Origin: an uncultured Dehalococcoidia bacterium
GTDB taxonomy: Bacteria > Chloroflexota > Dehalococcoidia > GIF9 > UBA5629
DNA length: 64,000 nucleotides
Direction of reading: 5' to 3'
Assembly (NCBI GenBank): GCA_937975645.1
Contig: CALJTV010000009.1
Span: 24,850-88,849 of the forward strand
The translations under genes and the position numbers were made by a program. A model generated the notes under the pieces. It was not told where the DNA came from. It worked only from the letters and a program-made list of their open reading frames with translations, and did no database searches. Positions 1 through 64,000 of this stretch are shown here, piece after piece (the stretch's first letter is position 1; every line of letters starts with the position of its first letter).

Positions 1-528
1 CGTTTTCGGTCATGAACGACTCAGGGTGGAACTGTACGCCCTCTACGGGATATTCGTGGTGTCTGATGCCCATGATAGTGCCATCTGCCGTCCAGCAGGT
101 TACTTTGAGGCAATCGGGCAGTCCTTCGTTTGCCACCACAAGCGAGTGGTAACGTATAGCGGAGAAAGGGTTTGGCAGCCCCTTAAGTATACCCTGGTTG
201 TCGTGATATATCAGCGACGATTTCCCGTGCATAATCTCTTTTGCCCGCTGTATCGTGGCTCCAAATGTGTAGCCGATGCACTGATGACCCAAGCACACGC
301 CAAGTATGGGCAGCCTCGGAGAGAAGTGTCTGATAACCTCATTACAAATACCAGTGTTCAGTGGGGTCGACGGACCTGGTGATATGACTATAGCGTGTGG
401 TTTTATCTCTTCTATTTTTTCGAGGGTTATCCTGTCGTTGCGTTGTACTATTACCTTGGCACCAAGCTCGCTCAAGTACTGGTACAGGTTAAAAGTGAAG
501 CTATCGTAATTGTCAATTAGCAAAACCA
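1..528 (-). CDS. trpG: anthranilate synthase component II (class I glutamine amidotransferase), partial; the 3' end runs off the window edge
   Basis: Minus-strand translation starts [24 protein letters not shown] at 528 and contains the GATase active-site block [12 protein letters not shown]. It begins 7 nt after the trpE stop. There is no stop codon before position 1, so the CDS is truncated by the window. Confidence 0.85.
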
Positions 529-534
529 TTGTCC

Positions 535-1986
535 TCACCTGTCCCCTTCGAGGTACTCTGCACGATCGATTGCCTGAAGCAAGGCTTTTGCCTTATTCAG
601 TGTCTCAGCAAATTCGCGTTCGGGAATGCTGTCGTAGACTATTCCACAGCCTGCTTGTATGTGGGTTATTCCGTCTTTTACCACCATGCTCCTTATGGTG
701 ATAGCCATGTCCATGTTGCCTGAAAAAGAGAAATAGCCCACTGCGCCGGCATAAGGTCCCCTTTTGTCCGGTTCAAGCTCGGCTATTATCTCCATCGCCC
801 GGATCTTGGGTGCACCGGAGACGGTGCCGGCAGGAAAACAGGCTTCAAGGGCGTGGAAAGGTGTCAAGTCGTGCCTCAGTTTGCCCTGTACATGTGTAAC
901 TAGGTGCATCACATGCGAGTATCGTTCTACCTCCATGAGCCTGCTCACATTCACGGTTCCGGGTTCGCTGATCCGCCCGATGTCATTACGTCCTAGATCG
1001 ACTAACATGATATGCTCAGCTCTTTCTTTTTCGTCGTTCCGCAGCTCCTGTTCCAGGGCGATGTCTTCTGTAGGACTCTTGCCCCGGGGTCTTGTGCCAG
1101 CCAGCGGACGGGTCATCACTATGCCATCTTCCACCCGAACTAGTATTTCAGGGGATGCTCCCAAGAGATGGAAATCCTTAAAGTTCAAAAAGAACATGTA
1201 TGGGGAGGGGTTCAGGGTGCGCAGTGCACGGTAGATTTCAAAGGGCTCGGCACTGGTGGGTCTTGCCAGACGCTGGGAAAGCACAACCTGTATAGCTTCG
1301 CCGGAGGTTATATATTCTTTGGCTTTGACGACACGAGCCTCGAACTGATCTTTAGTGAGGTTTGAGGAAAAACAGCAGCCGTTTGTGCTATGGTGCCGCT
1401 TCGAGTGCGCTTTTGCGCGTGGGAGCGGCTGCTTTAGTCTGTTTACCATGGCTTCAATCTTTTCCACGGCTTCGTTGTACGATTTCTCTCGGTCGCCATC
1501 GAGTTTTACGTGGCTCAGTATTTTGATCTTGTGGGTGACGTGGTCAAAGACGAGTATGGTGTCAACAAATAAAAATATAGATTCAGGCAGCCCTAGGGGA
1601 TCGCTGGTGGGAGAAGGCAGCCTTTCGAAATGTGTTGCCACCTCATAGCCCAAGTAGCCGACAGCGCCACCGCAGAACCTGGGCAGCTCTGGGATTGGCA
1701 CCACTCTGTACCGGTTGAGCTCTGCAGCTAACAGTGGTAGCGGATTAAGGTTGTCCTCCTTTCTAGTGATGAGGACACGGTATGGGTCAGTGCCTATGAA
1801 GCTATATCTCGCCAGTCGTTCAGCCCCTTCGACACTCTCGAGAAGGAATGAGTAATTGCCGCGGTTAATCTTAAGATAGGCAGACACCGGCGTCTCCAAG
1901 TCAGCAACGATTTCGCGGCAAACTGGGATAAGGTTACCTCGGCTTGTATCAAGTTTCTTCAGTTCTTCAAGGGTTGGATAGTACAT
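535..1986 (-). CDS. trpE: anthranilate synthase component I
   Basis: 483-aa ORF with TrpE/chorismate-binding hallmarks ([10 protein letters not shown] ... [20 protein letters not shown]). A GGAGG RBS lies upstream of the ATG at 1986. It sits in a trpE-trpG operon arrangement. Confidence 0.92.
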
Positions 1987-1989
1987 ATC

Positions 1990-2295
1990 CCTCCTTGTGG
2001 CAAATTAAAAACCTCTCGCTCCTAGGGGCGAGAGGTTTTACCTTCGCGGTGCCACCCTACTTAGCCATCTTTTAGTGGCTATCTCGTTTCAGGTACGGCT
2101 TGACTTCTCAAGCGATACCCTGGGCTTGGATAACGGTGCCCCTCCGTCAAAGCCTACTCGGTTCGACCCCTTTCGGTTTGCAGCTCCCGAGTCCATTCAG
2201 CCCCTGCGCCAGCACCGGCTCACACCTAACCCGGCTCTCTGAGCTTCGCTGGAGGCTTACTAGTCTCGTTCCCAGCTTTTGCCCTATTCTTTTGA
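1990..2295 (-). ncRNA. T-box riboswitch leader (tryptophan specifier) with intrinsic terminator/antiterminator upstream of trpEG
   Basis: On the minus strand there is a canonical T-box motif AGGGTGGCACCGCG (plus 2045-2058). Immediately 3' is a GC-rich hairpin AAAACCTCTCGC-loop-GCGAGAGGTTTT (plus 2008-2039) followed by UUUUUAAUUU and then the RBS and ATG of trpE. Upstream leader sequence contains AGAGA (S-turn-like) and a loop with UGG (GAAUGGACUC), consistent with a Trp specifier. Confidence 0.7.
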
Positions 2296-2300
2296 GTTCA

Positions 2301-2329
2301 AGTATAAACCCAACCTGCCAAGTTGTCAA
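2301..2329 (-). promoter_or_regulatory. sigma70-like promoter for the trp T-box leader (-35 TTGACA, 17-nt spacer, -10 TATACT)
   Basis: The minus strand reads TTGACAacttggcaggttgggttTATACT. It is placed right at the predicted 5' end of the T-box leader. Confidence 0.5.
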
Positions 2330-2362
2330 GTGTGTGTTGGCTCTTTGTTAATTTGATATGTC

Positions 2363-2392
2363 TTGTCAGTGGTTACGTTAGCTTGCTATAAT
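2363..2392 (+). promoter_or_regulatory. sigma70-like promoter for the tupABC leader (-35 TTGTCA, 18-nt spacer, -10 TATAAT)
   Basis: Sequence is TTGTCAgtggttacgttagcttgcTATAAT. It lies back-to-back (about 34 bp) with the divergent trp promoter. Confidence 0.5.
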
Positions 2393-2516
2393 GCAGATGC
2401 TCGAAGTTAAGGCTTTCCGAGCCTTTTGTCCTAAAGGTCAAAACCTAGGGACAGTGGCCGATAGGGTATCACTGGAAACGGTGGTACCTCCCGTGTTCGG
2501 AAAGGAGAGCTGGTTT
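2393..2516 (+). ncRNA. candidate molybdenum/tungsten cofactor (Moco/Wco-type) riboswitch in the tupA 5' leader
   Basis: A leader of about 120 nt lies between the promoter and the tupA start. It contains UCCGAGCC and a 3' GGAAAGGAG element overlapping the RBS, which I recall as conserved blocks of the Moco RNA motif. The downstream tungstate-transport genes are the classic context for the Wco variant. Assignment is from memory of the consensus and is not verified by a covariance model. Confidence 0.4.
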
Positions 2517-3374
2517 TTGAATATAAGACTCACCTGCTGTGTCCTGCTGGTCGTCCTGTTCCTTATTCTCTCAATAGCGGTTGGCTGTATTCCCACCAGA
2601 GACGATATAACCCAGCCTAAGCTGAAGGTAGCCAGCACCACGAGCCTGTGCGATTCTGGGCTTTGGGAATGGCTTGAGCCGCTTTTTGAGGCAAAATATA
2701 GGACTGATCTGCAGGTACTATGTGTTGGCACCGGCGTAGCCATGCGCTATGGAGAGAGAGGGGATGTGGATGCGATTGTTGTTCATGACCCAGAAAGGGA
2801 GGAGAAGTTTATTTCTCAGGGGTATGGGGCTGTGCGAATGCCGTTTGCCTGTAATAAGTTTCTCATTGTGGGACCTGAAGATGACCCGGCGCGTATAAGG
2901 GGGCTGAAGCCGGAAGAAGCGTTTGCTAGGTTAGCTGCGTATGGTGATGCTACTTTCGTCTCCCGTGGTGACGAGTCCGGCACACATGTCAGGGAGAAAG
3001 AAATATGGCGGATGGTGGGTATCAATCATGAGCAGATTACGAAGGAACAGTGGTATGTGGAAGTTGGGTCAGGTATGGGCTTAACTTTGCAACTAGCTGC
3101 CGAGAGAAGAGGCTACACGCTTACTGACAGGGCAACTTTTCTAACCTTTAGAAAAAAGCTGGACATTGTGCCTCTGGTTGAGGAGGGCGAGATCATGCTC
3201 AATGTTTATTCAATTATCGTCGTCAATCCTGAGAAATGCCCCGGGGTGAATTATCAAGCTGCAAAGCTGCTTTCAGACTTTTTGCTCTCTAAAGAGGTGC
3301 AAGCTGTGTTGACTGATTACGGGGTGCAAGCATATGGGGAGCGGCTGTTCCTTCCCTGCTGCGATTGTAATTAG
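2517..3374 (+). CDS. tupA: tungstate/molybdate ABC transporter substrate-binding lipoprotein (TupA/WtpA-like)
   Basis: Reading frame of ORF 2391..3374. Likely start is the TTG at 2517, placed 7 nt after the AAAGGAGAG RBS. The N-terminus is a signal peptide with lipobox (LSIAVGC). The PBP-type fold is indicated by conserved blocks (TTSLCDSGLWEWLEPLFE, GDVDAIVVHD). It is followed by permease and ATPase genes. Confidence 0.75.
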   Translation: MNIRLTCCVLLVVLFLILSIAVGCIPTRDDITQPKLKVASTTSLCDSGLWEWLEPLFEAKYRTDLQVLCVGTGVAMRYGERGDVDAIVVHDPEREEKFISQGYGAVRMPFACNKFLIVGPEDDPARIRGLKPEEAFARLAAYGDATFVSRGDESGTHVREKEIWRMVGINHEQITKEQWYVEVGSGMGLTLQLAAERRGYTLTDRATFLTFRKKLDIVPLVEEGEIMLNVYSIIVVNPEKCPGVNYQAAKLLSDFLLSKEVQAVLTDYGVQAYGERLFLPCCDCN

Positions 3375-3422
3375 GAATTTTCACGGTGCTACCCGGATCT
3401 AATTCAGTCGGCTGATAAAGCA

Positions 3423-4109
3423 ATGGAAGAACTAGGGCGTGGCTTCGTTAAGGCGGTAGAGCTCATCGTCTCCCTTGATGCGGAGGTAGTGGAGATAACT
3501 GTGAGGTCACTGATGATCTCAGCGACATCTTGTGGTATTGCTTGTGCCATCTGCTTTCCACTGGGGGGACTGGTGCATTTCAGTTCTTTTCCGGGAAAAA
3601 AGTTGTTCATGAGCTTGGTGCAGACCCTGTACAGTCTGCCTACAGTGCTAGTAGGGCTGTTTGTTTTTGTGCTGCTCTCACGCTCGGGACCGCTTGGTAG
3701 CTTGGGGCTGCTGTTCACTCCAGCAGCCATGGTAATAGGGCAGGTAATTTTTGTCAGTCCGATTGTGCTCGGACTGGCTGTGTCTGCTTTGAATGGCTTG
3801 GACATCGCTTTGTACGACGCAGCCGTGGGTCTTGGTGCCAGCAAGTTTCAGGCTGTTTTACAGGTGATGAGAGAAGCCCGCTATGGCCTGCTTACAGCGG
3901 CGGTGATGGGTTTCGGGAGAGCTATCTCCGAGGTAGGGCTATCATTGATGGTTGGTGGTAATATAAAGGGGTTCACACGTACATTGACCACTGCCATTTC
4001 CCTTGAGACCTCCAAGGGCAACATTGAGCTGTCGATAGCACTGGGAATAGTATTGCTAGTGTTAGCCCTGATGGTGAATCTAGTAACAGGTTGGTTGCAA
4101 CGCAGGTAA
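3423..4109 (+). CDS. tupB: ABC transporter permease (tungstate/molybdate TupB-like)
   Basis: 228-aa polytopic membrane protein with an ABC permease signature region. It lies between the binding-protein and ATPase genes. Confidence 0.8.
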   Translation: MEELGRGFVKAVELIVSLDAEVVEITVRSLMISATSCGIACAICFPLGGLVHFSSFPGKKLFMSLVQTLYSLPTVLVGLFVFVLLSRSGPLGSLGLLFTPAAMVIGQVIFVSPIVLGLAVSALNGLDIALYDAAVGLGASKFQAVLQVMREARYGLLTAAVMGFGRAISEVGLSLMVGGNIKGFTRTLTTAISLETSKGNIELSIALGIVLLVLALMVNLVTGWLQRR

Positions 4110-4110
4110 A

Positions 4111-5202
4111 ATGGCATTGATAGAGGCTATCAAGCTGGAAAAATATTATCAGGGCAGGCAGGTGCTGAGAGGCATAAGTCTACAAATCGATAAAGGGGAA
4201 GTTTTGGCTCTTATAGGTCCCCGTGGTGCTGGGAAAACCACGCTTCTCAGAATCCTAGGCCTCCTGGAGCTACCATCAAGGGGCGAGGTCTATTTTGATG
4301 GTGTCAATGTGACTTCATCTGGACGTTTAAGGCTCTGGGCAAGGCGTAGGATGTCCTTTGTGGCGCAAAAGCCGGTGGTGTTTTCAGGGAGCGTTCGGGA
4401 CAATGTTGCCTGTGGTCTCAAGTGGCGTGGCAGAAACTCAAAGTCGGCGGCGGACAGGATCGAGGCTGCCCTGGGACTGATAGGGATGTCCGAATATGCT
4501 GACCGGGACGCTAAAGCCCTTTCTGTAGGCGAGATGCAGATGATGGCTCTATCCCGGGCACTGGTCGGCGAGCCAGAGGTGCTGTTTTTGGACGAGCCTA
4601 CAGCTAGTCTTGATCCAGTGTCAGCAGCAAGGGTAGAGACGGTTCTAGAGCGGCTAATTAAACTGCGAAATATGACAGTTGTGATGACAACCCATGATAT
4701 GGGGCAAGGACAAAGACTGGCATGGCGCATTGGGGTGTTGATGGCTGGGGAGTTGCTTCAAACAGGTGAACCCCGTGAGATATTCTGCTCGCCGGCGACC
4801 AGAGAGGTGGCAGAGTTCGTCGGTGTGGAGAATATTCTAGCAGGCGAGGTGGTAAGCAAGAGCGATAGCCTGGCGGTGATAGACATTGGTGGAGCTAGGC
4901 TGGAGGCACTCACCGAATGTAGGTTGGGTGACTTGGTGTGGGTAACCATCAGACCAGAGGATGTCACTTTTGCCAGGGTAAGAGAGCAGACCAGTGCAAG
5001 AAATGTGTTTCGGGGTGTTGTAACCAAAGTGGCAGGTGTTGGTGCTCTATTGCGGATTGAGGTTGACTGTGGTTTTCCTTTATTGGGAGTGTTGACTAAG
5101 AAATCGGCTGAGGATATGGGCATTGAGCGAGGTGATGAGGTCTATGTCAGCTTCAAAGCTACTACTGTGCATGTGATCAGGCGCCAGCAGTTAAAGCTCT
5201 GA
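4111..5202 (+). CDS. tupC: ABC transporter ATP-binding protein with C-terminal TOBE/MOP oxyanion-binding domain (TupC/ModC-like)
   Basis: Contains Walker A (GPRGAGKTT), ABC signature (LSVGEMQMMALSRAL) and Walker B (LFLDEPTASLD). A C-terminal extension of about 120 aa is typical of molybdate/tungstate transporter ATPases. Confidence 0.8.
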   Translation: MALIEAIKLEKYYQGRQVLRGISLQIDKGEVLALIGPRGAGKTTLLRILGLLELPSRGEVYFDGVNVTSSGRLRLWARRRMSFVAQKPVVFSGSVRDNVACGLKWRGRNSKSAADRIEAALGLIGMSEYADRDAKALSVGEMQMMALSRALVGEPEVLFLDEPTASLDPVSAARVETVLERLIKLRNMTVVMTTHDMGQGQRLAWRIGVLMAGELLQTGEPREIFCSPATREVAEFVGVENILAGEVVSKSDSLAVIDIGGARLEALTECRLGDLVWVTIRPEDVTFARVREQTSARNVFRGVVTKVAGVGALLRIEVDCGFPLLGVLTKKSAEDMGIERGDEVYVSFKATTVHVIRRQQLKL

Positions 5203-5233
5203 GCGCTAAGACGTTTTTTACAAGGGGAGTTTT

Positions 5234-5896
5234 TCATGTTTTCCTGTGGTTTTGTAACTGCTGAAGGAGCCAGGAACACCAAGCTTCAATCCCATGGCCG
5301 GATTTACAGGACACCTCAAAAATAGTCACTCTGGGGTTCAGGCCAGTGACCTTTTTATGAAAGCCGGCGAGGTCGAATTCCTGTAATGGGAGGAGGTCAA
5401 TTTTGTTTATTACCACCGCATCAGCTAGAGAGAACATAATAGGGTACTTGGCTGGTTTGTCGTCGCCTTCAGCAATACTTGAGACCACTACTTTCCTGTG
5501 CTCGCCAAGGGAAAAACCCGCCGGACAGATCAAATTGCCCACGTTCTCGATAAATAGCAAATCAATAGTCTTCAACGGCAGCTTCTCCAGCGCATTGGTA
5601 ATCATATGGGCTTCTAGGGAGCAGCTACCACCAGTGTTTATCTGGACTACGGGGATCCCCTCTTTGCTGATTCTATCGGCATCTATTTTGGAGGCGATGT
5701 CGCCTTCGATAACAGCCAGCCGTAATTGGTGACGCAGGTGTGCTATCGTGCCCAGGAGGAGGCTGGTCTTACCGGCGCCCGGAGACGACATGAGGTTAAT
5801 GGCTAGGATATTGTATCTGTCAAGCAGTCCTCTGTTTTGGGCAGCTATAGCATCGTTGGCACTGGCAATATTTTTTAGTACTTTTATTCGTTTCAT
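5234..5896 (-). CDS. hypB: hydrogenase nickel incorporation GTPase HypB
   Basis: Contains MKRIKVLKNIASANDA...NLMSSPGAGKTSLL (P-loop) and the CPAGFSLGE metal-binding region. The start is taken at the internal MKRIKV (5896) so it does not overlap hypA. Confidence 0.9.
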   Translation of the reverse strand: MKRIKVLKNIASANDAIAAQNRGLLDRYNILAINLMSSPGAGKTSLLLGTIAHLRHQLRLAVIEGDIASKIDADRISKEGIPVVQINTGGSCSLEAHMITNALEKLPLKTIDLLFIENVGNLICPAGFSLGEHRKVVVSSIAEGDDKPAKYPIMFSLADAVVINKIDLLPLQEFDLAGFHKKVTGLNPRVTIFEVSCKSGHGIEAWCSWLLQQLQNHRKT

Positions 5897-5901
5897 CGCA
5901 T

Positions 5902-6243
5902 CTATTCGACCTCTATGCTTTCGATGAAGCAGCTCTGCCCATTTGTTATCTCCAGATTGGTGCTGCGGCAGCAAGGACATGCCCAGCTAGAGTCTTCAAG
6001 CTTGAAACTGGTCTGGCAATCACGACAGTGCAGCTCGGCAGGCACCGTCTCGAAATCGATGCTCGCATTTTGAGCGATGCTGTCTTTTTTCAAGAAGTCA
6101 AAGTAGAACTGTATGCACTCTCCGACGACCCCAGATAGTTCCCCTATGATGAGTCTAATTTTTGTTATCTGGCTTGCCTGTGCTGCCTTAGCTTCGTTTA
6201 TAGCGATATCAAGTATGTTTTGCGTTATGGCTAGTTCATGCAC
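5902..6243 (-). CDS. hypA: hydrogenase nickel insertion protein HypA
   Basis: 113 aa beginning MHELAITQNIL, with a CRDC...CPCC zinc-finger pair typical of HypA. It is immediately upstream of hypB. Confidence 0.9.
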   Translation of the reverse strand: MHELAITQNILDIAINEAKAAQASQITKIRLIIGELSGVVGECIQFYFDFLKKDSIAQNASIDFETVPAELHCRDCQTSFKLEDSSWACPCCRSTNLEITNGQSCFIESIEVE

Positions 6244-6470
6244 TGCTGTTTGAGGGCTCTATACAGTTTTCCAATCAACCCAGTGATTATAGACTTTTAC
6301 CTTACATATTTCAAAGTACACCCAAATTCCCATTATGGATCTATGCCTGTTGATGCTGTTCCTTAAGATAGAGTCTGTCTTTGTCTCTCCTCCTTGACAA
6401 AAGGCAAGCGAACGGCTAAATTCTGTTACCAACTGTTCTACTTGTGGTTAGTCTAAACTAAGAGGGGGTC

Positions 6471-7469
6471 ATGATAATTGCCGTTGATGCTGAAGGGGGT
6501 GACTATGCCCCTCGTGAAGTAGTGAGGGGTGCCATTGCGGCTGTACGGCAATATCCGATTGAGATAGTGCTTGTGGGCAAAAAGGCGATCCTTGAGATGC
6601 TTCTACGCCGTTATTCCAAGGTGTCCGGAATCTCTATTATTGATGCCAGAGAAGTTGTTCGGGACGACGAAGACCCGGTACAGGCTGTGCAGAGTAAGCC
6701 GGATTCTTCTGTAGTCATTGGTGCTAGACTGGTACACGATAGAGTTGTGGATGGCTTTGTTTCTGCGGGGAGCACAGGTGCTACAGTGGTTGCCTCCTTC
6801 CTCAGCTTGAAGATGATCCCGGGCATCCAGAGGATGGGTATCTGTGCTGTTGCTGACCTCAATCAGCCACAACCAACGCTTATCATCGATGTAGGGGTGA
6901 ATGTGAACTGCAAACCGATATTTCTGGTGCAATTTGCACAGCTTGCAAACATACTGGCAGAACATGTCCTAGAAATAAAGTCCCCAAGGGTGGGACTGTT
7001 AAATGTCGGTGAGGAGGAACTAAAAGGCAGTGCCCTAGCTCGAGAAGCGTACCAGATGTTGAAGAAAACTAATCTGAACTTTATCGGAAATGTGGAGGGG
7101 TTCGATGTACTACGGGGCAAAGCTGACATAATCGTCACCGATGGCTTCACCGGCAATGTGCTTATCAAGACTATAGAAGGATACTCCGAGGTTGTTCAGG
7201 AGCTGCTAGAGCTTGGTGAGCTGGCGGGGATCGATCGGTATTTGACGGGACCGGCGTTAGCACAATACGTACAGCTCACCTCTGTGGTTAGGAAACTGGA
7301 CTACAAACAATATGGTGGTGCCTGTTTACTAGGTCTGGAGGGTAACATCGTCATAGCCCATGGTCGCAGTCGCTCGACAGCTATCAGGAATGCAATCTAT
7401 CTGGCTTACTTGGCTGCAAAGCAAGGCATAGTAGAGGCTCTTAAGGCGAGTGCCTATGCCACGGAGTAG
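6471..7469 (+). CDS. plsX: phosphate acyltransferase PlsX
   Basis: Begins MIIAVDAEGGDYAP...GFVSAGSTGA, over the full PlsX length. A strong AAGAGGGGG RBS precedes the start. Confidence 0.9.
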   Translation: MIIAVDAEGGDYAPREVVRGAIAAVRQYPIEIVLVGKKAILEMLLRRYSKVSGISIIDAREVVRDDEDPVQAVQSKPDSSVVIGARLVHDRVVDGFVSAGSTGATVVASFLSLKMIPGIQRMGICAVADLNQPQPTLIIDVGVNVNCKPIFLVQFAQLANILAEHVLEIKSPRVGLLNVGEEELKGSALAREAYQMLKKTNLNFIGNVEGFDVLRGKADIIVTDGFTGNVLIKTIEGYSEVVQELLELGELAGIDRYLTGPALAQYVQLTSVVRKLDYKQYGGACLLGLEGNIVIAHGRSRSTAIRNAIYLAYLAAKQGIVEALKASAYATE

Positions 7470-7500
7470 ACGGTCTATTGCAAAGCTTCTGGATCTACTA

Positions 7501-10101
7501 TCACGTCGTGGTTACAACAGCCCTACTCTTGGTGAACAGTATCTTACCCTCTTTGGCATCGATTTCGATCTTATCGCCGTCCTTGAACTCCCCTTCGAGT
7601 ACCTTCATGGCTAAGGGATCGAGTATCAATCTCTGAATTGCCCGTCGAAGAGGTCGGGCACCATATGCAGGGTCATAGCCTTCTCTGATCAGAAGTTCCT
7701 TGGCAGTTTCGGAAAGCCTGATATCTATGTGACGGTTGGCGAGCCGCCTTCTAACATTTTCAAGTTGTAAGTCCACGATTTGTTTTATATGTTCGATGCT
7801 TAGGGGATGGAATATTATTATTTCGTCTATGCGGTTGAGGAACTCTGGACGGAACTGCGCCCTAAGCGCTTCTAAAGTTCGGCGCCGTATTTCGTTCTCT
7901 TGCCCCGGACCGAGGTCTACGATCCACTGGCTCCCCAGGTTGCTGGTCATTATCAGGACGGTGTTTTTGAAGTCCACAGTACGCCCGTGACCATCGGTTA
8001 GACGCCCGTCATCCAGTATTTGCAGCAGGACGTTGAACACATCGGGATGCGCCTTTTCTATTTCGTCCAGCAGTACCACGGTATAGGGGCGGCGTCTTAC
8101 TGCCTCGGTGAGTTGACCACCCTCTTCGTAGCCCACGTAACCCGGCGGAGCACCTATAAGCCGTGATACGGTATGTTTTTCCATATATTCTGACATGTCA
8201 AGACGAACCATGGCTCGTTCGTCGTCAAACAGAAATTCAGCCAATGCTCGTGCCAGTTCTGTTTTACCCACGCCGGTAGGTCCAAGGAAGATGAAGCTCC
8301 CTAGCGGGCGGTTCGGATCCTGAATGCCGGCGCGAGCACGTCGGATAACGTTGGCAACGGCTTTAACAGCCTCGTCCTGCCCTACAATGCGCTTATGTAG
8401 GCGTTCCTCCATGTGAACGAGCTTCTGAATTTCGCCTTCCAGCAATCGGCTTACCGGTATTCCTGTCCAGCGGCTGACCACCTCGGCGATGTCTTCTTCA
8501 TCTACCTCTTCTTTAAGCAAGCGCTGTCCCTTTCTGGTGGAAAGTATTTCCTCCTTTCTCTTCAGCTGTTTCTCCAGTTCCACTAGTGTACCATATTTAA
8601 GTTGAGCCGCCTTTTCAAAGTCTGCTGCGCGCTCTGATTTTTCTATCTCGTGCCTCACTTGTTCTAGGTGTTCTTTGAGCTGTTGTAGTTCATGGATGTC
8701 CTTTTTCTCCTCCTCCCACTGCATTCGTAGCCTGCGCTCCTCCTCTTTCAAGTTTGACAGCTCCTTTTCTAGGGCGTTCAGTCTTTCTTTTGAGACGGCA
8801 TCCTGTTCTTTTCTTAAGGCTTCCCTTTCTATCTCGAGCTGCATGATGCGGCGTGTAACTTCATCCAATTCTGCTGGCATACTGTCGATCTCAGTTCTCA
8901 ATTTGGCGGCAGCTTCGTCTACTAGGTCTATAGCCTTGTCCGGCAGGAAACGCTCGGAGATGTAACGGTTTGAGAGCACTGCTGCCGCTACCAGGGCTGA
9001 GTCCTTTATGCGCACCCCGTGATGTACTTCGTAGCGTTCTTTAAGACCACGGAGGATGGAGATGGTGTCCTCCACTGAAGGCTCGTTGACAATTATGGGC
9101 TGGAACCTCCTTTCTAAAGCGGCGTCCTTCTCTATATGCTTGCGGTACTCATCTAGGGTGGTGGCACCGATACAGTGTAGTTCACCACGAGCTAGCATAG
9201 GTTTCAGCATGTTTGAAGCATCTATCGCCCCTTCGGCAGCGCCGGCACCGACTACGGTGTGTAGTTCGTCGATGAACAGGATTATTTCGCCTTCTGATTG
9301 CTGGATTTCCTTAAGGACTGCCTTGAGTCTGTCTTCAAATTCGCCGCGGTACTTGGCTCCGGCTATCAGTGCACCCATATCCAGTGCCACGATGCGCTTG
9401 TTTTTCAGCCCTTCAGGAACATCGCCCCGGACTATACGCTGGGCTAATCCTTCGACGATGGCTGTCTTGCCAACGCCTGGCTCGCCGATAAGGACAGGGT
9501 TGTTCTTTGTCCTCCTGGACAGCACTTGGATCACCCGTCTGATTTCCTCGTCGCGACCTATTACTGGGTCCAGCTTACCCCGGCGGGCGATATCAGTGAG
9601 GTCGCGTCCGTACTTTTCCAACGCCTGGTATTTACCCTCAGGGTTAGGATCGGTCACTCTCTGACTGCCCCTTACGGAAGCCAGCACCTGGTAAACATTG
9701 TCCTTGGTCACGCCATGGACTTTGAGAATTCGTGCTGCGCTGGTATTTTCTGTTTCCAGGATAGCCAGCAATAGATGCTCTGTGCTGATATATTCGTCCT
9801 TAAATCTACTAGCCTCCTTTTCAGCCATATCCAGCACCTGCTTTAGGCGCGGTGATACGTAGACCTGCACTGGTCCATATGCCTTAGCTAAACGCCCCAA
9901 CTCACTTTCAAGCTGGCGTCTTATCGAACTTGTGTCAGCGCCTAGCTTTGACAGAATCTGTGGTACTATTCCACCTTCCTGTTCCACAAGGGTGCAAAGC
10001 AGATGCTCTGTATCGACCTGGGTGTGATTGTGCTCTTCGGCAAGCTTTTGGGCTGCCAGCAGAGCCTCCTGTGCCTTTTCAGTGAACTTGTTTATGTTCA
10101 T
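7501..10101 (-). CDS. clpB: ATP-dependent chaperone ClpB
   Basis: 866 aa with two AAA+ modules ([15 protein letters not shown]; [15 protein letters not shown]), a long coiled-coil middle domain and a Clp N-terminal domain. Confidence 0.95.
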
Positions 10102-10501
10102 TGCTTCTCCTTCCCTCTACGAGTTTGTTGCGAAAAGCCTTAGCTGGGGTACAGGTCTCCAGAATCTGGATGGTCTCGTCCAGGAAGCTGAAAACCTGTT
10201 GCTGGGGGCTATCCTCTGTGCTAATCATCGAGGCAAGCAGCTTTCTGAGCTCCACGAGCCTTTCCCTAATATCTAAGGCGAGGCGTAAGCCTGCCAAATT
10301 CAAGCCGCCCTCTTCAACCAGATGCTTTATCATCCTTAGGCGGGCTATGTCGTCATCAGAGTATAAGCGCAGTCCGTGTTGCCGAGCTGGCAACAATAGC
10401 CCAGCCTTTTCGTACTTGCGCAGCGTCTGCGGATGCATGCCCGTGAGCCTTGCAGCTATTCCCATTATGTACACACCATTACAGGGTTCCTTGACCTCCA
10501 T
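10079..10501 (-). CDS. hspR: MerR-family heat-shock repressor (HspR-like)
   Basis: MerR HTH ([26 protein letters not shown]) followed by a coiled region. It overlaps the clpB start by 23 nt, the classic hspR-clpB pairing. Confidence 0.8.
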
Positions 10502-10557
10502 GTCAGTACCTCGATTATCGGGTTAGAACTTATTTCACAAATATTATAGCAACTGAT

Positions 10558-10582
10558 ATAAATCATGTCAACCATGATTATA
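10558..10582. promoter_or_regulatory. inverted repeat in the hspR/hypF divergent promoter region (candidate operator)
   Basis: ATAAATCATG-tcaac-CATGATTATA has 7-bp perfect arms and 5-bp spacer, and sits in an AT-rich divergent intergenic region. It does not match the canonical HAIR or CIRCE consensus. Confidence 0.3.
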
Positions 10583-10693
10583 TAGTCTGTAGATTTTTGC
10601 TTTGCAACAGGGGGAACATGCTTTGGTCTCGGGTGTTAGCGGGTGATTGCTGTGCTTGCTCAGGGAGATACATTAAAGTAAAATTCGTATGCT

Positions 10694-13006
10694 ATGGTTC
10701 GGGCAAAGAAACTGGAGTCAGCTAGGATCAGTGCTCGCGGTGTCGTTCAAGGTGTTGGTTTCAGACCTTTTGTATATCAGCTAGCGACTAAATACAATTT
10801 GAAGGGATGGGTCTGCAACACCTCGGAGGATGTGAGCATAGAAATTCAGGGAGAGCGCAGTCGGTTGGAGCAGTTTGTTGCTGAACTTCAAAACAATGCT
10901 CCACCGTTAGCGCGTATAGAGGAGGTGGTGGTGACCTATCGTCCCTGTGACGATTGCACCTATACAACGTTTGAAATACGACAAAGCATTGCTCAGGAGG
11001 GCAAGTACCAGCTTGTTTCGCCTGATATTGCGACTTGTGATGCTTGTTTGCGGGAAGTCTTTGACCCAGAGGACAGACGTTATCGCTATCCATTCACCAA
11101 TTGCACCAATTGTGGTCCGCGTTTTACTATCATAGAAGACATCCCTTATGACCGTCCTAAGACAACCATGCGGGCCTTCCGGATGTGCCCTGATTGTGAG
11201 GCTGAATACCATGACCCTCTAGACCGCCGCTTTCACGCGCAGCCCAACGCCTGTCCTAAGTGCGGACCGAGGCTCGAGCTGCTCGATGGTTGTGGCGAGA
11301 CTGTTGAGGTGACTGATGTGATCTCCGAAGCTTGTAAGCTATTGCTTGCAGGCAAAATCGTGGCGGTGAAGGGTCTTGGCGGGTTTTTGCTGGCTTGTGA
11401 TGCCACCAATGAGCAGGCAGTGGAGCTGCTTCGCCGTAGAAAGAGGCGACCTTTTAAACCTTTCGCGGTGATGGTCGCCAGTGTGGAAGAGGCAAAAAAG
11501 CACTGCTATGTATCCGAAGCCGAGGAGAAAATACTCGTGTCACCCCAGTCGCCTATAGTCTTGATGTGGTGGAAGCCAGAGTCGACCATTTGTCATGCTG
11601 TGGCACCGGACTTGAAATATCTGGGGGTAATGCTCCCTTACACTCCTTTGCACCATCTTCTGATGCGGCAGGTGAGGGTGCCTCTGGTGATGACTAGCGG
11701 CAATATCAGCGAGGAGCCAATAGCCAAGGACAACGATGAGGCTTTAAGGCGGCTTTCCGGGATTGCCGATTATTTTGTGACGCATGACCGGGACATCTAT
11801 GCCAGGTATGATGATAGTGTGGTTATTGTTGAAAGGGGGCAGTTTCAATTGTGCCGCCGGGCACGTGGTTATGCCCCCTATCCTATCCACCTCAAGTTCC
11901 GTGCTAGGCAAGTGCTTGGTTGTGGGGCAGAGGAGAAAAATACCTTCTGCCTGATCAAGGACAATTATGCTTTTGTCAGCCAGCATATCGGTGATATGGA
12001 AAACCTGGAGACCTTAGAACATTTTGAAAGCACGCTGAATCTTTATAAAAAATTGTTTCGTGTTCAACCGGAGGTGGTAGCTTATGACCTCCACCCTGAG
12101 TATCTTCCTACCAAGTATGCCATTGAACTTGGTTCAAAGGAAAAGGGTATTACGCTGGTTCCGGTGCAACACCATCACGCACATATAGTTAGCTGCATGG
12201 TAGACAATGGGTTTGACGAACCAGTCATAGGCGTTGCCTTTGATGGTACAGGGTATGGCAGCGATGGTTATATCTGGGGTGGGGAATTCTTGATAGTGGA
12301 CTACAGAAAATCACAGAGAGTGGGACATCTGGAGTATTTGCCTTTACCTGGTGGGGCAACAGCCATAAAGCGTCCTTATCGCGTCGCCATTGGTTATGCC
12401 ATTAAGCTGCTGGGCGAGGAAGCTCTCGCTGGGTTAGAGATATTGGAGCGGGTTGATCCGGTTGAGGTGGATGTCATCAGACATCAGATTAAGAGCGGAT
12501 TTAATTCCCCGCTAACTTCCAGCATGGGGCGCCTTTTTGACGCGGTTTCTGCCCTTCTAGGGGTCAGAAGCACTGTCGATTACGAGGGACAGGCAGCGGT
12601 TGAGTTAGAGATGGTAGCTTATGATGCTGACAGCCGGTTCAGCAAGGGCTGTTATCCGTTCTCCATAGTTGCGCGGGACGGTATTAATGTGGTCTATCTG
12701 AGTGAGCTTTTTGCGGGGATAGTCGCAGACTTGTATAATAAGCTGGATGTACCGACGATTTCGGCAAAATTTCATACCACCGTGGCAAGGTTAATTTTGG
12801 AAATGTGTCAGCTTATCAGGGAACAGACAGGGATAAAGCATGTGGTGCTGAGCGGCGGGGTTTTTCAAAACCGTTTGCTGCTCAGGAAAGTCATACCTTT
12901 GCTGGAAGGTTTCGGCTTTTCGGTATTGACTCACAGGCAAGTACCTTGCAATGACGGTGGGATTTCGCTGGGTCAAGCGGTGGTAGCTAATTTTAGCGCT
13001 AGTTGA
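10694..13006 (+). CDS. hypF: [NiFe] hydrogenase maturation carbamoyltransferase HypF
   Basis: 770 aa containing an acylphosphatase domain (VQGVGFRPFVY), two Zn-finger CxxC pairs, a YrdC domain and a Kae1-like domain. Confidence 0.95.
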   Translation: MVRAKKLESARISARGVVQGVGFRPFVYQLATKYNLKGWVCNTSEDVSIEIQGERSRLEQFVAELQNNAPPLARIEEVVVTYRPCDDCTYTTFEIRQSIAQEGKYQLVSPDIATCDACLREVFDPEDRRYRYPFTNCTNCGPRFTIIEDIPYDRPKTTMRAFRMCPDCEAEYHDPLDRRFHAQPNACPKCGPRLELLDGCGETVEVTDVISEACKLLLAGKIVAVKGLGGFLLACDATNEQAVELLRRRKRRPFKPFAVMVASVEEAKKHCYVSEAEEKILVSPQSPIVLMWWKPESTICHAVAPDLKYLGVMLPYTPLHHLLMRQVRVPLVMTSGNISEEPIAKDNDEALRRLSGIADYFVTHDRDIYARYDDSVVIVERGQFQLCRRARGYAPYPIHLKFRARQVLGCGAEEKNTFCLIKDNYAFVSQHIGDMENLETLEHFESTLNLYKKLFRVQPEVVAYDLHPEYLPTKYAIELGSKEKGITLVPVQHHHAHIVSCMVDNGFDEPVIGVAFDGTGYGSDGYIWGGEFLIVDYRKSQRVGHLEYLPLPGGATAIKRPYRVAIGYAIKLLGEEALAGLEILERVDPVEVDVIRHQIKSGFNSPLTSSMGRLFDAVSALLGVRSTVDYEGQAAVELEMVAYDADSRFSKGCYPFSIVARDGINVVYLSELFAGIVADLYNKLDVPTISAKFHTTVARLILEMCQLIREQTGIKHVVLSGGVFQNRLLLRKVIPLLEGFGFSVLTHRQVPCNDGGISLGQAVVANFSAS

Positions 13007-13019
13007 CAGGAGAAAAACT

Positions 13020-13274
13020 ATGTGTCTAGCAGTGCCTGTACAAGTTATCGGGGTTTATGGTGACGAAGCTGAAGTTGATATCGGTGGTGTGAGGCGGCGT
13101 GTAAGCATTGTGTTGACACCTGAAGTACAGGTGGGCGACTATGTACTGCTTCACACCGGTTATGCTATAAACGTCATTGATGAAGCCGAGGCACAGGAAA
13201 CGTTGCAGATCCTTGCGGAGATGGCGCAAGTGGATGGGGAACTTCCCGATAACGTGTCGGGAAGCAGGAACTGA
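13020..13274 (+). CDS. hypC: hydrogenase assembly chaperone HypC
   Basis: Begins MCLAVPVQVIG... with the conserved N-terminal MC(L/I)A(V/I)P motif. Confidence 0.85.
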   Translation: MCLAVPVQVIGVYGDEAEVDIGGVRRRVSIVLTPEVQVGDYVLLHTGYAINVIDEAEAQETLQILAEMAQVDGELPDNVSGSRN

Positions 13275-13299
13275 GAACAAGTGTCGTAATGTCGCGCCG

Positions 13300-13983
13300 A
13301 TGTTTTTTGCTCTCTTGATTACTCTTTTACTTGTTGGTTGTATTTCTCCAGCGACGTTTTTAGGTGGTGCTGACGTTGCAGACCATGGGAGTGGAACCGA
13401 TCTTGGCTTTGTGTGTGAAGAGGTCTTGCAACACCTGAAGGCGGCCAAGCAAATAGTCTCCCAGATAAGTAGCTTTACCTGGGCAGAGTTTACCACTTTA
13501 GGTGTCGTTCTGCCTCCACCGGGGGTGTGTGCTACCGGGACGACCTATCTTGCAGAGAAGAATTCTGTACCCATCGGGCTTGGTTGGATGCCGCTTACAG
13601 ACAAACTGTCTTTCCGGGCTACTGCCGATAACCTTGCGGTTGTTTGTGACAATTGTCTTTCCCTAGCTGGAAAGGTGTGCTTAGCTGATAAAGGGCTGCC
13701 TCTAGATGAGAGGCAAGAGCTGTGGTACCAGCTAGATTCGGCACTAACTGGTGCTGTGTATCTTGTTTCAGCTCACAAAGATGTTGTAGCGCACCAGGTC
13801 GTTCCGGAAACGGAGTCCCAGTTTGGGCGCTCTAGCGATGATATCAGAAAGAAATATGGTTATAAATTCAAGGCTTGGTGTGATCAGTACTTTATTTTAC
13901 TCGATGGTCTTCAGTATCACCTTGAGAAAGCAAAACAAACAGCTTCAATCATGAGTAGGGAACAAGATGAAGTTTATCGATGA
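13300..13983 (+). CDS. hypothetical cysteine-rich lipoprotein embedded between hypC and hypD
   Basis: Taken from the frame of ORF 13177..13983, with the start chosen at MFFALLITLLLVGC (signal peptide and lipobox). No recognisable domain. It contains 8 Cys. Its 3' end overlaps the hypD start by 17 nt. The RBS is weak, so the exact start is uncertain. Confidence 0.55.
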   Translation: MFFALLITLLLVGCISPATFLGGADVADHGSGTDLGFVCEEVLQHLKAAKQIVSQISSFTWAEFTTLGVVLPPPGVCATGTTYLAEKNSVPIGLGWMPLTDKLSFRATADNLAVVCDNCLSLAGKVCLADKGLPLDERQELWYQLDSALTGAVYLVSAHKDVVAHQVVPETESQFGRSSDDIRKKYGYKFKAWCDQYFILLDGLQYHLEKAKQTASIMSREQDEVYR

Positions 13984-15049
13984 GTTCCGGAATGTCGATC
14001 TGGGCAAGGGTATAATCGCCAAGATCCACAAGTTGTCTACCAGGCCAGTGGCACTGATGGAATTTTGTGGTGGACATACGGTGTCTATTATGAGGAATGG
14101 GATACGGCAATTGTTACCGCCCGCAGTCCGGCTGCTTTCCGGTCCTGGATGTCCAGTATGTGTTACCGCTAATGTAGATATAGACACCGCGATTGCTTTG
14201 GCTGGCTTGCCCGATGTAATAATTACCACCTTTGGAGATATGTTGAAAGTGCCTGGGAGCTACTCTAGTCTGCAGAAAGCCAGAGCCGATGGCGCAGACA
14301 TAAGGGTTGTCTATTCTACTCAGGATGCTCTGCAGATTGCTCGGGCAAACCCGGCGCATAAAGTTGTCTTTATCGGCATCGGGTTTGAGACCACGGCGCC
14401 GACGATCGCTGCTGCGGTGCTTCAGGCTAAAACTGAGGGGATAAGAAACTTTTATGTCCTCTGCCTGTTGAAATTGTGTCCGCCGGTTATGAAGGCATTG
14501 CTCGATTTAGGTGAGATCAAGCTAGACGGCATAATTTGTCCCGGACACGTGAGCGCTATTATCGGTTCCAAGCCTTACGAGTTCATCCCTAAAGAGTATG
14601 GCGTTGCCTGTGTGGTCTCCGGATTTGAACCGCTTGACATATTACTTTCCGTAGCTATGCTAGTAAATCAGATAGAGATGGGAAAGCCCTGTGTGGAGAT
14701 AGCTTACCGTCGTGGGGTCAAACCGGGAGGTAATGTGAGGGCTTTGCAGCTTATCGATACTGTATTCGAAGTTAGCGAGGCTGACTGGCGTGGCATCGGG
14801 AGCGTTCCACTCAGCGGCTTAAAATTTAGGAAGGAGTTTGAGCAATTCGATGCGCGTTCGCAGTTTACGGTCAGTATCCCGCCTGTTAGGGAAGCAAGAG
14901 GGTGTCTATGTGGTGCCATCTTGCGTGGGGTGAACACGCCAGTCGATTGCGCTCTATTTCGTGAAGTGTGCACGCCTGAAAGCCCTGTTGGTCCGTGTAT
15001 GGTGTCGTCAGAAGGTGCGTGTGCCGCCTACTATCAGTACGGGGTGTGA
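13967..15049 (+). CDS. hypD: hydrogenase maturation Fe-S protein HypD
   Basis: Begins MKFIDEFRN... and contains the CGGHT, GPGCPVCV and C-terminal FCxxC motifs. Confidence 0.9.
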   Translation: MKFIDEFRNVDLGKGIIAKIHKLSTRPVALMEFCGGHTVSIMRNGIRQLLPPAVRLLSGPGCPVCVTANVDIDTAIALAGLPDVIITTFGDMLKVPGSYSSLQKARADGADIRVVYSTQDALQIARANPAHKVVFIGIGFETTAPTIAAAVLQAKTEGIRNFYVLCLLKLCPPVMKALLDLGEIKLDGIICPGHVSAIIGSKPYEFIPKEYGVACVVSGFEPLDILLSVAMLVNQIEMGKPCVEIAYRRGVKPGGNVRALQLIDTVFEVSEADWRGIGSVPLSGLKFRKEFEQFDARSQFTVSIPPVREARGCLCGAILRGVNTPVDCALFREVCTPESPVGPCMVSSEGACAAYYQYGV

Positions 15050-15050
15050 T

Positions 15051-16067
15051 ATGAGAGACAGAAACAGGACTATTCTTCTTGCTCACGGCAGTGGAAGCAA
15101 AATCAGCCACGAACTTATAGAGAAAAAACTCGTACCACCTTTAGCCAATCCGATACTCTGCCGGCTTGATGATTCTGCTGTTTTTGAACTTAATGGTTCC
15201 CGTTTTGCTTTTACTACTGATAGCTATGTTGTGAGTCCTATTTTCTTTCCTGGCGGTGACATCGGTCGGCTGGCAGTCTGTGGCACTGTAAACGATTTAG
15301 CTATGAACGGTGCGAGTCCGTTATATCTCAGCCTGTCTTTTATTATCGAGGAGGGGCTTAGCTTTGAGGAGCTTGAACGGGTGCTCGATTCTATCAGAGA
15401 TGCTGCTGTGGAGGCAGGGGTAAGCATAATCACTGGCGATACTAAGGTGGTGAACAGAGGGACTGCCGACAAGTTGTTTATCAACACCTCGGGCATAGGT
15501 GCAGTGATGGATGGGGGGAATATTTCCGGTGCCAATGCCCAAGTCGGGGACAAGATAATTCTTAGCGGGTCTATTGGTGACCATGGTATTGCCGTGATGA
15601 GCCAGCGCGAAGGATTGAGGTTCTCTGTGCCTGTCCAAAGCGATTGCGCTCCATTAAATAAAATGGTAGCAGGAATGCTTGCTGTCTCATCGAAGATACA
15701 CTGTCTCCGCGATCCCACTCGTGGAGGACTTGCTACCACACTTAATGAAATAGCCCAGCAGTCCGACGTTGGCATAAAGATAGAAGAGGAGAAGATAGTT
15801 GTTCATGATGGCGTAAGAGCAGCCTGCGAACTACTTGGTTTCGACCCTCTTTATGTTGCTAACGAGGGTAAGCTGGTCGCCTTTGTTGCTCCCGAGGATG
15901 CAGAGAAGGTTCTGGAGAAGATACGGCAAGACCGCTATGGAGGTGAGGCTGCTATTATTGGGGAGGTGACTGGGGACCATAGGGGCAAGGTGGTGATGAA
16001 GACCAGACTGGGTGCCTCACGTATTGTGGACATGCTCGCTGGGGAGCTCTTGCCCAGAATTTGCTAG
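15051..16067 (+). CDS. hypE: hydrogenase maturation protein HypE (carbamoyl dehydratase)
   Basis: AIR-synthase-like fold ending in the conserved C-terminal PRIC. Start is the ATG at 15051, 1 nt after the hypD stop. Confidence 0.9.
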   Translation: MRDRNRTILLAHGSGSKISHELIEKKLVPPLANPILCRLDDSAVFELNGSRFAFTTDSYVVSPIFFPGGDIGRLAVCGTVNDLAMNGASPLYLSLSFIIEEGLSFEELERVLDSIRDAAVEAGVSIITGDTKVVNRGTADKLFINTSGIGAVMDGGNISGANAQVGDKIILSGSIGDHGIAVMSQREGLRFSVPVQSDCAPLNKMVAGMLAVSSKIHCLRDPTRGGLATTLNEIAQQSDVGIKIEEEKIVVHDGVRAACELLGFDPLYVANEGKLVAFVAPEDAEKVLEKIRQDRYGGEAAIIGEVTGDHRGKVVMKTRLGASRIVDMLAGELLPRIC

Positions 16068-16231
16068 ACTGTCATTTTTTGATACGCAGCTAGTTCGTTT
16101 CTCGGTAGTTGTTGGAGCGGTCATCAACTGTGCCGAGTTGTCCATCTCCGACTATGGTGTTTGCAGTAGCGCCTATAAATGGGTAAAATATGGGCTTGGC
16201 AATCTTGCCTTGTTAAGAGAAAGGAGGCTCC

Positions 16232-17122
16232 ATGGCTAAAGTTAAGGTTCAGGAAGTCCCTGTGGTGTGGATACAAACTGGCAGTTGTACTGGTTGTTCA
16301 GTTTCAGTCTTGAACTCTGTTAGCCCCAGCATCAAAAACGTGCTTATTGACGAAGTTGTTCCCGGAACACATATCAGTCTCAGGTTTCAGGCAACTGTAA
16401 TGGCAGGCCAGGGAGAAGCTGTGCTTAAAGTTCTTGAAGGTACACCGAAGAAGGACAGGGATGGCTATCTTTTGGTGGTTGAGGGTGCTATACCTACAAA
16501 GGACGGCGGGATCTATGGCACTCTAGGGGAGAGAGATGGCAAACCTTTACCGATGGTGGTATGGGTCGAAGAGTTAGTCAAGAATGCTGTGGCGATAGTT
16601 GCTCTAGGCACGTGTGCTGCGTTCGGTGGTATAGCTGCCGGTAGCCCTAATCCCGGTGGCTATTCTGGTGTCGATAGTCTTTTGAAGGAGCGAAGAATCA
16701 ATAAACCACTGATAAACGTGCCAGGCTGTCCGCCTCACCCTGACTGGTTTGTAGGCACCATAGCTGCGATACTGCTCCAAGGTTTGCCTAAACCAGAAGA
16801 CTTGGACGAGTTCAAGCGCCCTAAGGCTTTCTATGGGAAGTTGATCCACGAAAATTGTCCGCGGCGGGCTTATTTTGACGAGGGAAAATTTGCCAGAAAG
16901 TTCGGTGAGCCGGGGTGCCTTAATGAACTTGGTTGTAAGGGGCCAGTGACCTATGCCGATTGTCCTCTCAGACTGTGGAATCACGGGACCAACTGGTGTA
17001 TCGGTGCCGGATCGCCTTGCATTGGCTGCTGTGAACCGGGATTCCCGGACCTGATGGCACCGTTCTATCAGAAACTTACTGATGCCGCATTACCTGCCAT
17101 AGGTGTGGAGCAGAAGAAGTAG
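16232..17122 (+). CDS. [NiFe] hydrogenase small subunit, no Tat signal (cytoplasmic uptake-type)
   Basis: MAKVKVQEVPVVWIQTGSCTGCSVS corresponds to the mature N-terminus of small subunits, with no RRxFxK twin-arginine leader. The C-terminal region carries ligands for medial and distal clusters (CPRRAYFDEG...CIGCCEP). Confidence 0.85.
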   Translation: MAKVKVQEVPVVWIQTGSCTGCSVSVLNSVSPSIKNVLIDEVVPGTHISLRFQATVMAGQGEAVLKVLEGTPKKDRDGYLLVVEGAIPTKDGGIYGTLGERDGKPLPMVVWVEELVKNAVAIVALGTCAAFGGIAAGSPNPGGYSGVDSLLKERRINKPLINVPGCPPHPDWFVGTIAAILLQGLPKPEDLDEFKRPKAFYGKLIHENCPRRAYFDEGKFARKFGEPGCLNELGCKGPVTYADCPLRLWNHGTNWCIGAGSPCIGCCEPGFPDLMAPFYQKLTDAALPAIGVEQKK

Positions 17123-17153
17123 CACATTTGAGAAAGATGCAGGAGGGTTAGAA

Positions 17154-18713
17154 TTGAGCAAGATTACAGTAGATCCGGTCACTCGTATTGAAGGGCATCT
17201 TAAAATAGAGGTTGTTGTGGAGAAAGGCGTGGTCAAGGACGCTTATAGTTCGGGGATGATGTTTCGTGGCATTGAGCTGATTTTGCGAGGAAGAGACCCT
17301 CGTGATGCTCAGAGGTATACTCAGCGAATTTGCGGAGTCTGTCCTACCAGCCACTCCATAGCAGCTGCGTTGAACCTAGACAGTGCTTTTGGTCTCGCTG
17401 ACAAGATACCTGACAACGGGCGTATTGTGCGCAATCTCATTCTCGGAGCAGCCCACATTGCTGACCATATCTTGCACTTCTATCATCTGGCTGCGCTCGA
17501 CTATGTCGATGTGACCAAGGTGGCTAAGTACGATGGTAATGACCCTGCGCTCAACTCGGTAAAGCGGTTTATTGAGCGTGGGGAGCTGGCACCGTTTGTA
17601 CCTCGATATGAGGGAGACTATCGCCTGAGCGACAAGATGAACATAGAGGCTACAGCTCACTATGTGAAGGCGCTGGAGATGAGACGCAAAGCTCAGGAGA
17701 TGCTAACTATTTTTGGGGGCAAGATGCCTCACAATATGGCTGTGGTTCCCGGTGGTGTTACCGAAATTGTTACTGTAGACAAGATAGCCTCTTTCTTATG
17801 GAGGCTCAATGAGCTCAGGGAATTTATCGATAACGTCTATATACCTGATGTTCTTGCTGTAGCCGAGGCTTATTCTGACTACTTTGAGATCGGTACAGGG
17901 TGTGGTAACCTGCTCTCTTATGGGCTGTGGGATCTGGAGGGAAATAACCCCGATTACACCAAACGGAAGAGGTTGATCAAGCAGGGTACGGTATCTATGG
18001 ATCTAAAGGTGGGCAGTCTGGATCCCAATAAGATCGCCGAGTATGTGAAGTACTCGTGGTATGCAGATTCAAGCACAGGGAAGCATCCCACTCAAGGTGT
18101 GACCGACCCGCAGTATGGTAAAAAGGGAGCCTATTCTTGGGTAAAAGCACCGCGGTACGATGGCAAAGTTTATGAGGTAGGACCGCTGGCTGGCATAGCT
18201 GTTACCTATGCAAGCGGCGAGCCAGCAGTAAAGAACCTCGTTGATTCTGTGCTGTCGAAATTTAAAGCGAGCCCGAAGGCGCTATTTTCAGTGCTGGGCA
18301 GGCATGCCGCCCGCGCCTTGATAACTAAATACGTTGCTGATAGTATGCCCGAGTGGCTGCTTCAGCTTAAACCTGGTGAGCCAGCTTATATAGACTATCA
18401 GATACCCGATCAGGCTCTTGGTATGGGGCTCACAGATGCTGCTAGGGGTGCTCTGGGGCATTGGGTGGAGATAAAAGATAAGAAAATTGCCAACTACCAG
18501 TGTGTGGTGCCCAGCACATGGAACATGAGCCCGAGGGATGACCGGGACCAGCCCGGTCCTGTGGAGCAGGCTCTCATTGGCACCAAGATAAAGGACGAAA
18601 AAAATCCGTTTGAAATAGGGCGCATTGTGCGCTCTTTCGATCCCTGCTTAGCTTGCGCTATCCATTTGATTAGACCGAAGGGGGAAATTGTTGGGACGTT
18701 CAGGACCGGTTAG
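17154..18713 (+). CDS. [NiFe] hydrogenase large subunit
   Basis: Contains the L1 motif RICGVCPTSH and the C-terminal L2 motif DPCLACAIH followed by a short extension (protease-processed). The TTG start at 17154 is 6 nt after the AGGAGGG RBS. Confidence 0.9.
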   Translation: MSKITVDPVTRIEGHLKIEVVVEKGVVKDAYSSGMMFRGIELILRGRDPRDAQRYTQRICGVCPTSHSIAAALNLDSAFGLADKIPDNGRIVRNLILGAAHIADHILHFYHLAALDYVDVTKVAKYDGNDPALNSVKRFIERGELAPFVPRYEGDYRLSDKMNIEATAHYVKALEMRRKAQEMLTIFGGKMPHNMAVVPGGVTEIVTVDKIASFLWRLNELREFIDNVYIPDVLAVAEAYSDYFEIGTGCGNLLSYGLWDLEGNNPDYTKRKRLIKQGTVSMDLKVGSLDPNKIAEYVKYSWYADSSTGKHPTQGVTDPQYGKKGAYSWVKAPRYDGKVYEVGPLAGIAVTYASGEPAVKNLVDSVLSKFKASPKALFSVLGRHAARALITKYVADSMPEWLLQLKPGEPAYIDYQIPDQALGMGLTDAARGALGHWVEIKDKKIANYQCVVPSTWNMSPRDDRDQPGPVEQALIGTKIKDEKNPFEIGRIVRSFDPCLACAIHLIRPKGEIVGTFRTG

Positions 18714-19215
18714 TAACAACGAAGGTTTTGCCCGTTGTCCAGAGATCGCCGTGGTTGGCGTCGGTAATGTACTGTTGAGCGACGATGGCGCAGGTGTACA
18801 TTTAGTCCACAGACTAGCTGAAAGGATCGACGATAGCGATGTTGCCATTGTCGATGCTGGCACTGTACCCGAGCTGTTTTTGCTAGCAGATGAGAGGATT
18901 AAGAAATTGATTTTTGTTGACGCTGCTAGGGGAGGGGGACTACCTGGCTCCATATATCGTTTCACTTTGGACGATCTTGAGGCGTCATCTGGGCTACCGG
19001 TTTCGTTGCATGACCTCACTTTGTTGGATAATCTGAGGTTATCGGAGCTTTTGGGTAGGAGACCGGAGTCTGTAATTATCATAGGTATAGAGCCGGCGAC
19101 TACCGATTTTGGTATACAGCTTTCTCTCGAGGTTGAGGAGGCATTGCCTAAAGCAATAGAGTTGGTGCTCAAGGAGATCGAAGAGTTTTCAAAACAGTCT
19201 ACGGAGGTAAAGTGA
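18688..19215 (+). CDS. hydrogenase maturation endopeptidase (HyaD/HybD/HupD family)
   Basis: Contains IAVVGVGNVLLSDDGAGVHLV, the conserved block of the hydrogenase C-terminal proteases. It overlaps the large-subunit gene. The exact start is uncertain. Confidence 0.8.
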   Translation: MLGRSGPVSNNEGFARCPEIAVVGVGNVLLSDDGAGVHLVHRLAERIDDSDVAIVDAGTVPELFLLADERIKKLIFVDAARGGGLPGSIYRFTLDDLEASSGLPVSLHDLTLLDNLRLSELLGRRPESVIIIGIEPATTDFGIQLSLEVEEALPKAIELVLKEIEEFSKQSTEVK

Positions 19216-19216
19216 C

Positions 19217-19900
19217 ATGATAGTGTCTCAGTTAAAGCCGCTACAGGAGATCCTTGGCTATTTGAATGGGGAAAGAAGCGTTTTCATAGTGGGTTGCAAG
19301 GGGTGTGCTGAAGTATGCCATACGGGCGATGAGGCACAAGTATTGGACATGAAGCAAAAGCTAGAACAGGAGGGTAAGGCCGTCACTGGGTATTGTGTGA
19401 TCGACTTTCTCTGTGACAAAGCGCTGGTAAAGATGCGGTTAATGGCTCACCAAAGCGAGATACAGGCTGCGGACTCTCTGTTAGTTATGACTTGTGGGAT
19501 TGGGGTACAGGCTGTAGCTGCAGTGGTCAATAAGCTAGTTCACCCAGCGGCCAACACTATCAATATGGGGGGGAGTAGGGGTGAGTGGCGTGGTGCCGAA
19601 CGTTGTCGTGAATGTGGTGATTGTGTTCTGGATATGACTGCTGGTATATGTCCTTTGACTGCATGTACTAAGGGGCTGCTAAACGGGCCGTGTGGCGGTG
19701 CCAAAGATGGCAGGTGCGAGGTCGAACCGGAGGTCAGGGAATGTGGCTGGCACCTTATTTATGAGAGACTGAATAAGCTTGGCAGACTGGACAAAATGAC
19801 CGGTCGCCCGGTGCTGAAAGACTACAGGAAAATGATGCCGCCAAAAGAACTGAGGTCGACGTTAATGTGGGCGCTGGAACAGCAGGAGACCAAAGTCTAG
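19217..19900 (+). CDS. metV: methylene-THF reductase small, Cys-rich subunit (MetV-like, MTHFR C-terminal-like domain)
   Basis: Cys clusters (CKGCAEVCH; CRECGDCV...CPLTACTKGLLNGPCGG) resemble acetogen MetV. It is directly followed by metF and starts 2 nt after the hydrogenase protease stop. Confidence 0.7.
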   Translation: MIVSQLKPLQEILGYLNGERSVFIVGCKGCAEVCHTGDEAQVLDMKQKLEQEGKAVTGYCVIDFLCDKALVKMRLMAHQSEIQAADSLLVMTCGIGVQAVAAVVNKLVHPAANTINMGGSRGEWRGAERCRECGDCVLDMTAGICPLTACTKGLLNGPCGGAKDGRCEVEPEVRECGWHLIYERLNKLGRLDKMTGRPVLKDYRKMMPPKELRSTLMWALEQQETKV

Positions 19901-19920
19901 CAACCTGTTAAAGGAGGTAA

Positions 19921-20793
19921 ATGTTGATGACTCTACGGGAAAAGCTCGGCAGTGGTAAATTTGTGGTGACTGCGGAAGTCGGTCCAGCTAAGGGGGTGGA
20001 CACCCATGAGTTTCTAGAGAATGTGGAGTTGCTGAAAAACCGTGTGGATGCAATCAATTGTACTGACCAGCAGAGTGCGGTGATGCGACTTGGTTCGCTA
20101 GCAGGTTGCTACCTTATCAGACAGAAGGGGGGCGAGCCCATCTTTCAGATGACATGTCGCGACCGGAATCGCATTGCCTTACAATCTGACTTGCTAAATG
20201 CCTACGTTTTTGGGATAGAGAACGTCCTGTGTCTCACGGGCGATTTTGTTACACTGGGTGACCATCCGGACGCGAAACCTGTGTTTGACCTCGACTCTGT
20301 ATCACTGCTTTATGCTGCTAAGCAGTTAGAGCAGGGGAAGGACTTGGCGGGAAAAGATCTCACTGGTGCCCCCAGGTTCTTCTTGGGTGCCTGCGTGACG
20401 CCTGGTGCTGAACCGTTGGAGCCGCAGCTCTTGAAAATGGAAAGGAAAGTCAAGGCAGGTGCCAAGTTCTTCCAGACCCAAGCGGTCTATGAACCTAAAA
20501 AGTTTGAGACTTTTATGAAGGAGGCAAGGAAATTTGGGGTACCTGTGCTTGTGGGCATAGTGTTACTGCGGTCAGCAGCGATGGCACGGTTCATGAACAA
20601 AAATGTTGCTGGGATACACGTGCCTGATGAGCTGATTGCAGAAATGGACAGAGCAGAGAATAAGCTGCAGAAGGGTGTTGAGATAGCTGCTCGATTGATC
20701 AGAGAGATGAAGGATATGTGTCAAGGTGTGCATATTATGGCGATCGGGCTAGAGTCGAAAGTCCCTGCTATTCTGGATGCAGCTGGGCTGTAG
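19921..20793 (+). CDS. metF: 5,10-methylenetetrahydrofolate reductase
   Basis: 290 aa MTHFR TIM-barrel (VVTAEVGP...INCTDQQSAVMR...CLTGDF). Confidence 0.85.
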   Translation: MLMTLREKLGSGKFVVTAEVGPAKGVDTHEFLENVELLKNRVDAINCTDQQSAVMRLGSLAGCYLIRQKGGEPIFQMTCRDRNRIALQSDLLNAYVFGIENVLCLTGDFVTLGDHPDAKPVFDLDSVSLLYAAKQLEQGKDLAGKDLTGAPRFFLGACVTPGAEPLEPQLLKMERKVKAGAKFFQTQAVYEPKKFETFMKEARKFGVPVLVGIVLLRSAAMARFMNKNVAGIHVPDELIAEMDRAENKLQKGVEIAARLIREMKDMCQGVHIMAIGLESKVPAILDAAGL

Positions 20794-20829
20794 AGGTGCC
20801 AGATATACTAGGCAACGGTGCAGTGACTG

Positions 20830-21609
20830 GTGCGTATCGTCCGTTTTTGCGTGGCAGGGAAAACGAACTATGGTATTCTTCTCGGTGCTGAAGTGCGGCG
20901 TTTGCGTCGTGACCCGTTCCTTCAGTTTGCATATTCAGACAAGATTTCTTACCTAGATAGTGTTTCCTACCGCTTGGACGATATTCGGTTGCTAGCACCT
21001 TGTACACCCTCGAAGATCGTTTGTCTCGGGCTTAATTATCGGGGACATATCGAGGAGATGGGGTTAGCTGTACCTTCTGTGCCTCTTATCTTTTTGAAGC
21101 CCTCCACTGCCGTTATCGGGCCTAACGAAAGCATTGTTTTGCCGTATGGCTGCCGCCGTGTTGATTATGAGGGTGAGCTCGCTGTTGTTATCGGCAAAAG
21201 AGCAAAGAATGTGCCAGCGGCGAAGGCAGCCGAATATATCCTGGGCTATACCTGCTTTAATGATGTCTCTGACCGTGAGGCGCAGACAGTGGATGGGCAG
21301 TGGACTAGAGCGAAGGGTTATGATACCTTTGCACCCTTGGGTCCATGGATAGAGACGGGTATTTCACCCCACAACCTCAGGTTGGAGACATATGTTAACG
21401 GTGAGCTTAGGCAGTCAGCTTCCACTAGGGAGCTGGTTTTCGGCGTACCAGAACTGGTGAGTTTTATCTCAGACATCATGACACTCCTTCCCGGGGATGT
21501 TATTGCCACAGGTACACCTGCTGGTGTAGGATCTCTCAAACCAGGGGATGTGGTGCAGGTCAAGATCGAAGGTATTGGGGCGTTGACAAACCCAGTTGTC
21601 AACGCTTGA
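20830..21609 (+). CDS. fumarylacetoacetate hydrolase (FAH) family protein
   Basis: FAH-fold signature (VCLGLNYRGH...YEGELAVVIGK...FNDVSDRE...GDVIATGTPAGVG). Confidence 0.8.
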   Translation: MRIVRFCVAGKTNYGILLGAEVRRLRRDPFLQFAYSDKISYLDSVSYRLDDIRLLAPCTPSKIVCLGLNYRGHIEEMGLAVPSVPLIFLKPSTAVIGPNESIVLPYGCRRVDYEGELAVVIGKRAKNVPAAKAAEYILGYTCFNDVSDREAQTVDGQWTRAKGYDTFAPLGPWIETGISPHNLRLETYVNGELRQSASTRELVFGVPELVSFISDIMTLLPGDVIATGTPAGVGSLKPGDVVQVKIEGIGALTNPVVNA

Positions 21610-21636
21610 GTGCTCTGCTGATACGAATGACCTGTG

Positions 21637-21679
21637 TGGTGTCAAGTTTGGTGTCAAGCCATGTGGTAAGTGTGGTAAG
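21637..21679. repeat. clustered short direct repeats upstream of the orphan regulator gene (TGGTGTCAAG x2, period 12; GTGGTAAG x2, period 9)
   Basis: Read directly from the sequence at 21637-21658 and 21663-21679. They lie about 120-165 bp upstream of the CDS starting at 21801. Confidence 0.4.
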
Positions 21680-21800
21680 TATAGGTTTCCGGCTCGAGAA
21701 TGGGGGAGCTTTTGACTTATTTACTATTGAGATGTTAGACTTGCGCTAGGGAACATTTATTGGAGAGTAGCGTAGTAGGGGGCTGTGGGACAGGAGAGCA

Positions 21801-22478
21801 ATGCGCGAGATAAAAGTTTTACTGGCTGGTGGCAAGGAGATTTTTCGTGAAGGGCTGACGAGGCTGCTAAAGGAGCAACCGCATATCAGCGTAGTCTCAC
21901 AGTGCAGCAGCAGGCAGGCGCCGACAAAGGTCAAAGAGACCAAGCCTGACGTGATCATTATAGATACTAACCCTGTTGTAGCGGATGCCTTGATGGCTAC
22001 CAGAAAGATCAGTCGGCTATACCCCAAGACGAAGATAGCTGTTCTCACCGAGGAGGGTAATGAAGGAGAACTTCTGTTCGTTATGGAGCAAGGTGCTCAA
22101 GGATATTTGACTAAGGGTATTTCGGTGGAAGACCTGATCAAGTGTATTGAGCTTATAGCCCGTGGTGAAATTGTGATCACTCCTTTAGCTTCTGCAAGCC
22201 TCCCTAAGGATTTAATTTCTCGGCGTAATGCCAAGGGACGTAAAGATACAGAAGGCAAGCCTTGTCTTTCTAATAGAGAGTTGGAGATTGTAGGTCTGGT
22301 AGCAAACGGGTTGACGAACAAAGAAATAGCCCAAAAGTTGTCCATAACTGACAATACGTCCAAAGTCCATATTAAAAACATCCTTAGCAAACTGCAGTTG
22401 AGGAATCGGCAGCATCTAGCTGCTTATGCTGTGCAGCATGGTCTGGCTACTACATTAAGCGGATCAGACTCCGAATAG
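21801..22478 (+). CDS. LuxR/NarL-family regulator with an atypical receiver domain (acidic pocket DD replaced by GG)
   Basis: C-terminal LuxR HTH (LSNRELEIVGLVANGLTNKEIAQKLSITDNTSKVHIKNILSKL). The N-terminal REC-like fold retains the phospho-acceptor position (IIIDTNP), T (IAVLT) and K (YLTKG), but the N-terminal acidic pair is GG (VLLAGGKE). No kinase gene is adjacent. Confidence 0.8.
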   Translation: MREIKVLLAGGKEIFREGLTRLLKEQPHISVVSQCSSRQAPTKVKETKPDVIIIDTNPVVADALMATRKISRLYPKTKIAVLTEEGNEGELLFVMEQGAQGYLTKGISVEDLIKCIELIARGEIVITPLASASLPKDLISRRNAKGRKDTEGKPCLSNRELEIVGLVANGLTNKEIAQKLSITDNTSKVHIKNILSKLQLRNRQHLAAYAVQHGLATTLSGSDSE

Positions 22479-22632
22479 ATTCAAGCTACCTCTGTACGGG
22501 ATAAGTTTTTGGCAGCGCCGTATGCTAAATTCTCGGTATCCTATCCGAGTATAATTACGGTTGACTGTCATATGATGTAATGCTACAATACGTACTCGGT
22601 TTGCTTTGAGTAATGCGACAAAGGGGGCTCCT

Positions 22633-23511
22633 ATGGTTCTGATCGGTGAAAGTATACACATAATTTCTCGGCGTGTCAGCGAGGCTGTTAGAGACAGGAA
22701 TGCCAGTGTGATTCAAGAGTTAGCTAAGGCGCAGGCTGAGGCGGGAGCTGATTACATAGATCTAAACCTCGGACCAGCGAAGAAAGACCCAGTAGGGATG
22801 ACGGAGTGGTTGGTGAACGTAGTTCAAGAGGTCACTAATTTGCCATTATCTATTGATACACTGAACCCTATAGCGATGGAAGCTGGTTTGAGACTTTGTA
22901 AAAAGCGTCCTTTGCTGAATTCAGCTTCTGGAAGGACTGACAGCAAGGCTGAGATGCTACCCCTGGCTAAAAAATACAATTGCGATGTGGTCATATCGGT
23001 GCTTACTGATAAAGGTTGCCCGCCCGATGTAGATTCCAGAACTGAGAGCATTATGGAGACGGTGGCTTACGCGAATGAGCTTGGAATCCCCAATGAAGAC
23101 ATCTGGGTTGATCCTATTATTCTACCTGTAAGCGCCGACCAGAAGCAGGTGCGAGAAGCACTTGAGTTTATCAAGATACTCCCTGACCTGTTGCCGGGTG
23201 TGAAATCCACGGTAGGTTTGTCGAACGTGTCAAATGGTACCCCAGAGGAGCTCAGGGGTATTCTCAACCGGACTTATATGGTCATGCTGGGGCGGTATGG
23301 ACTTTATTCTGCGATTGCTGACACGTTAGATCATGAGCTGGTCAAGTTGAACAGAGGCGAGCTACCGCACATAGTTGACCTCATTTATAAGGCTATGGAC
23401 AGCGAGCCAATAGACATGTCCTCTCTCTCCAAGCAGGAACAGGACTATGTCAAGACTACCAGGGTATTGATGGGAGAGACACTCTACTCCCATGCCTGGT
23501 TGGAAGCATAA
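22633..23511 (+). CDS. acsE: methyltetrahydrofolate:corrinoid/iron-sulfur protein methyltransferase (AcsE, pterin-binding)
   Basis: Pterin-binding barrel (MVLIGESIHIISRR...GADYIDLNLGP...) like Moorella AcsE. ATG at 22633 follows an AAGGGGG RBS. Confidence 0.85.
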   Translation: MVLIGESIHIISRRVSEAVRDRNASVIQELAKAQAEAGADYIDLNLGPAKKDPVGMTEWLVNVVQEVTNLPLSIDTLNPIAMEAGLRLCKKRPLLNSASGRTDSKAEMLPLAKKYNCDVVISVLTDKGCPPDVDSRTESIMETVAYANELGIPNEDIWVDPIILPVSADQKQVREALEFIKILPDLLPGVKSTVGLSNVSNGTPEELRGILNRTYMVMLGRYGLYSAIADTLDHELVKLNRGELPHIVDLIYKAMDSEPIDMSSLSKQEQDYVKTTRVLMGETLYSHAWLEA

Positions 23512-23533
23512 ATCTTTGAAAAGGAGCTGAGCC

Positions 23534-24439
23534 ATGGAATATAAGGCACCGGTAGAAAGTTATTCTGGAAGGGTGGTGGAGGTAGTTATTGGGAGGGGCG
23601 AAAAGGCACTCAAGATCGGTGGCGAAAATGTTCTACCATTTCATTTTTTTGAGGGGGCGATTGCCAACCCTCCCAGATTAGCCCTGGAGGTGCTCGATAG
23701 TGTTCCGGTGGGCTGGTCGCAATGGGAAGTCAACCCTTATAAAGATGTTGTTTCTGAGCCGGTTCAGTGGGCAAACAGAGCACTAGAACTCGGGGCTGAC
23801 CTCGTCTGCTTGCGTCTAGTGGGCACCGACCCAACAGGTCAGAATGTACCTGGGGATAAGGCTGCTGAGCTGGTGAAAAGTGTGGCTTCAGCAATACGGT
23901 CACCACTCATTGTGTATGGCTCTGGAGACGAGGTCAAGGATGTCGAGGTGCTGACAAAGGTAGCAGAAGTGTGTGCAGGCGAAGCCCTGCTTCTGGGGCC
24001 AGTGGTAAAGGAAAACTATGAGCCTATAAGCAAAGCAGCTCTGGATTATGGTCACTGCATAATTGCGCAGAGTCCACTTGATATAAACCTGGAAAAAGAA
24101 CTGAATGTAAAGCTCCTGAAATCGTTTCCTAGAGAGCGCATAGTGATCGACCCCTTGAGTTCAGCCCTCGGCTACGGTATGGAGTACAGTTTCACCATTA
24201 TGGAGAGGACAAAGCACATCGGCATCATGTTCGGTGATAGCACCATGCAGATGCCCATCATAGCTGACCTTTCTAGTGAGTGTGCCAAGACCAAACAAGC
24301 GAAAGAGAGTGAGAAACAGGGGTTACTCTGGGAGCTCGTCACAGCTATAAGCCTCTTGCTTGCTGGCGCCAATATCGTAGTACTCAGGTTGCCACAGAGC
24401 TTAAAAATATTGAGAGAGGTCCTTGAAGGTAAGTTATAA
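23534..24439 (+). CDS. acsD: corrinoid iron-sulfur protein small subunit (AcsD/CdhD)
   Basis: 301-aa TIM-barrel-like CFeSP small subunit with conserved blocks (LVGTDPTGQ...IVYGSGD...IDPLSSALGYG). Confidence 0.85.
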   Translation: MEYKAPVESYSGRVVEVVIGRGEKALKIGGENVLPFHFFEGAIANPPRLALEVLDSVPVGWSQWEVNPYKDVVSEPVQWANRALELGADLVCLRLVGTDPTGQNVPGDKAAELVKSVASAIRSPLIVYGSGDEVKDVEVLTKVAEVCAGEALLLGPVVKENYEPISKAALDYGHCIIAQSPLDINLEKELNVKLLKSFPRERIVIDPLSSALGYGMEYSFTIMERTKHIGIMFGDSTMQMPIIADLSSECAKTKQAKESEKQGLLWELVTAISLLLAGANIVVLRLPQSLKILREVLEGKL

Positions 24440-24506
24440 AATTGATAATCATTTCTGATTCTGCTAGAATATAATCAGCCCAACCACTGTGGAAAGGAGC
24501 CTCAGC

Positions 24507-26813
24507 ATGAAAGTTGTTGAAAAAAAGAGAACGCGGAAGGACGAGGTATACAAGGTTATTAAGGCTGATGACAAGTGGGAACCGATTGGTCACACACCGA
24601 TGCCCGAGATTCCGGACTTGAGGAACTGGGATCTAAGGTTGCTGAAGACATACAAGCCATTTTACGCTCCGTTCTGTGACTTGTGCTGTTTTTGTACTTA
24701 TGGCAAGTGTGACCTTACTGGTGATAAAAGGGGTGCCTGTGGCATCGACATATCAGCCCAGCAGGCGAGGATAGTATTGTTAGCTTGCTGTATGGGCATG
24801 TCTGCACATGGGGGGCATGCCAGACATGTTCTGCACTACCTCATAGAGAGGCTTGGACCAGATTATAAGATCAATCTGGGCGACCAAATACTCGTGGAGG
24901 CGCCCCATATCCGCACTGTGCTGGGAATGAAACCGGAGACCCTCGGTGATTTGGAAAAGGTGATGGAGTATGCAGAGAGTCAACTTATCCAGTGTGTTTC
25001 CTCGTTGCACACTGGACAGGAGGGCTCGGCACTGGACTACGAGTCTAAGGCGCTGCACATCTCAATGCTTGACCACGTGGTCATGGAGGTTGCTGACATT
25101 GCCCAGATAGTTGGTTTTGGCTACCCCACATCTAAAGCGGACACCCCGCTTGTCGGTCTTGGCTGGGGTGCAGTAGACAGGACAAAACCAGTCATCCTTT
25201 TAGTTGGGCACAATCCGGTGACAGCTGTCCCGATCGTTGATTACCTAAATGAGCATGGACTCGCAGACAAGGTTGAGGTGGCAGGTATTTGTTGTACCGC
25301 CCTTGAGGTGACCCGGTATAGTGAGAGAGCCAAAGTGGTGGGTCCCCTCTCTCGTCAATTATTCTTTGTGCGTTGTGGCATCGCCGATGTAATAGTTACT
25401 GATGAGCAGTGCATCAGGACAGATATGCCGATAGAGGCGGCTAAGGTGGGCTCGGCTTTGATTGCTACTTCAGAGAAGGTTTGTTATGGGCTCGAAGATG
25501 CCAGTAAGAAGGCGGTTGATGAGATAGTTAGTGATATGCTCAACCACAGCAAGCAGGTACTGATACTCGACCCGGAGAAGGCGGCTGAAGTTGCAGTCAG
25601 AGTCGCGCTGGGACTGGCACCAAAAAGGAACAAGGTCCTAGTGAAGCCGGAAGAGGTGCCAGAGCTGGCTAAGGGCCACAGGCTGTGCAATATGTGCAGC
25701 CAGGTGTGCCCGAACCTTCTGCCGGTGGGCGATGCCATCGAGGCAGCCAAGAACGGTAATATTCAGCCGCTTGTAGAGGTCTTTGAAAAGTGTATTGGCT
25801 GTGGCAAATGCGAGCAGGAATGTCCAAGGCACGTGCCCATCTTTAAAATGATGCAGGCAGCAGCAAGCTGGGAGGAGTGGAAGATAAGGGCAGGACGCGG
25901 ACCCATCATGGACACAGAGATCCGGAAAGTGGGTGCCCCGATTGTTCTAGGTACCATCCCCGGCGTTATTGCTATTGTTGGTTGTTCCAACTTTCCGGAG
26001 GAGATTGAGGAGATAGCCGAGATAGCTGAGGAGTTTGCCAAGCGAAAGTATATCGTGGTATTGAGCGGCTGTTCGGCTATGGTGGCGGGGATGAAGAAGG
26101 ACAAGGAAGGCAAGACCCTTTATGAGAAGTACCCCCCCGACTTCGATGCCGGCGGCATAGTCAATGTGGGCTCTTGTGTGGCGAACGCGCACATAACCGG
26201 CGCAGCTATCAAGATTGCCAACATCTTTGCGACGCTTCCACTCAGGGGTAATTATGAGGTTATTGCTGACTACATTCTGAACCGCGTGGGCGCTTGTGGA
26301 CTTGCCTGGGGTGCTTATTCTCAGAAGGCAGCCTCAATTGCCACTGGATGCAACCGTCTGGGTATTCCCGTGGTGGTGGGTCCACATTCCTCCAAATATC
26401 GCAGGCTGTATTTAAGCCGCAAGGAAGAAGATGACTGGACAGTCATGGACGGCAGAGAGAAAAAGTTGGTGGACACCCAGGAACCCTCTCCCGAGCATCT
26501 GATCACAGTTGTGGAATCTAAAGAGAGGGCAATGGTAACGCTGGCTAAACTGTGCATCCGGAAAAACGATACGCCTCAGGGGCGTCAGATCAAATTGACC
26601 CATTATATCGGCCTTCACAAACAGTATCTTGGCACACTGCCCGATGACCTTCATCTTTACATAAGAAGAGCCTCTGATATTCCCATCTTCTTTAAGAAGG
26701 AGGTAACGGCTTATCTGGAAAAGGTGGGCTGGAAGGAGAAACCGGTGCTCAGTCTGCCGACTTTGATCGGGACATATCCTTCCGAGGTGCCCATCGATGC
26801 TGTAGTGCATTAA
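24507..26813 (+). CDS. cdhA: acetyl-CoA decarbonylase/synthase complex alpha subunit (Ni-CODH catalytic subunit, archaeal Cdh type)
   Basis: About 770 aa with N-terminal Cys clusters (CDLCCFCTYGKCDL), an inserted 2x[4Fe-4S] ferredoxin-like domain (CIGCGKCEQECP) and a C-cluster region (VGSCVANAH). An epsilon-subunit gene follows downstream. Confidence 0.9.
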   Translation: MKVVEKKRTRKDEVYKVIKADDKWEPIGHTPMPEIPDLRNWDLRLLKTYKPFYAPFCDLCCFCTYGKCDLTGDKRGACGIDISAQQARIVLLACCMGMSAHGGHARHVLHYLIERLGPDYKINLGDQILVEAPHIRTVLGMKPETLGDLEKVMEYAESQLIQCVSSLHTGQEGSALDYESKALHISMLDHVVMEVADIAQIVGFGYPTSKADTPLVGLGWGAVDRTKPVILLVGHNPVTAVPIVDYLNEHGLADKVEVAGICCTALEVTRYSERAKVVGPLSRQLFFVRCGIADVIVTDEQCIRTDMPIEAAKVGSALIATSEKVCYGLEDASKKAVDEIVSDMLNHSKQVLILDPEKAAEVAVRVALGLAPKRNKVLVKPEEVPELAKGHRLCNMCSQVCPNLLPVGDAIEAAKNGNIQPLVEVFEKCIGCGKCEQECPRHVPIFKMMQAAASWEEWKIRAGRGPIMDTEIRKVGAPIVLGTIPGVIAIVGCSNFPEEIEEIAEIAEEFAKRKYIVVLSGCSAMVAGMKKDKEGKTLYEKYPPDFDAGGIVNVGSCVANAHITGAAIKIANIFATLPLRGNYEVIADYILNRVGACGLAWGAYSQKAASIATGCNRLGIPVVVGPHSSKYRRLYLSRKEEDDWTVMDGREKKLVDTQEPSPEHLITVVESKERAMVTLAKLCIRKNDTPQGRQIKLTHYIGLHKQYLGTLPDDLHLYIRRASDIPIFFKKEVTAYLEKVGWKEKPVLSLPTLIGTYPSEVPIDAVVH

Positions 26814-26834
26814 GTGGAGTTCGAGAGGTAAGTA

Positions 26835-27536
26835 GTGCGTATTTTGATTGCAATCCAGGGGCATTACGGTCAGCGGATTGCCGATAATATTAAAAAGTAT
26901 GCGCCGGCAGACTGGAAGATGTTTGTCCATACCTTGCCGGCTGAGCTACCAAGTATTATTGATGACGCAGAGCAGTTCTTGCCTAAGGAGCTACCTCAGG
27001 TTGATCTGCTGATATCTTTGGGAGAACATCCTGGCGTTGCCCAGATGATCCCAGACCTAGTTATTAGAAGCGGCGCCAAGGCAGTCATCGCACCTGCGGA
27101 CAATCGTGCCTGGTTGCCCCCGGGGTTAGCCAAACAGATAAAGAAAAAACTGGTTTCCCTGGGAACAGAGATGGTGTATCCGGTGCCGTTTTGTACGTTA
27201 ACAGAAAGGGATGCTCAGAGTCCCTACATCCGTGAGTTTGCCAGGTATTTTGGTAGACCGGTGGTGGAGATTGAGATGGATAGGGATAGGGTGAGGCATA
27301 TGAGTGTAGTCAGGGGGGCTCCCTGTGGCTGTACGCCGTATGTAACGGAGGGGTTGGTCGGGGTCTGGGAAAGAGACGCAGTAGAGAAAGCGGGGCTTTT
27401 ACACCATCAATATCCCTGCTTGGCGACGATGGCCATGGATCAGGAATTTGGTGATACTTTAATGCACCGTGCTGGTTTAATGACCAAGCTGGCGGTTGAG
27501 AATGCCTTGAAAGCTGCCAAGGTAGCACAATTATAG
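26835..27536 (+). CDS. conserved hypothetical protein embedded between cdhA and cdhB (possibly DUF166-like)
   Basis: 233 aa. GTG start at 26835 after a GAGAGG RBS. Contains CGC and PC motifs (RGAPCGCTPY, HHQYPCLA). It is tightly packed in the operon (21 nt after cdhA, 11 nt before cdhB). The family assignment is tentative and from memory. Confidence 0.6.
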   Translation: MRILIAIQGHYGQRIADNIKKYAPADWKMFVHTLPAELPSIIDDAEQFLPKELPQVDLLISLGEHPGVAQMIPDLVIRSGAKAVIAPADNRAWLPPGLAKQIKKKLVSLGTEMVYPVPFCTLTERDAQSPYIREFARYFGRPVVEIEMDRDRVRHMSVVRGAPCGCTPYVTEGLVGVWERDAVEKAGLLHHQYPCLATMAMDQEFGDTLMHRAGLMTKLAVENALKAAKVAQL

Positions 27537-27547
27537 TAAGGAGGCTT

Positions 27548-28105
27548 GTGATGACTATGACTTTGCCGTATCACCGGGTCAATGTATTGACTGGCACCAA
27601 GGCAGCCAGGATTATCGAGGACCCGAGTGAGTATGCCCATTTGATCAAGCGCGCCAGCAGGCCGCTGCTTGTCCTCGGACCCAGAATTTTGACCATGTCT
27701 CTCGGTGAAAGACTGCTTGCGGAGTATGCAGTGGAAATTGCCAAGGCTGCAGACATACCTATCTGTGCTACGGCTCATACCCAGAAGAAATTACTGGAGC
27801 TGGGTGTACAGCCAGCCAGCAACTATGACCTTATTGAGATAATCAATCATCTTAAAGACCCTGAATGGCGCGGGGTCAAGAAAGAGGGTAACCACGATCT
27901 TGTCATATTCCTCGGTGTTAGGACCGATCTTGGTGAGCAGGGGCTATCCACATTGAAACATTTTGCGCCACACCTCAAAACGATGACGTTATGCAAGTAC
28001 TACTATCCAAATGCCAGTTACTCCCTTCCTAACTTCCGCAAGGACGAGCAATGGAAGGAGTTCTTGGACAAATTGATAGAAAATCTCAAAACGAAGGAGG
28101 CGTAA
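27548..28105 (+). CDS. cdhB: acetyl-CoA decarbonylase/synthase complex epsilon subunit
   Basis: 185 aa with size and position typical of CdhB. A strong AAGGAGG RBS precedes the start. It is directly followed by cdhC, whose start (28108) is 2 nt after the cdhB stop. Confidence 0.75.
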   Translation: MMTMTLPYHRVNVLTGTKAARIIEDPSEYAHLIKRASRPLLVLGPRILTMSLGERLLAEYAVEIAKAADIPICATAHTQKKLLELGVQPASNYDLIEIINHLKDPEWRGVKKEGNHDLVIFLGVRTDLGEQGLSTLKHFAPHLKTMTLCKYYYPNASYSLPNFRKDEQWKEFLDKLIENLKTKEA

Positions 28106-28107
28106 AG

Positions 28108-29334
28108 ATGGCAGGTATTTTCCCCGTAGATGTTGGTCCTCAGTATGAGGGCGAGGTTATCAGAAAAGCTGACCTTTATGTTGAGTTCGGAGGGCCGAAC
28201 GTAAGGAGCAAGTTTGAGCTGGTCACTTTGAAGGGGCTGGATGAGGTGGACAATGAAAAAATAGAGGTAATCGGTCCAGATATGAAGGATATGCAGGAAG
28301 GTGGTAGTTATCCCCTAGGTTTGATGATAGACGTCGCTGGCGAGAAGCTAGAAAAAGATATGGAACCGGTTCTGGAGAGGCGGATACACCTCTATGCTAA
28401 CTATATCGAAGGCTTGTACCATATGAACCAGAGGGACGACATTTGGGTTAGGATAAGCAAGGATTCTTATAACAAGGGGCTCAATTCGCTGGAGGAGATA
28501 GGCAAGATATTGATGTTCCTCTTTACCTCCGAGCTCGATGTAATTGAGAAAATCTCTATAACTTTTGTCACCGATGAGAAGAAGGTCGAAGAACTCATAA
28601 CCAAAGCCAGAGAGATCTATAAGGCTAGAGACGAAAGGGCAAGAGGTTTAAGGGAGGAAGATGTGGAGGAGTTTTACAGTTGTGCCCTTTGCCAGAGCTT
28701 TGCCCCTACTCATATATGCATCGCTACTCCGGAGCGCGTGGCAAACTGTGGTGCGATAAGCTGGTTTGATGGCAGGGCTGCTTATAAGCTCGACCCCGAG
28801 GGACCGGTGCAGGAGGTCAAGAAGGGCGACTGTCTTGACCCGATAAGGGGCGAATATAGCGGTTGCAACGAGCTGGCAGCGGTGAAGTCCATGGGGACCT
28901 ACAACCGCGTCTATCTGCACAGTGCTTTTGAGCATCCGCACACGTCCTGTGGTTGTTTTCAGGCTATCTGGTTCTATATCCCTGAGGTCGATGCTTTTGG
29001 GCTGGTGCACCGCGATTTTGCTGGTCCTACTGTGGTCGGTGTGCCTTTTTCTACCATGGCGGCAGATACCAGTGGTGGCAGACAGGTTGAAGGGTTCCTC
29101 GGTATGGCTCTAGAGTATTTGAGGTCACCGAAATTCCTTCAGGCTGACGGGGGTATCAGGCGGTGTGTCTGGATGCCCAAGGAGATAAAAGAGAAGTATC
29201 GGGATGCCATCCCGGAGGATCTTTTCGATAAAATAGCTACCGAGGAGGATGTCAAAAACGTTGATGAACTGGTGGAGTTCCTCAATCGAGTAGAACATCC
29301 TTGGGTAAAGGGTGAAGTTGAGCTACCCACATAA
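28108..29334 (+). CDS. cdhC: acetyl-CoA synthase catalytic (A-cluster) subunit, short archaeal-type CdhC
   Basis: Carries the A-cluster ligand region (ALCQSFAPTHICIATPERVANCG ... HTSCGCFQAIWFY). It is about 410 aa, the length of archaeal CdhC rather than the roughly 730-aa bacterial AcsB. Confidence 0.9.
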   Translation: MAGIFPVDVGPQYEGEVIRKADLYVEFGGPNVRSKFELVTLKGLDEVDNEKIEVIGPDMKDMQEGGSYPLGLMIDVAGEKLEKDMEPVLERRIHLYANYIEGLYHMNQRDDIWVRISKDSYNKGLNSLEEIGKILMFLFTSELDVIEKISITFVTDEKKVEELITKAREIYKARDERARGLREEDVEEFYSCALCQSFAPTHICIATPERVANCGAISWFDGRAAYKLDPEGPVQEVKKGDCLDPIRGEYSGCNELAAVKSMGTYNRVYLHSAFEHPHTSCGCFQAIWFYIPEVDAFGLVHRDFAGPTVVGVPFSTMAADTSGGRQVEGFLGMALEYLRSPKFLQADGGIRRCVWMPKEIKEKYRDAIPEDLFDKIATEEDVKNVDELVEFLNRVEHPWVKGEVELPT

Positions 29335-29366
29335 TGTGTAAGTTTACGTAACACTAGGAGGTAGAT

Positions 29367-30734
29367 ATGCCGCTCAAAGGTACTGATATTGTAAAGAAGC
29401 TGCCTGATGGAGGGAAGAAGAATTGCAAGGAATGTGGGTTCCCGACTTGTTTTGCCTTTGCGATGAAGCTGGCAGCGGCTGGCACCACGCTGGACAAGTG
29501 TCCTTACCTCGCTGCCGATGTCAAAGCTGAACTTGAGGAGGCACTGGCGCCACCCATAAAGTTGGTGACCATTGGCAAAGGAGGCGCTGCACTTCAAATT
29601 GGGAATGAAGAGGTGATCTATCGCCACGAGAAGACTTTTATTCACCCACCTGGTATCGGCTTGCTCATCTCGGACAAAGAACCGGAAACCACGGTTGGTG
29701 ACAAATTAGCAAAAGTGAAGGAGCTGCAGTTCCCTTGGGTGGGACGCGTTCTGAAAGCAGATGTTCTGGCTTTACAGTCCCAGTCCGGAGACAAAAGCAA
29801 ATTTGAGGCTCTGGTGAAACGTGCCTGCGATACCACTGATTTGCCGCTGGTGCTGATTTCAGAGGATGTCGATGTCCTGCTCTCTGGATACCAGCTTTGT
29901 AGTGAAAGGAAGCCGTTACTTTACCCGGTCACCAAGGAAAATATAGAAAAGATTATCGCAGCTGTCAAAAATAAACCGACCCCTCTAGCGGTCAGGGGTA
30001 GTAGCGTCGAAGAGTTGGTGCCATTGACGATTAAACTTAAGGAAGCTGGGCTTGAGGAGATTGTTCTTGACCCCGGTTCGAGAAACTTTAGAGATGCTGT
30101 GCGGGATCAGACGTTGATAAGACGGGCAGCCCTAAAACAGAACTTCAAACCACTGGGTTATCCCACAATCGGTTTCCCGTGTTTCATGAGCAACGATGAA
30201 GTGAAGCAGGTTCTTCTGGCTGCCATGTTTGTTATCAAGTACCCGGGCATTATTATTCTTTCGGATTTTGACCAGTATTCGCTGTTGCCCTTACTGGTGC
30301 AGAGACTAAATATCTACACTGATCCTAGAATTCCAATGTCGGTGGAGCAGAAGATCTACGAAATAGGTGAGCCGACTTCTGAATCCCCTGTGTTGATCAC
30401 CAGCAACTGGGCATTGACCTATTTCATCGTTGCCTCTGAGATTGAAGGCAGCAAAGTCCCGTCGTGGTTGCTGGTTAAGGACACAGAGGGGCTGGGTGTG
30501 CTCACTGGTTGGGCTGCAGGTAAATTCTCGGGAGATTCTATAGGGCCATTTGTCAAAAAGAGTGGAATAGAAGAGAAAGTGAGACACAGGCGGCTTGTCA
30601 TCCCTGGCAAAGTGGCACGGATCAAAGGTGAACTGGAGGAGGCTTTGCCCGGCTGGGAGATAATTGTTGGTCCCAGGGAGGCAAGTGAAATACCAGCTTA
30701 TTTGCCCAACCTAGTTCAGAAGTGGAAGAACTGA
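29367..30734 (+). CDS. acsC: corrinoid iron-sulfur protein large subunit (AcsC/CdhE)
   Basis: N-terminal [4Fe-4S] motif CKECGFPTCFAFAMKLAAAGTTLDKCP followed by TIM-barrel and B12-binding domains. Confidence 0.9.
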   Translation: MPLKGTDIVKKLPDGGKKNCKECGFPTCFAFAMKLAAAGTTLDKCPYLAADVKAELEEALAPPIKLVTIGKGGAALQIGNEEVIYRHEKTFIHPPGIGLLISDKEPETTVGDKLAKVKELQFPWVGRVLKADVLALQSQSGDKSKFEALVKRACDTTDLPLVLISEDVDVLLSGYQLCSERKPLLYPVTKENIEKIIAAVKNKPTPLAVRGSSVEELVPLTIKLKEAGLEEIVLDPGSRNFRDAVRDQTLIRRAALKQNFKPLGYPTIGFPCFMSNDEVKQVLLAAMFVIKYPGIIILSDFDQYSLLPLLVQRLNIYTDPRIPMSVEQKIYEIGEPTSESPVLITSNWALTYFIVASEIEGSKVPSWLLVKDTEGLGVLTGWAAGKFSGDSIGPFVKKSGIEEKVRHRRLVIPGKVARIKGELEEALPGWEIIVGPREASEIPAYLPNLVQKWKN

Positions 30735-31207
30735 AGGCAGAACTGGCTGATATTCTGGAACCGAGCAAAAGGGACAGGCGGTTTCTGATTTCGCTCCTTC
30801 AGGAAATCCAGCAGAGGCTAGGTTATCTACCCGAAGATGCGATGTTAGCCCTGGCTGATTTTTTAGGTGTGCCGGGGAGCACGGTCTATGGTGTAGCCAC
30901 TTTTTACAACCAGTTCCGTTTCGCACCCCAGGGCAAGCATCAGGTAAAAGTGTGTATGGGCACTGCCTGCCACCTTGCTGGTGGGCAGCTTGTTCTTGAG
31001 GCTATGTCACGCGAGCTGCAGGTGGATGTCGGCGGGGTTACTCCTGACAGAACGTTTGGCTTGGAAAGGGTTGCTTGTGTTGGCTGTTGCGCACTGGCTC
31101 CAGTGGTGGTCATAAACGGTGCTGTTTACCCCAGGATGAGCCCTCCGAAAGTGGAGGAGGTTCTGGTGAACATAAAGTTAGGCAATCGGGAACATACGAT
31201 CGAGTAG
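30722..31207 (+). CDS. NuoE/HoxE-like thioredoxin-fold [2Fe-2S] protein
   Basis: Cys ligands in the C(x4)C...C(x3)C arrangement (CMGTACHLAGG...CVGCCALAP). GTG start overlaps acsC by 13 nt. Confidence 0.8.
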   Translation: MEELKAELADILEPSKRDRRFLISLLQEIQQRLGYLPEDAMLALADFLGVPGSTVYGVATFYNQFRFAPQGKHQVKVCMGTACHLAGGQLVLEAMSRELQVDVGGVTPDRTFGLERVACVGCCALAPVVVINGAVYPRMSPPKVEEVLVNIKLGNREHTIE

Positions 31208-31253
31208 TGTTGACTCCGCCCACAGCATGTAGTTCTTCTGTGTAAATTTTTCA

Positions 31254-33134
31254 ATGGTCTTCGATGAGATTCTGAGACGTGCCAAACAAGAATGGGAGTC
31301 GTTCTGTTGTGGTGATGTTCCCAGGATTCTTGTTGGTACAGCCACCTGTGGTCGTGCTGCTGGTGCCCTAGCTGTTGTTGAAGCTCTAAAAAAAGAGCTG
31401 GAGAGATGCAAACTCCAGGCAACTATAACAGAGGTGGGGTGTATAGGTCTTTGTTCGTTCGAGCCTTTGGTAACCATTATTAAGCCGAATTACTTCACCG
31501 TTTGTTACCACAATGTAACTCCTCAGAAAGTCCCGGTGCTTATTGAAAGCTGTATTGCTAATGATGACCCGTGTCTTGATTTAGCTCTTGGGACGGTTGA
31601 CAGAGATGAACGAGGGGCAGTCTACATCCCTGAGTTACCGCGTTTTGAGCATGAGTACCGTGTTCTTTTGCGGAATTGTGGCTATATTGACCCAAGTAAT
31701 CTAAGTCACTATGTTGCCAACGGCGGTTATGGAGGGCTGAAAAAAGCGTTGGGAATGGCACCAGAGGCTGTCATTGAAGAAGTCAAACTCTCCGGGCTGC
31801 GAGGGCGGGGAGGTGCTGGCTTTCCTACGGGTAGGAAATGGGAGCTATGCCGAAAAGCTTCGGATGAGCCCAAATATGTCATCTGTAATGCTGATGAAGG
31901 AGACCCAGGTGCCTTTATGGACAGAGTGCTTCTAGAGAGCGACCCTTATGCGGTGGTGGAAGGCATGACCATCGCTGCATATGCTGTCGGAGCCAAACAG
32001 GGGTTTGTGTATATTCGGGCTGAGTACCCTTTGGCTGTTGAGCGTTTGGAGGCTGCTTTGCATCAGGCGGAAGAATTGGGGCTATTGGGGGAAAATATAC
32101 TTGGCAAGGGATTCGATTTCAGCATTGAGATTGCTAAGGGTGCAGGTGCATTTGTTTCAGGCGAAGAAACTGCGTTAATACATGCAATTGAAGGCAGAAG
32201 AAGCGTACCGCGTGTGAGGCCCCCTTACCCGGCTGAGAAAGGCTTATGGGGCAAACCTACATTGATCAACAATGTCAAAACCTTTGCTTCTGTGCCGCCA
32301 ATTATTGATAAGAGCGCAGGCTGGTTTTCCAGCATAGGCACAGAGAGCAGCAAGGGCACTGCCATGTTTGCCTTGGCTGGCAAACTGGTTAATACTGGTT
32401 TGGTGGAGGTGGCGATGGGGACGACCCTGCGAAAACTCATCTTCGACATTGGCGGTGGCATCCGTGGTGGCAAAAGATTTAAAGCAGTCCAAATTGGAGG
32501 ACCATCTGGCGGTTGTCTGCCAGAGTCTATGCTTGATGTCCCGGTGGATTTTGACTCCTTGCGGCAGGCGGGGGCGATCATGGGTTCCGGGGGTATCATC
32601 GTCATGGATGAAGACAACTGTATGGTGGACACTGCCAAATTTTTTCTTGACTTTATCCAGAAAGAGTCTTGTGGTAAGTGTTCTACCTGCCGTATTGGCA
32701 CTAAACACTTGCTAAACATACTCGAGGATATTACAGCGGGGCGGGGAAAAATCGATGACCTGAACCTGCTGGCCGAACTATGTGAAGATATAAGAGGGGG
32801 TTCTCTGTGTGGTCTTGGTCGCACTGCACCGAATCCAGTGTTAACCACGTTGAGGTATTTCAGGGGCGAATATGAGGCACACGTCTTGGAAAAGAAGTGC
32901 TCGGCGCTGGTGTGCAAGGACTTAATTGCTTACTATATATTACCGGATAAATGCGAACGTGGCTGCGAGCATTGTGTGCTCGCATGTCCAGCAAAGGCGA
33001 TAAGCCCTGGCAGGGGGGGTGTGAAGGTTATAGACCAGAGCAAGTGTACCAAGTGTGGTAGTTGCCAGCTTGTTTGTCCCCCAGAGTACAGCGCGGTGGT
33101 AAAGGTCTCACCGGTGAGTTCATTACCTCGATAG
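31254..33134 (+). CDS. NuoF/HoxF-like NAD(P)H-binding flavoprotein with N-terminal [2Fe-2S] domain and C-terminal 2x[4Fe-4S] domain
   Basis: FMN/NADH site (GRGGAGFPTGRKWE), [4Fe-4S] N3 motif (ESCGKCSTCRIG) and C-terminal ferredoxin motifs (CERGCEHCVLACP; CTKCGSCQLVCP). Confidence 0.9.
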   Translation: MVFDEILRRAKQEWESFCCGDVPRILVGTATCGRAAGALAVVEALKKELERCKLQATITEVGCIGLCSFEPLVTIIKPNYFTVCYHNVTPQKVPVLIESCIANDDPCLDLALGTVDRDERGAVYIPELPRFEHEYRVLLRNCGYIDPSNLSHYVANGGYGGLKKALGMAPEAVIEEVKLSGLRGRGGAGFPTGRKWELCRKASDEPKYVICNADEGDPGAFMDRVLLESDPYAVVEGMTIAAYAVGAKQGFVYIRAEYPLAVERLEAALHQAEELGLLGENILGKGFDFSIEIAKGAGAFVSGEETALIHAIEGRRSVPRVRPPYPAEKGLWGKPTLINNVKTFASVPPIIDKSAGWFSSIGTESSKGTAMFALAGKLVNTGLVEVAMGTTLRKLIFDIGGGIRGGKRFKAVQIGGPSGGCLPESMLDVPVDFDSLRQAGAIMGSGGIIVMDEDNCMVDTAKFFLDFIQKESCGKCSTCRIGTKHLLNILEDITAGRGKIDDLNLLAELCEDIRGGSLCGLGRTAPNPVLTTLRYFRGEYEAHVLEKKCSALVCKDLIAYYILPDKCERGCEHCVLACPAKAISPGRGGVKVIDQSKCTKCGSCQLVCPPEYSAVVKVSPVSSLPR

Positions 33135-33294
33135 TAAGGATGTGCTATATCTGTAAAACGGCCGGACAAAGAAATTTGCTAGCTTTTTCAGATTAGGCAG
33201 AAGCACTTTTTCTGGATATAATACCTAATTGGTTTTGGGTTGTGCTGGTGATTACAGCATAGTTACTAATTTCTTAAACGGAAAGGAGGCCATT

Positions 33295-34050
33295 ATGGCG
33301 GTGACTATTGTAGTGGCGGGGAAGGGTGGGGTGGGCAAGACAGCAGTGGCTGCATTGCTTATAGAGTCTTTGTCGAAAAAGGGGGTGGTACTGGCTATAG
33401 ATGCCGACCCGAGCACAAATTTGAATCTTGCCTTGGGGCTACCTCTAGGCGAGACGGTGGGTAAGGCTAGGGAAGATATTACCGAAGCGATTCAGAAGGG
33501 TACCCTCTCGCCGACTGTTTCCAAACAGGATGTGCTGGACATGAAGATACGAGAGGCGCTGGTCGAGTCGAATAAGATCGACCTGCTAGCAATGGGTAGA
33601 CCTGAGGGGCCGGGATGTTATTGTGCCGCTAATCATATGCTACGGCTTACTATAGACAGACTAGCCAAAAGTTATGATTACACTGTCATTGATTCAGAGG
33701 CAGGGATGGAGCATATAAGTCGTCAGACGACTCGAGATGTGGATGTACTAATCATAGTTTCGGATGTTACCATACGAGGCATAATGGCAGCTGCCAGGAT
33801 GAAGGAGCTCATAAAGGAGCTGAGGACCAAAGTGGGCAAAATAGTTCTGGTGGTCAACAGGTCAAGAGATGGCTTGCCCCAAGAGATACAAGATGCTATT
33901 CAGAAATACGGGCTGGAGCTAATTGGTGTCATTCCCGAAGACCCATATATAGGTGAGCTTGATATGAAGGGGAGTCCTTTGATCGAGCTTCCAGGAGAAT
34001 CCCCCTTAAGACGTGGGGTTGAGGATATAATTACTAAACTTGGTCTATGA
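33295..34050 (+). CDS. cooC: CODH nickel-insertion accessory ATPase (CooC/AcsF, MinD-family)
   Basis: Begins MAVTIVVAGKGGVGKT (deviant Walker A). About 250 aa. Own promoter-like TATAAT upstream; the ATG follows a GGAAAGGAGG RBS. Confidence 0.85.
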   Translation: MAVTIVVAGKGGVGKTAVAALLIESLSKKGVVLAIDADPSTNLNLALGLPLGETVGKAREDITEAIQKGTLSPTVSKQDVLDMKIREALVESNKIDLLAMGRPEGPGCYCAANHMLRLTIDRLAKSYDYTVIDSEAGMEHISRQTTRDVDVLIIVSDVTIRGIMAAARMKELIKELRTKVGKIVLVVNRSRDGLPQEIQDAIQKYGLELIGVIPEDPYIGELDMKGSPLIELPGESPLRRGVEDIITKLGL

Positions 34051-34087
34051 TCGGTTTCCATTTTCATATCTTGAGAGGTTCTGTTCC

Positions 34088-34501
34088 ATGGGTTCTAAAG
34101 GAAAGAAATTGGTCAGCTTGCGTGAGATAGAGGGGGTAGTAAGCCCTCATCAGCGCCAGATAGATTCTGCGCTGGCAGCACGAAAAGAGGCTCTGGAGTA
34201 CGTCAAAGATGTGGCCGGGCTAGCAAAGTACATTGGAGGTAAAGTTGAGTCGCTCGGGATCGGCGAAGACTGGGCTTTGTGTAAGCGGATATTTCCGGGT
34301 GTAACGGTGTATTTCGTCTTCACCAAGTCTGACGAAGAATTTCCTAGTAGCTTGAAGGTCCTTTTTTCGGGCAGAAGAATAAGCGTTATGAAAGGCGAGG
34401 ACCTCGCGGGGTTCGTCATACTCTATGTAAATCACATGCTCAGGTATATTAGAGAAACGATGGCAAACGAGACGCTGCCTGAAGTATGCTACAGAGTATA
34501 A
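34088..34501 (+). CDS. DUF3786-like protein commonly found in CODH/ACS gene clusters
   Basis: About 138 aa immediately after cooC. My recollection of this family co-occurring with acs genes supports the call. Start chosen at the ATG after a GAGAGG RBS; an alternative start at 34040 is possible. Confidence 0.5.
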   Translation: MGSKGKKLVSLREIEGVVSPHQRQIDSALAARKEALEYVKDVAGLAKYIGGKVESLGIGEDWALCKRIFPGVTVYFVFTKSDEEFPSSLKVLFSGRRISVMKGEDLAGFVILYVNHMLRYIRETMANETLPEVCYRV

Positions 34502-34553
34502 AATTACAGGCAGTTTATGAAAATAGATGGCATAGCAATCCCTTCCCGATTCA

Positions 34554-36188
34554 CTAGCCGGCTCTACCAAACTCTTTTTCCAACTCGTGAGAGCTCAGGT
34601 GGACCATGGTTGGTCTACCATGGGGACATGTTTGTGGTTGTGATGTCCTCTCCAATTGTCTGATCAGCCCTATCATCTCTTCAAAGGAAAGGTTGTCTCC
34701 AGCTTTAACTGCGCTATGGCAAGCTATGGCTAGCGCTATCCTCTCGGCAAGTCTTTCAAGCCCCGTTTCGCTCTCTAGCGATTCTATCAGGTTATGAACT
34801 GTCTCAATAAAGCTTGTTCCTTTCATCATCGCAGGCACCGCTCTCAACAGGTAAACTCTTATTCCAAAGGGTTCTAGTTTTATGCCGAACTGTTCCAGTA
34901 ACTTACCATGAGCTTTAACAAGTTGGTCATGTTTGGAGTCTAGCTCTAGACAGACTGGCTCTAGAAGCCCTTGTATTTCCACCTTTTGTCGCGAGTGCTG
35001 TTCCAGTATCCTTTCGAATAAGACCCGTTCGTGAGCGGCATGCTGGTCTATCAGGAAAAGACCGTTAACTCCTTCGGCAATTATGTAGGTATTCGCTAGT
35101 TGTCCTATTACTCTGAGGATGTGAATACCGGGCATATCGTTCTGTGAGGTCAGCAGATATCGTGTCGATGATCCTGGTTGTATGTATAGCATTTTAGCGC
35201 CGGAAACTGTCTCCAGTCTCCTCCGCACAGAGTGGCGAACGAATGTGAATATGGCATGACTGTCATGGAATTTGACCTCTGCCTTCGCGGGGTGGACGTT
35301 CACGTCCATTTCTTGTGGAGGCAAGGAAAGGTTCAAAATCACAATAGGATATCTCTCAGACATTAACCAGCCGTGATAGGCTTCTTCTGTAGCGCGGGTG
35401 AGAATGTTGCTGTGAACCCAGCGACGGTTGACAAAAAAGTCCATATGACTTCGTGTAGAGCGGCTCAGTGAAGGTGGGCTGAGAAAGCCAGAGATAAGCA
35501 AAGAGCCTTGCTTTTCCCGGATCTCGATCATTTGTTTCACAAAGTCGGAGCTGTAAATAATGGAGAGCACATCTTGGAGCTCTCCATTGCCAGGCGTTGA
35601 TAGAACTTCGTGCCCCTCGAGCAGAAGACGGAACTTCACTTCAGGAAAAGCTAGCGCATAGTGATAGACGGTGTCTGCTATATGCCCGTTTTCAGTAGCT
35701 GCCGACTTCAGAAACTTCAGTCGAGCCGGGAAATTTCGGAACAGGTGACGTACGGTAACGGATGTACCTCGGCGATAGCTTCGAGTCTCTTTTTTAATTA
35801 TGGCTCCGTTTTCTACCAGAACAAAGGTGCCAGTATCATCTTCTTCAGTTTTGGTCACCATCTCCACCTGTGATACTGCTGCTATGCTTGGCAAAGCTTC
35901 GCCGCGGAACCCAAGCGTAACTATTCTCTGCAGGTCGTCCAGTGTGCTGATCTTGCTAGTGGCGTAACGTTCAAAAGCGAGGTTTATTTGGCTTTTGGGG
36001 ATGCCGCTACCATTGTCGCTGACCCTGATTAGTTTCAGCCCACTGCCTTGTGCTTCTACCAAGACCTCTGTGGCACAGGCGTCAAGAGAGTTTTCTATCA
36101 GTTCTTTGACCACCGATGCAGGGCGTTCCACAATTTCGCCAGCAGCAATCTTGGCGATTACCTCTTGTGGCAGTACCTTAATTGGCAT
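34554..36188 (-). CDS. mutL: DNA mismatch repair protein MutL
   Basis: GHKL ATPase N-terminus (IAAGEIVERPASVVKELIENSLDA ... DNGSGI) and C-terminal dimerisation domain. Confidence 0.9.
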   Translation of the reverse strand: MPIKVLPQEVIAKIAAGEIVERPASVVKELIENSLDACATEVLVEAQGSGLKLIRVSDNGSGIPKSQINLAFERYATSKISTLDDLQRIVTLGFRGEALPSIAAVSQVEMVTKTEEDDTGTFVLVENGAIIKKETRSYRRGTSVTVRHLFRNFPARLKFLKSAATENGHIADTVYHYALAFPEVKFRLLLEGHEVLSTPGNGELQDVLSIIYSSDFVKQMIEIREKQGSLLISGFLSPPSLSRSTRSHMDFFVNRRWVHSNILTRATEEAYHGWLMSERYPIVILNLSLPPQEMDVNVHPAKAEVKFHDSHAIFTFVRHSVRRRLETVSGAKMLYIQPGSSTRYLLTSQNDMPGIHILRVIGQLANTYIIAEGVNGLFLIDQHAAHERVLFERILEQHSRQKVEIQGLLEPVCLELDSKHDQLVKAHGKLLEQFGIKLEPFGIRVYLLRAVPAMMKGTSFIETVHNLIESLESETGLERLAERIALAIACHSAVKAGDNLSFEEMIGLIRQLERTSQPQTCPHGRPTMVHLSSHELEKEFGRAG

Positions 36189-36238
36189 TTTAATCCATTC
36201 TGCAGGTTGAAGAGTGTGTGTAAGTAAAAAACAGGACT

Positions 36239-38398
36239 CTAAAGTTTTTCAATCGGCGCCAAGCTAGCCAGCAATTTCTTGACCCCTGTGGTTGTGAAGG
36301 CTACAGTTATCTCCTGGTCATTGTCTGAAGTCAAACAGTCTATGACTATCCCGTCCCCGAACAATCTGTGGTGGATCCGATCCCCAACTTCAAGTTTTAT
36401 GAAATTGTCTGCCTTAGCTGGTTTCACTGAATAGATACTGGTTACTGGAGTAAACGCATCTTCTTTTTCTTGCCAGCTTGTTTTATGTATTGCGAGTTCT
36501 GATGGTATGTCTTTCAAAAACCTCGAAGGTGTAGTCCGAGAGCTACCACCGAATAAACTGCGTCGCAAGGCGTACGACAGATAGGCTCTTTTTTGGGCGC
36601 GGGTTATGCCTACATAGCATAGACGTCGTTCTTCTTCCACCTCGTCGGGACTGGCTGATTTGCGATGGGGCAAAAGTCCTTCTTCCATACCGGTAATGAA
36701 GACTACTGGAAATTCTAGTCCCTTTGCTTGGTGGAGTGTTATTAAGGTGACAGCATTTGTTCGTTCGTCCAGCTCGTCTGTATCTTGCACCAAGCTCACC
36801 TTTTCTAAAAACTGAGCCAGTCCTTCGGGGGGATCCAGAGAATCGTATTCTCTGGCTACAGCAGTGAGTTCCATAATATTTTCCCAACGTTCATCGCCGT
36901 TTTCTTGTTCGCAGATGTAAGCTTTGTATCCGGTCTTCCGAAGTAGCTCCTCTATAAGTGCTGAGAGCTTTAGCTCACGGCTCCGGACAGTGAGTTCCTC
37001 AATTAAATCTACAAAGCAAGAAACTGCGTAACTGGAGCGTGGCGTTAACACAATCCCATCTCTTTGTGCAGCTTTTTTCACGGCATGGTAGAGAGGGGTA
37101 TTCTCTTTCTTAGCCCAGGCTGATATTTCGGCTGATGTTCGCTGCCCAATTCCCCTGGCAGGCACATTTATTATGCGCATAAGACTTATGCTGTCGTTTT
37201 GATTGTATATCACCCTCAAGTAAGCAATAATGTCTTTAATCTCTTGCCTCTGATAGAACCTGATGCCACCAACCAGCTTGTATGGTATACCATAGCGTAT
37301 AAGTGTCTCCTCGAGGGCTCTTGATTGGGCGTTGACCCGGTACATGACAGCGCAACCGCTAAATTTTGTGATGTTTTCGCTGACAAGTTGCTCTATTTCT
37401 CTGGCAACGAACCGTGCCTCGTCTTCTTCATCGAAGGTTTCGATTATGGTTATCGGTGTTCCTATTTCATTCTCTGTCCACAGCCTTTTGGGCTTTCGCT
37501 GGAAGTTAGCCGAAATGATATTTGAAGCTACGTCCAAAATGATCTTGGTGGAACGGTAGTTTTGTTCCAAGTAAGCGACAGTCGTATCAGGGTAGTCTTT
37601 CTCAAAGCTCAAGATATTGCGCAGGTCGGCGAATCGCCAGGAGTAGATGGACTGGTCGGGATCGCCGACAACGCAGATGTTGCGGTGTTTCTCACCGATT
37701 TGTTTTATGAGCATGTACTGAGTTAAATTGGTATCTTGAAACTCGTCCACCAGGATGTGCTTATATCGGGACTGATATCGCGATAGCACCTCTTTATGTT
37801 CAGTGAAGAGCTGCACTGTTTTCATCAGCAGGTCGTCAAAGTCTACCCCGTGGCTTTGGTCAAGAGACTGCTGATACCGCTCGTAGACTCGCTGGACAAT
37901 TTCTTCGTAGTAGTTACTGATCTGTTTGGCGTAATCGGCTGGGGTCAACAGCCGGCTTTTGGCATACTTTATGGCCGACTGGATAGCTCTCGGGCTAAAT
38001 TGTCTCGGATCGAGGTTGAGTTCTTGCAGGCTCTGCTTGATCATGTTGAGTTGATCATCTTCATCGTGGATTACAAACCTCGGACTAAGTCCGATGGCAC
38101 TGCCATCCTGGCGAAGGATACCAGCGCATATAGCGTGGAAGGTGCCCACTGTGAGTGACCGAGAAACCTGTCCTAGAAGTGTTTCCAGACGGTACTTCAT
38201 CTCCTTTGCTGCCTTATTGGTGAAGGTGACTGCCATAATATGGCGAGGACTGATACCACAAACTTTTACCAGATACGCGATGCGGTGCGTAATGACACGA
38301 GTTTTGCCACTGCCAGGTCCAGCGATGATAAGCAAAGGTCCGCTTATTACCTCTACAGCCCGTCTCTGAGCTGGATTGAGTCCATCCAGTATGTCCAT
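36239..38398 (-). CDS. uvrD: ATP-dependent DNA helicase (UvrD/PcrA family)
   Basis: Superfamily-1 helicase motifs (AGPGSGKTRVITHRIAYL; VDEFQDTN; VGDPDQSIY). 719 aa. Confidence 0.9.
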   Translation of the reverse strand: MDILDGLNPAQRRAVEVISGPLLIIAGPGSGKTRVITHRIAYLVKVCGISPRHIMAVTFTNKAAKEMKYRLETLLGQVSRSLTVGTFHAICAGILRQDGSAIGLSPRFVIHDEDDQLNMIKQSLQELNLDPRQFSPRAIQSAIKYAKSRLLTPADYAKQISNYYEEIVQRVYERYQQSLDQSHGVDFDDLLMKTVQLFTEHKEVLSRYQSRYKHILVDEFQDTNLTQYMLIKQIGEKHRNICVVGDPDQSIYSWRFADLRNILSFEKDYPDTTVAYLEQNYRSTKIILDVASNIISANFQRKPKRLWTENEIGTPITIIETFDEEDEARFVAREIEQLVSENITKFSGCAVMYRVNAQSRALEETLIRYGIPYKLVGGIRFYQRQEIKDIIAYLRVIYNQNDSISLMRIINVPARGIGQRTSAEISAWAKKENTPLYHAVKKAAQRDGIVLTPRSSYAVSCFVDLIEELTVRSRELKLSALIEELLRKTGYKAYICEQENGDERWENIMELTAVAREYDSLDPPEGLAQFLEKVSLVQDTDELDERTNAVTLITLHQAKGLEFPVVFITGMEEGLLPHRKSASPDEVEEERRLCYVGITRAQKRAYLSYALRRSLFGGSSRTTPSRFLKDIPSELAIHKTSWQEKEDAFTPVTSIYSVKPAKADNFIKLEVGDRIHHRLFGDGIVIDCLTSDNDQEITVAFTTTGVKKLLASLAPIEKL

Positions 38399-38404
38399 AG
38401 GTGT

Positions 38405-38752
38405 TTACTTACTCTGGTTGGTGTCGCGCCATTCAATTTTTACTTTCTGTGCGTCGACGCCGCTTATTGAGACTCCATCGGATTTTACTATAATGGTGGC
38501 ATCGCTGGGTTTTAGTTTTATGGTTGTCTCTGTCCCTGTGGAGCTTATACTTATTTCACTCAAAGGAACTTTGAGCACAACGTCGGCCTTTTGGGATGGT
38601 AGTCCGGAAATCACTTTGCCATCTAAGTACATGGATACGCCTTCTAGCCGTACTGTCGTCCCAATTCCAGCAGCCTCACAGCTACAAACAAGGAGCAATG
38701 CCACGGCGGAAAGTATGAATGTGCAAACCTGCCCGGCCTTTTTTCTAGTCAT
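38405..38752 (-). CDS. small lipoprotein with internal beta-rich repeat, co-oriented directly upstream of uvrD
   Basis: Signal peptide and lipobox (LLLVCSC). Two similar halves (...VRLEGVSMYLDGKVISG... / ...IIVKSDGVSISGVDAQKV...). 6 nt before the uvrD start. Confidence 0.5.
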   Translation of the reverse strand: MTRKKAGQVCTFILSAVALLLVCSCEAAGIGTTVRLEGVSMYLDGKVISGLPSQKADVVLKVPLSEISISSTGTETTIKLKPSDATIIVKSDGVSISGVDAQKVKIEWRDTNQSK

Positions 38753-38938
38753 TTCTTAGCCTCCTTGGTTTTTGTTGCTGTCCTTGAAGTAAAGGAGCCA
38801 GTTTGAGTACGAATATCGAAGGACATTTCTATGCAGATTATAACATCACGGTTGAAGAGGTCTCAAAATCGGTTGTAACTTTACCGGAATCTGGTTTTTA
38901 CCTATAATGTTCACTACTTTTTGTTGTCGGCTCTGCTC

Positions 38939-39484
38939 ATGAGGAAACTGGTGGCAATAGTGGGTATGGCTGGTGCAGGTAAATCGGAAATAGCACGCAT
39001 ATTCGAGCAAGAAGGTTTTAAGCGGGTCCGGTTTGGCGACATTACTGACGAGGAGATCAAAAAGCATGGTCTGGAGCTGACAGAGGAAAACGAGCGTTTT
39101 GTCAGAGAACGATTGCGGAAAGAGCATGGCATGGCAGCTTATGCCAAACTGAATTTGGCTCGGATTGACGCTCTACTTGAAGTTTCAGATGTTGTTGTTG
39201 ATGGCCTCTATTCGTGGGAAGAATATGTGTTGCTAAAAAAACACTATGGAGACAGTCTCTATGTTGTGGCTGTATGGTCTTCACCGAAGACAAGATATGA
39301 AAGATTGACTCGAAGGTCGGTTCGTCCTCTTACAAAGGAGATGGCGGCTGAAAGGGATGTTACGGAGCTGGAAAACACCAACAAAGGCGGACCCATTGCC
39401 ATGGCTGATTTTACCGTTATCAATGAGTCCACACTCGAGAACTTGGCAGCAGAGGTGAAGAAAATCATCAGGATTTTGGAGTGA
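38939..39484 (+). CDS. P-loop nucleotide/nucleoside kinase-family protein (dephospho-CoA-kinase/adenylate-kinase-like)
   Basis: Walker A GMAGAGKS near the N-terminus. About 180 aa. Its stop overlaps the start of the dCMP deaminase gene. Confidence 0.55.
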   Translation: MRKLVAIVGMAGAGKSEIARIFEQEGFKRVRFGDITDEEIKKHGLELTEENERFVRERLRKEHGMAAYAKLNLARIDALLEVSDVVVDGLYSWEEYVLLKKHYGDSLYVVAVWSSPKTRYERLTRRSVRPLTKEMAAERDVTELENTNKGGPIAMADFTVINESTLENLAAEVKKIIRILE

Positions 39485-39963
39485 AAAAGTTGGCTCGCCC
39501 TGGTGTTGATGAATACTTTCTAAAAATAGCTTTAGTAGTGGCTGAGCGTTCGACTTGCCGCCGCCATCATGTCGGAGCGGTAGCAGTGAGGGACAAGCAC
39601 ATACTAGCTACCGGCTATAACGGTGCTCCTGCAGGGCTTAAGGATTGTCTGGAGCTTGGTTGTCTTCGAGATGAATTGAACATTCCGTCAGGTACAAGAC
39701 ATGAAGTGTGCCGTGGCATTCATGCTGAGCAAAATGTAATCATTCAGGCATCACTGCATGGTGTTAGTCTTGAAGGTGCAACAGTCTATTGTACACACAG
39801 CCCTTGTGTGCTTTGTGCCAAGATGCTCGTTAACGCTCGCATTAAGCGTTTCGTTACTTTTGGAAGGTACGCGGACGATGCCTTTTTGAAATTGTTCGGT
39901 GACGCCGACGTGGAGTTCGAAGTCAAAAAAAGACCTTCGTCTAGGATAACATATCTAGATTAA
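39481..39963 (+). CDS. dCMP (cytidine/deoxycytidylate) deaminase, zinc-binding
   Basis: Contains the HAEQNVI and CTHSPCVLCAKML zinc-ligand motifs. GTG start overlaps the upstream gene by 4 nt. Confidence 0.85.
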   Translation: MKKLARPGVDEYFLKIALVVAERSTCRRHHVGAVAVRDKHILATGYNGAPAGLKDCLELGCLRDELNIPSGTRHEVCRGIHAEQNVIIQASLHGVSLEGATVYCTHSPCVLCAKMLVNARIKRFVTFGRYADDAFLKLFGDADVEFEVKKRPSSRITYLD

Positions 39964-40016
39964 CTTGATGCTATCCGGTGAGCTAGAGGTTTTGGTGAGA
40001 CCGATGTCTTTTGTCC

Positions 40017-40298
40017 CTATTCTGTTTCGGGTCTTAGCACTATCAGTCTGGGGCCGTCTTCCGTGTCTCTGACATCAATAGTGACACCGTCCACAACGAA
40101 AGCTAGTTCAGCACCGACCAGTAGTACTTTGGAGCCCTCGTGCTCTACCACTTGGTCACCCTCAGCCTCTTTATCCAGGACTAGGGCGAGTTGACCACCT
40201 GGACCCAGCGCTAGCCTTAGTCCAACTTCTGGGTCGTCTGTATTTGCTAGCAGCGCTTCGAGCAACAGTTGCTTTGCCCCATTCGTTACTGTCAACAT
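40017..40298 (-). CDS. HesB/IscA-like fold protein lacking the conserved cysteines
   Basis: 93 aa. The pattern ...LTVTNGAKQLL...GLRLALGPGG... resembles A-type carrier proteins, but there are no Cys. It is the only ORF in an otherwise empty 560-bp gap. Confidence 0.45.
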   Translation of the reverse strand: MLTVTNGAKQLLLEALLANTDDPEVGLRLALGPGGQLALVLDKEAEGDQVVEHEGSKVLLVGAELAFVVDGVTIDVRDTEDGPRLIVLRPETE

Positions 40299-40525
40299 TT
40301 TTGTCCTCCTTAATCAAGCATCAGGGAATGAATTTCAGCACTTCACTCCAATAGCATTGTAACTCCATCTCAGCTGAGGTAACATACTCCTTTAGAGTTA
40401 TTATTGCAGCAAAAAAGGGGTTATTTTCAAAGGCAGTTAACTGGTTTCTTAAGCTTGCAAGATTCGGCTTGGCTTTGAAATGCCGCTAAAGTTCAACTAA
40501 AATTGGCAAAAAGGAGGTTTGTCGG

Positions 40526-41398
40526 ATGGAAATCAAAAAGGTCTGTATAGTGGGTGCGGGTACAATGGGGAGCGGAATTACTCAGGTGGTGGCGCAGGCT
40601 GGCTATAGGGCAACGATGGTCGATTTGAAGCAAGAACTGCTTGACAAGGGTGTATCTGCGATAAGAGAGAGTCTAGATAAGTTTGTGGCGAGAGGTAAGA
40701 TGCATCGGGAAAATATGGAGGCTGCTTTAGCCAACATCGAGACCACGACAGATCTGAAGGCTGCGGCTGTGGACGCAGACTATGTCATTGAAGCAGTCTT
40801 CGAGAGGGTTGAAATTAAAATGCCTCTGTTCCGGCAACTTGACGAGCTTTGTCCAGAGCATTCGGTCTTGGCATCCAATACATCAGGCATACCAATAGCC
40901 TTGCTTGCCTCGGTGACCAAGCGCCCCGATAGGGTGATCGGTATGCATTTTTTCAGTCCTGTGCCTCTCATGAGAGGGTTGGAAGTGGTCAGATCGCTTT
41001 TGACCTCGGAGGAGACGGTCAGAGTAAGTTTAGATTTCGGTAAATCCATTGGCAAGGAAGCCGTGGTAGTGAAGGACTCACCCGGGTTTGTTACTAACAG
41101 GATTATACCTCTAGTTATGAACGAAGCAGCCAAACTTTTGGAGGAGAACTTAGCCAGTATGGAAGATATTGACAAGATTGTCAGGCTCTCTTTCAATTGG
41201 CCCATGGGCCCATTTGAGCTGTGTGACCTAGTAGGCGTAGATGTGGCTGTTGATCTTCTAGAGGGTATATATCAGCAGACCGGATGGGAGCGATATAAGC
41301 CTGCCAGATTGCTCAAGAGGATGGTGGAGATAGGCTATCTGGGCCGAAAGGTAGGCAGGGGGTTCTATACTCTGTTCGCTGAGAAGCAAATACCCTAA
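40526..41398 (+). CDS. hbd: 3-hydroxyacyl-CoA (3-hydroxybutyryl-CoA) dehydrogenase
   Basis: Rossmann motif VCIVGAGTMGSGI plus a C-terminal 3HCDH domain. 290 aa. Confidence 0.9.
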   Translation: MEIKKVCIVGAGTMGSGITQVVAQAGYRATMVDLKQELLDKGVSAIRESLDKFVARGKMHRENMEAALANIETTTDLKAAAVDADYVIEAVFERVEIKMPLFRQLDELCPEHSVLASNTSGIPIALLASVTKRPDRVIGMHFFSPVPLMRGLEVVRSLLTSEETVRVSLDFGKSIGKEAVVVKDSPGFVTNRIIPLVMNEAAKLLEENLASMEDIDKIVRLSFNWPMGPFELCDLVGVDVAVDLLEGIYQQTGWERYKPARLLKRMVEIGYLGRKVGRGFYTLFAEKQIP

Positions 41399-41433
41399 AG
41401 TTGCGGAGAAACTGAGCATTAGAGAATGGTATT

Positions 41434-42450
41434 CTAGCGAGCAAACCTTCGCGTTGGTGGTTTGTCGCCGACACGGTTTCTCAGAATACCTATACCTTCT
41501 ACTTCCAATTCAATAACGTCGCCCGGCTGCAGCCAGCGGTTCAGTTCAGCGCCACAGCCCCTTTCCACAGTCCCTGAACCTAAGAAATCACCAGGATGTA
41601 AAGTCTCCTCCCAGGAGGCAAACTCGATAATATGTGCCCATGTCCAGTAGCTGGTGCCGCTGTTACCCTCCGACCATACTTCGCCATTGACCCGTGCTAC
41701 CATTCTTAGATTGGAAGGATCTATTTCGTCTGGTGTCACTAGGCACGGCCCCATAACGCTACAAAAGTCCTTCCCTTTGGCTGGTCCTAAGCGGGCTGTC
41801 ATCTCGAGTGCCTGAATGTCTCTAGCACTTATATCGTTAAAAATGGTATATCCGGCAATATATTCTACCGCTTGCTCTCGAGGGATGTTTTTCCCCTTTT
41901 TCCCGATATAAATGCCATATTCTAGTTCGTAGTCCAAGAGGTCTGTATAGCTGGGCCAGGGGATGACATCCTCCGGTCCGATAACTGTATCAGGATTACC
42001 TTTATAACAGACCGGCATTTGGTACCATGCTTCAGCCAGCTCCCTTTGTCCTGAAAAGCTAGCATGTCCCTCGAAGGCAAGATAGTCGCGGATTGAATTA
42101 GGTCGTGGTACCGGTGCCTTCAGTTTGACCTCGTCCATAGTGAAGGTCAGCCTTTCGCCGTTAGGTCCGAAAACGGTACCTTTTGCTAGTTGGCGGACGA
42201 CAAAATCGATCGCCACTGCGGCTGCTTCCTTTCCTTCCCTTCCGCTGTTGAAAAAGGCAACCATATCTGGTGGCAATATGAGAGAAGCTATTTCGCGGGC
42301 GCGATTTGCATCATATTTGGTGGCGAGGTAACAGGCGTAGGCGAAATTGAGGTCTATGATCGTTCGTTCACCTTTAAGAGCACCGATCCGCTGCATCCGC
42401 CCCACGACTGTGGTAACCTCGAATGTTACTAGTTTCATACGCGCCTCCAC
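41434..42450 (-). CDS. fumarylacetoacetate hydrolase (FAH) family protein, longer paralogue
   Basis: FAH-fold conserved blocks (GYTIFNDISARD ... GDFLGSGT). 338 aa. Confidence 0.8.
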   Translation of the reverse strand: MEARMKLVTFEVTTVVGRMQRIGALKGERTIIDLNFAYACYLATKYDANRAREIASLILPPDMVAFFNSGREGKEAAAVAIDFVVRQLAKGTVFGPNGERLTFTMDEVKLKAPVPRPNSIRDYLAFEGHASFSGQRELAEAWYQMPVCYKGNPDTVIGPEDVIPWPSYTDLLDYELEYGIYIGKKGKNIPREQAVEYIAGYTIFNDISARDIQALEMTARLGPAKGKDFCSVMGPCLVTPDEIDPSNLRMVARVNGEVWSEGNSGTSYWTWAHIIEFASWEETLHPGDFLGSGTVERGCGAELNRWLQPGDVIELEVEGIGILRNRVGDKPPTRRFAR

Positions 42451-42691
42451 GCTTTAATTATGGAGAGCTTAACAAACCCGGCTGCTGGTTGACAAGATTA
42501 AATTTTCCTGAACATTTTGCCTGATGGTGAGTTGAGGATAGAGGTATAGTCGGCTACAATCAAGGTAGTTTGGTAATTGCTAACTTCGGTGAAGTGTATT
42601 TGGCTGGCTTGTTTTTCTAGGTGGGTTCCCTTTATTCTAAGCAGATGCAGTCGATAGTCGATGGAATTAATCTTCTCGCAGAGGTGAAAAA

Positions 42692-42901
42692 ATGAGAGAA
42701 TGCAGTATGGAGAGCAACAGGTTGCAATGCAATTGTACCTATGAGCTTTGTCCCAGGAAAGGCATTTGCTGTGAATGTGTGAAATATCACCGCCAAGCTG
42801 GAGAATTACCAGCATGTTATTTCCCGCCCGAGGTGGAACGGACTTATGATCGTTCTATCAACAGGTTTATCGCTACACATGGCGGGCGAGCCAAACTATA
42901 A
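42692..42901 (+). CDS. small cysteine-rich protein (about 69 aa, CxC...CPxxGxCCxCV...H pattern)
   Basis: Seven Cys in 30 residues. An RBS-like GAGGTG lies upstream. Conservation is unknown; recalled as DUF-type cytosolic Cys-rich proteins. Confidence 0.4.
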
Positions 42902-42942
42902 TTGCTGTCGGGCTTACAATATCGCTTGAAAGTCTAGGGCGA

Positions 42943-43476
42943 TCATCCTCTTTGCTCTCTAATGCTATAGATGCAACCACAATAGTTCTGTCGGTAAATT
43001 CCTTGCTCTTTGGCTATTTGTATGGCTCGTTTGAACCCTTCGTGCTTCTTGAAATCGTGCACAAGGAACCGGTCACTGCTGATGCCTATCCCTATTTTGT
43101 TTACTACAGACGCTTTCTTGTGCGGACTTACAGTCAAGGTGGTGGTGAAAAAATCTGCGCCACAATGCAGCATGTGATGGTATGTTCTTTCCAGCCGCAA
43201 ACGGTAGCAGATCTCGCATCTTTTACCACCTTCCGGTTCATCCATGAGCAAGCTTGTCTTTTCGAACCATTCTTCGGGTGAATAAGGTGCTACATCCAAG
43301 TGAAATTGAAAAAGCTTGGCGATGTGGTGTACAGCTTGGAGCCTTTTGTGGAATTCAGCCTCAGGATAAATGTTAGGGTTGAAGAAAAACCCGGTGATCT
43401 TGTATCCTTCGTTTAGCAATACAGTAATTGCACCGGCAGCGCAAACTCCGCAGCATATGTGCAGCACCACTTTCAT
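42943..43476 (-). CDS. queH: epoxyqueuosine reductase QueH (DUF208)
   Basis: Begins MKVVLHICCGVC... and ends ...CGCIYS, the Cys pattern characteristic of QueH. Confidence 0.85.
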   Translation of the reverse strand: MKVVLHICCGVCAAGAITVLLNEGYKITGFFFNPNIYPEAEFHKRLQAVHHIAKLFQFHLDVAPYSPEEWFEKTSLLMDEPEGGKRCEICYRLRLERTYHHMLHCGADFFTTTLTVSPHKKASVVNKIGIGISSDRFLVHDFKKHEGFKRAIQIAKEQGIYRQNYCGCIYSIREQRG

Positions 43477-43655
43477 CTGTCTCGTTTGCTCTTTTGTTAC
43501 ATCGGTCTGGTTGCACTATAGCATGGTTAAGATTCTGGGTTCAAGTGGTACAAACTTCCGTTCAAACTAGGTGGCTAAGCCGGTTTTCCAAGTGCGTTGG
43601 GATCATATTGGAGAAAAGGGGCTATAGAGGTTGATGCTTAGTCACGAGATGGTAG

Positions 43656-43705
43656 CCTCTATTCTCTCCTGCTGTAGTATCCTCTATTCTCTCCTGCTGT
43701 AGTAT
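43656..43705. repeat. perfect 25-bp tandem duplication (CCTCTATTCTCTCCTGCTGTAGTAT x2); the second copy creates or joins a TATAAT -10 box
   Basis: Read directly: 43656-43680 equals 43681-43705. Located 108 bp upstream of the malic enzyme start. Confidence 0.9.
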
Positions 43706-43812
43706 AATGTAGGTAGCTGAGTTTATCGAAAACTCGGGTTGATAAGGTTAGTCAAATATATGTTCAAGGACAGATTGTGCTGTTGAATTAATGCCTCAGG
43801 AGGAAACTTGAC

Positions 43813-45195
43813 ATGGCAGGTAACAGCTACGAGATTTCTAGGACATTACGGTGCAAGAACCTCAACGTACCGGGAACTTTAAGCAAGCTAACATCAGCAA
43901 TTGCTAAAGTTGGCGGGAATATCGGGAATATCACCACCGTACATTTGGGGCACCACTACACAGTTCGGGATATCGAGGTGTTTGTAAGCAGCAGGGAGCT
44001 GCTTGCTGATCTACTGAATGAGATATCGAAGCTAAAAGAAGTGACGATATTGGAGGTCAGGGATAGTATACTTGATTTCCACGAAGGCGGAAAGATCAGG
44101 ATGGTCAATGCTGTGTCTATTAACTCGCTGGACGATCTACGAAAGGTATACACACCAGGAGTGGCTGAGGTTTGTAGCCTGATCAAAGAGAATCTGGCTT
44201 GGAAGGACAAGTATACCAGCATCCCGTATTCGGTAGCCATTGTTACCGATGGGACTGCAGTCCTAGGGTTGGGGGATATCGGACCTCTTGCCGGAATGCC
44301 TGTCATGGAAGGAAAGGCAGCGTTGATCTACCATCTGACCGGCGTAAGCATGGTGCCCATTTTACTCGACACAACTGATCCTGATGAGATCGTTAATATC
44401 ATTAAGCGCATCGCTATCACGTTCAGTGGTATACAACTTGAGGACATATCCTCGCCGCGCTGTTTCGTCATCCAGCAGAAGTTAGAGCAAGTGCTTGATG
44501 TCCCAATCATGCATGATGACCAACAAGGGACCGGTGTTGTTGTATTGGCAGCTTTGATCAATGCTTGCAAGATCACCGGTATTTCCCTTGAAAAAGCAAA
44601 GGTGGGCCTGATAGGTCTAGGTGCCGCCGGTATGTGTATCGGGGATTTCCTGCTACAGTATACAGGCAATCCGCCGTTGGGTACGGCGAGGACTGAAGCG
44701 ACTATCAAACGCTATGCTGACCGGGGGGGTATCCCTTCCACATTGAAAGAAATCATGGAAAAAGCCGATATTGTTGTTGCTACTTCGACTGTTTCCGGAC
44801 TGATTGAACCAAGCATGGTCAGGAAAGGGCAGATCATTTTCGCGCTATCAAACCCTGTTCCAGAGATTGAACCACAGCTTGCCCTTGCTGCTGGCGCTGC
44901 TCTGGCTGCTGATGGGAAGACGATAAATAACTTGCTTGCCTATCCTGGCATATGGCGGGGGGTGTTGGATGCTAAAGCTAGGCGGATTAACTTTGAAATG
45001 TATAAAGCGGCTGCTATCGCTATCGCCAGCTCTGCAAGTGAGGGCGAACTAGTGCCGAGCCCGTTAGAGCCCAAAGTGCACCTAGCGGTGACTCACAGTG
45101 TTGCTAAAGCAGCTATGGAAACAGGCGTAGCTCAGAGAGAGCTGGACAACGACTATTTTGAAAACACCAACATTAAAGAACCGCTCTGGAGCTGA
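43813..45195 (+). CDS. malic enzyme (oxaloacetate-decarboxylating malate dehydrogenase) with N-terminal ACT regulatory domain
   Basis: N-terminal stretch of about 80 aa is ACT-like (NVPGTLSKLTSAIAKVGGNIGNI), followed by malic-enzyme N and NAD-binding domains (GLGDIGP...GAAGMCIG). Confidence 0.85.
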   Translation: MAGNSYEISRTLRCKNLNVPGTLSKLTSAIAKVGGNIGNITTVHLGHHYTVRDIEVFVSSRELLADLLNEISKLKEVTILEVRDSILDFHEGGKIRMVNAVSINSLDDLRKVYTPGVAEVCSLIKENLAWKDKYTSIPYSVAIVTDGTAVLGLGDIGPLAGMPVMEGKAALIYHLTGVSMVPILLDTTDPDEIVNIIKRIAITFSGIQLEDISSPRCFVIQQKLEQVLDVPIMHDDQQGTGVVVLAALINACKITGISLEKAKVGLIGLGAAGMCIGDFLLQYTGNPPLGTARTEATIKRYADRGGIPSTLKEIMEKADIVVATSTVSGLIEPSMVRKGQIIFALSNPVPEIEPQLALAAGAALAADGKTINNLLAYPGIWRGVLDAKARRINFEMYKAAAIAIASSASEGELVPSPLEPKVHLAVTHSVAKAAMETGVAQRELDNDYFENTNIKEPLWS

Positions 45196-45280
45196 TTGGT
45201 TCCTTAGGCTTTTGCGTCAATGGACTCCTTCTATATGGATCCATATTCGGTGGCATGGTTGACCATTTTGGTATGTGCAC

Positions 45281-46381
45281 TCAAATATTGAACAGGAATG
45301 TGATAATGTCGCCGTCCTCGACAATGTAGTTCTTACCTTCCATTCTGAGGAGACCCTGTCTACGGGCTTCGGCGAGGCTACCACATCTGTGCAGGTCTGT
45401 GAAGCTCAATACTTCTGCCTTGATAAACCCCTTTTCTATGTCTGAATGTATCTTGCCAGCGGCTTTCAAGGCAGTAGTACCTTTGGGAATTGCCCATGCT
45501 CTTAGGTCATCTGAGACAATGGTGAAAAAAGAGACCAGTCCTAATAACTCGTATGAAGCCCTAACTATACGGTCAAGTGCCGGTTCGCTCAGACCCATGG
45601 CAGTACGGAATTCCCTGGCTTCGCTTTCGTTCAACTGGGTCAGCTCCATTTCCAGCTTACCGCAGATTGCCAGAATCCGGAAGTGTGTCTTGGGGTAGCG
45701 GCGGCAGAGCTCAGCCTCTATGGTCGAGCACTGGGTTATTTGACTTTCGTCAATGTTGACCACCACGAGCACAGGCTTGGCAGTTAAGAACTGAAAGTTG
45801 GCGAGATTGCGCATTTCCTCCGGGGTCAGCTCCTGCTCCCAGATCGGTCTTTCCTTTTCCAGACATTCTTTGACTTTGTGCAGAAGTGCTTGCTCCTTGA
45901 CAATTAAGTCGCGCTCTTGTGGCTTTGCACCTTTTAGAATCTCCTGGATTCGCTGTAATCTTCGTTCGATTATTGATAGGTCCGAAAAAATTAATTCGAG
46001 ATTTAGTGTTGCTATGTCCCGTTCTGGGTCGACGCTCCCTTCTATGTGGGGAATACGGTCGTCTTTAAATGCCCTTACCACGTGAAGCAATGCATCAGCC
46101 TTGCTTAGATAGTTCAGTAACTGACCTCCAATACCTTCAGTTTTGCCCAAGCCTTTTGTGAGACCTGCAATGTCGACGTATCGTATTTCGGCAGAGGTGA
46201 CCTTCTTTGGATGGAAAATTCTCTCTAGAACCTCCAGCCTTGGTTCAGGTACTTTAGCTATACCAATGTTAGTGGTTAGCTTTGTTGGTATGGAAGGTTC
46301 GGTGGTTATACTGCGTCTAGTTAAGGCATTAAATATAGTGGTCTTGCCACTTTTGGGTAGACCGATGATGCCGATCTCCAA
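45281..46381 (-). CDS. ychF: ribosome-binding ATPase YchF
   Basis: MEIGIIGLPKSGKTTIFNALT G1 motif, TGS C-terminal domain, 366 aa. Confidence 0.9.
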   Translation of the reverse strand: MEIGIIGLPKSGKTTIFNALTRRSITTEPSIPTKLTTNIGIAKVPEPRLEVLERIFHPKKVTSAEIRYVDIAGLTKGLGKTEGIGGQLLNYLSKADALLHVVRAFKDDRIPHIEGSVDPERDIATLNLELIFSDLSIIERRLQRIQEILKGAKPQERDLIVKEQALLHKVKECLEKERPIWEQELTPEEMRNLANFQFLTAKPVLVVVNIDESQITQCSTIEAELCRRYPKTHFRILAICGKLEMELTQLNESEAREFRTAMGLSEPALDRIVRASYELLGLVSFFTIVSDDLRAWAIPKGTTALKAAGKIHSDIEKGFIKAEVLSFTDLHRCGSLAEARRQGLLRMEGKNYIVEDGDIITFLFNI

Positions 46382-46511
46382 GTGTAACTCCCACTTCTCA
46401 ATATAGGGCAGATGCGACGAAAATGCAAGGTTTCTGTCTTATAACTTGTTGTAGCTATGCAGGACGATGTGCTATAATGTGGCAAATTGTTTGTCTGTTT
46501 ATAGAGCTACG

Positions 46512-46799
46512 ATGGCATATTATGAACTTGTGATTATACTCAGCCCTGAGTTGGCGGATGACGGGGTGCATGGATTTATAGATAGGCTTAAAGGGCTAGT
46601 TAGTAGTGTTGGTGGGAGCGTAGAGGAGACGGTTGAATGGGGAAAACGGAGACTAGCTTATCCGATAAAGCGGCGTACCGAGGCTAATTATGTGCTTGCT
46701 AAGGTTAACCTTCAGCCATCGTTGACCAAGGAGTTGGAAAATAGTCTCAGGTTAAGGGAAGAGGTTTTGCGCCATCTGCTGGTGAAAGTCGATAAGTAG
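46512..46799 (+). CDS. rpsF: 30S ribosomal protein S6
   Basis: Begins MAYYELVIILSP..., S6 length. Promoter-like TATAAT upstream. Confidence 0.9.
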   Translation: MAYYELVIILSPELADDGVHGFIDRLKGLVSSVGGSVEETVEWGKRRLAYPIKRRTEANYVLAKVNLQPSLTKELENSLRLREEVLRHLLVKVDK

Positions 46800-46812
46800 C
46801 CTGGGGGTTGGG

Positions 46813-47223
46813 ATGGTAAGTCTAAACAAGATCATATTGATAGGTAATGTAGGTACTGATCCTGAGATGCGTTTTACACCGAGTGGCAATCCTGTTACCT
46901 CATTTCGCCTGGCGACCAACCGTGTCTATACTACTGCCGACGGCGAAAGGAAGCAGGAGACTGAGTGGTTTACTATTGTCACTTGGCGAAAGCAGGCTGA
47001 AAGCTGTAACCAGTTTCTTACCAAAGGACAACGGGTATACGTGGAGGGTAGCTTGCGGACCCGTGCCTGGGAGGGTCGAGATGGGCAAAGGCGGGTGACT
47101 GCTGAAGTTATAGCCAGCAGGGTTTTGTTTCTAGATAGACAGACTGTTGCATCTCTTCCCGGGGATGAGCTGCCGAATGATATGATTAGCGAAGAGGTTG
47201 AGCCGGAAGACCTGCCTTTTTGA
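46813..47223 (+). CDS. ssb: single-stranded DNA-binding protein
   Basis: OB-fold (NKIILIGNVGTDPEMRFTPSGNPVTSFRLATN) and acidic C-terminal tail ending DLPF. Confidence 0.9.
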   Translation: MVSLNKIILIGNVGTDPEMRFTPSGNPVTSFRLATNRVYTTADGERKQETEWFTIVTWRKQAESCNQFLTKGQRVYVEGSLRTRAWEGRDGQRRVTAEVIASRVLFLDRQTVASLPGDELPNDMISEEVEPEDLPF

Positions 47224-47250
47224 ACTGCTAGTGGAAAGCGAGGCTGAATA

Positions 47251-47541
47251 ATGAGTGAAACAGAAGGCGCAGTTAAGGAAGTAAAAGAGAAGGGAAGGCG
47301 TTTTGTTTTTAAGCCAAAGGTCTGCCCCTTTTGTAGGGAAAAGGTTGAAATAGATTATAAAGATATTTCCAGATTACAACGTTATATCTCCAACAGGGCA
47401 AAGATTGAGGGACGCCGGCGGACTGGGGCTTGTGCCAAGCACCAGCGAAAGTTGGCTCTGGCGATAAAGAGGGCTCGTTTTTTGGCTTTATTACCCTATA
47501 CTCCAGAACATCTTCGCCCGAGCGATATCTCGGAAGGGTAA
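47251..47541 (+). CDS. rpsR: 30S ribosomal protein S18
   Basis: Contains [23 protein letters not shown]...[14 protein letters not shown]. Confidence 0.85.
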
Positions 47542-47558
47542 CAGACAAGTGGTTTATT

Positions 47559-47699
47559 ATGCCTAAGAGGACATATCAGCCTAAAAGGATGGCGAGGAAA
47601 CGCAAGCATGGTTTCCGGGCGAGGATATCTGCCCGTGGTGGGCGACGGGTTTTAAAAGCGCGGCGTCTTAAGGGAAGGTGGGAACTTACTCCTGTCTAA
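47559..47699 (+). CDS. rpmH: 50S ribosomal protein L34
   Basis: [40 protein letters not shown]. Start is the internal ATG at 47559 of ORF 47430..47699. Confidence 0.9.
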
Positions 47700-47703
47700 C
47701 ACT

Positions 47704-48063
47704 ATGCGAGGACTGGGGGCTCTGAAGACCAGAGCCCAATATTCTTTAATATATAGTTCGGGTAGGACCTGGGTAAATGACCTCGTGGTAATGAAGGCTT
47801 TACCTAACCAACTTGGTGCTACCAGGCTGGGGTTCTCGGTAGGCAAGAAGATTGGCAATGCAGTGGTGCGCAACAGGGTACGCCGCCTGATGAAAGAGAG
47901 TGTGCGTACGTTACATATAAAGCCTGGGTGGGATATAGTGTTTATCGCCCGGACAGGAGCAACTAGTGCTGATTATCACAAGCTGAAGGAAGCGATCGGC
48001 GGGATTTTGAAGGAAGCCCGGTTAGTGGACGAGAATGAGACAGCTAGCGTTATGGCTGATTAG
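47704..48063 (+). CDS. rnpA: ribonuclease P protein component
   Basis: Basic protein of 119 aa with the conserved RNase P protein block (NRVRRLMKE), directly after rpmH. Confidence 0.8.
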
Positions 48064-48244
48064 GTTCTATCAGCTGACAATATCGCGGGTCACCCCATCT
48101 TTTTGCCGTTTTGTTCCCACCTGCTCCCAGTATGCCTATGAGGCTATATGGAAGTATGGCTTGGTCAAAGGTGCCTGGTTTGCTGTAAAGCGTATATCGC
48201 GTTGCCACCCTTGGTCAGAGGGTGGCTATGACCCTGTGCCCTGA
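48035..48244 (+). CDS. yidD: membrane protein insertion efficiency factor YidD
   Basis: Contains [35 protein letters not shown]. Confidence 0.8.
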
Positions 48245-48278
48245 TGGGCGCTTTAATTTATGCTTGGGTGTACTGTTG

Positions 48279-49490
48279 ATGTTTAGTCTTTCAAATCTTC
48301 CAAAACTGATCAGAATGGTGATCCTACTGGTTGTTGTCCCAGTAATAGTGTCTGTCGCTGGCTGTGCCAGTCCAGAGTGGCAAGGTTGGTCTGGCGTTGC
48401 TTATTATGAAGGGACCCTTTTTGTCGGTTCTACAGATGGTAAACTGTTGGCAATGAACCCGTCTGCGCGCAGCGGGGATCTGTCATTTCCCGCTGCTGAT
48501 GAATGGGTATTTCCGATTCCCACTTTCGGGTTGGCAAGGCCGGTTTGTGGGCCTGCTTGTGCTTCACCATCACCGGTGGTTAATATCTACGCTACACCGC
48601 GGATAGCAGACGACCTGGTCTATATCGCTACTTACTCCGGTGAGAGTGGCAGAATATTAGCAGTTAACAGGGTTGCTCCCGGCTATACCGAAGGTGCACC
48701 CATGAGATCTAAAGGAGAGTGGGTCTATCCCAGTGTTCTGGAGTCGATAGGTGCTATCGTGGGCAGCCCAGTGCTGTACGATGGTATGCTGTTCTTTGGT
48801 AGTTCTGATGGTAAAGTTTATGCCCTAGATGCTACATACGGTGAGAAAAAATGGGTATATGACACCGGTGGGAAAATATGGACATCACCAGCAATTGCAG
48901 ATAGCGTATTATACGTCAGCAATTACGAGCGTAGGCTTTGTGCCCTATCTATCCAGGACGGCACGTTGCTGTGGCAGAAGGAGTTCCCCGCCTCAATTGC
49001 CTCATCGCCAGTGGTCTCGAATGGCAAGTTGTTTTTTGGCACATTTGACCACTATTTCTATGCTCTGGATGCAACAAGTGGCGATGTGAAGTGGAGGTTC
49101 AAAGGAGGAGGTTGGTTCTGGGCCACGCCGGTCGTTAAAGACGGAGTTGTCTACGCGGGTTGCCTGAACGGGAAGGTCTACGCTCTGAAGGCTGACACAG
49201 ATGTAGTTGCGGGTGAGAAGTTGTGGGAGTTCTCTGCTGATGCCCCGATAATAGCTGGCCCTGTTTTGACTGCTGGCGGGCTTGCAGTAGCTTCGAAATC
49301 GGGGAAAATATATGTGCTTAGAGTTGAAGATGGTGATCTAGTTAGAACCGTCGCTATTGGTTCTCAAATCGTAGCACCTTTGTGTGCGGTTGGAGACATG
49401 ATTTATATACATGCCAGAGACAGGTGTATCTATGGTGTCAACATAGAGCTGGGTGAAGTGGTCTGGAAATTCTCAACGCTTATCAAGTAG
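48279..49490 (+). CDS. PQQ-like (BamB-type) beta-propeller repeat lipoprotein inserted between yidD and yidC
   Basis: Signal peptide and lipobox (VSVAGCAS), then repeated G-x-L/V-Y-A-L/F-D/N-A-x-x-G...W motifs (GKVYALDATYGEKKW; YFYALDATSGDVKW; GKVYALKAD). The start is uncertain (48222, 48279 or 48315 possible). Confidence 0.7.
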   Translation: MFSLSNLPKLIRMVILLVVVPVIVSVAGCASPEWQGWSGVAYYEGTLFVGSTDGKLLAMNPSARSGDLSFPAADEWVFPIPTFGLARPVCGPACASPSPVVNIYATPRIADDLVYIATYSGESGRILAVNRVAPGYTEGAPMRSKGEWVYPSVLESIGAIVGSPVLYDGMLFFGSSDGKVYALDATYGEKKWVYDTGGKIWTSPAIADSVLYVSNYERRLCALSIQDGTLLWQKEFPASIASSPVVSNGKLFFGTFDHYFYALDATSGDVKWRFKGGGWFWATPVVKDGVVYAGCLNGKVYALKADTDVVAGEKLWEFSADAPIIAGPVLTAGGLAVASKSGKIYVLRVEDGDLVRTVAIGSQIVAPLCAVGDMIYIHARDRCIYGVNIELGEVVWKFSTLIK

Positions 49491-49498
49491 GATCAGTC

Positions 49499-50359
49499 AT
49501 GGCTGAGTTATGGAATACTTTAATCCTCGAGCCAATATTAAATAGCCTGATTGCGTTATGTTCTATTCTAGGTGGCAATTTCGGGTTAGCCATCATTGTT
49601 TTCACTGTAGTCGTCCGTATGGCATTGTTGCCGCTTACTCTGCGCCAGACTAGGTCGACAAAGGCAATGCAGGAATTGCAACCCAAGCTTCAGGAGCTGC
49701 AGAAAAAATATGCTAAAGACCAGCAGAAGTTGCAGCAAGAAATGGTAAAGCTATATCGGGAAGCTGGTGTAAATCCCCTGGGTTGCTTGTGGCCATTGCT
49801 TATTCAGCTTCCTATTTGGATCGCCTTATATCAATCAATAATGCAGGCGCTGGCAGCCACTCCGGAGAATCTATTGAACCTCGCTCAGCACCTTTATTCC
49901 TGGGAACCGATAGTGCGTGCTATACCCCTAGACGAAAAATTCCTGTGGCTTCGGCTGTCCAAGCCCGATCCTAATCTGATACTGGCCTTGCTTGTGGGGG
50001 CGACAATGTGGGTACAGCAGAAAATGGTGACACCGCCTGCTGCCGACCCCCGCCAGCAGTCTGTGAACAGTATGACGCTAATGATGATGCCCCTGATGTT
50101 TGCTCTTTTCACCCTTTCTTTCCCTAGCGGGCTAGCATTGTACTGGGTGGTCTCGAACGTGGTGGGGATAGTCATCCAGTATTTTATTGGTGGGGGTTGG
50201 GGCTACTTGCGCAGGTCGTCTCTTAGTGATAAGCCAGTCCCAAGCCGTGATGTCACTGTGACGAAGTCACCATCGAAAGTGCTGAAGAAGGGGACTGAAG
50301 AATCTAAAGTTGTGAGCAAAGCAACTGAAACCAGAAAAAAGGGGTTCTTTCAGAGATGA
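49499..50359 (+). CDS. yidC: membrane protein insertase YidC (short, Gram-positive/Oxa1-like form)
   Basis: 286 aa with five TM segments and conserved blocks (PLTLRQ...MQELQPKLQELQKKY...GCLWPLLIQLPIW). Confidence 0.9.
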   Translation: MAELWNTLILEPILNSLIALCSILGGNFGLAIIVFTVVVRMALLPLTLRQTRSTKAMQELQPKLQELQKKYAKDQQKLQQEMVKLYREAGVNPLGCLWPLLIQLPIWIALYQSIMQALAATPENLLNLAQHLYSWEPIVRAIPLDEKFLWLRLSKPDPNLILALLVGATMWVQQKMVTPPAADPRQQSVNSMTLMMMPLMFALFTLSFPSGLALYWVVSNVVGIVIQYFIGGGWGYLRRSSLSDKPVPSRDVTVTKSPSKVLKKGTEESKVVSKATETRKKGFFQR

Positions 50360-51003
50360 AAGAGCTAGAGGTTGGTGGTAGAACCGTTGAGGAAGCTGTT
50401 CGCAAGGCATTGGAGCAACTAGGAGTTGGGGAGGATGAAGTTGAGGTCATTGTTCTGAAAAAGGGTAGAGCTGGTCTTTTAGGCGTTGGCGCAGAAGAGG
50501 CTAGGGTAAAGGTTAAGTTGCTGCGACAACAACCTGAACGGGTAGATATATCCACTCTCGCTAGAGACGTCCTGACCAGTCTTCTTAAGTACATGGATAT
50601 AAAAGCGGAAGTTACTGTGGTATCTCCGGCTGGTGGTGATTTGCCCATAAGCCTCGATATTGACGGTGACGACCTTGGTGTATTGATAGGGCGTCGAGGT
50701 CAGACGCTCGCCAGCTTACAATATCTAGTCAGGCTTATTGTTTCTGAGAAACTCAAAATCTGGGTGCCAATCAATGTTGACGTCGCTGGCTATAAAAAGC
50801 GCCGCTATGAGTCGCTGCGTAGTCTGGCTCTTCGTTTGGCTGAGCAGGTAAAACGGGGACGGCGAGTTATAACCTTGGAGCCAATGCCTGCAGATGAACG
50901 GCGTGTGATCCATCTTGCTCTCGCTAATCATCCTGATGTCACCACCCAGAGCATGGGTGAGGGTGAAGAACGAAAGGTGGCTATTTTCCCGAAGAAGCGC
51001 TGA
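50356..51003 (+). CDS. jag: RNA-binding protein Jag/KhpB (Jag-N, KH, R3H)
   Basis: N-terminal Jag_N domain, KH-like block (GRRGQTLASLQYLV) and C-terminal R3H block (MPADERRVIHLAL). It overlaps the yidC stop. Confidence 0.85.
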   Translation: MKELEVGGRTVEEAVRKALEQLGVGEDEVEVIVLKKGRAGLLGVGAEEARVKVKLLRQQPERVDISTLARDVLTSLLKYMDIKAEVTVVSPAGGDLPISLDIDGDDLGVLIGRRGQTLASLQYLVRLIVSEKLKIWVPINVDVAGYKKRRYESLRSLALRLAEQVKRGRRVITLEPMPADERRVIHLALANHPDVTTQSMGEGEERKVAIFPKKR

Positions 51004-51005
51004 AG

Positions 51006-54000
51006 ATGTTCCGCCCAGTAAGTAGCAAAGCAAACTTCGCACAACTGGAAAGTAGCATCCTCGGGTTCTGGCGGGACCGCCAAATTTTTGAAAAAAGCCT
51101 ACTTATCAGAGAAGGCTGCCCTCAGTTTACCTTGTATGAGGGGCCACCGACTGCCAACGGTAGACCGGGAATTCATCATGTACTGTCCCGCGTGTTCAAA
51201 GATGTCATTCCTAGATACAAGACGATGAAGGGTTACTATGCGCCCCGCAAGGGTGGGTGGGATACCCACGGTCTGCCTGTGGAGCTGGAGGTGGAAAAAG
51301 CCCTTGGCTTTACCAGTAAAGCGCAGATTGAAGATTTTGGTGTGGCGGAGTTCAACAAGCTCTGTCGTGAAAGTGTGTTCAGCTATATTGATGACTGGGA
51401 GGCTCTCACTGAGCGCATTGGCTTCTGGCTCGACCTGAAGAATGCTTATAAAACCCTTGACAATGGCTATATTGAGTCCTGCTGGTGGGCGTTGAAGCAA
51501 CTGTGGGACAAGGGTCTAATCTACCAGGGGTACAGGGTGACCCCACATTGTCCTAGATGCGGCACCTCTTTGAGCTCGCATGAGGTGGCACTGGGCTACA
51601 GGGACGATGCCGATGACCCCTCTGTTTACATAAAGTTTAGACTCATTCGTGGCTCGAAAGTCTGCGGTAAAGGGCTACCCTCCCAGTTGAGTGATATCCC
51701 CGCAGACAAGCCTGTCTTTTTCCTTGTCTGGACAACGACACCATGGACACTGCCAGGCAACACTGCTTTGGCTGTGGCTTCGGGTGCCAAATACGGTCTA
51801 TTTAGCAACGGGACTGAATATCTCATTGTGGCTGAAGCTCTGGCACCCAAAGTCGGGCTTGAGGGGTATGAAATGAAGGGAAGCGTTTCAGGCGCTGAGC
51901 TTGTAGGGCTGTATTATGAGCCTCTTTTTAACCCACACCATTTTGGCGTGGAGAGGCGGCGCTTTAATGTTCAAGGTGCTGAAGAGTCTTTCTCGTATGA
52001 AATACTCAGTCTGCAGCAGGTGGAGGGGGACCTGGCATACTGGGTGATCTCCGGTGATTTTGTGTCTTTAGATGAAGGTACAGGGATAGTCCATATTGCC
52101 CCGGCGTTTGGAGAGGTCGATTTTGAAGCTGGTAAGGAAAACGGGCTGGACTTTGTACAACCGGTGGATCTTGATGGGCGTGTCACAGGCACGTACCCGT
52201 TTTCGGGTAAGTTTGTTAAAGAGGCTGACCCTCTGGTGCTCGAGAACCTCAAGTCGCGCCATCTGCTTTATCGCAGCGAGCGCATAGTACATACCTATCC
52301 ATTCTGCTGGCGGTGCGAGTCGCCTCTCCTTTACTATGCCAAAAGGAGCTGGTATATCAGGACCTCGGCAAGGAAGACTGCTCTGATTGAAAGGAATGAA
52401 GAGATCAACTGGTACCCCGAATATATAAAGCACGGGCGTTTCGGTAACTGGCTGGAAAGTAACGTAGACTGGGCATTTTCACGCGAGCGCTACTGGGGGA
52501 CACCGCTGAATATCTGGAGTTGTGAGAGCTGCGGAAAGTATGAATGTATTGGCAGCGTTGCTGAACTCCAAGGTAAGCCAGGTATAAACGGAATCACAGA
52601 GCCGCTGGATTTACACCGTCCCTATGTTGACAACATCACTTTTTCCTGCAGCCAGTGCAGTGGTAGGATGAGTAGGCTGAACGAGGTTATCGATTGCTGG
52701 TTTGACTCCGGAGCCATGCCTTTTGCTCAGTGGCACTATCCTTTTGAAAACCAAGATATCTTCGCACGAAGTTTTCCAGCTGACTATATCTGTGAAGCGG
52801 TTGACCAGACGCGAGGATGGTTTTATAGTCTGCACGCAATATCCACTTTGCTTTTCGACCGACCCAGTTTTAGGAATGTCATCTGTTTGGGACATATTCT
52901 CGATGCACAGGGAGAGAAGATGAGCAAGGCCAAGGGCAACGTGGTCGACCCTTGGTCTGTGCTCAATAGCTATAGCGCTGATGCCTTGCGCTGGTATTTG
53001 TTCACGTCGTCTCCCCCCGGCAACGTTCGCCGGTTTTCCAGCGATGCGGTGGCTGAGGTGCTGCGCAATTTTTTGCTTACTCTGTGGAACACATACTCTT
53101 TCTTCATCATGTATGCCAACATAGACCGCTTTGACCCGACAGCAAGGTCAGAGGTGTCGTTGTCTGACTTAGACAGGTGGATACTATCCCGACTCAACCA
53201 GCTAATTGCCGAGGTCGACACTGCTTTAGATCACTATGACCCCACAACTGCTGCCCGGAAGATCGAAGTTTTCGTCGACGAGCTTTCTAATTGGTATGTA
53301 AGGCGGAGCAGACGTCGCTTTTGGAAGAGCCAGAATGATGCTGATAAACAGGCTGCTTATACGACCCTATATCGGTGTTTGACTACTTTGTGCAAACTGC
53401 TGGCTCCGTTTGTCCCCTTTGTCGCCGAGGAAATATATCAGAACTTGGTGCGGTCTGTTGATCATGAGGCACCGGAAAGCGTGCACTTGACCGACTTTCC
53501 TGTGGCGCAGGCCACTGAGATCGAAGAAGACCTGATCGAAGCCACTCGTCTCGCTATGCTTATTTGCAGCTTGGGGCGTGCTGCCAGAGCCAAGGCTGGG
53601 ATAAAGGTGCGGCAGCCGCTTGCCAAGGTGGTAGTTGGCGTGAGCTCGGAAGCTGATAGGAAACGCATAACAAAATTGTGCAGCCAGATTCTCGATGAGT
53701 TGAACGTCAAGGAATTGGAGTTTTCCTCTCAGGCGGAAACCTTCAGAGATAGGGACGACTTCTCTTTGGCGGCAGAAGGGGACTATTGGGTTGCGGTGGC
53801 TACTCAGCTCTCCCCTGAGCTGGAGGCTGAAGGTATGGCTAGGGAGGTGGTACGGCGCCTACAGACAATGCGACGCTCGGCTGGGTTCGAGGTCACCGAT
53901 TCCATAGTTGTGTACTATCAGGGCGACGATTTTGTTCAGGATGTGGTGAACAGGTTTGCTCAGTATATTAAACAGGAAACGCTTTCCAAGAGACTGGTTA

Positions 54001-54089
54001 AAGATATGCCACCTCTTGACAGCTATAGGGAAAGACACCGCATTTCTGGGCATGAAGTTCTCCTCGGCATAGCACGCCACACGCAATAA
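51006..54089 (+). CDS. ileS: isoleucyl-tRNA synthetase (type 2, about 1027 aa)
   Basis: Class I HIGH-region (PPTANGRPGIHHV), IleS-specific WTTTPWTLPGN editing-domain motif and KMSKAKGN. Confidence 0.9.
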   Translation: MFRPVSSKANFAQLESSILGFWRDRQIFEKSLLIREGCPQFTLYEGPPTANGRPGIHHVLSRVFKDVIPRYKTMKGYYAPRKGGWDTHGLPVELEVEKALGFTSKAQIEDFGVAEFNKLCRESVFSYIDDWEALTERIGFWLDLKNAYKTLDNGYIESCWWALKQLWDKGLIYQGYRVTPHCPRCGTSLSSHEVALGYRDDADDPSVYIKFRLIRGSKVCGKGLPSQLSDIPADKPVFFLVWTTTPWTLPGNTALAVASGAKYGLFSNGTEYLIVAEALAPKVGLEGYEMKGSVSGAELVGLYYEPLFNPHHFGVERRRFNVQGAEESFSYEILSLQQVEGDLAYWVISGDFVSLDEGTGIVHIAPAFGEVDFEAGKENGLDFVQPVDLDGRVTGTYPFSGKFVKEADPLVLENLKSRHLLYRSERIVHTYPFCWRCESPLLYYAKRSWYIRTSARKTALIERNEEINWYPEYIKHGRFGNWLESNVDWAFSRERYWGTPLNIWSCESCGKYECIGSVAELQGKPGINGITEPLDLHRPYVDNITFSCSQCSGRMSRLNEVIDCWFDSGAMPFAQWHYPFENQDIFARSFPADYICEAVDQTRGWFYSLHAISTLLFDRPSFRNVICLGHILDAQGEKMSKAKGNVVDPWSVLNSYSADALRWYLFTSSPPGNVRRFSSDAVAEVLRNFLLTLWNTYSFFIMYANIDRFDPTARSEVSLSDLDRWILSRLNQLIAEVDTALDHYDPTTAARKIEVFVDELSNWYVRRSRRRFWKSQNDADKQAAYTTLYRCLTTLCKLLAPFVPFVAEEIYQNLVRSVDHEAPESVHLTDFPVAQATEIEEDLIEATRLAMLICSLGRAARAKAGIKVRQPLAKVVVGVSSEADRKRITKLCSQILDELNVKELEFSSQAETFRDRDDFSLAAEGDYWVAVATQLSPELEAEGMAREVVRRLQTMRRSAGFEVTDSIVVYYQGDDFVQDVVNRFAQYIKQETLSKRLVKDMPPLDSYRERHRISGHEVLLGIARHTQ

Positions 54090-54098
54090 CCACGTGGT

Positions 54099-55253
54099 CT
54101 AACGTCTGGTGGGTGGGCTCTGGGCTAAACGGGCATGCACAGTCTGTCTTTCGTTGCCTCTGACAAAGGTTATTTCAACATCCTCGCCGACTTTCGACGA
54201 ACGTATTGCTTCGACAACTTCCTGGGCTGTGACTACATCTTTGCCTTTAAAACGGATGATGACATCAAGCTGGCGCAGTCCCGCCTTTTCAGCTGGACTA
54301 CCGGGCGCTACGTATGTGATAACTACTCCTTTGTCCACCGGCAATCGGTTTGCCATGGCAATATAGCGGTCTACTGTATACAGACTCACCCCGAGCCAAG
54401 GGCGAATAACGTACCCTTGCCTGATAAGCTGTTCAATTATGGGCATAGCAGCATTGGTGCTTATGGCATAGCCCATGCCCTCCACGCCGACTCCAGATAT
54501 CTTGGCACTGGTGATCCCTACTACTTCTCCTTTCATGTTGACCAGGGGACCACCGCTATTGCCAGGATTAATGGCTGCGGAGGTCTCTATAAGGTCGTCA
54601 AGCGTTTGCCCTCGGTCGACCTCTAGAGAGACCTTCAGCCCACTAACTGTCCCCTCTTTGGCTCTTATTCCTTTTCCCAGCGGGTTGCCAATGGCTACCA
54701 CCCAATCACCCACCCGGAGTTTTGTGGAATCGCCCACGGTGGCTACAGGCAAGTTGGAGGCATTGATCTTGACCACTGCCAGATCGGTAAGTGGATCTGT
54801 GTATATGTTGCTCGGGTCTGTTTCAAAAATCCTGCCATCATACAGTTCTACGGTGACCTTCTTAGCCCCCTCAACCACGTGGTTGTTGGTGACGATGATA
54901 CCGTTGCTGTCTATTATCCATCCTGAGCCAGCGCCTGATTGGCTCCGTGGTGTCAGAAATATGTCTAAGGTTACGACCTCAGTGGTTATAGCTACCACTG
55001 AAGGGTAGACTTTTTCTACCACATCGGCGATGCTCGGCAGTGCTGGCGATTCCTCCCTTGGTCGCGGCAATGACCAAGATGGGTTCAGCCCTCTTCCAAC
55101 CACTTCGTACTCTGCCTCTGGCGTTTGTGGCTGGGATGGTGCTGGTAAGGAAGGGACTGGTGAAAGACAACTCCATAAGCTGGCTAGAAGGCACAAAGCC
55201 ACCAGCGCTAGAGCGCAGTGTTTTATCTTAACGAAAATATAATACTGCTGCAT
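54099..55253 (-). CDS. htrA: HtrA/DegP-family serine protease (trypsin domain and PDZ)
   Basis: Contains the GNSGGPLVN active-site block and a C-terminal PDZ domain. N-terminal TM/signal segment present. Confidence 0.9.
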   Translation of the reverse strand: MQQYYIFVKIKHCALALVALCLLASLWSCLSPVPSLPAPSQPQTPEAEYEVVGRGLNPSWSLPRPREESPALPSIADVVEKVYPSVVAITTEVVTLDIFLTPRSQSGAGSGWIIDSNGIIVTNNHVVEGAKKVTVELYDGRIFETDPSNIYTDPLTDLAVVKINASNLPVATVGDSTKLRVGDWVVAIGNPLGKGIRAKEGTVSGLKVSLEVDRGQTLDDLIETSAAINPGNSGGPLVNMKGEVVGITSAKISGVGVEGMGYAISTNAAMPIIEQLIRQGYVIRPWLGVSLYTVDRYIAMANRLPVDKGVVITYVAPGSPAEKAGLRQLDVIIRFKGKDVVTAQEVVEAIRSSKVGEDVEITFVRGNERQTVHARLAQSPPTRR

Positions 55254-55436
55254 ATCAGGTCATTAGCTCCTTAACGCAAAATTTTATCATAAAAGCTGGA
55301 GATGCCAAAGCTCTGATTGGGATCAATTTGCCTTCGGGTTGTGGAGTTGCTGTTTACCGTCAGCGATTGAAATATAATAGTCTGAGGTAAGGTCGCTTTC
55401 AGAGACTCTGCCCTTTGGTCTCTCCTGTGAGGGCTG

Positions 55437-56207
55437 CTACTTCCCTTTGAACGCAGGCCTCCTTTTTTCTATGGCTGCCCTGCATCCCTCCTCGAAGTCC
55501 TCTGTGGTTAGCAGAGAATCGTTCAATTGCCTCTCTAAGGCAATGCCATCTTCCAAAGTAACCTCTATGCCTTGCAGGATGGCTTGTTTAGCTGCGCGTA
55601 CCGCTAGAGGGGCTGGCTTGCATAGCAGCTCCGCCAGTTGTCTGGCTGCAGACATCAACTGTGGTAGGGGCACAACCCGGTTGACCAACCCCACGCGATA
55701 AGCCTCCTGAGCGTTGATGGGACGACCTGTGAGCAGCATCTCTTCTGCTTTAGCTAACGGGATAGCTCTAGGTAGTCTTTGTGTCCCTCCCCAGCCCGGT
55801 ATCAGCCCGAGTGTCACCTCCGGCATACCAAAGGTGGCATTTTCGGAGGCTATGCGCAGGTCACAGGCAAGAGCCAGTTCCAGTCCTCCACCGAGGCAAG
55901 CGCCATTTATAGCGGCGATCAGTGGTTTCCATGTGGTTAGCCCGCACATTATGGTTGGCGGTTCCGGTAGTTTTTGTACCCTTGCCTTTTTCATCTCAGG
56001 TAGCATCGTTTCTATATCAGCCCCGATGGAAAAAGCTTTTTCTCCCGCCCCGGTAATGATGCCGACCATAAGCTGCTCGTCGTCCCTAAAGTCCACGAAT
56101 GCTTCACTTAGCTGGCGGAGCATCTCCGGAGTAATCGCATTCAACGCTTCGGGGCGATTCAAAATGATGGTGGCGATTTTACCTTCCTTTACATAATCAA
56201 TGCCCAC
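55437..56207 (-). CDS. enoyl-CoA hydratase/isomerase (crotonase) family protein
   Basis: Crotonase fold (IILNRPEALNA...GAGEKAFSIGADI...GLELALACDLRIA). The ORF extends to 56240; the start was trimmed to the GTG at 56207 to reduce overlap with fabD. Confidence 0.8.
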   Translation of the reverse strand: MGIDYVKEGKIATIILNRPEALNAITPEMLRQLSEAFVDFRDDEQLMVGIITGAGEKAFSIGADIETMLPEMKKARVQKLPEPPTIMCGLTTWKPLIAAINGACLGGGLELALACDLRIASENATFGMPEVTLGLIPGWGGTQRLPRAIPLAKAEEMLLTGRPINAQEAYRVGLVNRVVPLPQLMSAARQLAELLCKPAPLAVRAAKQAILQGIEVTLEDGIALERQLNDSLLTTEDFEEGCRAAIEKRRPAFKGK

Positions 56208-57168
56208 TGTTGCCTCCGTATTGCGTCTTTTCCAACACATCTGCCAGTCGGACTAGGTCTTCAAGGTTGCTGATATTGTATATTTGTGCAGAGGGGTCTA
56301 TGCGTCTCAGCAGTCCGGCGAGCACCTCACCTGGACCTATCTCGAAAAACAGGGTGGTACCGGCGTGCAATATGGTTCTGATGCAGTCAAGCCACCGTAC
56401 GCACTGTGTAAGCTGCTCTAATAGTTCTTGTCTTATTTCCGTTGCCCTAGTGAGTATTTTCCCGCTGGTGTTAGCCACTAGGGGGACTATAGGGTCATTT
56501 ATAGTAGTCTCCTGTATAGCGCGTTTTAGCCCTTCCGCCGCTCTAGTCATAAGCTTCGAGTGGAAAGCGCCGCTCACTTTAAGCGGGATCACCCGCCGGG
56601 CACCCATCGCTATAGCTAGTTCCTTGGCTTTAACTAATTTCTCCTCTGCCCCACTGATGACGATTTGTTCCGGGGAGTTGATGTTGGAAATTTCCACATC
56701 AGCAGCCTGGCAGACCTCCCTTACCGCCTGCTCGTCAAGGCTAAGTATTGCTAGCATTCCTCCAGGATATTGCTTACTGGCTTCATTCATCAGTTGTCCC
56801 CGCACCCGGACAAGACGCAAGGCGTCAGCGAAGCTGATCGAGCCGGCGGCAACCAAAGCAGTATATTCACCCAGGCTATGTCCGGAGACAAAGGCTGGCT
56901 GTAGTAGGGCCGTGCCGTACATTTCTTGGGTGGCTTTAAGGCAGGCGACGCTGACGGTCAATACTGCTGGCTGGACATTCTGCGTCTGAATAAGTTCGTC
57001 TTCAGGACCTTCAAAACACAGGCGGGACAATGGCAGACCAAGTATCTGGTCAGCTTCATCGAAGACCTCTCTAGCGGAGTCGCAGTTGAGCCAGAGGTCC
57101 TTTCCCATACCGACCCTTTGCGAACCCTGTCCAGGAAACAGGAAGGCCACCTTTGTGCTCAATCTCAT
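56197..57168 (-). CDS. fabD: malonyl CoA-acyl carrier protein transacylase
   Basis: Contains FLFPGQGSQ and GHSLGEYTALVAAG active-site motifs. Confidence 0.9.
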   Translation of the reverse strand: MRLSTKVAFLFPGQGSQRVGMGKDLWLNCDSAREVFDEADQILGLPLSRLCFEGPEDELIQTQNVQPAVLTVSVACLKATQEMYGTALLQPAFVSGHSLGEYTALVAAGSISFADALRLVRVRGQLMNEASKQYPGGMLAILSLDEQAVREVCQAADVEISNINSPEQIVISGAEEKLVKAKELAIAMGARRVIPLKVSGAFHSKLMTRAAEGLKRAIQETTINDPIVPLVANTSGKILTRATEIRQELLEQLTQCVRWLDCIRTILHAGTTLFFEIGPGEVLAGLLRRIDPSAQIYNISNLEDLVRLADVLEKTQYGGNSGH

Positions 57169-57171
57169 TTT

Positions 57172-58125
57172 CTAGCCTTCAGTCTTGAACCTGTACAGGC
57201 TCTTGATGATTTCTTCAGCTTCGGTCATTATAGACTCGATGATCTCTTTAACAGGTTTTATATCTTTTATCAGTCCGGCTATCTGTCCTGCCATGAGTGA
57301 GCCCTCCTCCACATTACCATCGATGATGCCTAATTTTAGCCTGCCTCTGCCAAATGCCTCCAGCTCCTCTACAGATACTCCGGCTTTCTCGCGTGCTCTG
57401 AACTCTCTGGTCAGTCTGTTTTCCAGACAGCGGACAGGGTGCCCGGTTGATTCGCCGGTGACCACAGTAGACCGGTCGGTTGCTTGGATGATCTGTTCCT
57501 TGAACTTGGGGTGAGCGATACATTCCTCGGAGCAGATGAAACGCGTTCCCATCTGGACACCCTGGGCACCCAGGGCAAGCGCTGCTACTAGACCATGCCC
57601 GTCGGCTATCCCACCAGCCGCGATGACCGGCAATTTCACGCTCTGTACTACCTGGGGCACCAAAGCCATAGTGGTCGTCTCGCCAATGTGCCCACCTGAC
57701 TCCATGCCTTCGGCGATTATGGCATCTGCTCCTACCCTTTCCAGACGTCGTGCCAGTGCCACACTGGAGACCACAGGCAGTGTTTTGGTTCGAGCTTCTT
57801 TCAGTGTGGGGATATATGGTCCGGGGTTACCGCCACCGAAGGTGACGATTTTCACCCCTTCCTCAATCACCACTTGGAGGTTTTCCTTCACAAACGGTGA
57901 CATCAACATAATGTTGACGCCGAAGGGGTGGTCTGTCCGCTCTCGAGTGGCCCTGATCTGCTCTCTCAGCCACTCAGGGGGTGCATCCCCACTGCCGATC
58001 ACCCCCAAGCCGCCAGCGTTGGATACCGCTGACACCAGTTCAAAGGTCCCTAGCCATGCCATCCCGCCTTGAATGATTGGATATTTGATGTCCAGCAACT
58101 CGCAGATGGCGAAGTTAGCTAACAT
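57172..58125 (-). CDS. fabK: enoyl-[acyl-carrier-protein] reductase FabK (FMN-dependent, nitronate monooxygenase fold)
   Basis: Contains PIIQGGMAWLG...GGLGVIG and other TIM-barrel flavoprotein motifs. It sits within the fab cluster. Confidence 0.85.
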   Translation of the reverse strand: MLANFAICELLDIKYPIIQGGMAWLGTFELVSAVSNAGGLGVIGSGDAPPEWLREQIRATRERTDHPFGVNIMLMSPFVKENLQVVIEEGVKIVTFGGGNPGPYIPTLKEARTKTLPVVSSVALARRLERVGADAIIAEGMESGGHIGETTTMALVPQVVQSVKLPVIAAGGIADGHGLVAALALGAQGVQMGTRFICSEECIAHPKFKEQIIQATDRSTVVTGESTGHPVRCLENRLTREFRAREKAGVSVEELEAFGRGRLKLGIIDGNVEEGSLMAGQIAGLIKDIKPVKEIIESIMTEAEEIIKSLYRFKTEG

Positions 58126-58207
58126 CGGTAACCTCCCTCAGGGCAGACCTTGGTCATTTCTACTGGACATTGTTCCAACGGGGCCTGCCCCAGTTTACTT
58201 ATCGCTG

Positions 58208-59440
58208 TCATGGTTCGAACCTACTTATTGCTAGGACAGAGTTATGTCCTCCGAACCCGAAAGAGTTGGACAGGGCAAGCCGCACATTTTTCTCCCTTGC
58301 CTTTCTGGGCACATAGTCCAGGTCGCATTCAGCGTCTGGGTATTCGAGGTTTATAGTCGGTGGGATTATGCCTTCGGCTATCACTTTACAGCAGATGATG
58401 GCTTCTACCGCACCGGCGGCGCCAAGCATGTGCCCTACCATCGATTTTGTTGAGCTCACAGGTATTTCATAAGCCTTTTTGCCGAAGACCTTCTTAATTG
58501 CCCTAGTCTCGGTGACGTCGTTCAACGGCGTTGATGTGCCATGGGCGTTTATGTAGTCAACGTGGTCGCAGTCCAGCCCCGCCAGCGAAAGCCTTATTGC
58601 TCTGGCAGCCGCCTCTGCATCTTCAGCAGGCTGTGTTATGTGGAAAGCATCCGATGTGGCACCGTAGCCAACTATTTCAGCGAGTATAGGGGCGCGCCTT
58701 GCCAGTGCGTATTGCAAGCTTTCTAGCACTATGATCCCAGCGCCTTCTCCAATGACGAAACCATCGCGCTTGGCATCAAATGGCCTTGACGCCTTTGCCG
58801 GGTCGGGGTTTTTTGACAATGCGCCAGCTTGGGCGAAACCGGCGATACCGATAGGGGTTATCGTGGCGTCTGTCCCACCTGCGATCATCACTTTGTAAGC
58901 ACCGCATCTGATTAGCTGGTAGGCCAGTCCTATAGCGTCGGCACCGGTAGAACAAGCGGTGGCCAGGCTGAAATTGACCCCCTTGATTCCAGAGATGATC
59001 GATAGACGGCTTGGAGCATTGTCAGCTATCATCATGGGAATCAGGTAAGGGCTGACCCTGCTTGGACCCCTAGTGTACAGGACCTCCATCTGCCGTGACA
59101 GCGTGGCTAAACCACCGATGCCGCTTCCAATAACGATGCCGATATCGTACCTGTTGTTATCGTCCACTTTGAGTTTGGCATTGTCCATAGCCTGCAGGCT
59201 AGCAGCGACAGCAAAGTGAGTGAACCTGTCAGTGTATTTGGCAGTCGATGGGTCAAGATATTTGAGCGGGTCGAAGTCCTTTACCTCTGCTGCTATCCTG
59301 ACGGGAAAGTTAGTGGCGTCAAACAAGGAGATGTAGCCCACCCCGCAGTTGCCGGTTATCAGGTTTTGCCAGGTGTCCTCAACGTTCGTGCCCAGAGGGG
59401 TGACCGCCCCATACCCGGTTATTACCACTCGGTTCTCCAT
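58208..59440 (-). CDS. fabF: beta-ketoacyl-ACP synthase II
   Basis: KAS active-site Cys (ATACSTGA), His residues (YINAHGTSTPLND) and GHMLGAAG. Confidence 0.9.
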   Translation of the reverse strand: MENRVVITGYGAVTPLGTNVEDTWQNLITGNCGVGYISLFDATNFPVRIAAEVKDFDPLKYLDPSTAKYTDRFTHFAVAASLQAMDNAKLKVDDNNRYDIGIVIGSGIGGLATLSRQMEVLYTRGPSRVSPYLIPMMIADNAPSRLSIISGIKGVNFSLATACSTGADAIGLAYQLIRCGAYKVMIAGGTDATITPIGIAGFAQAGALSKNPDPAKASRPFDAKRDGFVIGEGAGIIVLESLQYALARRAPILAEIVGYGATSDAFHITQPAEDAEAAARAIRLSLAGLDCDHVDYINAHGTSTPLNDVTETRAIKKVFGKKAYEIPVSSTKSMVGHMLGAAGAVEAIICCKVIAEGIIPPTINLEYPDAECDLDYVPRKAREKNVRLALSNSFGFGGHNSVLAISRFEP

Positions 59441-59450
59441 ATCGACAGCG

Positions 59451-60710
59451 CTATATTCCCTCTAGCTTTTTTAGTACCAGGACAGCGTTGACGCCGCCGA
59501 AGCCGAAAGAATTGGAGACAACGATGTCCACATTAGCCCTTCGTGCTTTGTTGGGCACGTAGTCAAGATCGCACTCTGGGTCTGGGGTCTCATAGTTAAT
59601 GGTGGGTGGGATCACCCCGTCCCTGATAGTGAGGAGTGAAAAGATAACTTCTACGGCACCGGAACCTCCCCACATGTGTCCTGTCATGGACTTATTGGAG
59701 CTGACCGCCAGTTTTCTAGCGTGGCTAGCGAAGACCTTTTTAATAGCCTTAGTCTCGGCAACGTCATTGAGCACCGTGGAGGTACCGTGTGCGTTTATAT
59801 AGTCTACATCTTCGGGGGCTATGCCAGCGTCTCTGAGTGCCAGGCGTATACATTCCGCTTGACCTTCCCCGTTCGGTGTCGGTGAAGTATAGTGGTAGGC
59901 ATCGCAGTTCCTGGCAAATCCGATGACTTCACCGTATATTTTGGCGCTTCTCCTCAGCGCTGTATCCAATGCTTCTAGTACGACTACCCCACTTCCCTCG
60001 CTGGTTACGAAGCCGTCTCGTTTGGCATCGAAAGGCCGGCTGGCCTTTTCCGGCTCATTGTTCCACCTGGTGGCGAGCGCACCCAGGTTGTCAAGAGAAG
60101 CGATACAGGTGGGTGTGACGCCGGCGTCAGCGCCACCGGCGATGACCATATCAGCCTCTCCGTTCTGGATGAGCCTAAAGGCGATGCCTATGGCACTTGT
60201 CCCTGCGGCACAGGCCTCCATAGGACAATGGTTGGGACCTTTAGCCCCGAACCTGATAGCCACCACTGCTGAGACCATATTTCCCGAGTCGTTGAGCAGG
60301 AAAAACGGTGGTACCTTATTCAATTTTCCCTGTAGCACCAGCCTGTGGGCATTTTCAAAGTATGAGTTGGTGCCACACGCTGTCCCGATCACCACTCCTA
60401 CACGATTTGGGTCATACTGCCCCGGTCTAAACTCAGCATCCTGTAAAGCCATTACAGACGCCGCCATGGCATACTGAATGAATGGGTCGAACCGCTTGAC
60501 AAATTTTTCGTCCATAAAGTCTCTGGCATGGAAGTCCTTAACCTCACCAGCTATTTGGCACCTTAGAGATGAAGCGTCAAAACGAGTGATTGGTCCGATG
60601 CCAGATTTTCCTTTGCAGAGGGCTGACCAGTTACTGTCTACATCTGTACCCAGAGGGGTCACCATCCCCACACCTGTTATGACCACCCGTCGTTTTTCCA
60701 CCTGAGCCAA
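59451..60710 (-). CDS. beta-ketoacyl-ACP synthase II paralogue
   Basis: 419 aa with the same KAS motif set (ACAAGTSA; YINAHGTSTVLND; GHMWGGSGA). It is tandem to fabF. Confidence 0.9.
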   Translation of the reverse strand: MAQVEKRRVVITGVGMVTPLGTDVDSNWSALCKGKSGIGPITRFDASSLRCQIAGEVKDFHARDFMDEKFVKRFDPFIQYAMAASVMALQDAEFRPGQYDPNRVGVVIGTACGTNSYFENAHRLVLQGKLNKVPPFFLLNDSGNMVSAVVAIRFGAKGPNHCPMEACAAGTSAIGIAFRLIQNGEADMVIAGGADAGVTPTCIASLDNLGALATRWNNEPEKASRPFDAKRDGFVTSEGSGVVVLEALDTALRRSAKIYGEVIGFARNCDAYHYTSPTPNGEGQAECIRLALRDAGIAPEDVDYINAHGTSTVLNDVAETKAIKKVFASHARKLAVSSNKSMTGHMWGGSGAVEVIFSLLTIRDGVIPPTINYETPDPECDLDYVPNKARRANVDIVVSNSFGFGGVNAVLVLKKLEGI

Positions 60711-60715
60711 CTGAC

Positions 60716-60967
60716 CTAACTCGTTTTCTCTACCTTCAGTTTTGATTCAATCAGTGCCACTATGTCCCCCACAGTGAAAATATCCCCCATCTCCTCGTCC
60801 TGAAGGTAGAGTCCTAGTTCGTCTTCAAGCGCCAGCGCCAGTTCCACCCTGTCCAGGGAGTCGAGGTCCAGGTCTTCCTTCAGCAGGGCAGCTGGGACTA
60901 TCTTGCTTTCGTCAAGCCCCGGTTCCACCTTACAGATTGCTTTTTTGACCAGCTCAAATACATCCAT
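60716..60967 (-). CDS. acpP: acyl carrier protein
   Basis: 83 aa with phosphopantetheine attachment motif LDLDSLDRVEL. Confidence 0.9.
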   Translation of the reverse strand: MDVFELVKKAICKVEPGLDESKIVPAALLKEDLDLDSLDRVELALALEDELGLYLQDEEMGDIFTVGDIVALIESKLKVEKTS

Positions 60968-61184
60968 TCTTCGCTCACCTCCGGACAGGTCCTGATATGC
61001 GTTTATTTAGCTTATCCTGTTTTTCTTGTGTCCACAAGGCACTTCTGAGCCCGTGCTCCGGTCCGTCTGGCTGTACAAAAGTTGGGGGACTTGCGTCCTT
61101 TGTGCTATGAGAATACAATTTAGGCGGTAAGGGCGTGCATTCTTGTCAATGCTGGTGTAGCTGTCGGGAAACGAGTGGGCATAG

Positions 61185-61856
61185 ATGGACCAGGGAAAGA
61201 TTACTGTTTTGATAGTGGACGACCATCCTCTCATGTGTCAGGCACTCCGCGCTGTCTTGGAAAAGGAGTCTGATATCGAGGTTGTGGGTGAGGTGGGAGA
61301 CGGAGCTAGCGCTTTGGCATTGGCTGAGAAGTTGCGTCCTGATGTGGTGATTATGGATATAAGCCTTCCCGGAATGGACGGTGTCGAGGTGACACGGCAG
61401 CTGAGAATGGTCTCCCCTGATACAGCGGTGCTGGCGCTGACCGTCCATGATGATGACGCCACCATCGCTGAGGTATTACTTGCTGGTGCGCTAGGGTATT
61501 TGACCAAGGGTGTCTTCGATGTAGAAGTAGTGCGGGCAGTGCGCACGGTCGCCGCCGGTGATATGGTGCTGTCACGACCAATCGGCAGGTCGCTGTTGCG
61601 GCATGTACCCCGGTACCGACCGCCCCGTCTGTCCCTGGACTCGGGCGAGGTACTGACACCTAGAGAGCTGGAGGTCCTAAGGTTGGTGGCTTGTGGACTG
61701 CCCAATAGCGATATAGCTACCACCCTGGGCCTGAGCGTAAGGACTGTGAAGGGATACCTGACAGCTATTTTTTCCAAACTGGGAGTGGGCAGCCGTACTG
61801 AGGCGGTGGCTTTTTGTTTGCAGAAGGGCATTATATCGATGGACGATATTCGATGA
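61185..61856 (+). CDS. NarL/FixJ-family response regulator (REC domain and LuxR HTH)
   Basis: Canonical REC (LIVDDHPLM...VIMDISLPGMDG...YLTKG) and LuxR HTH (LTPRELEVLRLVACGLPNSDIATTLGLSVRTVKGYL). Confidence 0.85.
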   Translation: MDQGKITVLIVDDHPLMCQALRAVLEKESDIEVVGEVGDGASALALAEKLRPDVVIMDISLPGMDGVEVTRQLRMVSPDTAVLALTVHDDDATIAEVLLAGALGYLTKGVFDVEVVRAVRTVAAGDMVLSRPIGRSLLRHVPRYRPPRLSLDSGEVLTPRELEVLRLVACGLPNSDIATTLGLSVRTVKGYLTAIFSKLGVGSRTEAVAFCLQKGIISMDDIR

Positions 61857-62965
61857 AGGCGAAAGAACCGCGTATCTGGCTGGCTACAGAGGTTTTCGGT
61901 GACAGGGCGAAGCAGGTGCTGTTGACGCCCCACTTCTGGGGCATTGTCTTCATAATGGCGGGGCTTATCACGCTGTACAATGCCAGCTCGCTGGGAGTGG
62001 AAAGGTGGTTCCCGCTATTCACCGATGTTTTCAAGTTTAGAGGCGTTTACGCATTTGTGCTCAGCTTTCTCTTCTTGTTCCCCATCCTCTATGCTGGCGC
62101 GGTATTTCGCGTCCGTGGTGTTTTCGGTACTTGGGCAGCATCTATTGCAGCCACTTTACCGCAACTATTGAAGGAGGCCCCGGACCTAGCATTCTGGCTC
62201 GGTGTGGGGCTTTTCCATCTGGCTTCTCTACTGCTGGGCTTGCTGGTGGCGCTGGACTACAACCCAGTCTCAACTCGCTCGGTGACAAGGGCCGCGAGGA
62301 CTGTCGGGCGCCTGCCCATAAGCCAGATCGTCAAGGTCCATGAGTACCAACGGAGGCACTTGGCAAGGGAGCTACATGACCGAGTGATCCAGTCGTTGCT
62401 GGTGATTGCTAACCGTATACATGCACTGGAGACTGGTAACCATGGGGAAGTACCTCCGGAGGCTAAAAGGCAGATGGAAGAGGTCTTGGTCATGCTCCTA
62501 CGCACTGTGGATGATATTCGGAGGTTGAGCTACGGGCTTGGTTCCAGGATACTGGACAATGCTGGGTTATTGCCGGCATTGCGCTGGCTAGCTGACCAGG
62601 TGAGCAATCAGAGTGGAGTCAGGGTCGAGGTGAGGGTAAATGGTAGGGAGCACAGGTTGCCGCCGGAGCTGGAACTCGTCCTGTTCCGTGTAGTGCAAGA
62701 GGTATTGCGCAATGTGGTCACTCATTCCAAAGCTTCCCTGGCTGTGGTCACGCTCGACTTTCTTTCCAGCGAGTTCCAGGTGACTGTTGAGGACAATGGC
62801 TGCGGCTTCTCCGTGCCGGAAAGGTTGGGCGACCTGGTATCGCGTGGCAAGTTGGGCTTGGCAAGGATTGAGCAGGAGGTGAGGTTGTTGGGTGGGGTCT
62901 TTGATCTCCGTTCTACCCCTGGCAAAGGGACTGTGGTAAAAATCCAGATAAAAGCCTGGCCCTGA
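61853..62965 (+). CDS. sensor histidine kinase (HisKA_3/HATPase_c, NarX/DesK-like) with N-terminal membrane domain
   Basis: H-box ARELHDRVIQSL and ATPase domain (GFSVPE...GLARIEQEVRLLGG). Four or five TM helices at the N-terminus. Start ATG overlaps the regulator stop (ATGA). Confidence 0.8.
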   Translation: MKAKEPRIWLATEVFGDRAKQVLLTPHFWGIVFIMAGLITLYNASSLGVERWFPLFTDVFKFRGVYAFVLSFLFLFPILYAGAVFRVRGVFGTWAASIAATLPQLLKEAPDLAFWLGVGLFHLASLLLGLLVALDYNPVSTRSVTRAARTVGRLPISQIVKVHEYQRRHLARELHDRVIQSLLVIANRIHALETGNHGEVPPEAKRQMEEVLVMLLRTVDDIRRLSYGLGSRILDNAGLLPALRWLADQVSNQSGVRVEVRVNGREHRLPPELELVLFRVVQEVLRNVVTHSKASLAVVTLDFLSSEFQVTVEDNGCGFSVPERLGDLVSRGKLGLARIEQEVRLLGGVFDLRSTPGKGTVVKIQIKAWP

Positions 62966-62975
62966 GCGCTGGGGG

Positions 62976-63875
62976 CTAATGCTCTTCTTTCGGCAAGCAG
63001 ACTTTTCTCCCCACGGTCTTGGCTATTCGCGCCAGCTCTCTGATCAGCAGCACAAGTTCACTTGTTGATATGGTCTGTTTTGCATCGCTTACCGAGTCCG
63101 GCGGTGAATAATGGGTCTCGATGATGACGCCGTCGGCACCACACGCTATGGCTGCCCGGCTCATCGCCGGCACCAAGCGGGCATTACCTGTGCCGTGGCT
63201 AGGGTCAACAATTATGGGTAGATGCGTCATCTCTTTAAGGTAGGGGACGGCGTTCAGGTCGAGCGTGAACCGCAGTTCACTGGGCAGCCCCCGTATACCC
63301 CGTTCGCAGAGTATAACCTGTCTGTTCCCTTCAGCCATTATGTATTCCGCTGCCAATAAGAACTCCTCATAGGTGGCAGACAGCCCTCGCTTGAGCAAAA
63401 TGGGCTTATTAATTTTTCCCACCTCGCGGAGCAGTGGGTAGTTCTGCATGTTTCGGGAGCCTATCTGGAGGCAGTCAGCATACCTTGCTACGAGTTCGAC
63501 ATGGCGTGGGTCGAGCACCTCGGTGACCACCTTCAGTCCCGTTTCCCTTGCTGCTTCCCTAAGGTATTGCAGTCCAGTTTCCCCAAGCCCCTGAAAATCA
63601 TACGGCGAGGTGCGTGGCTTGAAGGCGCCGCCACGCAGCAAGTTGGCACCTGCAGCCTTTACCTCGCGGGCGATGCGCAGTATCTGCTCAGCGCTTTCCA
63701 CAGAGCAGGGACCAGCGATTATTGCTAGCTCCTTGTTGCCCACCTTCACGCCATCTATGTCAACTATTGTCCTAAAGCTCTCACAGTTTCTGGTATGCAG
63801 GTATGCAGTGCCCCTGCTTCTGGTGGCGGTGAGTACCGCCGGTTGTTTTGAGCTGGCATTTTTCTGGGTAATCAT
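62976..63875 (-). CDS. 3-deoxy-7-phosphoheptulonate (DAHP) synthase, class I-beta
   Basis: Contains IAGPCSVES...LRGGAFKPRTSPY...GSRNMQN blocks of the AroA(I-beta)/KDO8PS-like family, with an N-terminal extension of about 55 aa. Confidence 0.85.
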   Translation of the reverse strand: MITQKNASSKQPAVLTATRSRGTAYLHTRNCESFRTIVDIDGVKVGNKELAIIAGPCSVESAEQILRIAREVKAAGANLLRGGAFKPRTSPYDFQGLGETGLQYLREAARETGLKVVTEVLDPRHVELVARYADCLQIGSRNMQNYPLLREVGKINKPILLKRGLSATYEEFLLAAEYIMAEGNRQVILCERGIRGLPSELRFTLDLNAVPYLKEMTHLPIIVDPSHGTGNARLVPAMSRAAIACGADGVIIETHYSPPDSVSDAKQTISTSELVLLIRELARIAKTVGRKVCLPKEEH

Positions 63876-63891
63876 TTTCCCCTCCTGGGAC

Positions 63892-63927
63892 TAAAAACTA
63901 AGGACCCTCCTGCTTAGGAGGGTCCTT
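63892..63927 (-). terminator. GC-rich hairpin plus U-tract (intrinsic terminator or leader attenuator) about 17 nt upstream of the DAHP synthase RBS
   Basis: The minus strand reads AAGGACCCTCC-uaagca-GGAGGGTCCTT followed by AGUUUUUAG, then the GGAGG RBS and ATG at 63875. Confidence 0.5.
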
Positions 63928-64000
63928 TCGTGCTTCTAGACTATCAGGGTATATTAGGCTGATGCCCTCCCAAGCCCGGGGAAAGGCGGGCTAAACCAGA

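What the first reader, a model, noticed from the sequence alone, without database searches (positions are those of the whole stretch)
2517..34501. A single 32-kb stretch encodes essentially the whole H2 + CO2 to acetyl-CoA toolkit (metal uptake, metallocentre maturation, hydrogenase, methyl branch end, carbonyl branch)
The co-localised genes, in order, are:
- tupABC (tungstate uptake).
- hypA, hypB, hypF, hypC, hypD, hypE (NiFe maturation).
- The hydrogenase.
- metV-metF.
- acsE, acsD, cdhA, cdhB, cdhC and acsC.
- nuoE-like and nuoF-like genes.
- cooC and a DUF3786-like gene.

They are interrupted only by plsX, hspR-clpB, two FAH genes and an atypical regulator. In characterised acetogens and methanogens these modules are usually scattered. 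Such consolidation, with plsX and clpB in the same neighbourhood, looks like a metabolic island. It also defines a candidate co-regulated unit that includes several unknowns (the 13300 lipoprotein, the 26835 ORF and the DUF3786-like gene).
Basis: inference. Interest (0 to 1): 0.55.

Follow-up and report, generated by a model that had tools for sequence, protein, structure and literature searches.

The report
Hydrogenase-linked Wood-Ljungdahl gene neighbourhood in Dehalococcoidia
An uncultured Dehalococcoidia bacterium keeps its hydrogenase, hydrogenase-maturation, methylene-folate reductase and CO-dehydrogenase/acetyl-CoA-synthase genes side by side; the stretch is inherited rather than a mobile island, it is not a complete pathway, and its most interesting part is a cytoplasmic hydrogenase fused in one operon to the reductase.

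Summary
The gene list is essentially correct (Pfam, NCBIfam). Corrections:
- Only one FAH gene lies inside the range.
- Formate dehydrogenase, fhs and folD are absent from the whole 64-kb window, so "essentially the whole toolkit" is overstated.

The stretch holds at least eight transcription units on both strands, and some have their own controls. A Moco/tungsten riboswitch precedes tupA, and a MerR/HspR-type gene precedes clpB.

Nothing marks the stretch as a mobile island:
- Tetranucleotide composition and GC3 match the flanks.
- I found no tRNA gene, and no integrase or transposase among the ORFs I scanned.
- The whole order, flanks included, is colinear in relatives at about 82% nucleotide identity.
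- Other Dehalococcoidia keep the same modules nearby in different orders.

The conserved core is hydS-hydL-(hycI)-metV-metF. In 55 of 55 informative loci from many phyla, a Tat-less, anchor-less group-1-type [NiFe] hydrogenase is followed by metV. In 14 of 14 Tat-bearing sister loci it is not. CODH/ACS genes recur next to the Tat-less type (10 of 28 fully flanked loci) and never next to the Tat-bearing type.

My best reading is a soluble H2:methylene-THF oxidoreductase beside a known hybrid CdhABC/AcsCDE operon that carries embedded NuoEF-like genes. The adjacency has one passing mention in the literature and no biochemistry.

The parts
2403..2523 (+). Molybdenum/tungsten cofactor (Moco RNA motif) riboswitch aptamer. 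It overlaps the ribosome-binding site and the TTG start of tupA.
   Evidence: Rfam RF01055, 80.3 bits against a gathering score of 36. The sequence shows GGAAAGGAGAG followed by TTG at 2517.
2517..5202 (+). tupA-like lipoprotein solute-binding protein (2517-3374), tupB-like permease (3423-4109) and an ABC ATPase with a TOBE domain (4111-5202). This is a tungstate/molybdate-type oxyanion uptake operon.
   Evidence: Pfam PBP_like_2, BPD_transp_1, ABC_tran plus TOBE. TupA, TupB and WtpC are the best named NCBIfam hits, but all fall below the equivalog cut-offs. A lipobox follows the start at 2517. Database relatives are named tungstate-binding proteins.
5234..6243 (-). hypB (5234-5896) and hypA (5902-6243), the nickel-insertion chaperones for [NiFe] hydrogenase.
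   Evidence: Pfam cobW/HypB and HypA. Gene calls on the identical Logan contig L085 agree.
6471..10501 (.). Housekeeping genes that interrupt the cluster: plsX (6471-7469, +), clpB (7501-10101, -) and a MerR/HspR-type regulator (10079-10501, -).
   Evidence: Pfam FA_synthesis, ClpB domains and MerR_1. The order is conserved in L001, L005 and L086.
10694..16067 (+). hypF (10694-13006), hypC (13020-13274), unknown lipoprotein (13300-13983), hypD (13967-15049) and hypE (15051-16067). This is the Fe(CN)2CO-synthesis branch of hydrogenase maturation with one lineage-specific insert.
   Evidence: Pfam HypF domains, HupF_HypC, HypD and AIRS/AIRS_C. The insert matches no Pfam or NCBIfam family. It is only 54-55% identical in L001 and L005, where its neighbours are 77-90% identical, and it is absent from the hyp operons of L006, L012, L014 and L080.
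16232..21609 (+). Core operon: hydS (16232-17122, no Tat signal and no membrane anchor), hydL (17154-18713), hycI endopeptidase (18688-19215), metV (19217-19900), metF (19921-20793) and an FAH-family protein (20830-21609). The proposed product is an H2:methylene-THF oxidoreductase.
   Evidence: Pfam and NCBIfam. Intergenic gaps run from -26 to +36 nt. HydS residue 7 aligns with residue 6 of the mature periplasmic small subunit 1cc1_S. The upstream frame is closed by stop codons. The module is conserved in 55 of 55 informative Tat-less loci.
21801..22478 (+). Orphan NarL/LuxR-type response regulator with an atypical receiver domain. It has A-G-G in place of the acidic Asp pair but keeps Asp55, Thr83 and Lys105. 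No histidine kinase gene is adjacent.
   Evidence: Pfam Response_reg plus GerE and the translation. It is present upstream of acsE in L001, L005, L087 and L089, but absent in L088.
22633..33134 (+). Hybrid CODH/ACS operon: acsE, acsD (delta), cdhA (alpha), DUF166/DfsP-like, cdhB (epsilon), cdhC (beta), acsC (gamma), a NuoE-like [2Fe-2S] protein and a NuoF/HydB-like FMN protein with an N-terminal [2Fe-2S] domain and two C-terminal [4Fe-4S] motifs.
   Evidence: NCBIfam scores against cut-offs: cdhA 1120/781, cdhB 146/101, cdhC 618/356, gamma 569/306, delta 349/280, AcsE 232/259. Pfam. Gaps are 67 nt or less. A promoter-like site TTGACT-17-TACAAT lies at 22561-22589.
33295..34501 (+). CooC/AcsF-type P-loop ATPase (33295-34050) and an N-terminally short DUF3786 protein (34088-34501).
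   Evidence: Pfam CbiA/ParA-type and DUF3786, model positions 66-171 of 176. A 160-nt gap and a promoter-like site at 33194-33222 precede cooC. The pair is conserved as 251-aa and 137-aa proteins in L087, L088 and L089.

Best explanation
The 32-kb stretch is a vertically inherited, multi-operon neighbourhood of an uncultured Dehalococcoidia (Chloroflexota) lineage. It is not a mobile island and not a complete pathway.

It has two functional cores.

1. A six-gene operon, hydS-hydL-hycI-metV-metF-FAH. The hydrogenase is a group-1 (NiFeSe/"Hys"-like, but all-cysteine) [NiFe] enzyme that has lost both the Tat signal and the C-terminal membrane anchor, so it stays in the cytoplasm. I propose that it docks on MetV. 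Electrons from H2 would pass from the NiFe site through the three [4Fe-4S] clusters of HydS to the Fe-S clusters of MetV, then to the flavin of MetF, which reduces methylene-THF to methyl-THF. That makes it a soluble H2:methylene-THF oxidoreductase.

2. A hybrid CODH/ACS operon (archaeal-type CdhABC plus bacterial-type AcsCDE) with an embedded NuoEF/HydBC-like flavoprotein, followed by CooC and DUF3786. This operon would take the methyl group to acetyl-CoA.

The hyp genes supply hydrogenase maturation. The riboswitch-controlled tup genes, plsX and hspR-clpB are neighbours by descent in this lineage only.

Shown: gene identities, loss of the Tat signal and anchor, operon compactness, strict co-occurrence of the hydrogenase type with metV, synteny and composition.
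Inferred: the physical HydSL-MetVF complex, the direction of electron flow and the role of NuoEF.
For: Cytoplasmic hydrogenase:
- The longest possible HydS ORF starts six residues before the position where mature periplasmic small subunits begin.
- All cluster-ligand cysteines and the histidine of the NiFeSe-type small subunit are aligned in 1cc1.
- HydL has RICGVCP and DPCLACAIH motifs plus a 15-residue tail, with an adjacent HycI gene.
- The closest solved structures are periplasmic [NiFeSe] and [NiFe] enzymes.

Linkage to metV:
- In 80 species-representative loci plus 4 others, 55 of 55 informative Tat-less loci have metV within about 4.5 kb downstream of hydL, mostly within 0.5 kb. None of 14 informative Tat-bearing loci does. 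Fisher p = 6e-15, not corrected for phylogeny.
- By their record titles, the Tat-less loci span Dehalococcoidia, Anaerolineae, Actinomycetota, Fraserbacteria, Bipolaricaulia, Spirochaetota, Planctomycetota and Desulfotignum.
- Tat-bearing relatives also carry a hydrophobic C-terminal anchor that the Tat-less ones lack.
- Pairwise divergence of MetV tracks HydS (r = 0.78) and HydL (r = 0.73) as tightly as HydS tracks HydL (r = 0.73).
- Genes of the operon overlap or lie 36 nt or less apart.

Linkage to CODH/ACS:
- CODH/ACS genes adjoin the module in three different arrangements.

Not an island:
- Composition, no tRNA gene, and full colinearity in DAOTWF010000002.1 and JGI contigs.

Energetics, using the potentials quoted in PMC9586279 (H2 -414 mV; methylene-THF -200 mV):
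- The reaction gives about -41 kJ/mol under standard conditions.
- It still gives about -13 kJ/mol at 1 Pa H2 (my calculation).

One paper notes the same adjacency in Bipolaricaulia and suggests the same role (PMC11287216).
Against: - No biochemical or structural evidence exists for a HydSL-MetVF complex. Gene adjacency and co-divergence would also arise from simple co-transcription of enzymes that act separately.
- Purified MetVF enzymes of acetogens are discussed as ferredoxin-dependent (PMC8515935, PMC8760232; titles and abstracts seen). The hydrogenase could therefore act through a soluble carrier.
- Direct coupling conserves no energy at this step.
- MetF falls into two types among the loci, and HydL-MetF divergence correlates only weakly (r = 0.46).
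- The neighbour-joining tree has no outgroup and does not cleanly separate Tat-less from Tat-bearing sequences.
- The loci are not phylogenetically independent, so the Fisher p-value overstates the evidence.
- The single-sequence AlphaFold model of MetV was unusable (pLDDT 44.5).
- Pathway completeness (fdh, fhs, folD, energy-conserving complexes) in this genome could not be examined.
Confidence: 0.6

Rival explanations
1. The genes are co-transcribed but the enzymes are independent. The cytoplasmic hydrogenase reduces a soluble carrier such as ferredoxin, and MetVF draws on that pool as proposed for acetogen MetVF. The operon reflects shared regulation, not a complex.
For: MetVF-type reductases of Clostridium ljungdahlii and Thermoanaerobacter kivui are described as ferredoxin-dependent or of unknown donor (PMC8515935, PMC8760232, PMC8578170). 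No fusion of a hydrogenase subunit with MetV was seen in 84 loci. MetF can be swapped for a second type while the hydrogenase stays.
Against: Reducing ferredoxin (about -420 to -500 mV) with H2 through a non-bifurcating group-1-type enzyme is unfavourable at environmental H2 levels. The association is all-or-none across many phyla (55/55 against 0/14). It coincides exactly with loss of the Tat signal and anchor. MetV co-diverges with HydS as strongly as HydL does. No ferredoxin gene is part of the conserved module.
Confidence: 0.22
2. An electron-bifurcating H2-dependent reductase. HydSL, MetVF and the NuoEF/HydBC-like flavoprotein form one complex in which exergonic methylene-THF reduction drives ferredoxin reduction by H2. 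That ferredoxin then feeds the CODH. The model is analogous to Mvh-Hdr or to Bfu-type enzymes.
For: The NuoF-like protein has the BfuB/HydB architecture: an N-terminal [2Fe-2S] domain, FMN, and two C-terminal [4Fe-4S] motifs (PMC9304861). nuoEF-like genes sit in the CODH/ACS operon here and in the Dehalococcoidales loci. A second pair follows metF-DUF3786 in L031. The energetics would allow it.
Against: nuoF lies within 10 kb in only 8 of 28 fully flanked Tat-less loci, so it is not part of the conserved module. In the window it lies 10 kb from metF, inside the acs operon. No BfuA/NuoG-like bridging subunit is present. The MetF flavin is not known to bifurcate (general knowledge).
Confidence: 0.1
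3. The module runs in reverse. Methyl-THF, derived from acetate or from methylated substrates, is oxidised and the electrons are vented as H2. The neighbourhood then serves an oxidative acetyl-CoA pathway in a syntrophic lifestyle.
For: [NiFe] hydrogenases are reversible in principle, and Dehalococcoidia are often inferred to be organic-matter oxidisers. The window has no fdh, fhs or folD to show a reductive pathway.
Against: Methyl-THF oxidation coupled to H2 formation costs about +41 kJ/mol under standard conditions. It becomes favourable only below roughly 0.01 Pa H2 (my calculation from the potentials quoted in PMC9586279). Known acetate oxidisers are modelled with reverse electron transport for this step (PMC10689502).
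Confidence: 0.06
4. One reading: a horizontally acquired metabolic island that forms a single co-regulated H2 + CO2 to acetyl-CoA unit.
For: The hydSL-metVF module and the CdhABC genes are scattered patchily across phyla, which implies ancient transfers (PMC6305446). Twenty-nine of the genes lie within 32 kb.
Against: Composition is no different from the flanks. I found no tRNA gene, and no integrase or transposase among the ORFs I scanned. The stretch is colinear with both flanks in relatives. It has at least eight transcription units on both strands with distinct regulatory elements. fdh, fhs and folD are absent.
Confidence: 0.02

Closest known systems
MetVF-HdrABC-MvhD methylene-THF reductase of Moorella thermoacetica, and the hdrABC-mvhD-metVF cluster of marine Chloroflexi (PMC5736913; Mock et al. 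2014 as cited in PMC9586279)
   Same: A MetV plus MetF pair is encoded in one operon with an electron-input module, next to or near the CODH/ACS genes.
   Different: Here the input module is a complete [NiFe] hydrogenase (small and large subunits plus a protease) rather than HdrABC-MvhD. There is no HdrA flavoprotein, so no obvious bifurcation site.
Heterodimeric MetVF reductases of Clostridium ljungdahlii and Thermoanaerobacter kivui (PMC8515935, PMC8760232, PMC8578170)
   Same: Same two-subunit architecture: MetF with PF02219 and MetV with PF12225 and conserved cysteines.
   Different: Those operons carry no hydrogenase, and their donor is proposed to be reduced ferredoxin. Here hydSL-hycI lies immediately upstream with gaps of 1-31 nt or overlaps.
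Periplasmic group 1a [NiFeSe]/[NiFe] hydrogenases (Desulfomicrobium baculatum 1cc1; Desulfovibrio vulgaris 2wpn; D. fructosovorans 1frf)
   Same: These are the best sequence matches. The large subunit scores E = 1e-137 to 1e-139 and the small subunit E = 1e-76. The same Ni-binding motifs are present, the same three-[4Fe-4S] cysteine pattern occurs in the small subunit, and there is a C-terminal tail for proteolytic maturation.
   Different: There is no Tat signal and no membrane anchor, so the enzyme is cytoplasmic. Cysteine replaces selenocysteine (DPC). The partner is MetV rather than a cytochrome.
Hybrid six-subunit CODH/ACS (CdhABC + AcsCDE) of Chloroflexi RBG_13_51_36, Ca. Desulforudis audaxviator and NPL-UPA2 (PMC6305446)
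   Same: Same subunit set, with nuoEF-like genes close to the cluster.
   Different: A DUF166/DfsP-like gene sits between cdhA and cdhB. nuoEF lies inside the operon between acsC and cooC. The hydrogenase-metVF operon sits directly upstream in this lineage.
Mvh-Hdr of methanogens (a hydrogenase docked directly on a reductase) and Bfu-family enzymes (PMC9304861)
   Same: The principle is the same: a soluble [NiFe] hydrogenase is wired by Fe-S clusters to a cytoplasmic reductase of a C1 pathway.
   Different: The hydrogenase belongs to a different group (group 1-like rather than 3c). There is no MvhD or HdrA. Any bifurcation is unsupported.

Membership tests
Group 1a periplasmic uptake [NiFe(Se)] hydrogenase | N-terminal CxxC and C-terminal DPCxxCxxH nickel-binding motifs in the large subunit | tested here: met
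   RICGVCP and DPCLACAIH are invariant in the alignment. NCBIfam NF033181 scores 734 bits against a cut-off of 600.
Group 1a periplasmic uptake [NiFe(Se)] hydrogenase | Twin-arginine (Tat) signal peptide on the small subunit, giving periplasmic location | tested here: not met
   The ORF cannot extend upstream because of stop codons. Residue 7 aligns with residue 6 of the mature 1cc1_S chain. No RRxF motif occurs in any metV-linked HydS, whereas all sister-clade proteins have one.
Group 1a periplasmic uptake [NiFe(Se)] hydrogenase | Selenocysteine at the active site (NiFeSe subtype) | tested here: not met
   The motif is DPC, with no in-frame TGA, in the window and in all 82 loci where the motif was found.
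Group 1a periplasmic uptake [NiFe(Se)] hydrogenase | Small subunit with proximal, medial and distal Fe-S cluster ligands, plus C-terminal tail processing of the large subunit | tested here: met
   Cysteine and histidine ligands are aligned with 1cc1_S, including the extra medial-cluster Cys of the NiFeSe type. A 15-residue tail and an adjacent HycI gene are present.
MetVF-type methylene-THF reductase | Adjacent metV (PF12225 with conserved cysteines) and metF (PF02219) | tested here: met
   One search gives the Pfam matches. Eleven cysteines are conserved at 90% or more across 65 MetV sequences.
MetVF-type methylene-THF reductase | Physiological electron donor (ferredoxin, NADH via RnfC2, or Hdr-MvhD) | not testable with these tools
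   Only gene context is available. No hdr, mvhD or rnfC gene is in the operon, and hydSL is there instead.
Hybrid CdhABC/AcsCDE CODH/ACS | All six subunits present in one cluster | tested here: met
   cdhA, cdhB, cdhC, gamma and delta score above the NCBIfam cut-offs. AcsE scores 232 bits against 259.
Complete Wood-Ljungdahl gene cluster (as in Clostridium ljungdahlii) | Formate dehydrogenase, fhs and folD/fchA together with metF and acs genes | tested here: not met
   None of these families is found among the ORFs I scanned across the 64-kb window. Their presence elsewhere in the genome was not testable.
Horizontally acquired genomic island | Atypical composition | tested here: not met
   Tetranucleotide and GC3 values match the flanks.
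Horizontally acquired genomic island | Mobility genes or a tRNA insertion site at the borders | tested here: not met
   No tRNA gene. No integrase or transposase family appears in the ORFs I scanned. Flanking direct repeats were not searched for.
Horizontally acquired genomic island | Presence/absence polymorphism among close relatives | tested here: not met
   Relatives are colinear across both borders.
TupABC tungstate transporter | Equivalog-level match of TupA and TupB | tested here: inconclusive
   These are the best named hits but fall below the cut-offs: TupA 173.5/400, TupB 180.7/320, and WtpC-type ATPase 271/440.
TupABC tungstate transporter | Cofactor-responsive control | tested here: met
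   A Moco/tungsten riboswitch lies directly upstream.

The most novel reading that the evidence does not exclude
HydSL-MetVF is a physically coupled, soluble H2:methylene-tetrahydrofolate oxidoreductase, a fifth electron-input class of Wood-Ljungdahl methylene-THF reductase. It would have arisen when a periplasmic group-1 [NiFe] hydrogenase lost its Tat signal and anchor and was recruited to MetV. It then spread as a module through at least eight phyla of mostly uncultured anaerobes. It would let cells pull the methyl branch directly with H2 at very low H2 partial pressure.
Probability: 0.45. Interest if true: 0.75.

Novelty: new variant of a known kind. Interest (0 to 1): 0.5.

Why it matters
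The electron donor of MetVF-type methylene-THF reductases is a long-standing open point in acetogen bioenergetics, and so is the question of whether this very exergonic step conserves energy. A hydrogenase hard-wired to MetVF gives a concrete, testable answer for Dehalococcoidia, Planctomycetota, Bipolaricaulia and other abundant subsurface lineages. The strict rule "no Tat signal means metV next door" also matters for annotation. Tools that call this enzyme a "group 1a periplasmic uptake hydrogenase" will mis-assign its location and role in metagenome-based H2-cycling budgets. The consolidated 32-kb arrangement itself is ordinary: a lineage-specific gene order of known modules.

Tried and rejected
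- Exact-sequence look-ups of the window's MetF and NuoF found nothing. The source contig was reached only through TupA.
- After I thought the CODH/ACS block had been inserted between FAH and the uvrD block. I dropped that idea when L088 and L008 proved to be one contig (3,897-bp overlap) with CODH/ACS on the other side of the same mutL-uvrD block. The two orders differ by inversion or translocation, not by gain.
- An H2-sensor (group 2b-like) role was rejected. The large subunit keeps a cleavable tail, HycI is adjacent, and the best matches are catalytic group-1 enzymes.
- A selenoprotein form was rejected, because every locus has Cys.
- A PG.H insertion in HydS is shared with Tat-bearing relatives, so it does not mark the clade.
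- The neighbour-joining tree gave no clean monophyly of either group.
- The sequence search of solved structures found no MetV homologue.
- Single-sequence AlphaFold models were too poor to search with: MetV pLDDT 44.5 and the lipoprotein 63.8, an all-helical model.
- The 1.84-billion-representative search showed only that small subunits aligning from their first few residues are few among the top hits. About five full-length representatives of 150 do so.
- Terminator-like sites were no more frequent than in shuffled sequence.

Full report
OBSERVATION

The evidence is Pfam and NCBIfam. cdhA, cdhB, cdhC and the gamma and delta subunits exceed NCBIfam's curated cut-offs. Start codons were refined from gene calls in relatives and from Shine-Dalgarno sequences.

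Three corrections are needed:
- Only one FAH gene (20830-21609) lies inside the range. The second (41434-42450, minus strand) lies outside it.
- The tup genes have tungstate-transporter models as best named hits, but below the equivalog cut-offs.
- The ORFs I scanned across the 64-kb window contain no formate dehydrogenase, formyl-THF synthetase or FolD.

The right flank holds mutL, uvrD, a dCMP deaminase, hbd, queH, malic enzyme, rpsF-ssb-rpsR, rnpA-yidC-jag, ileS and a fab cluster.

SOURCE

The closest database proteins are from Dehalococcoidia/Chloroflexota metagenome-assembled genomes. A Logan contig from run ERR9287632 is 99.99% identical to window positions 1-8053. The window's own TupA and NuoF are on record on a 100,325-bp contig.

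ARCHITECTURE AND REGULATION

The stretch is not one unit. I infer the following transcription units:
1. A Moco/tungsten riboswitch (2403-2523, 80 bits) that overlaps the ribosome-binding site and TTG start of tupA, followed by tupABC.
2. hypA-hypB on the minus strand.
3. plsX.
4. The MerR/HspR-type gene with clpB on the minus strand.
5. hypF-hypC-lipoprotein-hypD-hypE.
6. hydS-hydL-hycI-metV-metF-FAH, with gaps of -26 to +36 nt.
7. An orphan response regulator whose receiver has A-G-G instead of the acidic Asp pair.
8. acsE through nuoF, with gaps of 67 nt or less.
9. cooC-DUF3786, after a 160-nt gap.

A T-box leader (2021-2282, minus strand) precedes the trp operon on the left flank.

IS IT AN ISLAND?

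Composition gives no sign of it. The tetranucleotide correlation of 5-kb windows with the rest of the window is 0.88 ± 0.02 inside the stretch and 0.85 ± 0.04 outside. GC3 is 0.47-0.58 inside and 0.49-0.56 outside. There is no tRNA gene, and no integrase or transposase family appears in the ORFs I scanned.

Synteny argues for inheritance. Contig DAOTWF010000002.1 (134,919 bp, about 82% nucleotide identity) is colinear from the trp operon through tupABC, hypBA, plsX, clpB and hypFC. After a 7.8-kb unfetched gap of the expected size, it continues from FAH through the regulator, the whole CODH/ACS operon, cooC-DUF3786, mutL, uvrD, hbd, the second FAH gene and queH. Two JGI contigs (621 kb and 145 kb) and loci L001 and L005 show the same order.

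A second arrangement occurs in relatives whose hydrogenase large subunit is 84-88% identical. L008 and L088 are one 375,774-bp contig (3,897-bp overlap). On it the acs operon and the hyd-metVF-FAH operon converge on the same mutL-uvrD-dCMP deaminase block. That order differs from the window by at least one inversion or translocation, and both modules stay within about 30 kb. This replaced my earlier idea of an insertion.

A third arrangement occurs in Dehalococcoidales loci L027, L029, L031, L039, L045 and L048. There cdhA-cdhB-cdhC-acsC-nuoE-nuoF-cooC runs directly into hydS. L031 continues with hycI, metV, a second metV, metF, DUF3786 and a second nuoEF pair. Planctomycetota loci have acsE, acsD and cooC upstream and nuoEF downstream.

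In L003 and L004 the hydrogenase-metVF module stands alone among unrelated genes.

THE CONSERVED UNIT

A scan of one genome per species with a large-subunit alignment returned 80 loci at 56-90% identity. tblastn synteny analysis and inspection of the N-termini gave an all-or-none pattern.
- All 55 informative loci whose HydS lacks a Tat signal (285-310 aa, beginning a few residues before the first cluster motif) have metV within about 4.5 kb downstream of hydL. In most it lies within 0.5 kb, with or without hycI in between.
- All 14 informative loci whose HydS has an RRxF(L/V) motif lack metV. Fisher p = 6e-15, uncorrected for shared ancestry.
- The Tat-bearing small subunits are 366-418 aa with a hydrophobic C-terminal anchor. 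In most of these loci hydS lies downstream of hydL.
- The Tat-less ones lack the anchor as well.

In the window, the frame upstream of hydS is closed by stop codons. HydS residue 7 aligns with residue 6 of the mature chain of the Desulfomicrobium baculatum [NiFeSe] enzyme. All Fe-S ligands, including the fourth medial-cluster cysteine of the NiFeSe type, are aligned there.

The large subunit has the Ni-binding motifs with Cys, not Sec, and a 15-residue tail. Seven loci without the tail also lack an adjacent hycI, which is a consistent detail.

Pairwise divergence of MetV tracks HydS (r = 0.78) and HydL (r = 0.73) as tightly as the two hydrogenase subunits track each other (r = 0.73). MetF tracks less well (r = 0.46) because two MetF types occur.

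Among 150 best representatives from 1.84 billion proteins, only about five full-length small subunits align from their first few residues, as expected for proteins without a signal peptide.

CODH/ACS-type genes lie within 10 kb in 10 of 28 fully flanked Tat-less loci and in none of the 15 Tat-bearing ones.

MECHANISM (INFERRED)

A cytoplasmic, anchor-less group-1-type hydrogenase that always sits beside MetV is most simply read as the electron-input module of the reductase. The path would be H2, the NiFe site, three [4Fe-4S] clusters of HydS, the MetV clusters (eleven conserved cysteines), the MetF flavin, and finally methylene-THF.

With the potentials quoted in PMC9586279 (-414 and -200 mV), the reaction yields about -41 kJ/mol under standard conditions and still about -13 kJ/mol at 1 Pa H2 (my calculation). 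The reverse reaction would need H2 below roughly 0.01 Pa.

The rivals are separate enzymes sharing a soluble carrier, a bifurcating super-complex with the NuoEF/HydBC-like flavoprotein, and reverse operation. The NuoF-like protein has the BfuB-type domain set (PMC9304861), but it is embedded in the acs operon and lies near only 8 of 28 modules. Its partner could be CdhAB, MetVF or neither; I cannot tell which.

COMPARISON WITH KNOWN SYSTEMS

- The hybrid CdhABC/AcsCDE cluster with nearby nuoEF is published for Chloroflexi, Desulforudis and NPL-UPA2 (PMC6305446).
- Marine Chloroflexi have been described with hdrABC-mvhD-metVF (PMC5736913).
- The MetVF types of acetogens lack a hydrogenase.
- In the searchable library I found the hydrogenase-MetVF adjacency in one sentence only. 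It concerns Great Salt Lake Bipolaricaulia, where a "group 1a HysAB" is noted next to MetVF and suggested to supply electrons (PMC11287216).
- I found no analysis of the Tat loss, the breadth across phyla, or any biochemistry.

- The 13300 ORF encodes a lipoprotein (lipobox LLVGC) and matches no family. It evolves fast: 54-55% identity where its neighbours are 77-90%. It is absent from other hyp operons. Its single-sequence model is a low-confidence helical bundle. It is probably not a maturation factor for a cytoplasmic enzyme.
- The 26835 ORF is a DUF166/DfsP-like protein. It is present between cdhA and cdhB in this family (L001, L005, L087-L089) but not in the Dehalococcoidales clusters.
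- DUF3786 recurs after cooC or after metF, so it is a consistent but uncharacterised companion of these clusters.

VERDICT

The island and single-regulon interpretation is not supported. The real finding is a widespread hydrogenase-MetVF operon whose hydrogenase has been moved into the cytoplasm.

Noticed in passing
window 2403-2523 (+): A molybdenum/tungsten-cofactor riboswitch (RF01055, 80 bits) overlaps the ribosome-binding site and the TTG start (2517) of the tupA-like gene. Metal uptake is therefore controlled by cofactor status, independently of the H2/CO2 genes. The automatic gene call on the source contig starts tupA at 2391, inside the riboswitch.
   Followed up: partly
window 2021-2282 (-): A T-box leader (105.7 bits) lies upstream of trpE. 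The identical contig L085 and relative L086 show a full trpEGDCFBA operon behind it.
   Followed up: partly
window 13300-13983 (+): A fast-evolving lipoprotein gene with no family match is wedged between hypC and hypD. It occurs only in the window-type relatives. The single-sequence AlphaFold model is an all-helical bundle with mean pLDDT 63.8.
   Followed up: partly
window 26835-27536 (+): A DUF166/DfsP-like gene is inserted between cdhA and cdhB. It is conserved in this family (L001, L005, L087, L088, L089) but absent from the cdhA-cdhB junction of Dehalococcoidales loci L027-L048.
   Followed up: partly
window 21801-22478 (+): An orphan NarL-type response regulator has A-G-G in place of the acidic Asp pair of the receiver pocket, and no histidine kinase gene is nearby. 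It precedes acsE in the window-type relatives but not in L088.
   Followed up: partly
L031 11532-17796: An extended module: hycI, metV, a second DUF5981/MetV paralogue, a divergent MetF (about 41% identical to the window's), a full-length DUF3786 and a second NuoE/NuoF pair. It lies directly after a cdhABC-acsC-nuoEF-cooC-hydSL run.
   Followed up: partly
L034, L036, L040, L044, L047, L049, L060 (hydL 3' ends): In these loci the large subunit ends exactly at the histidine of DPCxxCxxH, with no C-terminal tail. None has a hycI gene next to hydL. This suggests protease-independent maturation in part of the clade.
   Followed up: partly
L050, L052, L054, L056-L059, L061, L064, L066, L068, L069, L073, L077: The Tat-bearing sister hydrogenases have an unusual gene order, with hydS downstream of hydL and usually hycI between them. 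Their small subunits carry a C-terminal hydrophobic anchor.
   Followed up: no
L003 9401-11539 (CP070642.1): In this complete Chloroflexota genome, the gene before hydL is a 167-aa POR-family fragment instead of hydS, and hydL is annotated as partial. The module may be decaying there, or hydS may lie elsewhere.
   Followed up: no
L088 18099-19737: A restriction-modification pair (an EcoO109I-like endonuclease and an N6/N4 methyltransferase) sits between mutL and uvrD in the relative's contig. It is absent at the same junction in the window.
   Followed up: no
window 46467-51003 (+): rpsF-ssb-rpsR and rnpA-yidC-jag are typically origin-proximal genes. Here a PQQ-like beta-propeller gene (48222-49490) sits between rnpA and yidC. 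I saw no dnaA in the window.
   Followed up: no
window 34088-34501 (+): The DUF3786 protein here, and in close relatives (137 aa), covers only model positions 66-171 of 176. L031 has a full-length 218-aa version. This family therefore carries an N-terminally truncated form.
   Followed up: no

Follow-up and report, generated by a model that had tools for sequence, protein, structure and literature searches.

A predicted lipoprotein gene between hypC and hypD in one Dehalococcoidia lineage

Few gene pairs of hydrogenase maturation are coupled as tightly as hypC and hypD. In the DNA analyzed here, a stretch of 64,000 nt from an uncultured Dehalococcoidia bacterium (referred to as the window), the two genes are separated by a third one, called X in the following. 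X is a protein-coding gene and not a spacer, and it splits the pair stably in one Dehalococcoidia lineage. Its product is a predicted exported protein of a family which has no name and no Pfam or NCBIfam model and for which no structural relative was found. With modest preference, we regard X as an exported lipoprotein that is an old, vertically inherited passenger of the hyp operon and not a part of the Hyp machinery.

Layout of the hyp locus, export signal and start of gene X

The transcription unit lies on the + strand and begins with hypF (10694..13006; Pfam Acylphosphatase, zf-HYPF, Sua5, HypF_C and HypF_C_2), encoding the carbamoyltransferase. It is followed by hypC (13020..13274; HupF_HypC, E 1.7e-27), whose product of 84 aa starts with MC and whose stop codon is the TGA at 13272-13274. 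X is an ORF of 227 codons (13300..13983, ATG at 13300, TGA at 13981-13983) and precedes hypD (13967..15049; Pfam HypD, E 1.8e-149) and hypE (15051..16067, ATG at 15051; AIRS and AIRS_C). The co-orientation of hypF, hypC, X, hypD and hypE described in an earlier note on this DNA is borne out by the Pfam assignments of the flanking genes, and the overlap of X with hypD reported there spans exactly 17 nt (13967-13983). According to the sequence and the orthologue alignment, the conserved tail EQDEVYR of X and the conserved start MKFIDE of HypD are encoded here by the same letters in alternative frames. The overlap is also present in the related loci L001 and L002 and is not found in L003, L004 and L007, where the tail is missing. 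X is packed closely enough against hypD for the two genes to be probably co-transcribed. Consensus matches to internal promoters or terminators within 10.4-19.4 kb were not above the shuffled expectation, and no Rfam element was detected in the region.

The product of X starts with a signal peptide (13300..13341; MFFALLITLLLVGC), in which the h-region is followed by the lipobox L-V-G-C with Cys14 (codon 13339-13341), as the earlier note had proposed. This N-terminal segment is the sole hydrophobic segment of the protein. All 13 close homologues share Cys14, and a signal peptide with a lipobox-like Cys was found in 27 of the 32 family members; the P0017 group carries an N-in signal anchor instead. 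Signal peptide and lipobox would place the folded domain outside the cell, and X is thus probably exported and lipidated. Residues 15-34 (13342..13401), variable in sequence and of low model confidence, may serve as a linker between lipid anchor and folded domain. The count of eight cysteines given previously has to be corrected, as the product starting at ATG 13300 contains seven, of which the lipobox accounts for one and the mature part for six. A Tat signal (S/T-R-R-x-F-L-K) was considered and rejected for want of a conserved RR motif: RR occurs in the n-region only in L004 (MSRRFTF) and in a frame-restored reading of the window (MSRRCFF), while the remaining orthologues carry one R at most.

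Lipoboxes of the PROSITE PS51257 type read [LVI][ASTVI][GAS]-C after six or more uncharged residues; such precursors also have K or R among residues 1-7 and their Cys at positions 15-35. The L-V-G-C ending at Cys14 agrees with the pattern. Concerning the other two rules, both in-frame starts of the window gene deviate: the form from ATG 13300 has its Cys at position 14 and no K/R, and in the form from a second alternative start, ATG 13234, the Cys is residue 36 and K/R is likewise absent from residues 1-7. In all relatives, X begins in frame at the position equivalent to ATG 13289, which lies 15 nt downstream of the hypC stop codon in a TAATG context that is invariant across the 6 loci of a DNA alignment (A2). 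Downstream of it, the window carries a 1-nt gap. Its run of 6 T (13303-13308), followed by G at 13309, is one base short, and therefore ATG 13289 is out of frame and opens only a remnant of 9 codons (13289..13318; MSRRCFLLS and stop). The ambiguity of the start mentioned in the earlier note is explained by this ancestral start, and the n-region without K/R as well as the position of Cys14 result from its shifted frame. The in-frame ATG 13300 follows 11 nt downstream of the ancestral ATG, and no Shine-Dalgarno sequence is recognisable before it. Provided that the 6-T run is not an assembly error, any protein made from the window gene would have an atypical signal peptide and begin at ATG 13300 (or ATG 13234).

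Such an assembly or sequencing error is possible, though it is the less probable explanation of the missing T. A run of 7 T would restore MSRRCFFALLITLLLVGC, a canonical lipoprotein precursor with ATG 13289 as its true start. This N-terminus fits the family consensus M-x-x-R-x-x-F-A-L-L...G-C and, like most orthologues (Cys18, R4) and in contrast to the in-frame alternatives, it agrees with all PROSITE-type rules; in addition, the remaining ORF is intact with all clade-invariant residues present. However, 6 or 7 T is short for an Illumina homopolymer error, and NCBI, ENA and Logan all list an identical 249-aa product with the 6-T reading, although they probably go back to the same reads. Three other family members (P0002, P0020, P0022) likewise lack K/R in the n-region, and therefore the form from ATG 13300 could be functional. 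An assembly error would touch the gene start only and fits either functional reading of X. Programmed -1 frameshifting was also considered, since the heptamer T_TTT_TTG (13303-13309) fits X_XXY_YYZ in the frame of ATG 13289 and a -1 slip would lead to MSRRCFFALL.... It is not supported because no stimulatory RNA structure was found downstream (fold of 13310-13400, z = -0.16; the stem begins 24 nt downstream) and the relatives are all in frame without a shift.

Predicted fold, protein family and distribution

According to the AF2 model, residues 35-226 (13402..13977) form a four-helix bundle with pLDDT values mostly > 90, whereas residues 1-32 stay below 50. The predicted long helices comprise residues 35-57, 106-128, 135-177 and 180-226, and three strands (67-71, 83-86 and 95-98) form a beta cap at one of its ends. 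This architecture was predicted independently by AF2 for the window protein (pLDDT 83) and for the family member P0016 (28% identical, pLDDT 88.5). Foldseek searches of the PDB with both models revealed no natural structural relative; the top matches were the de novo bundles 6z0c and 5vju (TM 0.5-0.6, E 3e-3 for the P0016 model). A claudin/TARP-like topology, for which the Foldseek match was non-significant, was discarded because the helices of X are amphipathic and not transmembrane.

The X family is very small, unannotated and rapidly evolving, and its members come so far from Dehalococcoidia-like genomes. Among 1.84 billion proteins 27 representatives were identified, most of them with signal peptide and lipobox. 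The description of X as domain-free holds: Pfam gave nothing at E <= 0.1 (best 0.12, unrelated families), NCBIfam no match and a PDB profile search no sequence match, and Pfam searches with 24 family members were without a match as well. The most conserved segment (residues 59-103, 13474..13608), with F59, W61, GVVLPPPGVCATGTTYLAE and W96-P-L, corresponds to the predicted three-strand beta cap. W61 is invariant throughout the family, and F59, G68 and L103 are conserved to at least 90%. A column of invariant Cys, His, Asp or Glu was not found family-wide. Cys77 belongs to the strongly conserved cap motif. Most members have Cys116/Cys119 as a CxxC, but Tyr takes both positions in P0011 and P0012, and Ser replaces Cys119 in P0009. 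Cys39 and Cys127 occur together in 17 of 32 members, singly in 1 and not at all in 14 (phi 0.94). Such joint gain and loss is what a disulfide pair would show and suggests a disulfide between them.

Homologues of X form 12 protein clusters (54-100% identity). In all close relatives that were found, an orthologue with 47-72% identity lies at this position, within the common gene order clpB-merR-hypF-hypC-X-hypD-hypE-hupS-hupL, which is identical in four Dehalococcoidia/Chloroflexota MAGs. The dN/dS values of X range from 0.19 to 0.35 among orthologue comparisons; for the window against L001 and L002 they are 0.19-0.20, compared to 0.05-0.09 for hypD, hypE, hypF and hupS. X is under clear purifying selection and therefore does something, and the ORF that the earlier note placed in the hypC-hypD gap is confirmed as a real gene by its conserved slot and a dN/dS of about 0.2.

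Related metagenomic hyp loci were gathered with HypD as query. Of the 68 loci that show both hypC and hypD, 64 have the two adjoining with a spacing of at most 168 nt, in line with the earlier note, which called the pair normally coupled. The insert is carried by all close relatives found and is absent in most wider ones. In a HypD tree, all loci with X fall into one clade (close clade 100% bootstrap, wider mixed clade 88%), and every member of the close clade has X. Five loci without X (L019, L021, L024, L025, L026) are nested in the carrier clade and were monophyletic in 0 of 200 bootstraps. X was apparently lost several times within the clade, the nodes implying multiple losses having 60-70% support in this neighbour-joining tree of a single protein.

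In the earlier note, X had been termed foreign. Its GC3 is 3 sd low versus the genes of the window, yet the composition of the orthologues tracks that of the host in each relative. Despite the low GC3, a recent horizontal transfer is not supported because dS of X equals that of its neighbours hypD, hypE and hypF (1.0 vs 0.86) and because the orthologues have host-like composition; the presence of X throughout the HypD clade with 100% bootstrap also speaks against a recent acquisition. These comparisons indicate that the insert is old and confined to one HypD clade.

Besides the close clade, P0013, P0016, P0017, P0019, P0021 and P0022 are linked to hyp genes, whereas P0014, P0020, P0027, P0030 and P0034 were placed outside hyp operons on contigs that are short. 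Other cargo was found in hyp operons as well. A PD40 lipoprotein (L049) and a CARDB lipoprotein (L061), both unrelated to X, are located at the hypC-hypD junction, which is thus occupied by three unrelated exported lipoproteins in different lineages. Elsewhere in the hyp operons of the lineage, toxin-antitoxin pairs (PhD/ParE, HicA/DUF2283), a class-V aminotransferase, an MFS-like and a RAYT-like gene were detected. The idea of hypC-hypD as the sole insertion hotspot was rejected because gaps of at least 250 nt also occur between hypF and hypC (11 of 48 loci) and between hypD and hypE (5 of 79). The small subunit of the adjacent group-1-like [NiFe] hydrogenase has no Tat signal, and the enzyme should therefore be cytoplasmic.

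Role of X in the hyp operon

In the course of events that we propose, one branch of the X family would have been inserted between hypC and hypD in the ancestor of a single Dehalococcoidia clade. It would then have been inherited vertically within the hypF-C-X-D-E transcription unit, wedged between the end of hypC and the beginning of hypD, and subsequently lost in several sublineages. The protein would be exported by Sec and lipid-anchored on the outer face of the cytoplasmic membrane via a flexible linker of about 20 residues, and its folded part would take the form of an elongated bundle of four helices, capped by a small beta sheet of high conservation and probably stabilised by disulfides. 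The link to hydrogenase maturation would most likely consist of co-expression only, with X as a passenger trapped in a conserved operon. Passenger status is suggested by the family members outside hyp operons, the unrelated cargo at other hyp junctions, the lack of an invariant metal ligand and the adjacent hydrogenase without Tat signal. On the other hand, the order hypC-X-hypD persists in L008, L009/L010, L014, L015, L016 and L022, where X has fallen to 22-30% identity while HypD has stayed at 70-82%, and such persistence usually signals functional coupling. The clear purifying selection also speaks against a passenger, and the recurrence of unrelated lipoproteins between hypC and hypD could be due to selection for co-expressed hyp and surface-protein genes instead of chance.

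X might instead be a dedicated extracytoplasmic factor of [NiFe]-hydrogenase biogenesis, tethered for the capture of Ni/Fe and its hand-over to an importer, or a metal/H2 sensor outside the cell, and would be kept in the hyp operon because of this function. We consider this unlikely. Retention of the slot in 6 or more divergent sublineages, although X has diverged to about 22-30% identity, would agree with such a factor, as would the tight or overlapping junctions (hypC/X by 4 nt in L008 and 11 nt in L009; X/hypD by 17 nt in the window, L001 and L002), the purifying selection, the cap motif with Cys77 and the CxxC of most members. However, there is no invariant Cys, His, Asp or Glu, Cys116/Cys119 are replaced in P0009, P0011 and P0012, and Cys39/Cys127 behave as a disulfide pair. 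In the X tree, P0014 and P0015 branch within the hyp-linked members, and P0014 is located outside a hyp operon, X is missing from carrier-nested hyp operons of otherwise the same synteny, and no similarity was found to NikA, HupE/UreJ or other known metal-uptake components. Moreover, the known ancillary maturation proteins are all cytoplasmic (PMC12134894). The evidence leans against both the metal scavenger and the maturation membrane anchor proposed in the earlier note, given the missing invariant ligand column, the co-variation of Cys39 and Cys127, the 5 representatives outside hyp operons, the operons without X nested among carriers and the hydrogenase without Tat signal. Together with the unrelated cargo at other hyp junctions, a hydrogenase-specific role in general is somewhat disfavoured. 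It seems rather unlikely that the X family is the first extracytoplasmic component tied to [NiFe] cofactor assembly, co-expressed with HypC and HypD to secure or report Ni/Fe, with the recurrence of PD40 and CARDB lipoproteins reflecting selected coupling.

The frameshift might also have removed the proper start and disabled X in the window genome, leaving a young pseudogene that is heading to loss as in sister lineages. The ancestral start yields a 9-codon peptide only, ATG 13300 lacks a Shine-Dalgarno sequence, its product deviates from two PROSITE-type lipoprotein rules, X was repeatedly lost within the clade and its GC3 is the lowest among the genes of the window (z = -3.1). A disabled gene is nevertheless quite improbable, as all 227 downstream codons are open, all clade-invariant residues are kept and an in-frame ATG is available only 11 nt past the old start. 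The dN/dS of the window against L001 and L002 (0.19-0.20) is not above that of L001 against L002 (0.20), and intact orthologues show a lower GC3 too. The chance that the hypC-hypD stretch is a non-coding spacer with a fortuitous ORF, which the earlier note had allowed for in case of no conservation and which the missing Shine-Dalgarno sequence and domain match could suggest, is practically negligible in view of the 12 homologous clusters and 27 distant representatives, the shared synteny, a dN/dS of about 0.2 with synonymous sites saturating, the confident AF2 models and the abutting or overlapping hypC and hypD in related loci without X.

If X is a passenger, it would be a clean case of how streamlined, promoter-poor genomes park genes of fast-evolving surface proteins in essential operons, and a caution against guilt-by-association annotation. 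If it is tied to hydrogenase biogenesis, a pathway regarded as entirely cytoplasmic would gain an extracytoplasmic step. In either case, expression and metal- or ligand-binding tests should be easy for such a small and clearly delimited family, for which two models of high confidence and a conserved cap motif are available.

Comparison with known systems

In the literature, nothing relevant was found on lipoproteins in hyp operons or on hyp genes of Dehalococcoidia. The ancillary proteins of [NiFe]-hydrogenase maturation are all cytoplasmic and lack signal peptides (PMC12134894). X resembles these proteins (HypA-F, HoxL, HoxV, HupF, HupK, HypX) in its location within a hyp operon, its co-orientation and its tight packing with hypC and hypD. 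In contrast to them, it has a signal peptide and a lipobox and matches none of their Pfam or NCBIfam models. Judged from its N-terminus, X would not share the cytoplasmic location which is needed for contact with HypC, HypD or the apo-large subunit.

The sensor domains of 4HB_MCP, TorS and McpS are, like the predicted fold of X, long antiparallel helical bundles outside the membrane. However, the Foldseek matches to X were non-significant (TorS and McpS: E 0.4-1.6, TM about 0.2), X has neither a second transmembrane helix nor a cytoplasmic signalling module, and the sensor domains have no beta cap. Csp copper-storage proteins are Cys-lined four-helix bundles (Pfam DUF326), some of which are exported. 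X is likewise predicted as a four-helix bundle with several Cys, but it has only six mature Cys, which are not conserved in the family and of which one pair is disulfide-like, and it does not match DUF326. The maquettes 6z0c and 5vju have a generic long-bundle geometry in common with X, but they are artificial, without homology and without a beta cap. Lipoproteins processed by Sec and signal peptidase II represent a targeting class and not a functional family, and the window protein differs from them in its n-region without K/R and its Cys at position 14. With these lipoproteins X shares the h-region followed by L-V-G-C, the invariant Cys and a hydrophilic mature part on a flexible linker.

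The hypC-X-hypD arrangement and its surroundings

The ORF between hypC and hypD, here called X, lies at 13300-13983 (+) and runs from ATG 13300 to TGA 13981-13983 (227 codons). Its neighbours, assigned by Pfam, are hypF (10694-13006, +), hypC (13020-13274, +), hypD (13967-15049, +) and hypE (15051-16067, +). The presence of X between hypC and hypD is real, and the co-orientation described in the earlier note as well as the overlap of exactly 17 nt with hypD were confirmed. The N-terminus MFFALLITLLLVGC carries a lipobox (L-V-G-C with Cys14, counted from ATG 13300), as had been described, and this segment is the sole hydrophobic stretch in the protein. A detectable domain was indeed absent, as searches against Pfam, NCBIfam and PDB sequences gave no meaningful match. 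Cysteines number 7 instead of the 8 counted previously, one in the lipobox and 6 in the mature part. The conserved C-terminal tail EQDEVYR results from reading the conserved start of hypD (MKFIDE) in the other frame and is absent in loci L003, L004 and L007, where X and hypD do not overlap.

Among 5.8 billion clustered proteins, 12 homologous clusters of X were found (54-100% identity, 219-251 aa), none of which is named. In a search of one genome per GTDB species, homologues were present in four Dehalococcoidia/Chloroflexota MAGs (L001-L004), all in the identical slot: clpB, merR-like gene, hypF, hypC, X, hypD, hypE and the small and large subunits of a [NiFe] hydrogenase. Nei-Gojobori estimates of dN/dS between the window and L001 and L002 are 0.19-0.20 for X and 0.05-0.09 for hypD, hypE, hypF and hupS; for the closest pair, L003 and L004, X reaches 0.35. 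At the protein level X evolves about three times faster than its operon neighbours. In dS X equals its neighbours: between the window and L001 it is about 1.0 (X) and 0.86 (hypD). By these values X is a coding gene under constraint and as old as the surrounding operon; together with the clusters and the same-slot homologues they dispose of a spacer with a chance ORF.

The hydrogenase genes (16232-18713) are directly followed by genes for a HycI-type protease and MetV/MetF (18688-19215 and 19217-20793). The large subunit most closely resembles periplasmic group-1 [NiFe]/[NiFeSe] enzymes of Desulfovibrio (E 1e-139). The small subunit, however, begins right at the mature N-terminus, its alignment with the mature protein of D. 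baculatum pairing residue 7 with residue 6; a strong Shine-Dalgarno sequence (aaaggagg) and stops in all frames lie upstream, so that a Tat signal is lacking. The enzyme is probably cytoplasmic. From the gene order one may suspect a cytoplasmic methylene-THF reductase module linked to H2, beside the Wood-Ljungdahl genes. An archaeal-type CODH/ACS (cdh) cluster at 22606-34501 comprises CdhD/E-like proteins, a Prismane/CODH alpha subunit bearing a Fer4 insert, subunits epsilon and beta, DUF166 and an ATPase resembling CooC; the region also has NuoE/NuoF-like subunits and DUF3786. HypA (113 aa; 5902-6243, -) and HypB (CobW/HypB/UreG domain; 5234-5980, -) are encoded about 4.5 kb upstream of hypF, which completes the hypABCDEF set. 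The merR-like gene and clpB are divergent from hypF and are preceded by a perfect sigma-70 consensus promoter (10543-10571, -; TTGACA-17-TATAAT, extended TG). Further upstream, a PBP_like_2 binding protein, a permease and a TOBE-domain ATPase (2391-5202) probably form a molybdate/tungstate ABC importer. A Moco/tungsten riboswitch (RF01055, 80 bits; 2403-2523, +) overlaps the longest-ORF start of the binding protein, whose true start must therefore be downstream of it. A T-box leader (RF00230, 106 bits; 2021-2282, -) precedes anthranilate synthase component I (535-1986, -).

Start codon of the window copy

In all relatives X starts at an ATG within an invariant TAATG, giving M-x-x-R-x-x-F-A-L-L...G-C. 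Its counterpart in the window, ATG 13289, stands in a different frame from the ORF, and DNA alignment with the relatives places a one-base gap in the T-run at 13303-13308. The window copy has a frame-shifted ancestral start. With 7 T, the reading from ATG 13289 (MSRRCFFALLITLLLVGC..., Cys 18, K/R in the first 7 residues) is a textbook lipoprotein precursor, which speaks for an assembly error, a possible explanation to which we give a minority weight. Alternatively, the indel may be real and a start farther downstream usable. The readings from ATG 13300 (Cys 14) and from ATG 13234, which lies within hypC and corresponds to gene call P0001 of the database (22 additional N-terminal residues, Cys 36), both lack K/R in the first 7 residues and fail PROSITE-type rules. 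An n-region without K/R occurs in three other family members as well, so the ATG-13300 form may still be functional. Early pseudogenisation would agree with the 6-T reading from ATG 13289, which ends after 9 codons (MSRRCFLLS*, 13289-13318), but we regard it as improbable. The T-run also creates a slippery heptamer, T_TTT_TTG; programmed frameshifting is not supported, since no stimulatory RNA structure was detected downstream (z = -0.16) and the relatives need no shift.

Distribution and history of the insert

When 1.84 billion representative proteins were searched exhaustively with a HMMER profile, only 27 family members emerged at E <= 1e-3, most of them 220-270 aa long. Several distant members also lie between or adjoin hypC and hypD, namely P0013 (L007), P0016 (L008), P0017 (L009/L010, with a relative in L022), P0019 (L014), P0021 (L015) and P0022 (L016). 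At these loci X is 22-48% and HypD 70-82% identical to the window protein. Non-hyp neighbourhoods were found for P0014 (adjoining an fn3/purple-acid-phosphatase-like protein), P0020 (T2SSE ATPase), P0034 (glycosyltransferases), P0027 and P0030. A metagenome scan with HypD as query yielded 80 loci (HypD identity 55-88%), only 3 of which (L017, L018, L022) were positive for the X family HMM. Where both hypC and hypD are visible (68 loci), they abut, overlap or lie at most 168 nt apart in 64.

In the HypD tree every X-carrying locus falls within one clade. The close clade to which the window belongs is supported in 100% of the bootstraps, and X is present in all of its members. In the wider clade (88%) the carriers L008 and L022 are mixed with the non-carriers L019, L021, L024, L025 and L026, which never grouped alone in 200 bootstraps. 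Non-carrier loci show an otherwise unchanged hypF-C-D-E(-hupSL) order. The simplest history would be a single ancient insertion that was then inherited vertically and lost several times, the nodes that imply loss being only moderately supported; allele replacement could also account for the absences. In GC content X lies 2-3 points under its neighbours, and in the window its GC3 has z = -3.1. The orthologues nevertheless follow the composition of each host, which together with the equal dS speaks against "foreign" in the earlier note if this is read as recent import, and agrees with an old insertion.

Other genes have entered hyp junctions in related loci. Two lipobox-bearing lipoproteins unrelated to X occupy the hypC/hypD junction, a PD40 beta-propeller protein of 341 aa (L049, 1889-2914) and a CARDB-domain protein of 392 aa (L061, 287-1465). 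In L020 (115-1662 and 793-912) the gap upstream of hypD contains genes for a HicA toxin and for DUF2283, along with a duplicated 44-residue hypD 5' fragment that looks like an insertion scar. L008 carries a PhD/ParE pair between X and hypD (5208-5742) and a class-V aminotransferase at hypF/hypC (2900-4075), where L057/L063 have an MFS-like membrane protein of 416 aa (about 1392-2642). At hypD/hypE a RAYT-like ORF and an uncharacterised 122-aa ORF (L037, 3941-4309) were found; L092 (2920-3483) and L094 (4126-4485) are likewise among the cargo-bearing stretches at hyp junctions. Gaps of at least 250 nt occur at hypF/hypC in 11 of 48 and at hypD/hypE in 5 of 79 loci, so hypC/hypD is not a unique insertion target.

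Predicted fold and relation to hydrogenase maturation

X belongs to an undescribed protein family. The lipobox cysteine is present in 27 of 32 aligned members; the P0017 group has an N-in signal anchor without it. Only W61 and L149 are invariant; conservation reaches 90% or more at F59, G68, L103, L145, Y186, F190 and A211. The alignment contains no invariant Cys, His, Asp or Glu. Cys39 and Cys127 occur together in 17 members, singly in 1 and not at all in 14 (phi 0.94). This is the behaviour expected of a structural disulfide, and it suits a protein outside the cytoplasm more than a metal site. AlphaFold2 models of the window protein (pLDDT 83, core >90) and of the hyp-linked P0016 (28% identical, pLDDT 88.5) share a disordered anchor and linker followed by four long helices in an elongated bundle, with a three-stranded beta cap in which conservation peaks at the motif GVVLPPPGVCATGTTYLAE...W-P-L. 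Foldseek found no natural structural relative in the PDB; the best matches were de novo maquette bundles (E 3e-3, TM 0.5-0.6), and those to claudin, TARP and TorS were non-significant. In the distant metagenomic member P0037 (435 aa) the lipoprotein domain with the four-helix bundle is fused at its C-terminal side to a 3-keto-disaccharide-hydrolase/DUF1080-type domain (PF06439, E 6e-7), which hints at a surface or glycan-related context.

The best-supported joint reading, which we favour with some reserve, is that X would be an exported, lipid-anchored four-helix-bundle protein that was inserted long ago into the hyp operon of a single Dehalococcoidia clade and has since been carried along as a co-transcribed passenger. 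Architecturally the arrangement is a new variant of an operon that is well known, and the unnamed family is a clean one, but nothing yet shows new biology. A tie to maturation, be it as the membrane anchor or as the metal scavenger proposed earlier, has against it the lack of a conserved metal ligand and the members outside hyp operons. In the main rival reading, X would serve hydrogenase biogenesis specifically from outside the cytoplasm, by supplying Ni or Fe or by sensing; this would explain why the arrangement was kept over long divergence, with tight or overlapping junctions and purifying selection on X. We consider such a role doubtful, since X is dispensable in nested lineages, the adjoining hydrogenase is probably cytoplasmic and the hyp operons of this lineage take many other inserts. 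Moreover, the domain is predicted outside the cell, whereas the site of action of HypC, HypD, HypE and HypF is the cytoplasm. The known ancillary maturation factors HoxL, HoxV, HupF, HupK as well as HypX are cytoplasmic (PMC12134894). In contrast to these factors, X is predicted to be extracytoplasmic.

Follow-up and report, generated by a model that had tools for sequence, protein, structure and literature searches.

A Tat-less group 1 [NiFe] hydrogenase encoded with MetVF in Dehalococcoidia as a candidate soluble H2:methylene-THF oxidoreductase

The window (the whole 64,000-nucleotide stretch of DNA analyzed, from an uncultured Dehalococcoidia bacterium) carries, at positions 16232 to 20793 of the + strand, five close-set genes encoding the small and large subunits of a [NiFe] hydrogenase, its maturation protease, and the MetV and MetF subunits of a methylene-THF reductase (MTHFR). 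Our preferred reading, considered somewhat more likely than not and without biochemical, transcript or structural evidence, is that these genes specify a soluble H2:methylene-THF oxidoreductase of the cytoplasm, with MetV in the place of HybA. Comparative genomics strongly supported that hydrogenase and MetVF are functionally linked, as proposed in an earlier note made from sequence alone, while their physical complex and the net catalytic direction remain inferred.

The genes of the unit were identified by Pfam and NCBIfam profile searches. The small subunit (16232..17122; 296 aa; PF01058 and PF14720) is followed by the large subunit (17154..18713; 519 aa; PF00374 and NF033181), a hydrogenase maturation endopeptidase of the HyaD/HybD/HycI family (PF01750; TIGR00072, 132 bits), starting at either TTG 18688 (a 26 nt overlap with the large subunit gene) or GTG 18751 and ending at 19215, MetV, the Fe-S/Zn subunit of MetVF-type methylene-THF reductase (19217..19900; PF12225), and MetF, the flavin-binding catalytic subunit (19921..20793; PF02219, full length). 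The spacings are, in order, 31 nt, -26 or +37 nt, 1 nt, and 20 nt. The true start of the large subunit is TTG 17154, preceded by a GGAGGG ribosome-binding site (the mechanical ORF begins at 17103), and metV has GGAGG 9 nt upstream of its start. The earlier description of five tightly spaced genes on one strand thus held, but the 2-nt gap claimed between the protease gene and metV did not, as the junction reads TGA (19213-19215), C, ATG (19217), a gap of 1 nt. A terminator at this junction, named in the same note as grounds for refutation, was looked for, and no terminator-like sites were found between the genes of the unit; those detected were all within coding sequence and fewer than in shuffled sequence (8 versus 12.2). 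The 164 nt that separate hypE from the small subunit gene contain a weak sigma-70-like promoter match (16160..16189, + strand; TTTGCA-18-TAAAAT, 9/12), which could be the start of the transcription unit, but this is a consensus match only, without functional evidence.

The maturation set is complete. Directly upstream of the unit, on the + strand, are hypF (10694-13006), hypC (13020-13274), hypD (13967-15049, preceded by an unassigned ORF), and hypE (15051-16067), all assigned by Pfam, and this hyp block (10694..16067) is syntenic with loci L001-L004. On the - strand, hypB (5234-5980; PF02492) and hypA (5902-6243; assigned from its translation only, with a HypA-like MHELAIT… N-terminus and two CxxC pairs) round out hypABCDEF.

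Profile and PDB matches showed that the hydrogenase is of the group 1 type. The large subunit scored 548 bits against PF00374 and 735 bits against NF033181 (cutoff 600), and its best PDB matches were group 1 periplasmic [NiFe]/[NiFeSe] enzymes of Desulfovibrio (450-468 bits), whereas Mvh/Frh matched at the N-terminus only, with ~105 bits. The enzyme is accordingly not of the Mvh type. The L1 (RICGVCPTSH) and L2 (DPCLACAIH, with Cys and not Sec) motifs it had reported are both present, followed by a 15-aa C-terminal extension for proteolytic maturation, and the small subunit has complete ligands for the proximal, medial (4-Cys, 'NWC'), and distal (His and 3 Cys) clusters.

The small subunit begins at the mature N-terminus, and both export and anchor signals have been lost. 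Its residue 7 aligns with residue 6 of the mature Desulfomicrobium baculatum chain 1cc1_S, and the alignment to NCBIfam NF045520 begins at profile position 34, showing that the signal region is missing. Codon 16232 is the first start after an in-frame stop, and no RRxF motif was found upstream in any of the three frames, so the earlier claim that a twin-arginine signal is lacking held. No Tat signal was found in any metVF-linked homologue, and alignment with the clade and its sister clade revealed no C-terminal membrane anchor. Within the metVF-linked clade, the loop that separates the ligands of the distal cluster hardly varies (PRRAYFDEGKFAKKFG), and its composition is more basic than that of the periplasmic relatives.

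The comparison covered 80 species-level genomes that encode related large subunits; the relatives are all metagenome-assembled genomes. Among the Tat-less loci whose downstream sequence extends for 1.5 kb or more, metV was found within 1.5 kb downstream of the hydrogenase in every case (62/62), which places the arrangement far from chance and completes the synteny check suggested earlier. These loci, from Dehalococcoidia, Desulfobacterota, Nitrospirota, and Armatimonadota (at least four phyla), form one clade in a neighbour-joining tree, and the adjacency of hydrogenase and metV, invariant while all other neighbours vary, is a trait that defines it. In the sister clade, the RRxFL Tat signal and the anchor are kept, metVF is absent, and genes for two HybA/NrfD-type partners, a Tat-ferredoxin (Fer4_11) and an NrfD membrane subunit, come after those of the hydrogenase, suggesting that a partner swap has taken place. 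In Desulfobacterota and Nitrospirota, metV starts ~30 nt after the large subunit gene, and the hydrogenase genes are flanked by folD and metV in the order fhs-folD-SSU-LSU-metV-metF; a position inside fhs-folD-…-metV-metF was seen in three phyla. Where genomes have a second metVF, this copy adjoins hdrCB or nuoEF, so that each MetVF lies beside its own donor module. Distance matrices of the small subunit and MetV were correlated (r = 0.90, compared to 0.93 for the large and small subunits), although simple co-inheritance would also be expected to give such values.

MetV carries a conserved set of Cys residues (C27, C30, C66, C130, C133, C136, C145, C150, C159, C167, and C176). Relative to other MetVs, the hydrogenase-linked proteins have no extra docking domain, and none of the 150 best MetV representatives is fused to a hydrogenase. 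MetV-RnfC fusion proteins were found, however, and the neighbour of metV can therefore be an electron-input module. MetF is of the acetogen/YitJ-like type and not the NAD(P)H type (fadh2); NF006396 matched its C-terminal half with 250 bits, TIGR00676 gave only 63 bits (cutoff 294), and Thermus MTHFR 1v93 was matched remotely. The MetF partners are not uniform across loci (39-95% identity to the window MetF), and a histidine kinase gene separates metV from metF in some of them. Response-regulator/histidine-kinase genes also occur near the module in the window (21801-22478), and kinases adjoin metV in several loci.

Downstream of the unit lies a Wood-Ljungdahl supercluster (22606..34050, + strand; Pfam and NCBIfam), which we treat as context and not as part of the core module. 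It comprises acsE, cdhD-like, cdhA, DUF166, cdhB, cdhC/acsB, acsC, NuoE-like, NuoF-like, and cooC genes, and the CODH/ACS cluster flanking the unit is of the archaeal type. The NuoE-like (30722-31207) and NuoF-like (31254-33134; with extra 2Fe-2S and 2x[4Fe-4S] domains) flavoprotein genes follow the unit at a distance of 10 kb on the + strand and could possibly provide an additional redox partner; the earlier statement that no other electron acceptor gene is present therefore held within the unit only.

In the proposed path, the Ni-Fe site of the large subunit would split H2, and electrons would travel through the three [4Fe-4S] clusters of the small subunit, pass from the distal cluster to the Fe-S clusters of MetV, standing in for the ancestral HybA-type ferredoxin subunit, and reach methylene-THF through the flavin of MetF. 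With published redox potentials (PMC9586279), the reaction yields about -41 kJ/mol under standard conditions (E0' -414 versus -200 mV) and about -13 kJ/mol at 1 Pa H2; as it is still exergonic there, the enzyme could use trace H2. Should H2 be very scarce and the methyl/methylene ratio high, the enzyme could work backwards. Against this reading, no energy would be conserved at the methylene-THF step if the reaction is direct and uncoupled, and a direct complex is made less certain by the absence of a hydrogenase-MetV fusion among the representatives searched and of a special MetV domain, by the varied MetF partners, and by the NuoEF-like genes that could take part.

The closest sequences among known systems are the group 1 periplasmic uptake hydrogenases (Desulfovibrio and Desulfomicrobium enzymes such as 1cc1, 1frf, and 5jsu; Hyb-type enzymes with HybA/HybB partners; ~260 bits for the small subunit), which share the L1/L2 motifs, three Fe-S clusters with a 4-Cys medial one, and a C-terminal extension with a specific protease; the immediate sister clade of the window enzyme is HybA/NrfD-linked. 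The window enzyme differs by lacking the Tat signal and C-terminal anchor, by the Cys in place of Sec in L2, and by having metV-metF where a cytochrome or HybA/HybB partner would be. The earlier note was not aware of a biochemical description of direct or ferredoxin-mediated H2:methylene-THF coupling, a point that needs correction. H2-dependent methylene-THF reduction has been shown in Sporomusa ovata membranes (Kremp, Roth, Müller 2022; PMC9430772), where a periplasmic cytochrome b-linked hydrogenase feeds quinone and then HdrCBA-MvhD-MetVF, with energy conserved (PMC9430772); soluble direct wiring is probably undescribed. Both systems share the overall reaction, entry through an uptake-type [NiFe] hydrogenase, and MetVF as terminal reductase, but that of the window is all cytoplasmic, and its unit lacks cytochrome b, quinone module, and Hdr/MvhD genes.

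MTHFRs have been grouped into types I-IV, with the physiological donor of MetVF unresolved (PMC8760232); types II-IV are MetVF alone, MetVF-RnfC2 (Acetobacterium woodii), and MetVF-HdrABC-MvhD (Moorella thermoacetica) (PMC8760232). The window shares with these the metV-metF pair, conserved MetV cysteines, an acetogen-type MetF, and the principle of an electron-input module encoded beside metV, but the proposed input is a [NiFe] hydrogenase and not RnfC2 (NADH) or Hdr/MvhD, and no rnfC2, hdr, or mvhD genes are present in the unit. The methanogen MvhAGD-HdrABC system (group 3c) is alike in concept only, as a cytoplasmic [NiFe] hydrogenase wired to a dedicated reductase; the large subunit matches MvhA/VhuA over just ~118 N-terminal residues, and the unit lacks MvhD and the bifurcating flavoprotein HdrA. 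The hydrogen-dependent CO2 reductase (HDCR) of A. woodii (named in PMC10472528) also couples a hydrogenase directly to a Wood-Ljungdahl enzyme, making H2 the immediate reductant of one step. In HDCR, the hydrogenase is of the [FeFe] type and serves the first step (CO2 to formate), whereas the [NiFe] enzyme of the window would serve the step that ends the methyl branch.

The alternative that survives best, and remains possible, is the same module in reverse, with MetVF oxidizing methyl-THF and the hydrogenase releasing H2 in an oxidative Wood-Ljungdahl pathway (syntrophic acetate/methyl oxidation). The hosts include Syntrophaceae, other Desulfobacterota, and sediment Dehalococcoidia, and the nearest relatives of known structure are the [NiFeSe]/[NiFe] hydrogenases that sulfate reducers possess, which are good at H2 production. 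The equilibrium H2 calculated from the published potentials (PMC9586279) is ~0.006 Pa at equal THF species, and a 100:1 methyl/methylene ratio lifts it ~100-fold, approaching in-situ H2 levels. However, methyl-THF oxidation to H2 is strongly endergonic in most conditions, reverse electron transport has been proposed for this step in known syntrophic acetate oxidizers (PMC10689502), and in Dehalococcoidia the module lies among CODH/ACS, cooC, and hyp genes, which fits H2-fed CO2 fixation.

It is unlikely that the two enzymes form no stable complex and are merely co-regulated, the hydrogenase reducing a soluble carrier (ferredoxin, flavodoxin, or a small redox protein) that a type II-like MetVF oxidizes. 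Purified type II MetVF enzymes do take reduced ferredoxin in vitro (PMC8760232), and the missing fusion and special MetV domain agree with this. Nevertheless, the module has no conserved carrier gene, the one invariant neighbour is metV, the ancestral enzyme passes electrons to a bound Fe-S subunit and not to a free carrier, and ferredoxin as the in vivo donor has been argued to be energetically untenable (PMC8760232).

Less probable still is a larger bifurcating complex, coupling exergonic methylene-THF reduction by H2 to endergonic ferredoxin reduction, possibly with the NuoE/NuoF-like flavoproteins. Energy economy would favor such coupling (PMC8760232), the NuoF-like protein has the extra Fe-S domains, and in L032-type loci the supercluster genes, NuoE/NuoF-like included, are directly upstream of the hydrogenase. 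However, the loci of Desulfobacterota, Nitrospirota, and Armatimonadota have no NuoEF genes, it is the second metVF that adjoins nuoEF or hdr, and the core module has no HdrA-like or other known bifurcating flavoprotein. An H2 sensor regulating Wood-Ljungdahl genes, suggested by the nearby kinase and regulator genes, is all but excluded, as the sequence falls with catalytic group 1 enzymes, the large subunit has the C-terminal extension and dedicated protease that sensory hydrogenases are not known to have, and the Desulfobacterota kinase comes after metF and not beside the hydrogenase genes.

Returning to the direct H2:methylene-THF oxidoreductase, no paper describing a hydrogenase-MetVF module was found in the literature searched. 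What would be new is the soluble direct wiring, which has genomic support and is biochemically untested, and not H2-dependent methylene-THF reduction as such. We propose, subject to the same lack of biochemical testing, a fifth MTHFR type with a group 1-derived [NiFe] hydrogenase as its electron input. If this is true, the most electropositive step of the pathway would be driven by trace H2, with no NADH or ferredoxin spent.

Five genes on the forward strand between 16232 and 20793 encode a [NiFe] hydrogenase small subunit (SSU; 16232-17122, Pfam PF01058 and PF14720), its large subunit (LSU; 17154-18713, with a TTG start behind GGAGGG, the mechanical ORF running from 17103), a maturation protease of the HyaD/HycI family (18688 or 18751 to 19215; Pfam and NCBIfam), MetV (19217-19900; PF12225) and MetF (19921-20793; PF02219). 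All five identities were backed by Pfam and NCBIfam. The genes are separated by 31 nt (SSU/LSU), -26 or +37 nt (LSU/protease), 1 nt (protease/metV) and 20 nt (metV/metF). The tight same-strand unit proposed in the earlier note therefore held against ORFs, Pfam and NCBIfam, but the 2-nt gap it had given between the protease gene and metV did not: a single base separates the protease stop codon from the metV start codon, with GGAGG 9 nt upstream. A terminator at this junction, which would have spoken against a common unit, was looked for and not found. Indeed, a sequence scan revealed no terminator-like site or internal promoter between any of the module genes, and splitting of the unit by such a site was rejected.

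With hypF, hypC, hypD and hypE directly upstream of the module (10694-16067, +) and hypB and hypA on the opposite strand (5234-6243, -), the maturation machinery is complete. An ORF between hypC and hypD (13177-13983, +) had no Pfam match; within it, a lipobox-like sequence (MFFALLITLLLVGC) comes after an internal Met. A hypC-hypD gap of similar size was seen in the related loci L001-L004, and hypC abuts hypD in L006, L016 and L020. Further upstream, a T-box leader (RF00230, 106 bits; 2021-2282, -) precedes a gene (535-1986, -) that was assigned, from its translation only, as anthranilate synthase component I-like. A Moco/tungsten-cofactor riboswitch (RF01055, 80 bits; 2403-2523, +) overlaps the start of the mechanical ORF 2391-3374, an ABC transporter periplasmic binding protein probably specific for molybdate or tungstate (region 2391-5202, +), whose real start must therefore be downstream of the riboswitch.

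Downstream, on the same strand, metF is followed by a fumarylacetoacetate-hydrolase family gene, a LuxR-type response regulator gene, an archaeal-type CODH/ACS cluster (acsE, cdhD-like, cdhA, DUF166, cdhB, cdhC, acsC) and, beyond acsC, NuoE-like and NuoF-like genes and cooC. The immediate neighbours of metVF are thus the hydrogenase protease gene and the fumarylacetoacetate-hydrolase family gene. The latter (20830-21609, +) begins 36 nt after metF, a position shared by the closest relatives (L001-L016) and by no others; another paralogue occurs at 41434-42450 (-), and no link to C1 metabolism was apparent. The CODH/ACS (24489-29334, +) is of the archaeal five-subunit type, with a Fer4 domain inserted in cdhA, the epsilon subunit cdhB and cdhC, and a DUF166 gene (DfsP-like, NF041372) is inserted between cdhA and cdhB. 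The 626-aa NuoF-like protein (NuoE/NuoF-like pair at 30722-33134, +) has a 2Fe-2S domain at its N-terminus and a 2x[4Fe-4S] domain at its C-terminus, as do bifurcating modules of the HydB/HydC type. The pair stays with CODH/ACS genes in many Dehalococcoidia loci, has no obvious redox partner, and lies upstream of the hydrogenase in L032, L033, L034, L044, L051, L052, L060 and L069. A DUF3786 gene (34040-34501) follows cooC.

The LSU passed the NCBIfam equivalog NF033181 (735 bits against a cutoff of 600), and its best PDB matches were all of group 1a, 1b, 1c, 1d or 1e, headed by the periplasmic group 1 enzymes of Desulfovibrio and Desulfomicrobium (450-468 bits). It scored ~208 bits against group 2a, 155 bits against group 1h and, over the N-terminus only, ~95-113 bits against Mvh, Frh and NAD-linked enzymes, of which the Mvh structures reached ~106-113 bits; the VhuA model likewise matched only the N-terminus (101 bits, cutoff 800). 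The sequence and the L1 and L2 motifs fulfil the criterion for a group 1 LSU, a placement that rests on PDB and NCBIfam scores and not on HydDB. The SSU is nearest to the [NiFeSe] small subunits 1cc1_S (the mature Desulfomicrobium baculatum chain) and 4kl8_S (~260 bits), its residue 7 aligning with residue 6 of 1cc1_S. In this alignment, no ligand of the three clusters (proximal, medial, distal) is missing, and the medial cluster resembles that of [NiFeSe]/1a enzymes in its fourth cysteine ('NWC'). With these clusters and the NiFe_hyd_SSU_C domain, the SSU also fulfils the group 1 criterion. A 15-aa C-terminal extension of the LSU follows DPCLACAIH, and the protease gene lies directly downstream; cleavage by this dedicated endopeptidase is inferred from sequence alone and has not been shown. 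Given the scores, the cluster ligands, the cysteine in L2 and the C-terminal extension, we infer a catalytic group 1-type enzyme, neither Mvh-like nor a sensor.

Two other identities were rejected. An Mvh-type (group 3c) hydrogenase had been expected because MetVF is known to pair with Hdr/MvhD, but by its PDB and NCBIfam scores the enzyme belongs to group 1, and ORF calls and Pfam revealed no FlpD/MvhD-like ORF in the unit; unlike group 3c Mvh/Vhu systems, the unit has neither an MvhA-like LSU nor MvhD. A [NiFeSe] enzyme, suggested by the name of the NCBIfam model, was excluded since L2 carries Cys, not Sec, in all 80 related sequences.

The earlier note had also claimed that the SSU has no Tat signal and that no cytochrome b or other acceptor gene is present, and both claims held, the second within the unit. 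No RRxF motif was found in any of the three upstream frames, and an in-frame stop lies just upstream of 16232 with no other start codon between them, so that a signal masked by a frameshift or a wrong start was rejected. The signal is also missing in all metVF-linked homologues (~65), where a stop codon precedes the start by only a few codons. Group 1h enzymes are likewise not known to carry a Tat signal, and the signal is therefore not universal in group 1. The SSU ends 17 residues past the conserved core, without the hydrophobic C-terminal helix of its nearest exported relatives. This was judged from the alignment, as a hydropathy scan meant to exclude transmembrane helices was uninformative, with its maxima within buried core strands. 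No genes for cytochrome b or HybA-HybB type partners were found at 16232-22478. Compared with group 1 uptake hydrogenases, the LSU, the SSU clusters and the C-terminal extension have been kept, whereas the Tat signal, the anchor and the membrane partner are missing.

Scanning one genome per species with the LSU yielded 80 loci (63-93% identity; L001-L080), onto which all window proteins were mapped by tblastn. The closest relatives (93%) are Dehalococcoidia/Chloroflexota metagenome-assembled genomes. The hydrogenase family is common in metagenomes, and the 120 best database matches to the LSU were all at least 79% identical, none of them from a cultured organism. Close relatives come from sites such as the deep water of Lake Tanganyika, the sulfidic zone of the Black Sea, peat and aquifers, and complete or near-complete genomes with the module include CP070642.1 and DAISKD010000001.1. 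Of the 74 LSU copies followed by 1.5 kb of sequence or more, 62 had metV within 1.5 kb downstream, and in a neighbour-joining tree these 62, and no others, made up one clade. The synteny check called for in the earlier note was thus positive: every Tat-less relative with enough downstream sequence (62/62) adjoins metV. As labelled in database records, the clade also includes Syntrophaceae, Deltaproteobacteria and Thermodesulfobacteriota (L036, L050, L056, L059, L065, L067), Thermodesulfovibrionales and 'Nitrospira' (L031, L038) and Armatimonadota (L061).

The gene order varies within the clade. In a large Dehalococcoidia group it is cdhA-cdhB-acsB-acsC-nuoE-nuoF-cooC-SSU-LSU-protease-metV-metF. 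In Desulfobacterota (fhs-folD-SSU-LSU-metV-metF) and Nitrospirota (folD-SSU-LSU-metV-metF) the hydrogenase lies inside the methyl-branch operon; in both, metV follows the LSU gene by ~30-45 nt with no protease gene between. The Nitrospirota LSUs (L031, 2400-3899; L038, 2871-4370) have only a 4-residue extension past the L2 histidine (…AVHCIKM) and no protease gene in the locus, and the 15-residue extension is kept in all other clade members. In one Chloroflexota locus (L027, 8250-10700, +), SSU and LSU form a single ORF of 818 aa, joined in frame by 9 nt without a stop codon; the fusion could be natural or could stem from an assembly error. One Dehalococcoidia subgroup (L035, L042, L046, L052, L053, L062) has a tandem pair of divergent metV genes (~40-55% identical to the window MetV) downstream of the protease gene and before a single metF.

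The sister clade comprises nine loci (Planctomycetota, Anaerolineae and others; 63-68% identity) with the gene order LSU, protease, SSU. In 7/9, those where the SSU gene was found, the SSU has both the canonical RR(D/E/S)F(L/V) signal and an anchor at the C-terminus, a Gly/Ala-rich helix. The two annotated loci, L071 and L080, continue with genes for a HybA-like, Tat-dependent 4Fe-4S protein (Fer4_11) and for a membrane subunit of the NrfD type. None of the sister loci contains metVF. The simplest history is that of a quinone-linked respiratory uptake hydrogenase in which both topogenic signals disappeared and MetV/MetF took the place of HybA/NrfD.

The window pair fulfils the criterion for the MetVF type, a non-NAD(P)H-type MetF beside a MetV with conserved cysteines. 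Its function as a methylene-THF reductase with FMN and Fe-S/Zn is inferred from sequence, cofactors and activity by analogy with characterised enzymes (PMC8760232). Pairwise distance matrices correlated for SSU and MetV (r = 0.90) nearly as for LSU and SSU (0.93), and more loosely for MetF (0.73), which fits exchange of MetF subtypes; the correlations fit inheritance as a unit and are no proof of contact. Within the clade, the loop that separates the distal-cluster ligands hardly varies (PRRAY[FY]DEGKFA[KR]KFG, net charge +1), whereas the corresponding loop is acidic in the sister clade and 1cc1_S, a weak hint at a possibly different docking partner.

A HMMER scan of 1.84 billion representatives with MetV returned 1,479 relatives. 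Long proteins among the best 150 were fusions with MetF, RnfC-type NADH, histidine kinase, Rieske or ferredoxin domains. In Rosetta-stone fashion, the MetV-RnfC fusions confirm the characterised type III enzyme and show that what is attached to MetV is the electron-input module. No fusion of MetV with a hydrogenase subunit occurred among these 150, and such direct fusion support was given up; a clade-specific docking domain was also rejected, as the cysteine set and length equal those of other MetVs. The missing fusion and the ordinary MetV are neutral to mildly negative for a tight complex. No solved MetV structure was found by sequence search. Separately, histidine kinase genes recur between metV and metF or right after metF (L027, 11858-12997; L023, 14780-16096; L036, 7525-9492), and the MetV representative P0142 is itself a MetV-histidine kinase fusion, so MetV-like Fe-S domains may also be redox-sensing inputs.

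In acetogens, four methylene-THF reductase types (MetF alone, MetVF, MetVF-RnfC2 and MetVF-HdrCBA-MvhD) are recognised, and which physiological donor serves the MetVF type is unresolved (PMC8760232). Unlike types III and IV, the window metVF has no rnfC2, hdrCBA or mvhD beside it, and the NuoF-like gene is 10 kb away. The earlier note had named MetVF purifying with another partner such as Hdr or Nfn encoded elsewhere as a refutation; in the related genomes, hdrC-hdrB adjoins a second metVF copy in L036, L050, L056 and L059, not the hydrogenase-linked copy, and in L023 and L024 a second copy adjoins NuoG-N-terminal-like, nuoE and nuoF genes. Each MetVF thus lies beside its own presumptive donor module. 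The functional link to the hydrogenase is supported by strong, phylogenetically broad gene context and is biochemically untested. The earlier impression that H2/methylene-THF coupling had not been described failed for the overall reaction, since washed membranes of Sporomusa ovata show H2-dependent methylene-THF reduction (PMC9430772). That route was attributed to a periplasmic cytochrome b-linked hydrogenase, quinone and membrane-attached HdrCBA-MvhD-MetVF (PMC9430772); it is a respiratory chain, whereas the window module looks like a soluble short circuit, a conceptual parallel to the hydrogen-dependent CO2 reductase at the opposite end of the pathway. In genomic studies of Chloroflexi (marine and subsurface), Acetothermia, Actinobacteria and others, metVF was reported with hdr-mvhD or linked to rnfC, and hydrogenases were treated separately. 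No paper in the literature searched, which did not cover subscription-only papers, described metVF linked to a hydrogenase of group 1 type. On gene-context evidence, without biochemical tests, the module likely represents a new, probably fifth, reductase type, and its hydrogenase likely a cytoplasmic offshoot of group 1 that arose by the HybA/NrfD to MetV/MetF swap.

The best-supported model is a soluble H2:methylene-THF oxidoreductase, in which electrons would pass from the Ni-Fe site through three [4Fe-4S] clusters and the MetV clusters to the MetF flavin and methylene-THF. We lean towards a direct complex, although both the complex and the activity are inferred and biochemically untested. 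From E0' values of -414 mV (H+/H2) and -200 mV (methylene-/methyl-THF) (PMC9586279), we calculated a standard free energy change of ~-41 kJ/mol. At 1 Pa H2, the hydrogen couple would be at ~-266 mV and the reaction at ~-13 kJ/mol, with equilibrium near 0.006 Pa H2 at equal THF species. The enzyme could thus use H2 where H2 reduction of NAD+ or ferredoxin is impossible. With very low H2 and a high methyl/methylene ratio, the reaction might run in reverse in an oxidative pathway; the direction is therefore left open, reduction being judged more likely.

Three other arrangements are each considered unlikely. A carrier could link the two enzymes without a complex; reduced ferredoxin works in vitro as a MetVF donor but gives a negative ATP balance (PMC8760232). 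The module could belong to a larger bifurcating assembly with the NuoEF-like proteins, whose genes lie beyond acsC and not beside metVF. In a bolder reading, a stable cytoplasmic four-protein complex, by itself or together with the NuoEF-like proteins, would co-reduce ferredoxin by flavin-based electron bifurcation, driven by the wide gap in potential between H2 and methylene-THF. If true, trace H2 would give uncultured Dehalococcoidia and Desulfobacterota an energy-neutral low-potential reductant for CODH/ACS, answering how MetVF couples to energy conservation. A sensory role, which the earlier note had foreseen as a refutation, is very unlikely, as the PDB and NCBIfam scores indicate a catalytic group 1 type.

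The MetVF donor is a long-standing open problem in acetogen bioenergetics. In the soluble oxidoreductase proposed here, the donor is apparently attached to the reductase: the hydrogenase has lost the signals for export and anchoring, and its genes come right before metV. Uncultured Dehalococcoidia, which are abundant, and other anaerobes of sediment and groundwater may thereby have a route for feeding trace H2 into, or venting H2 from, the Wood-Ljungdahl pathway, which bears on models of H2 thresholds and carbon fixation in anoxic habitats.
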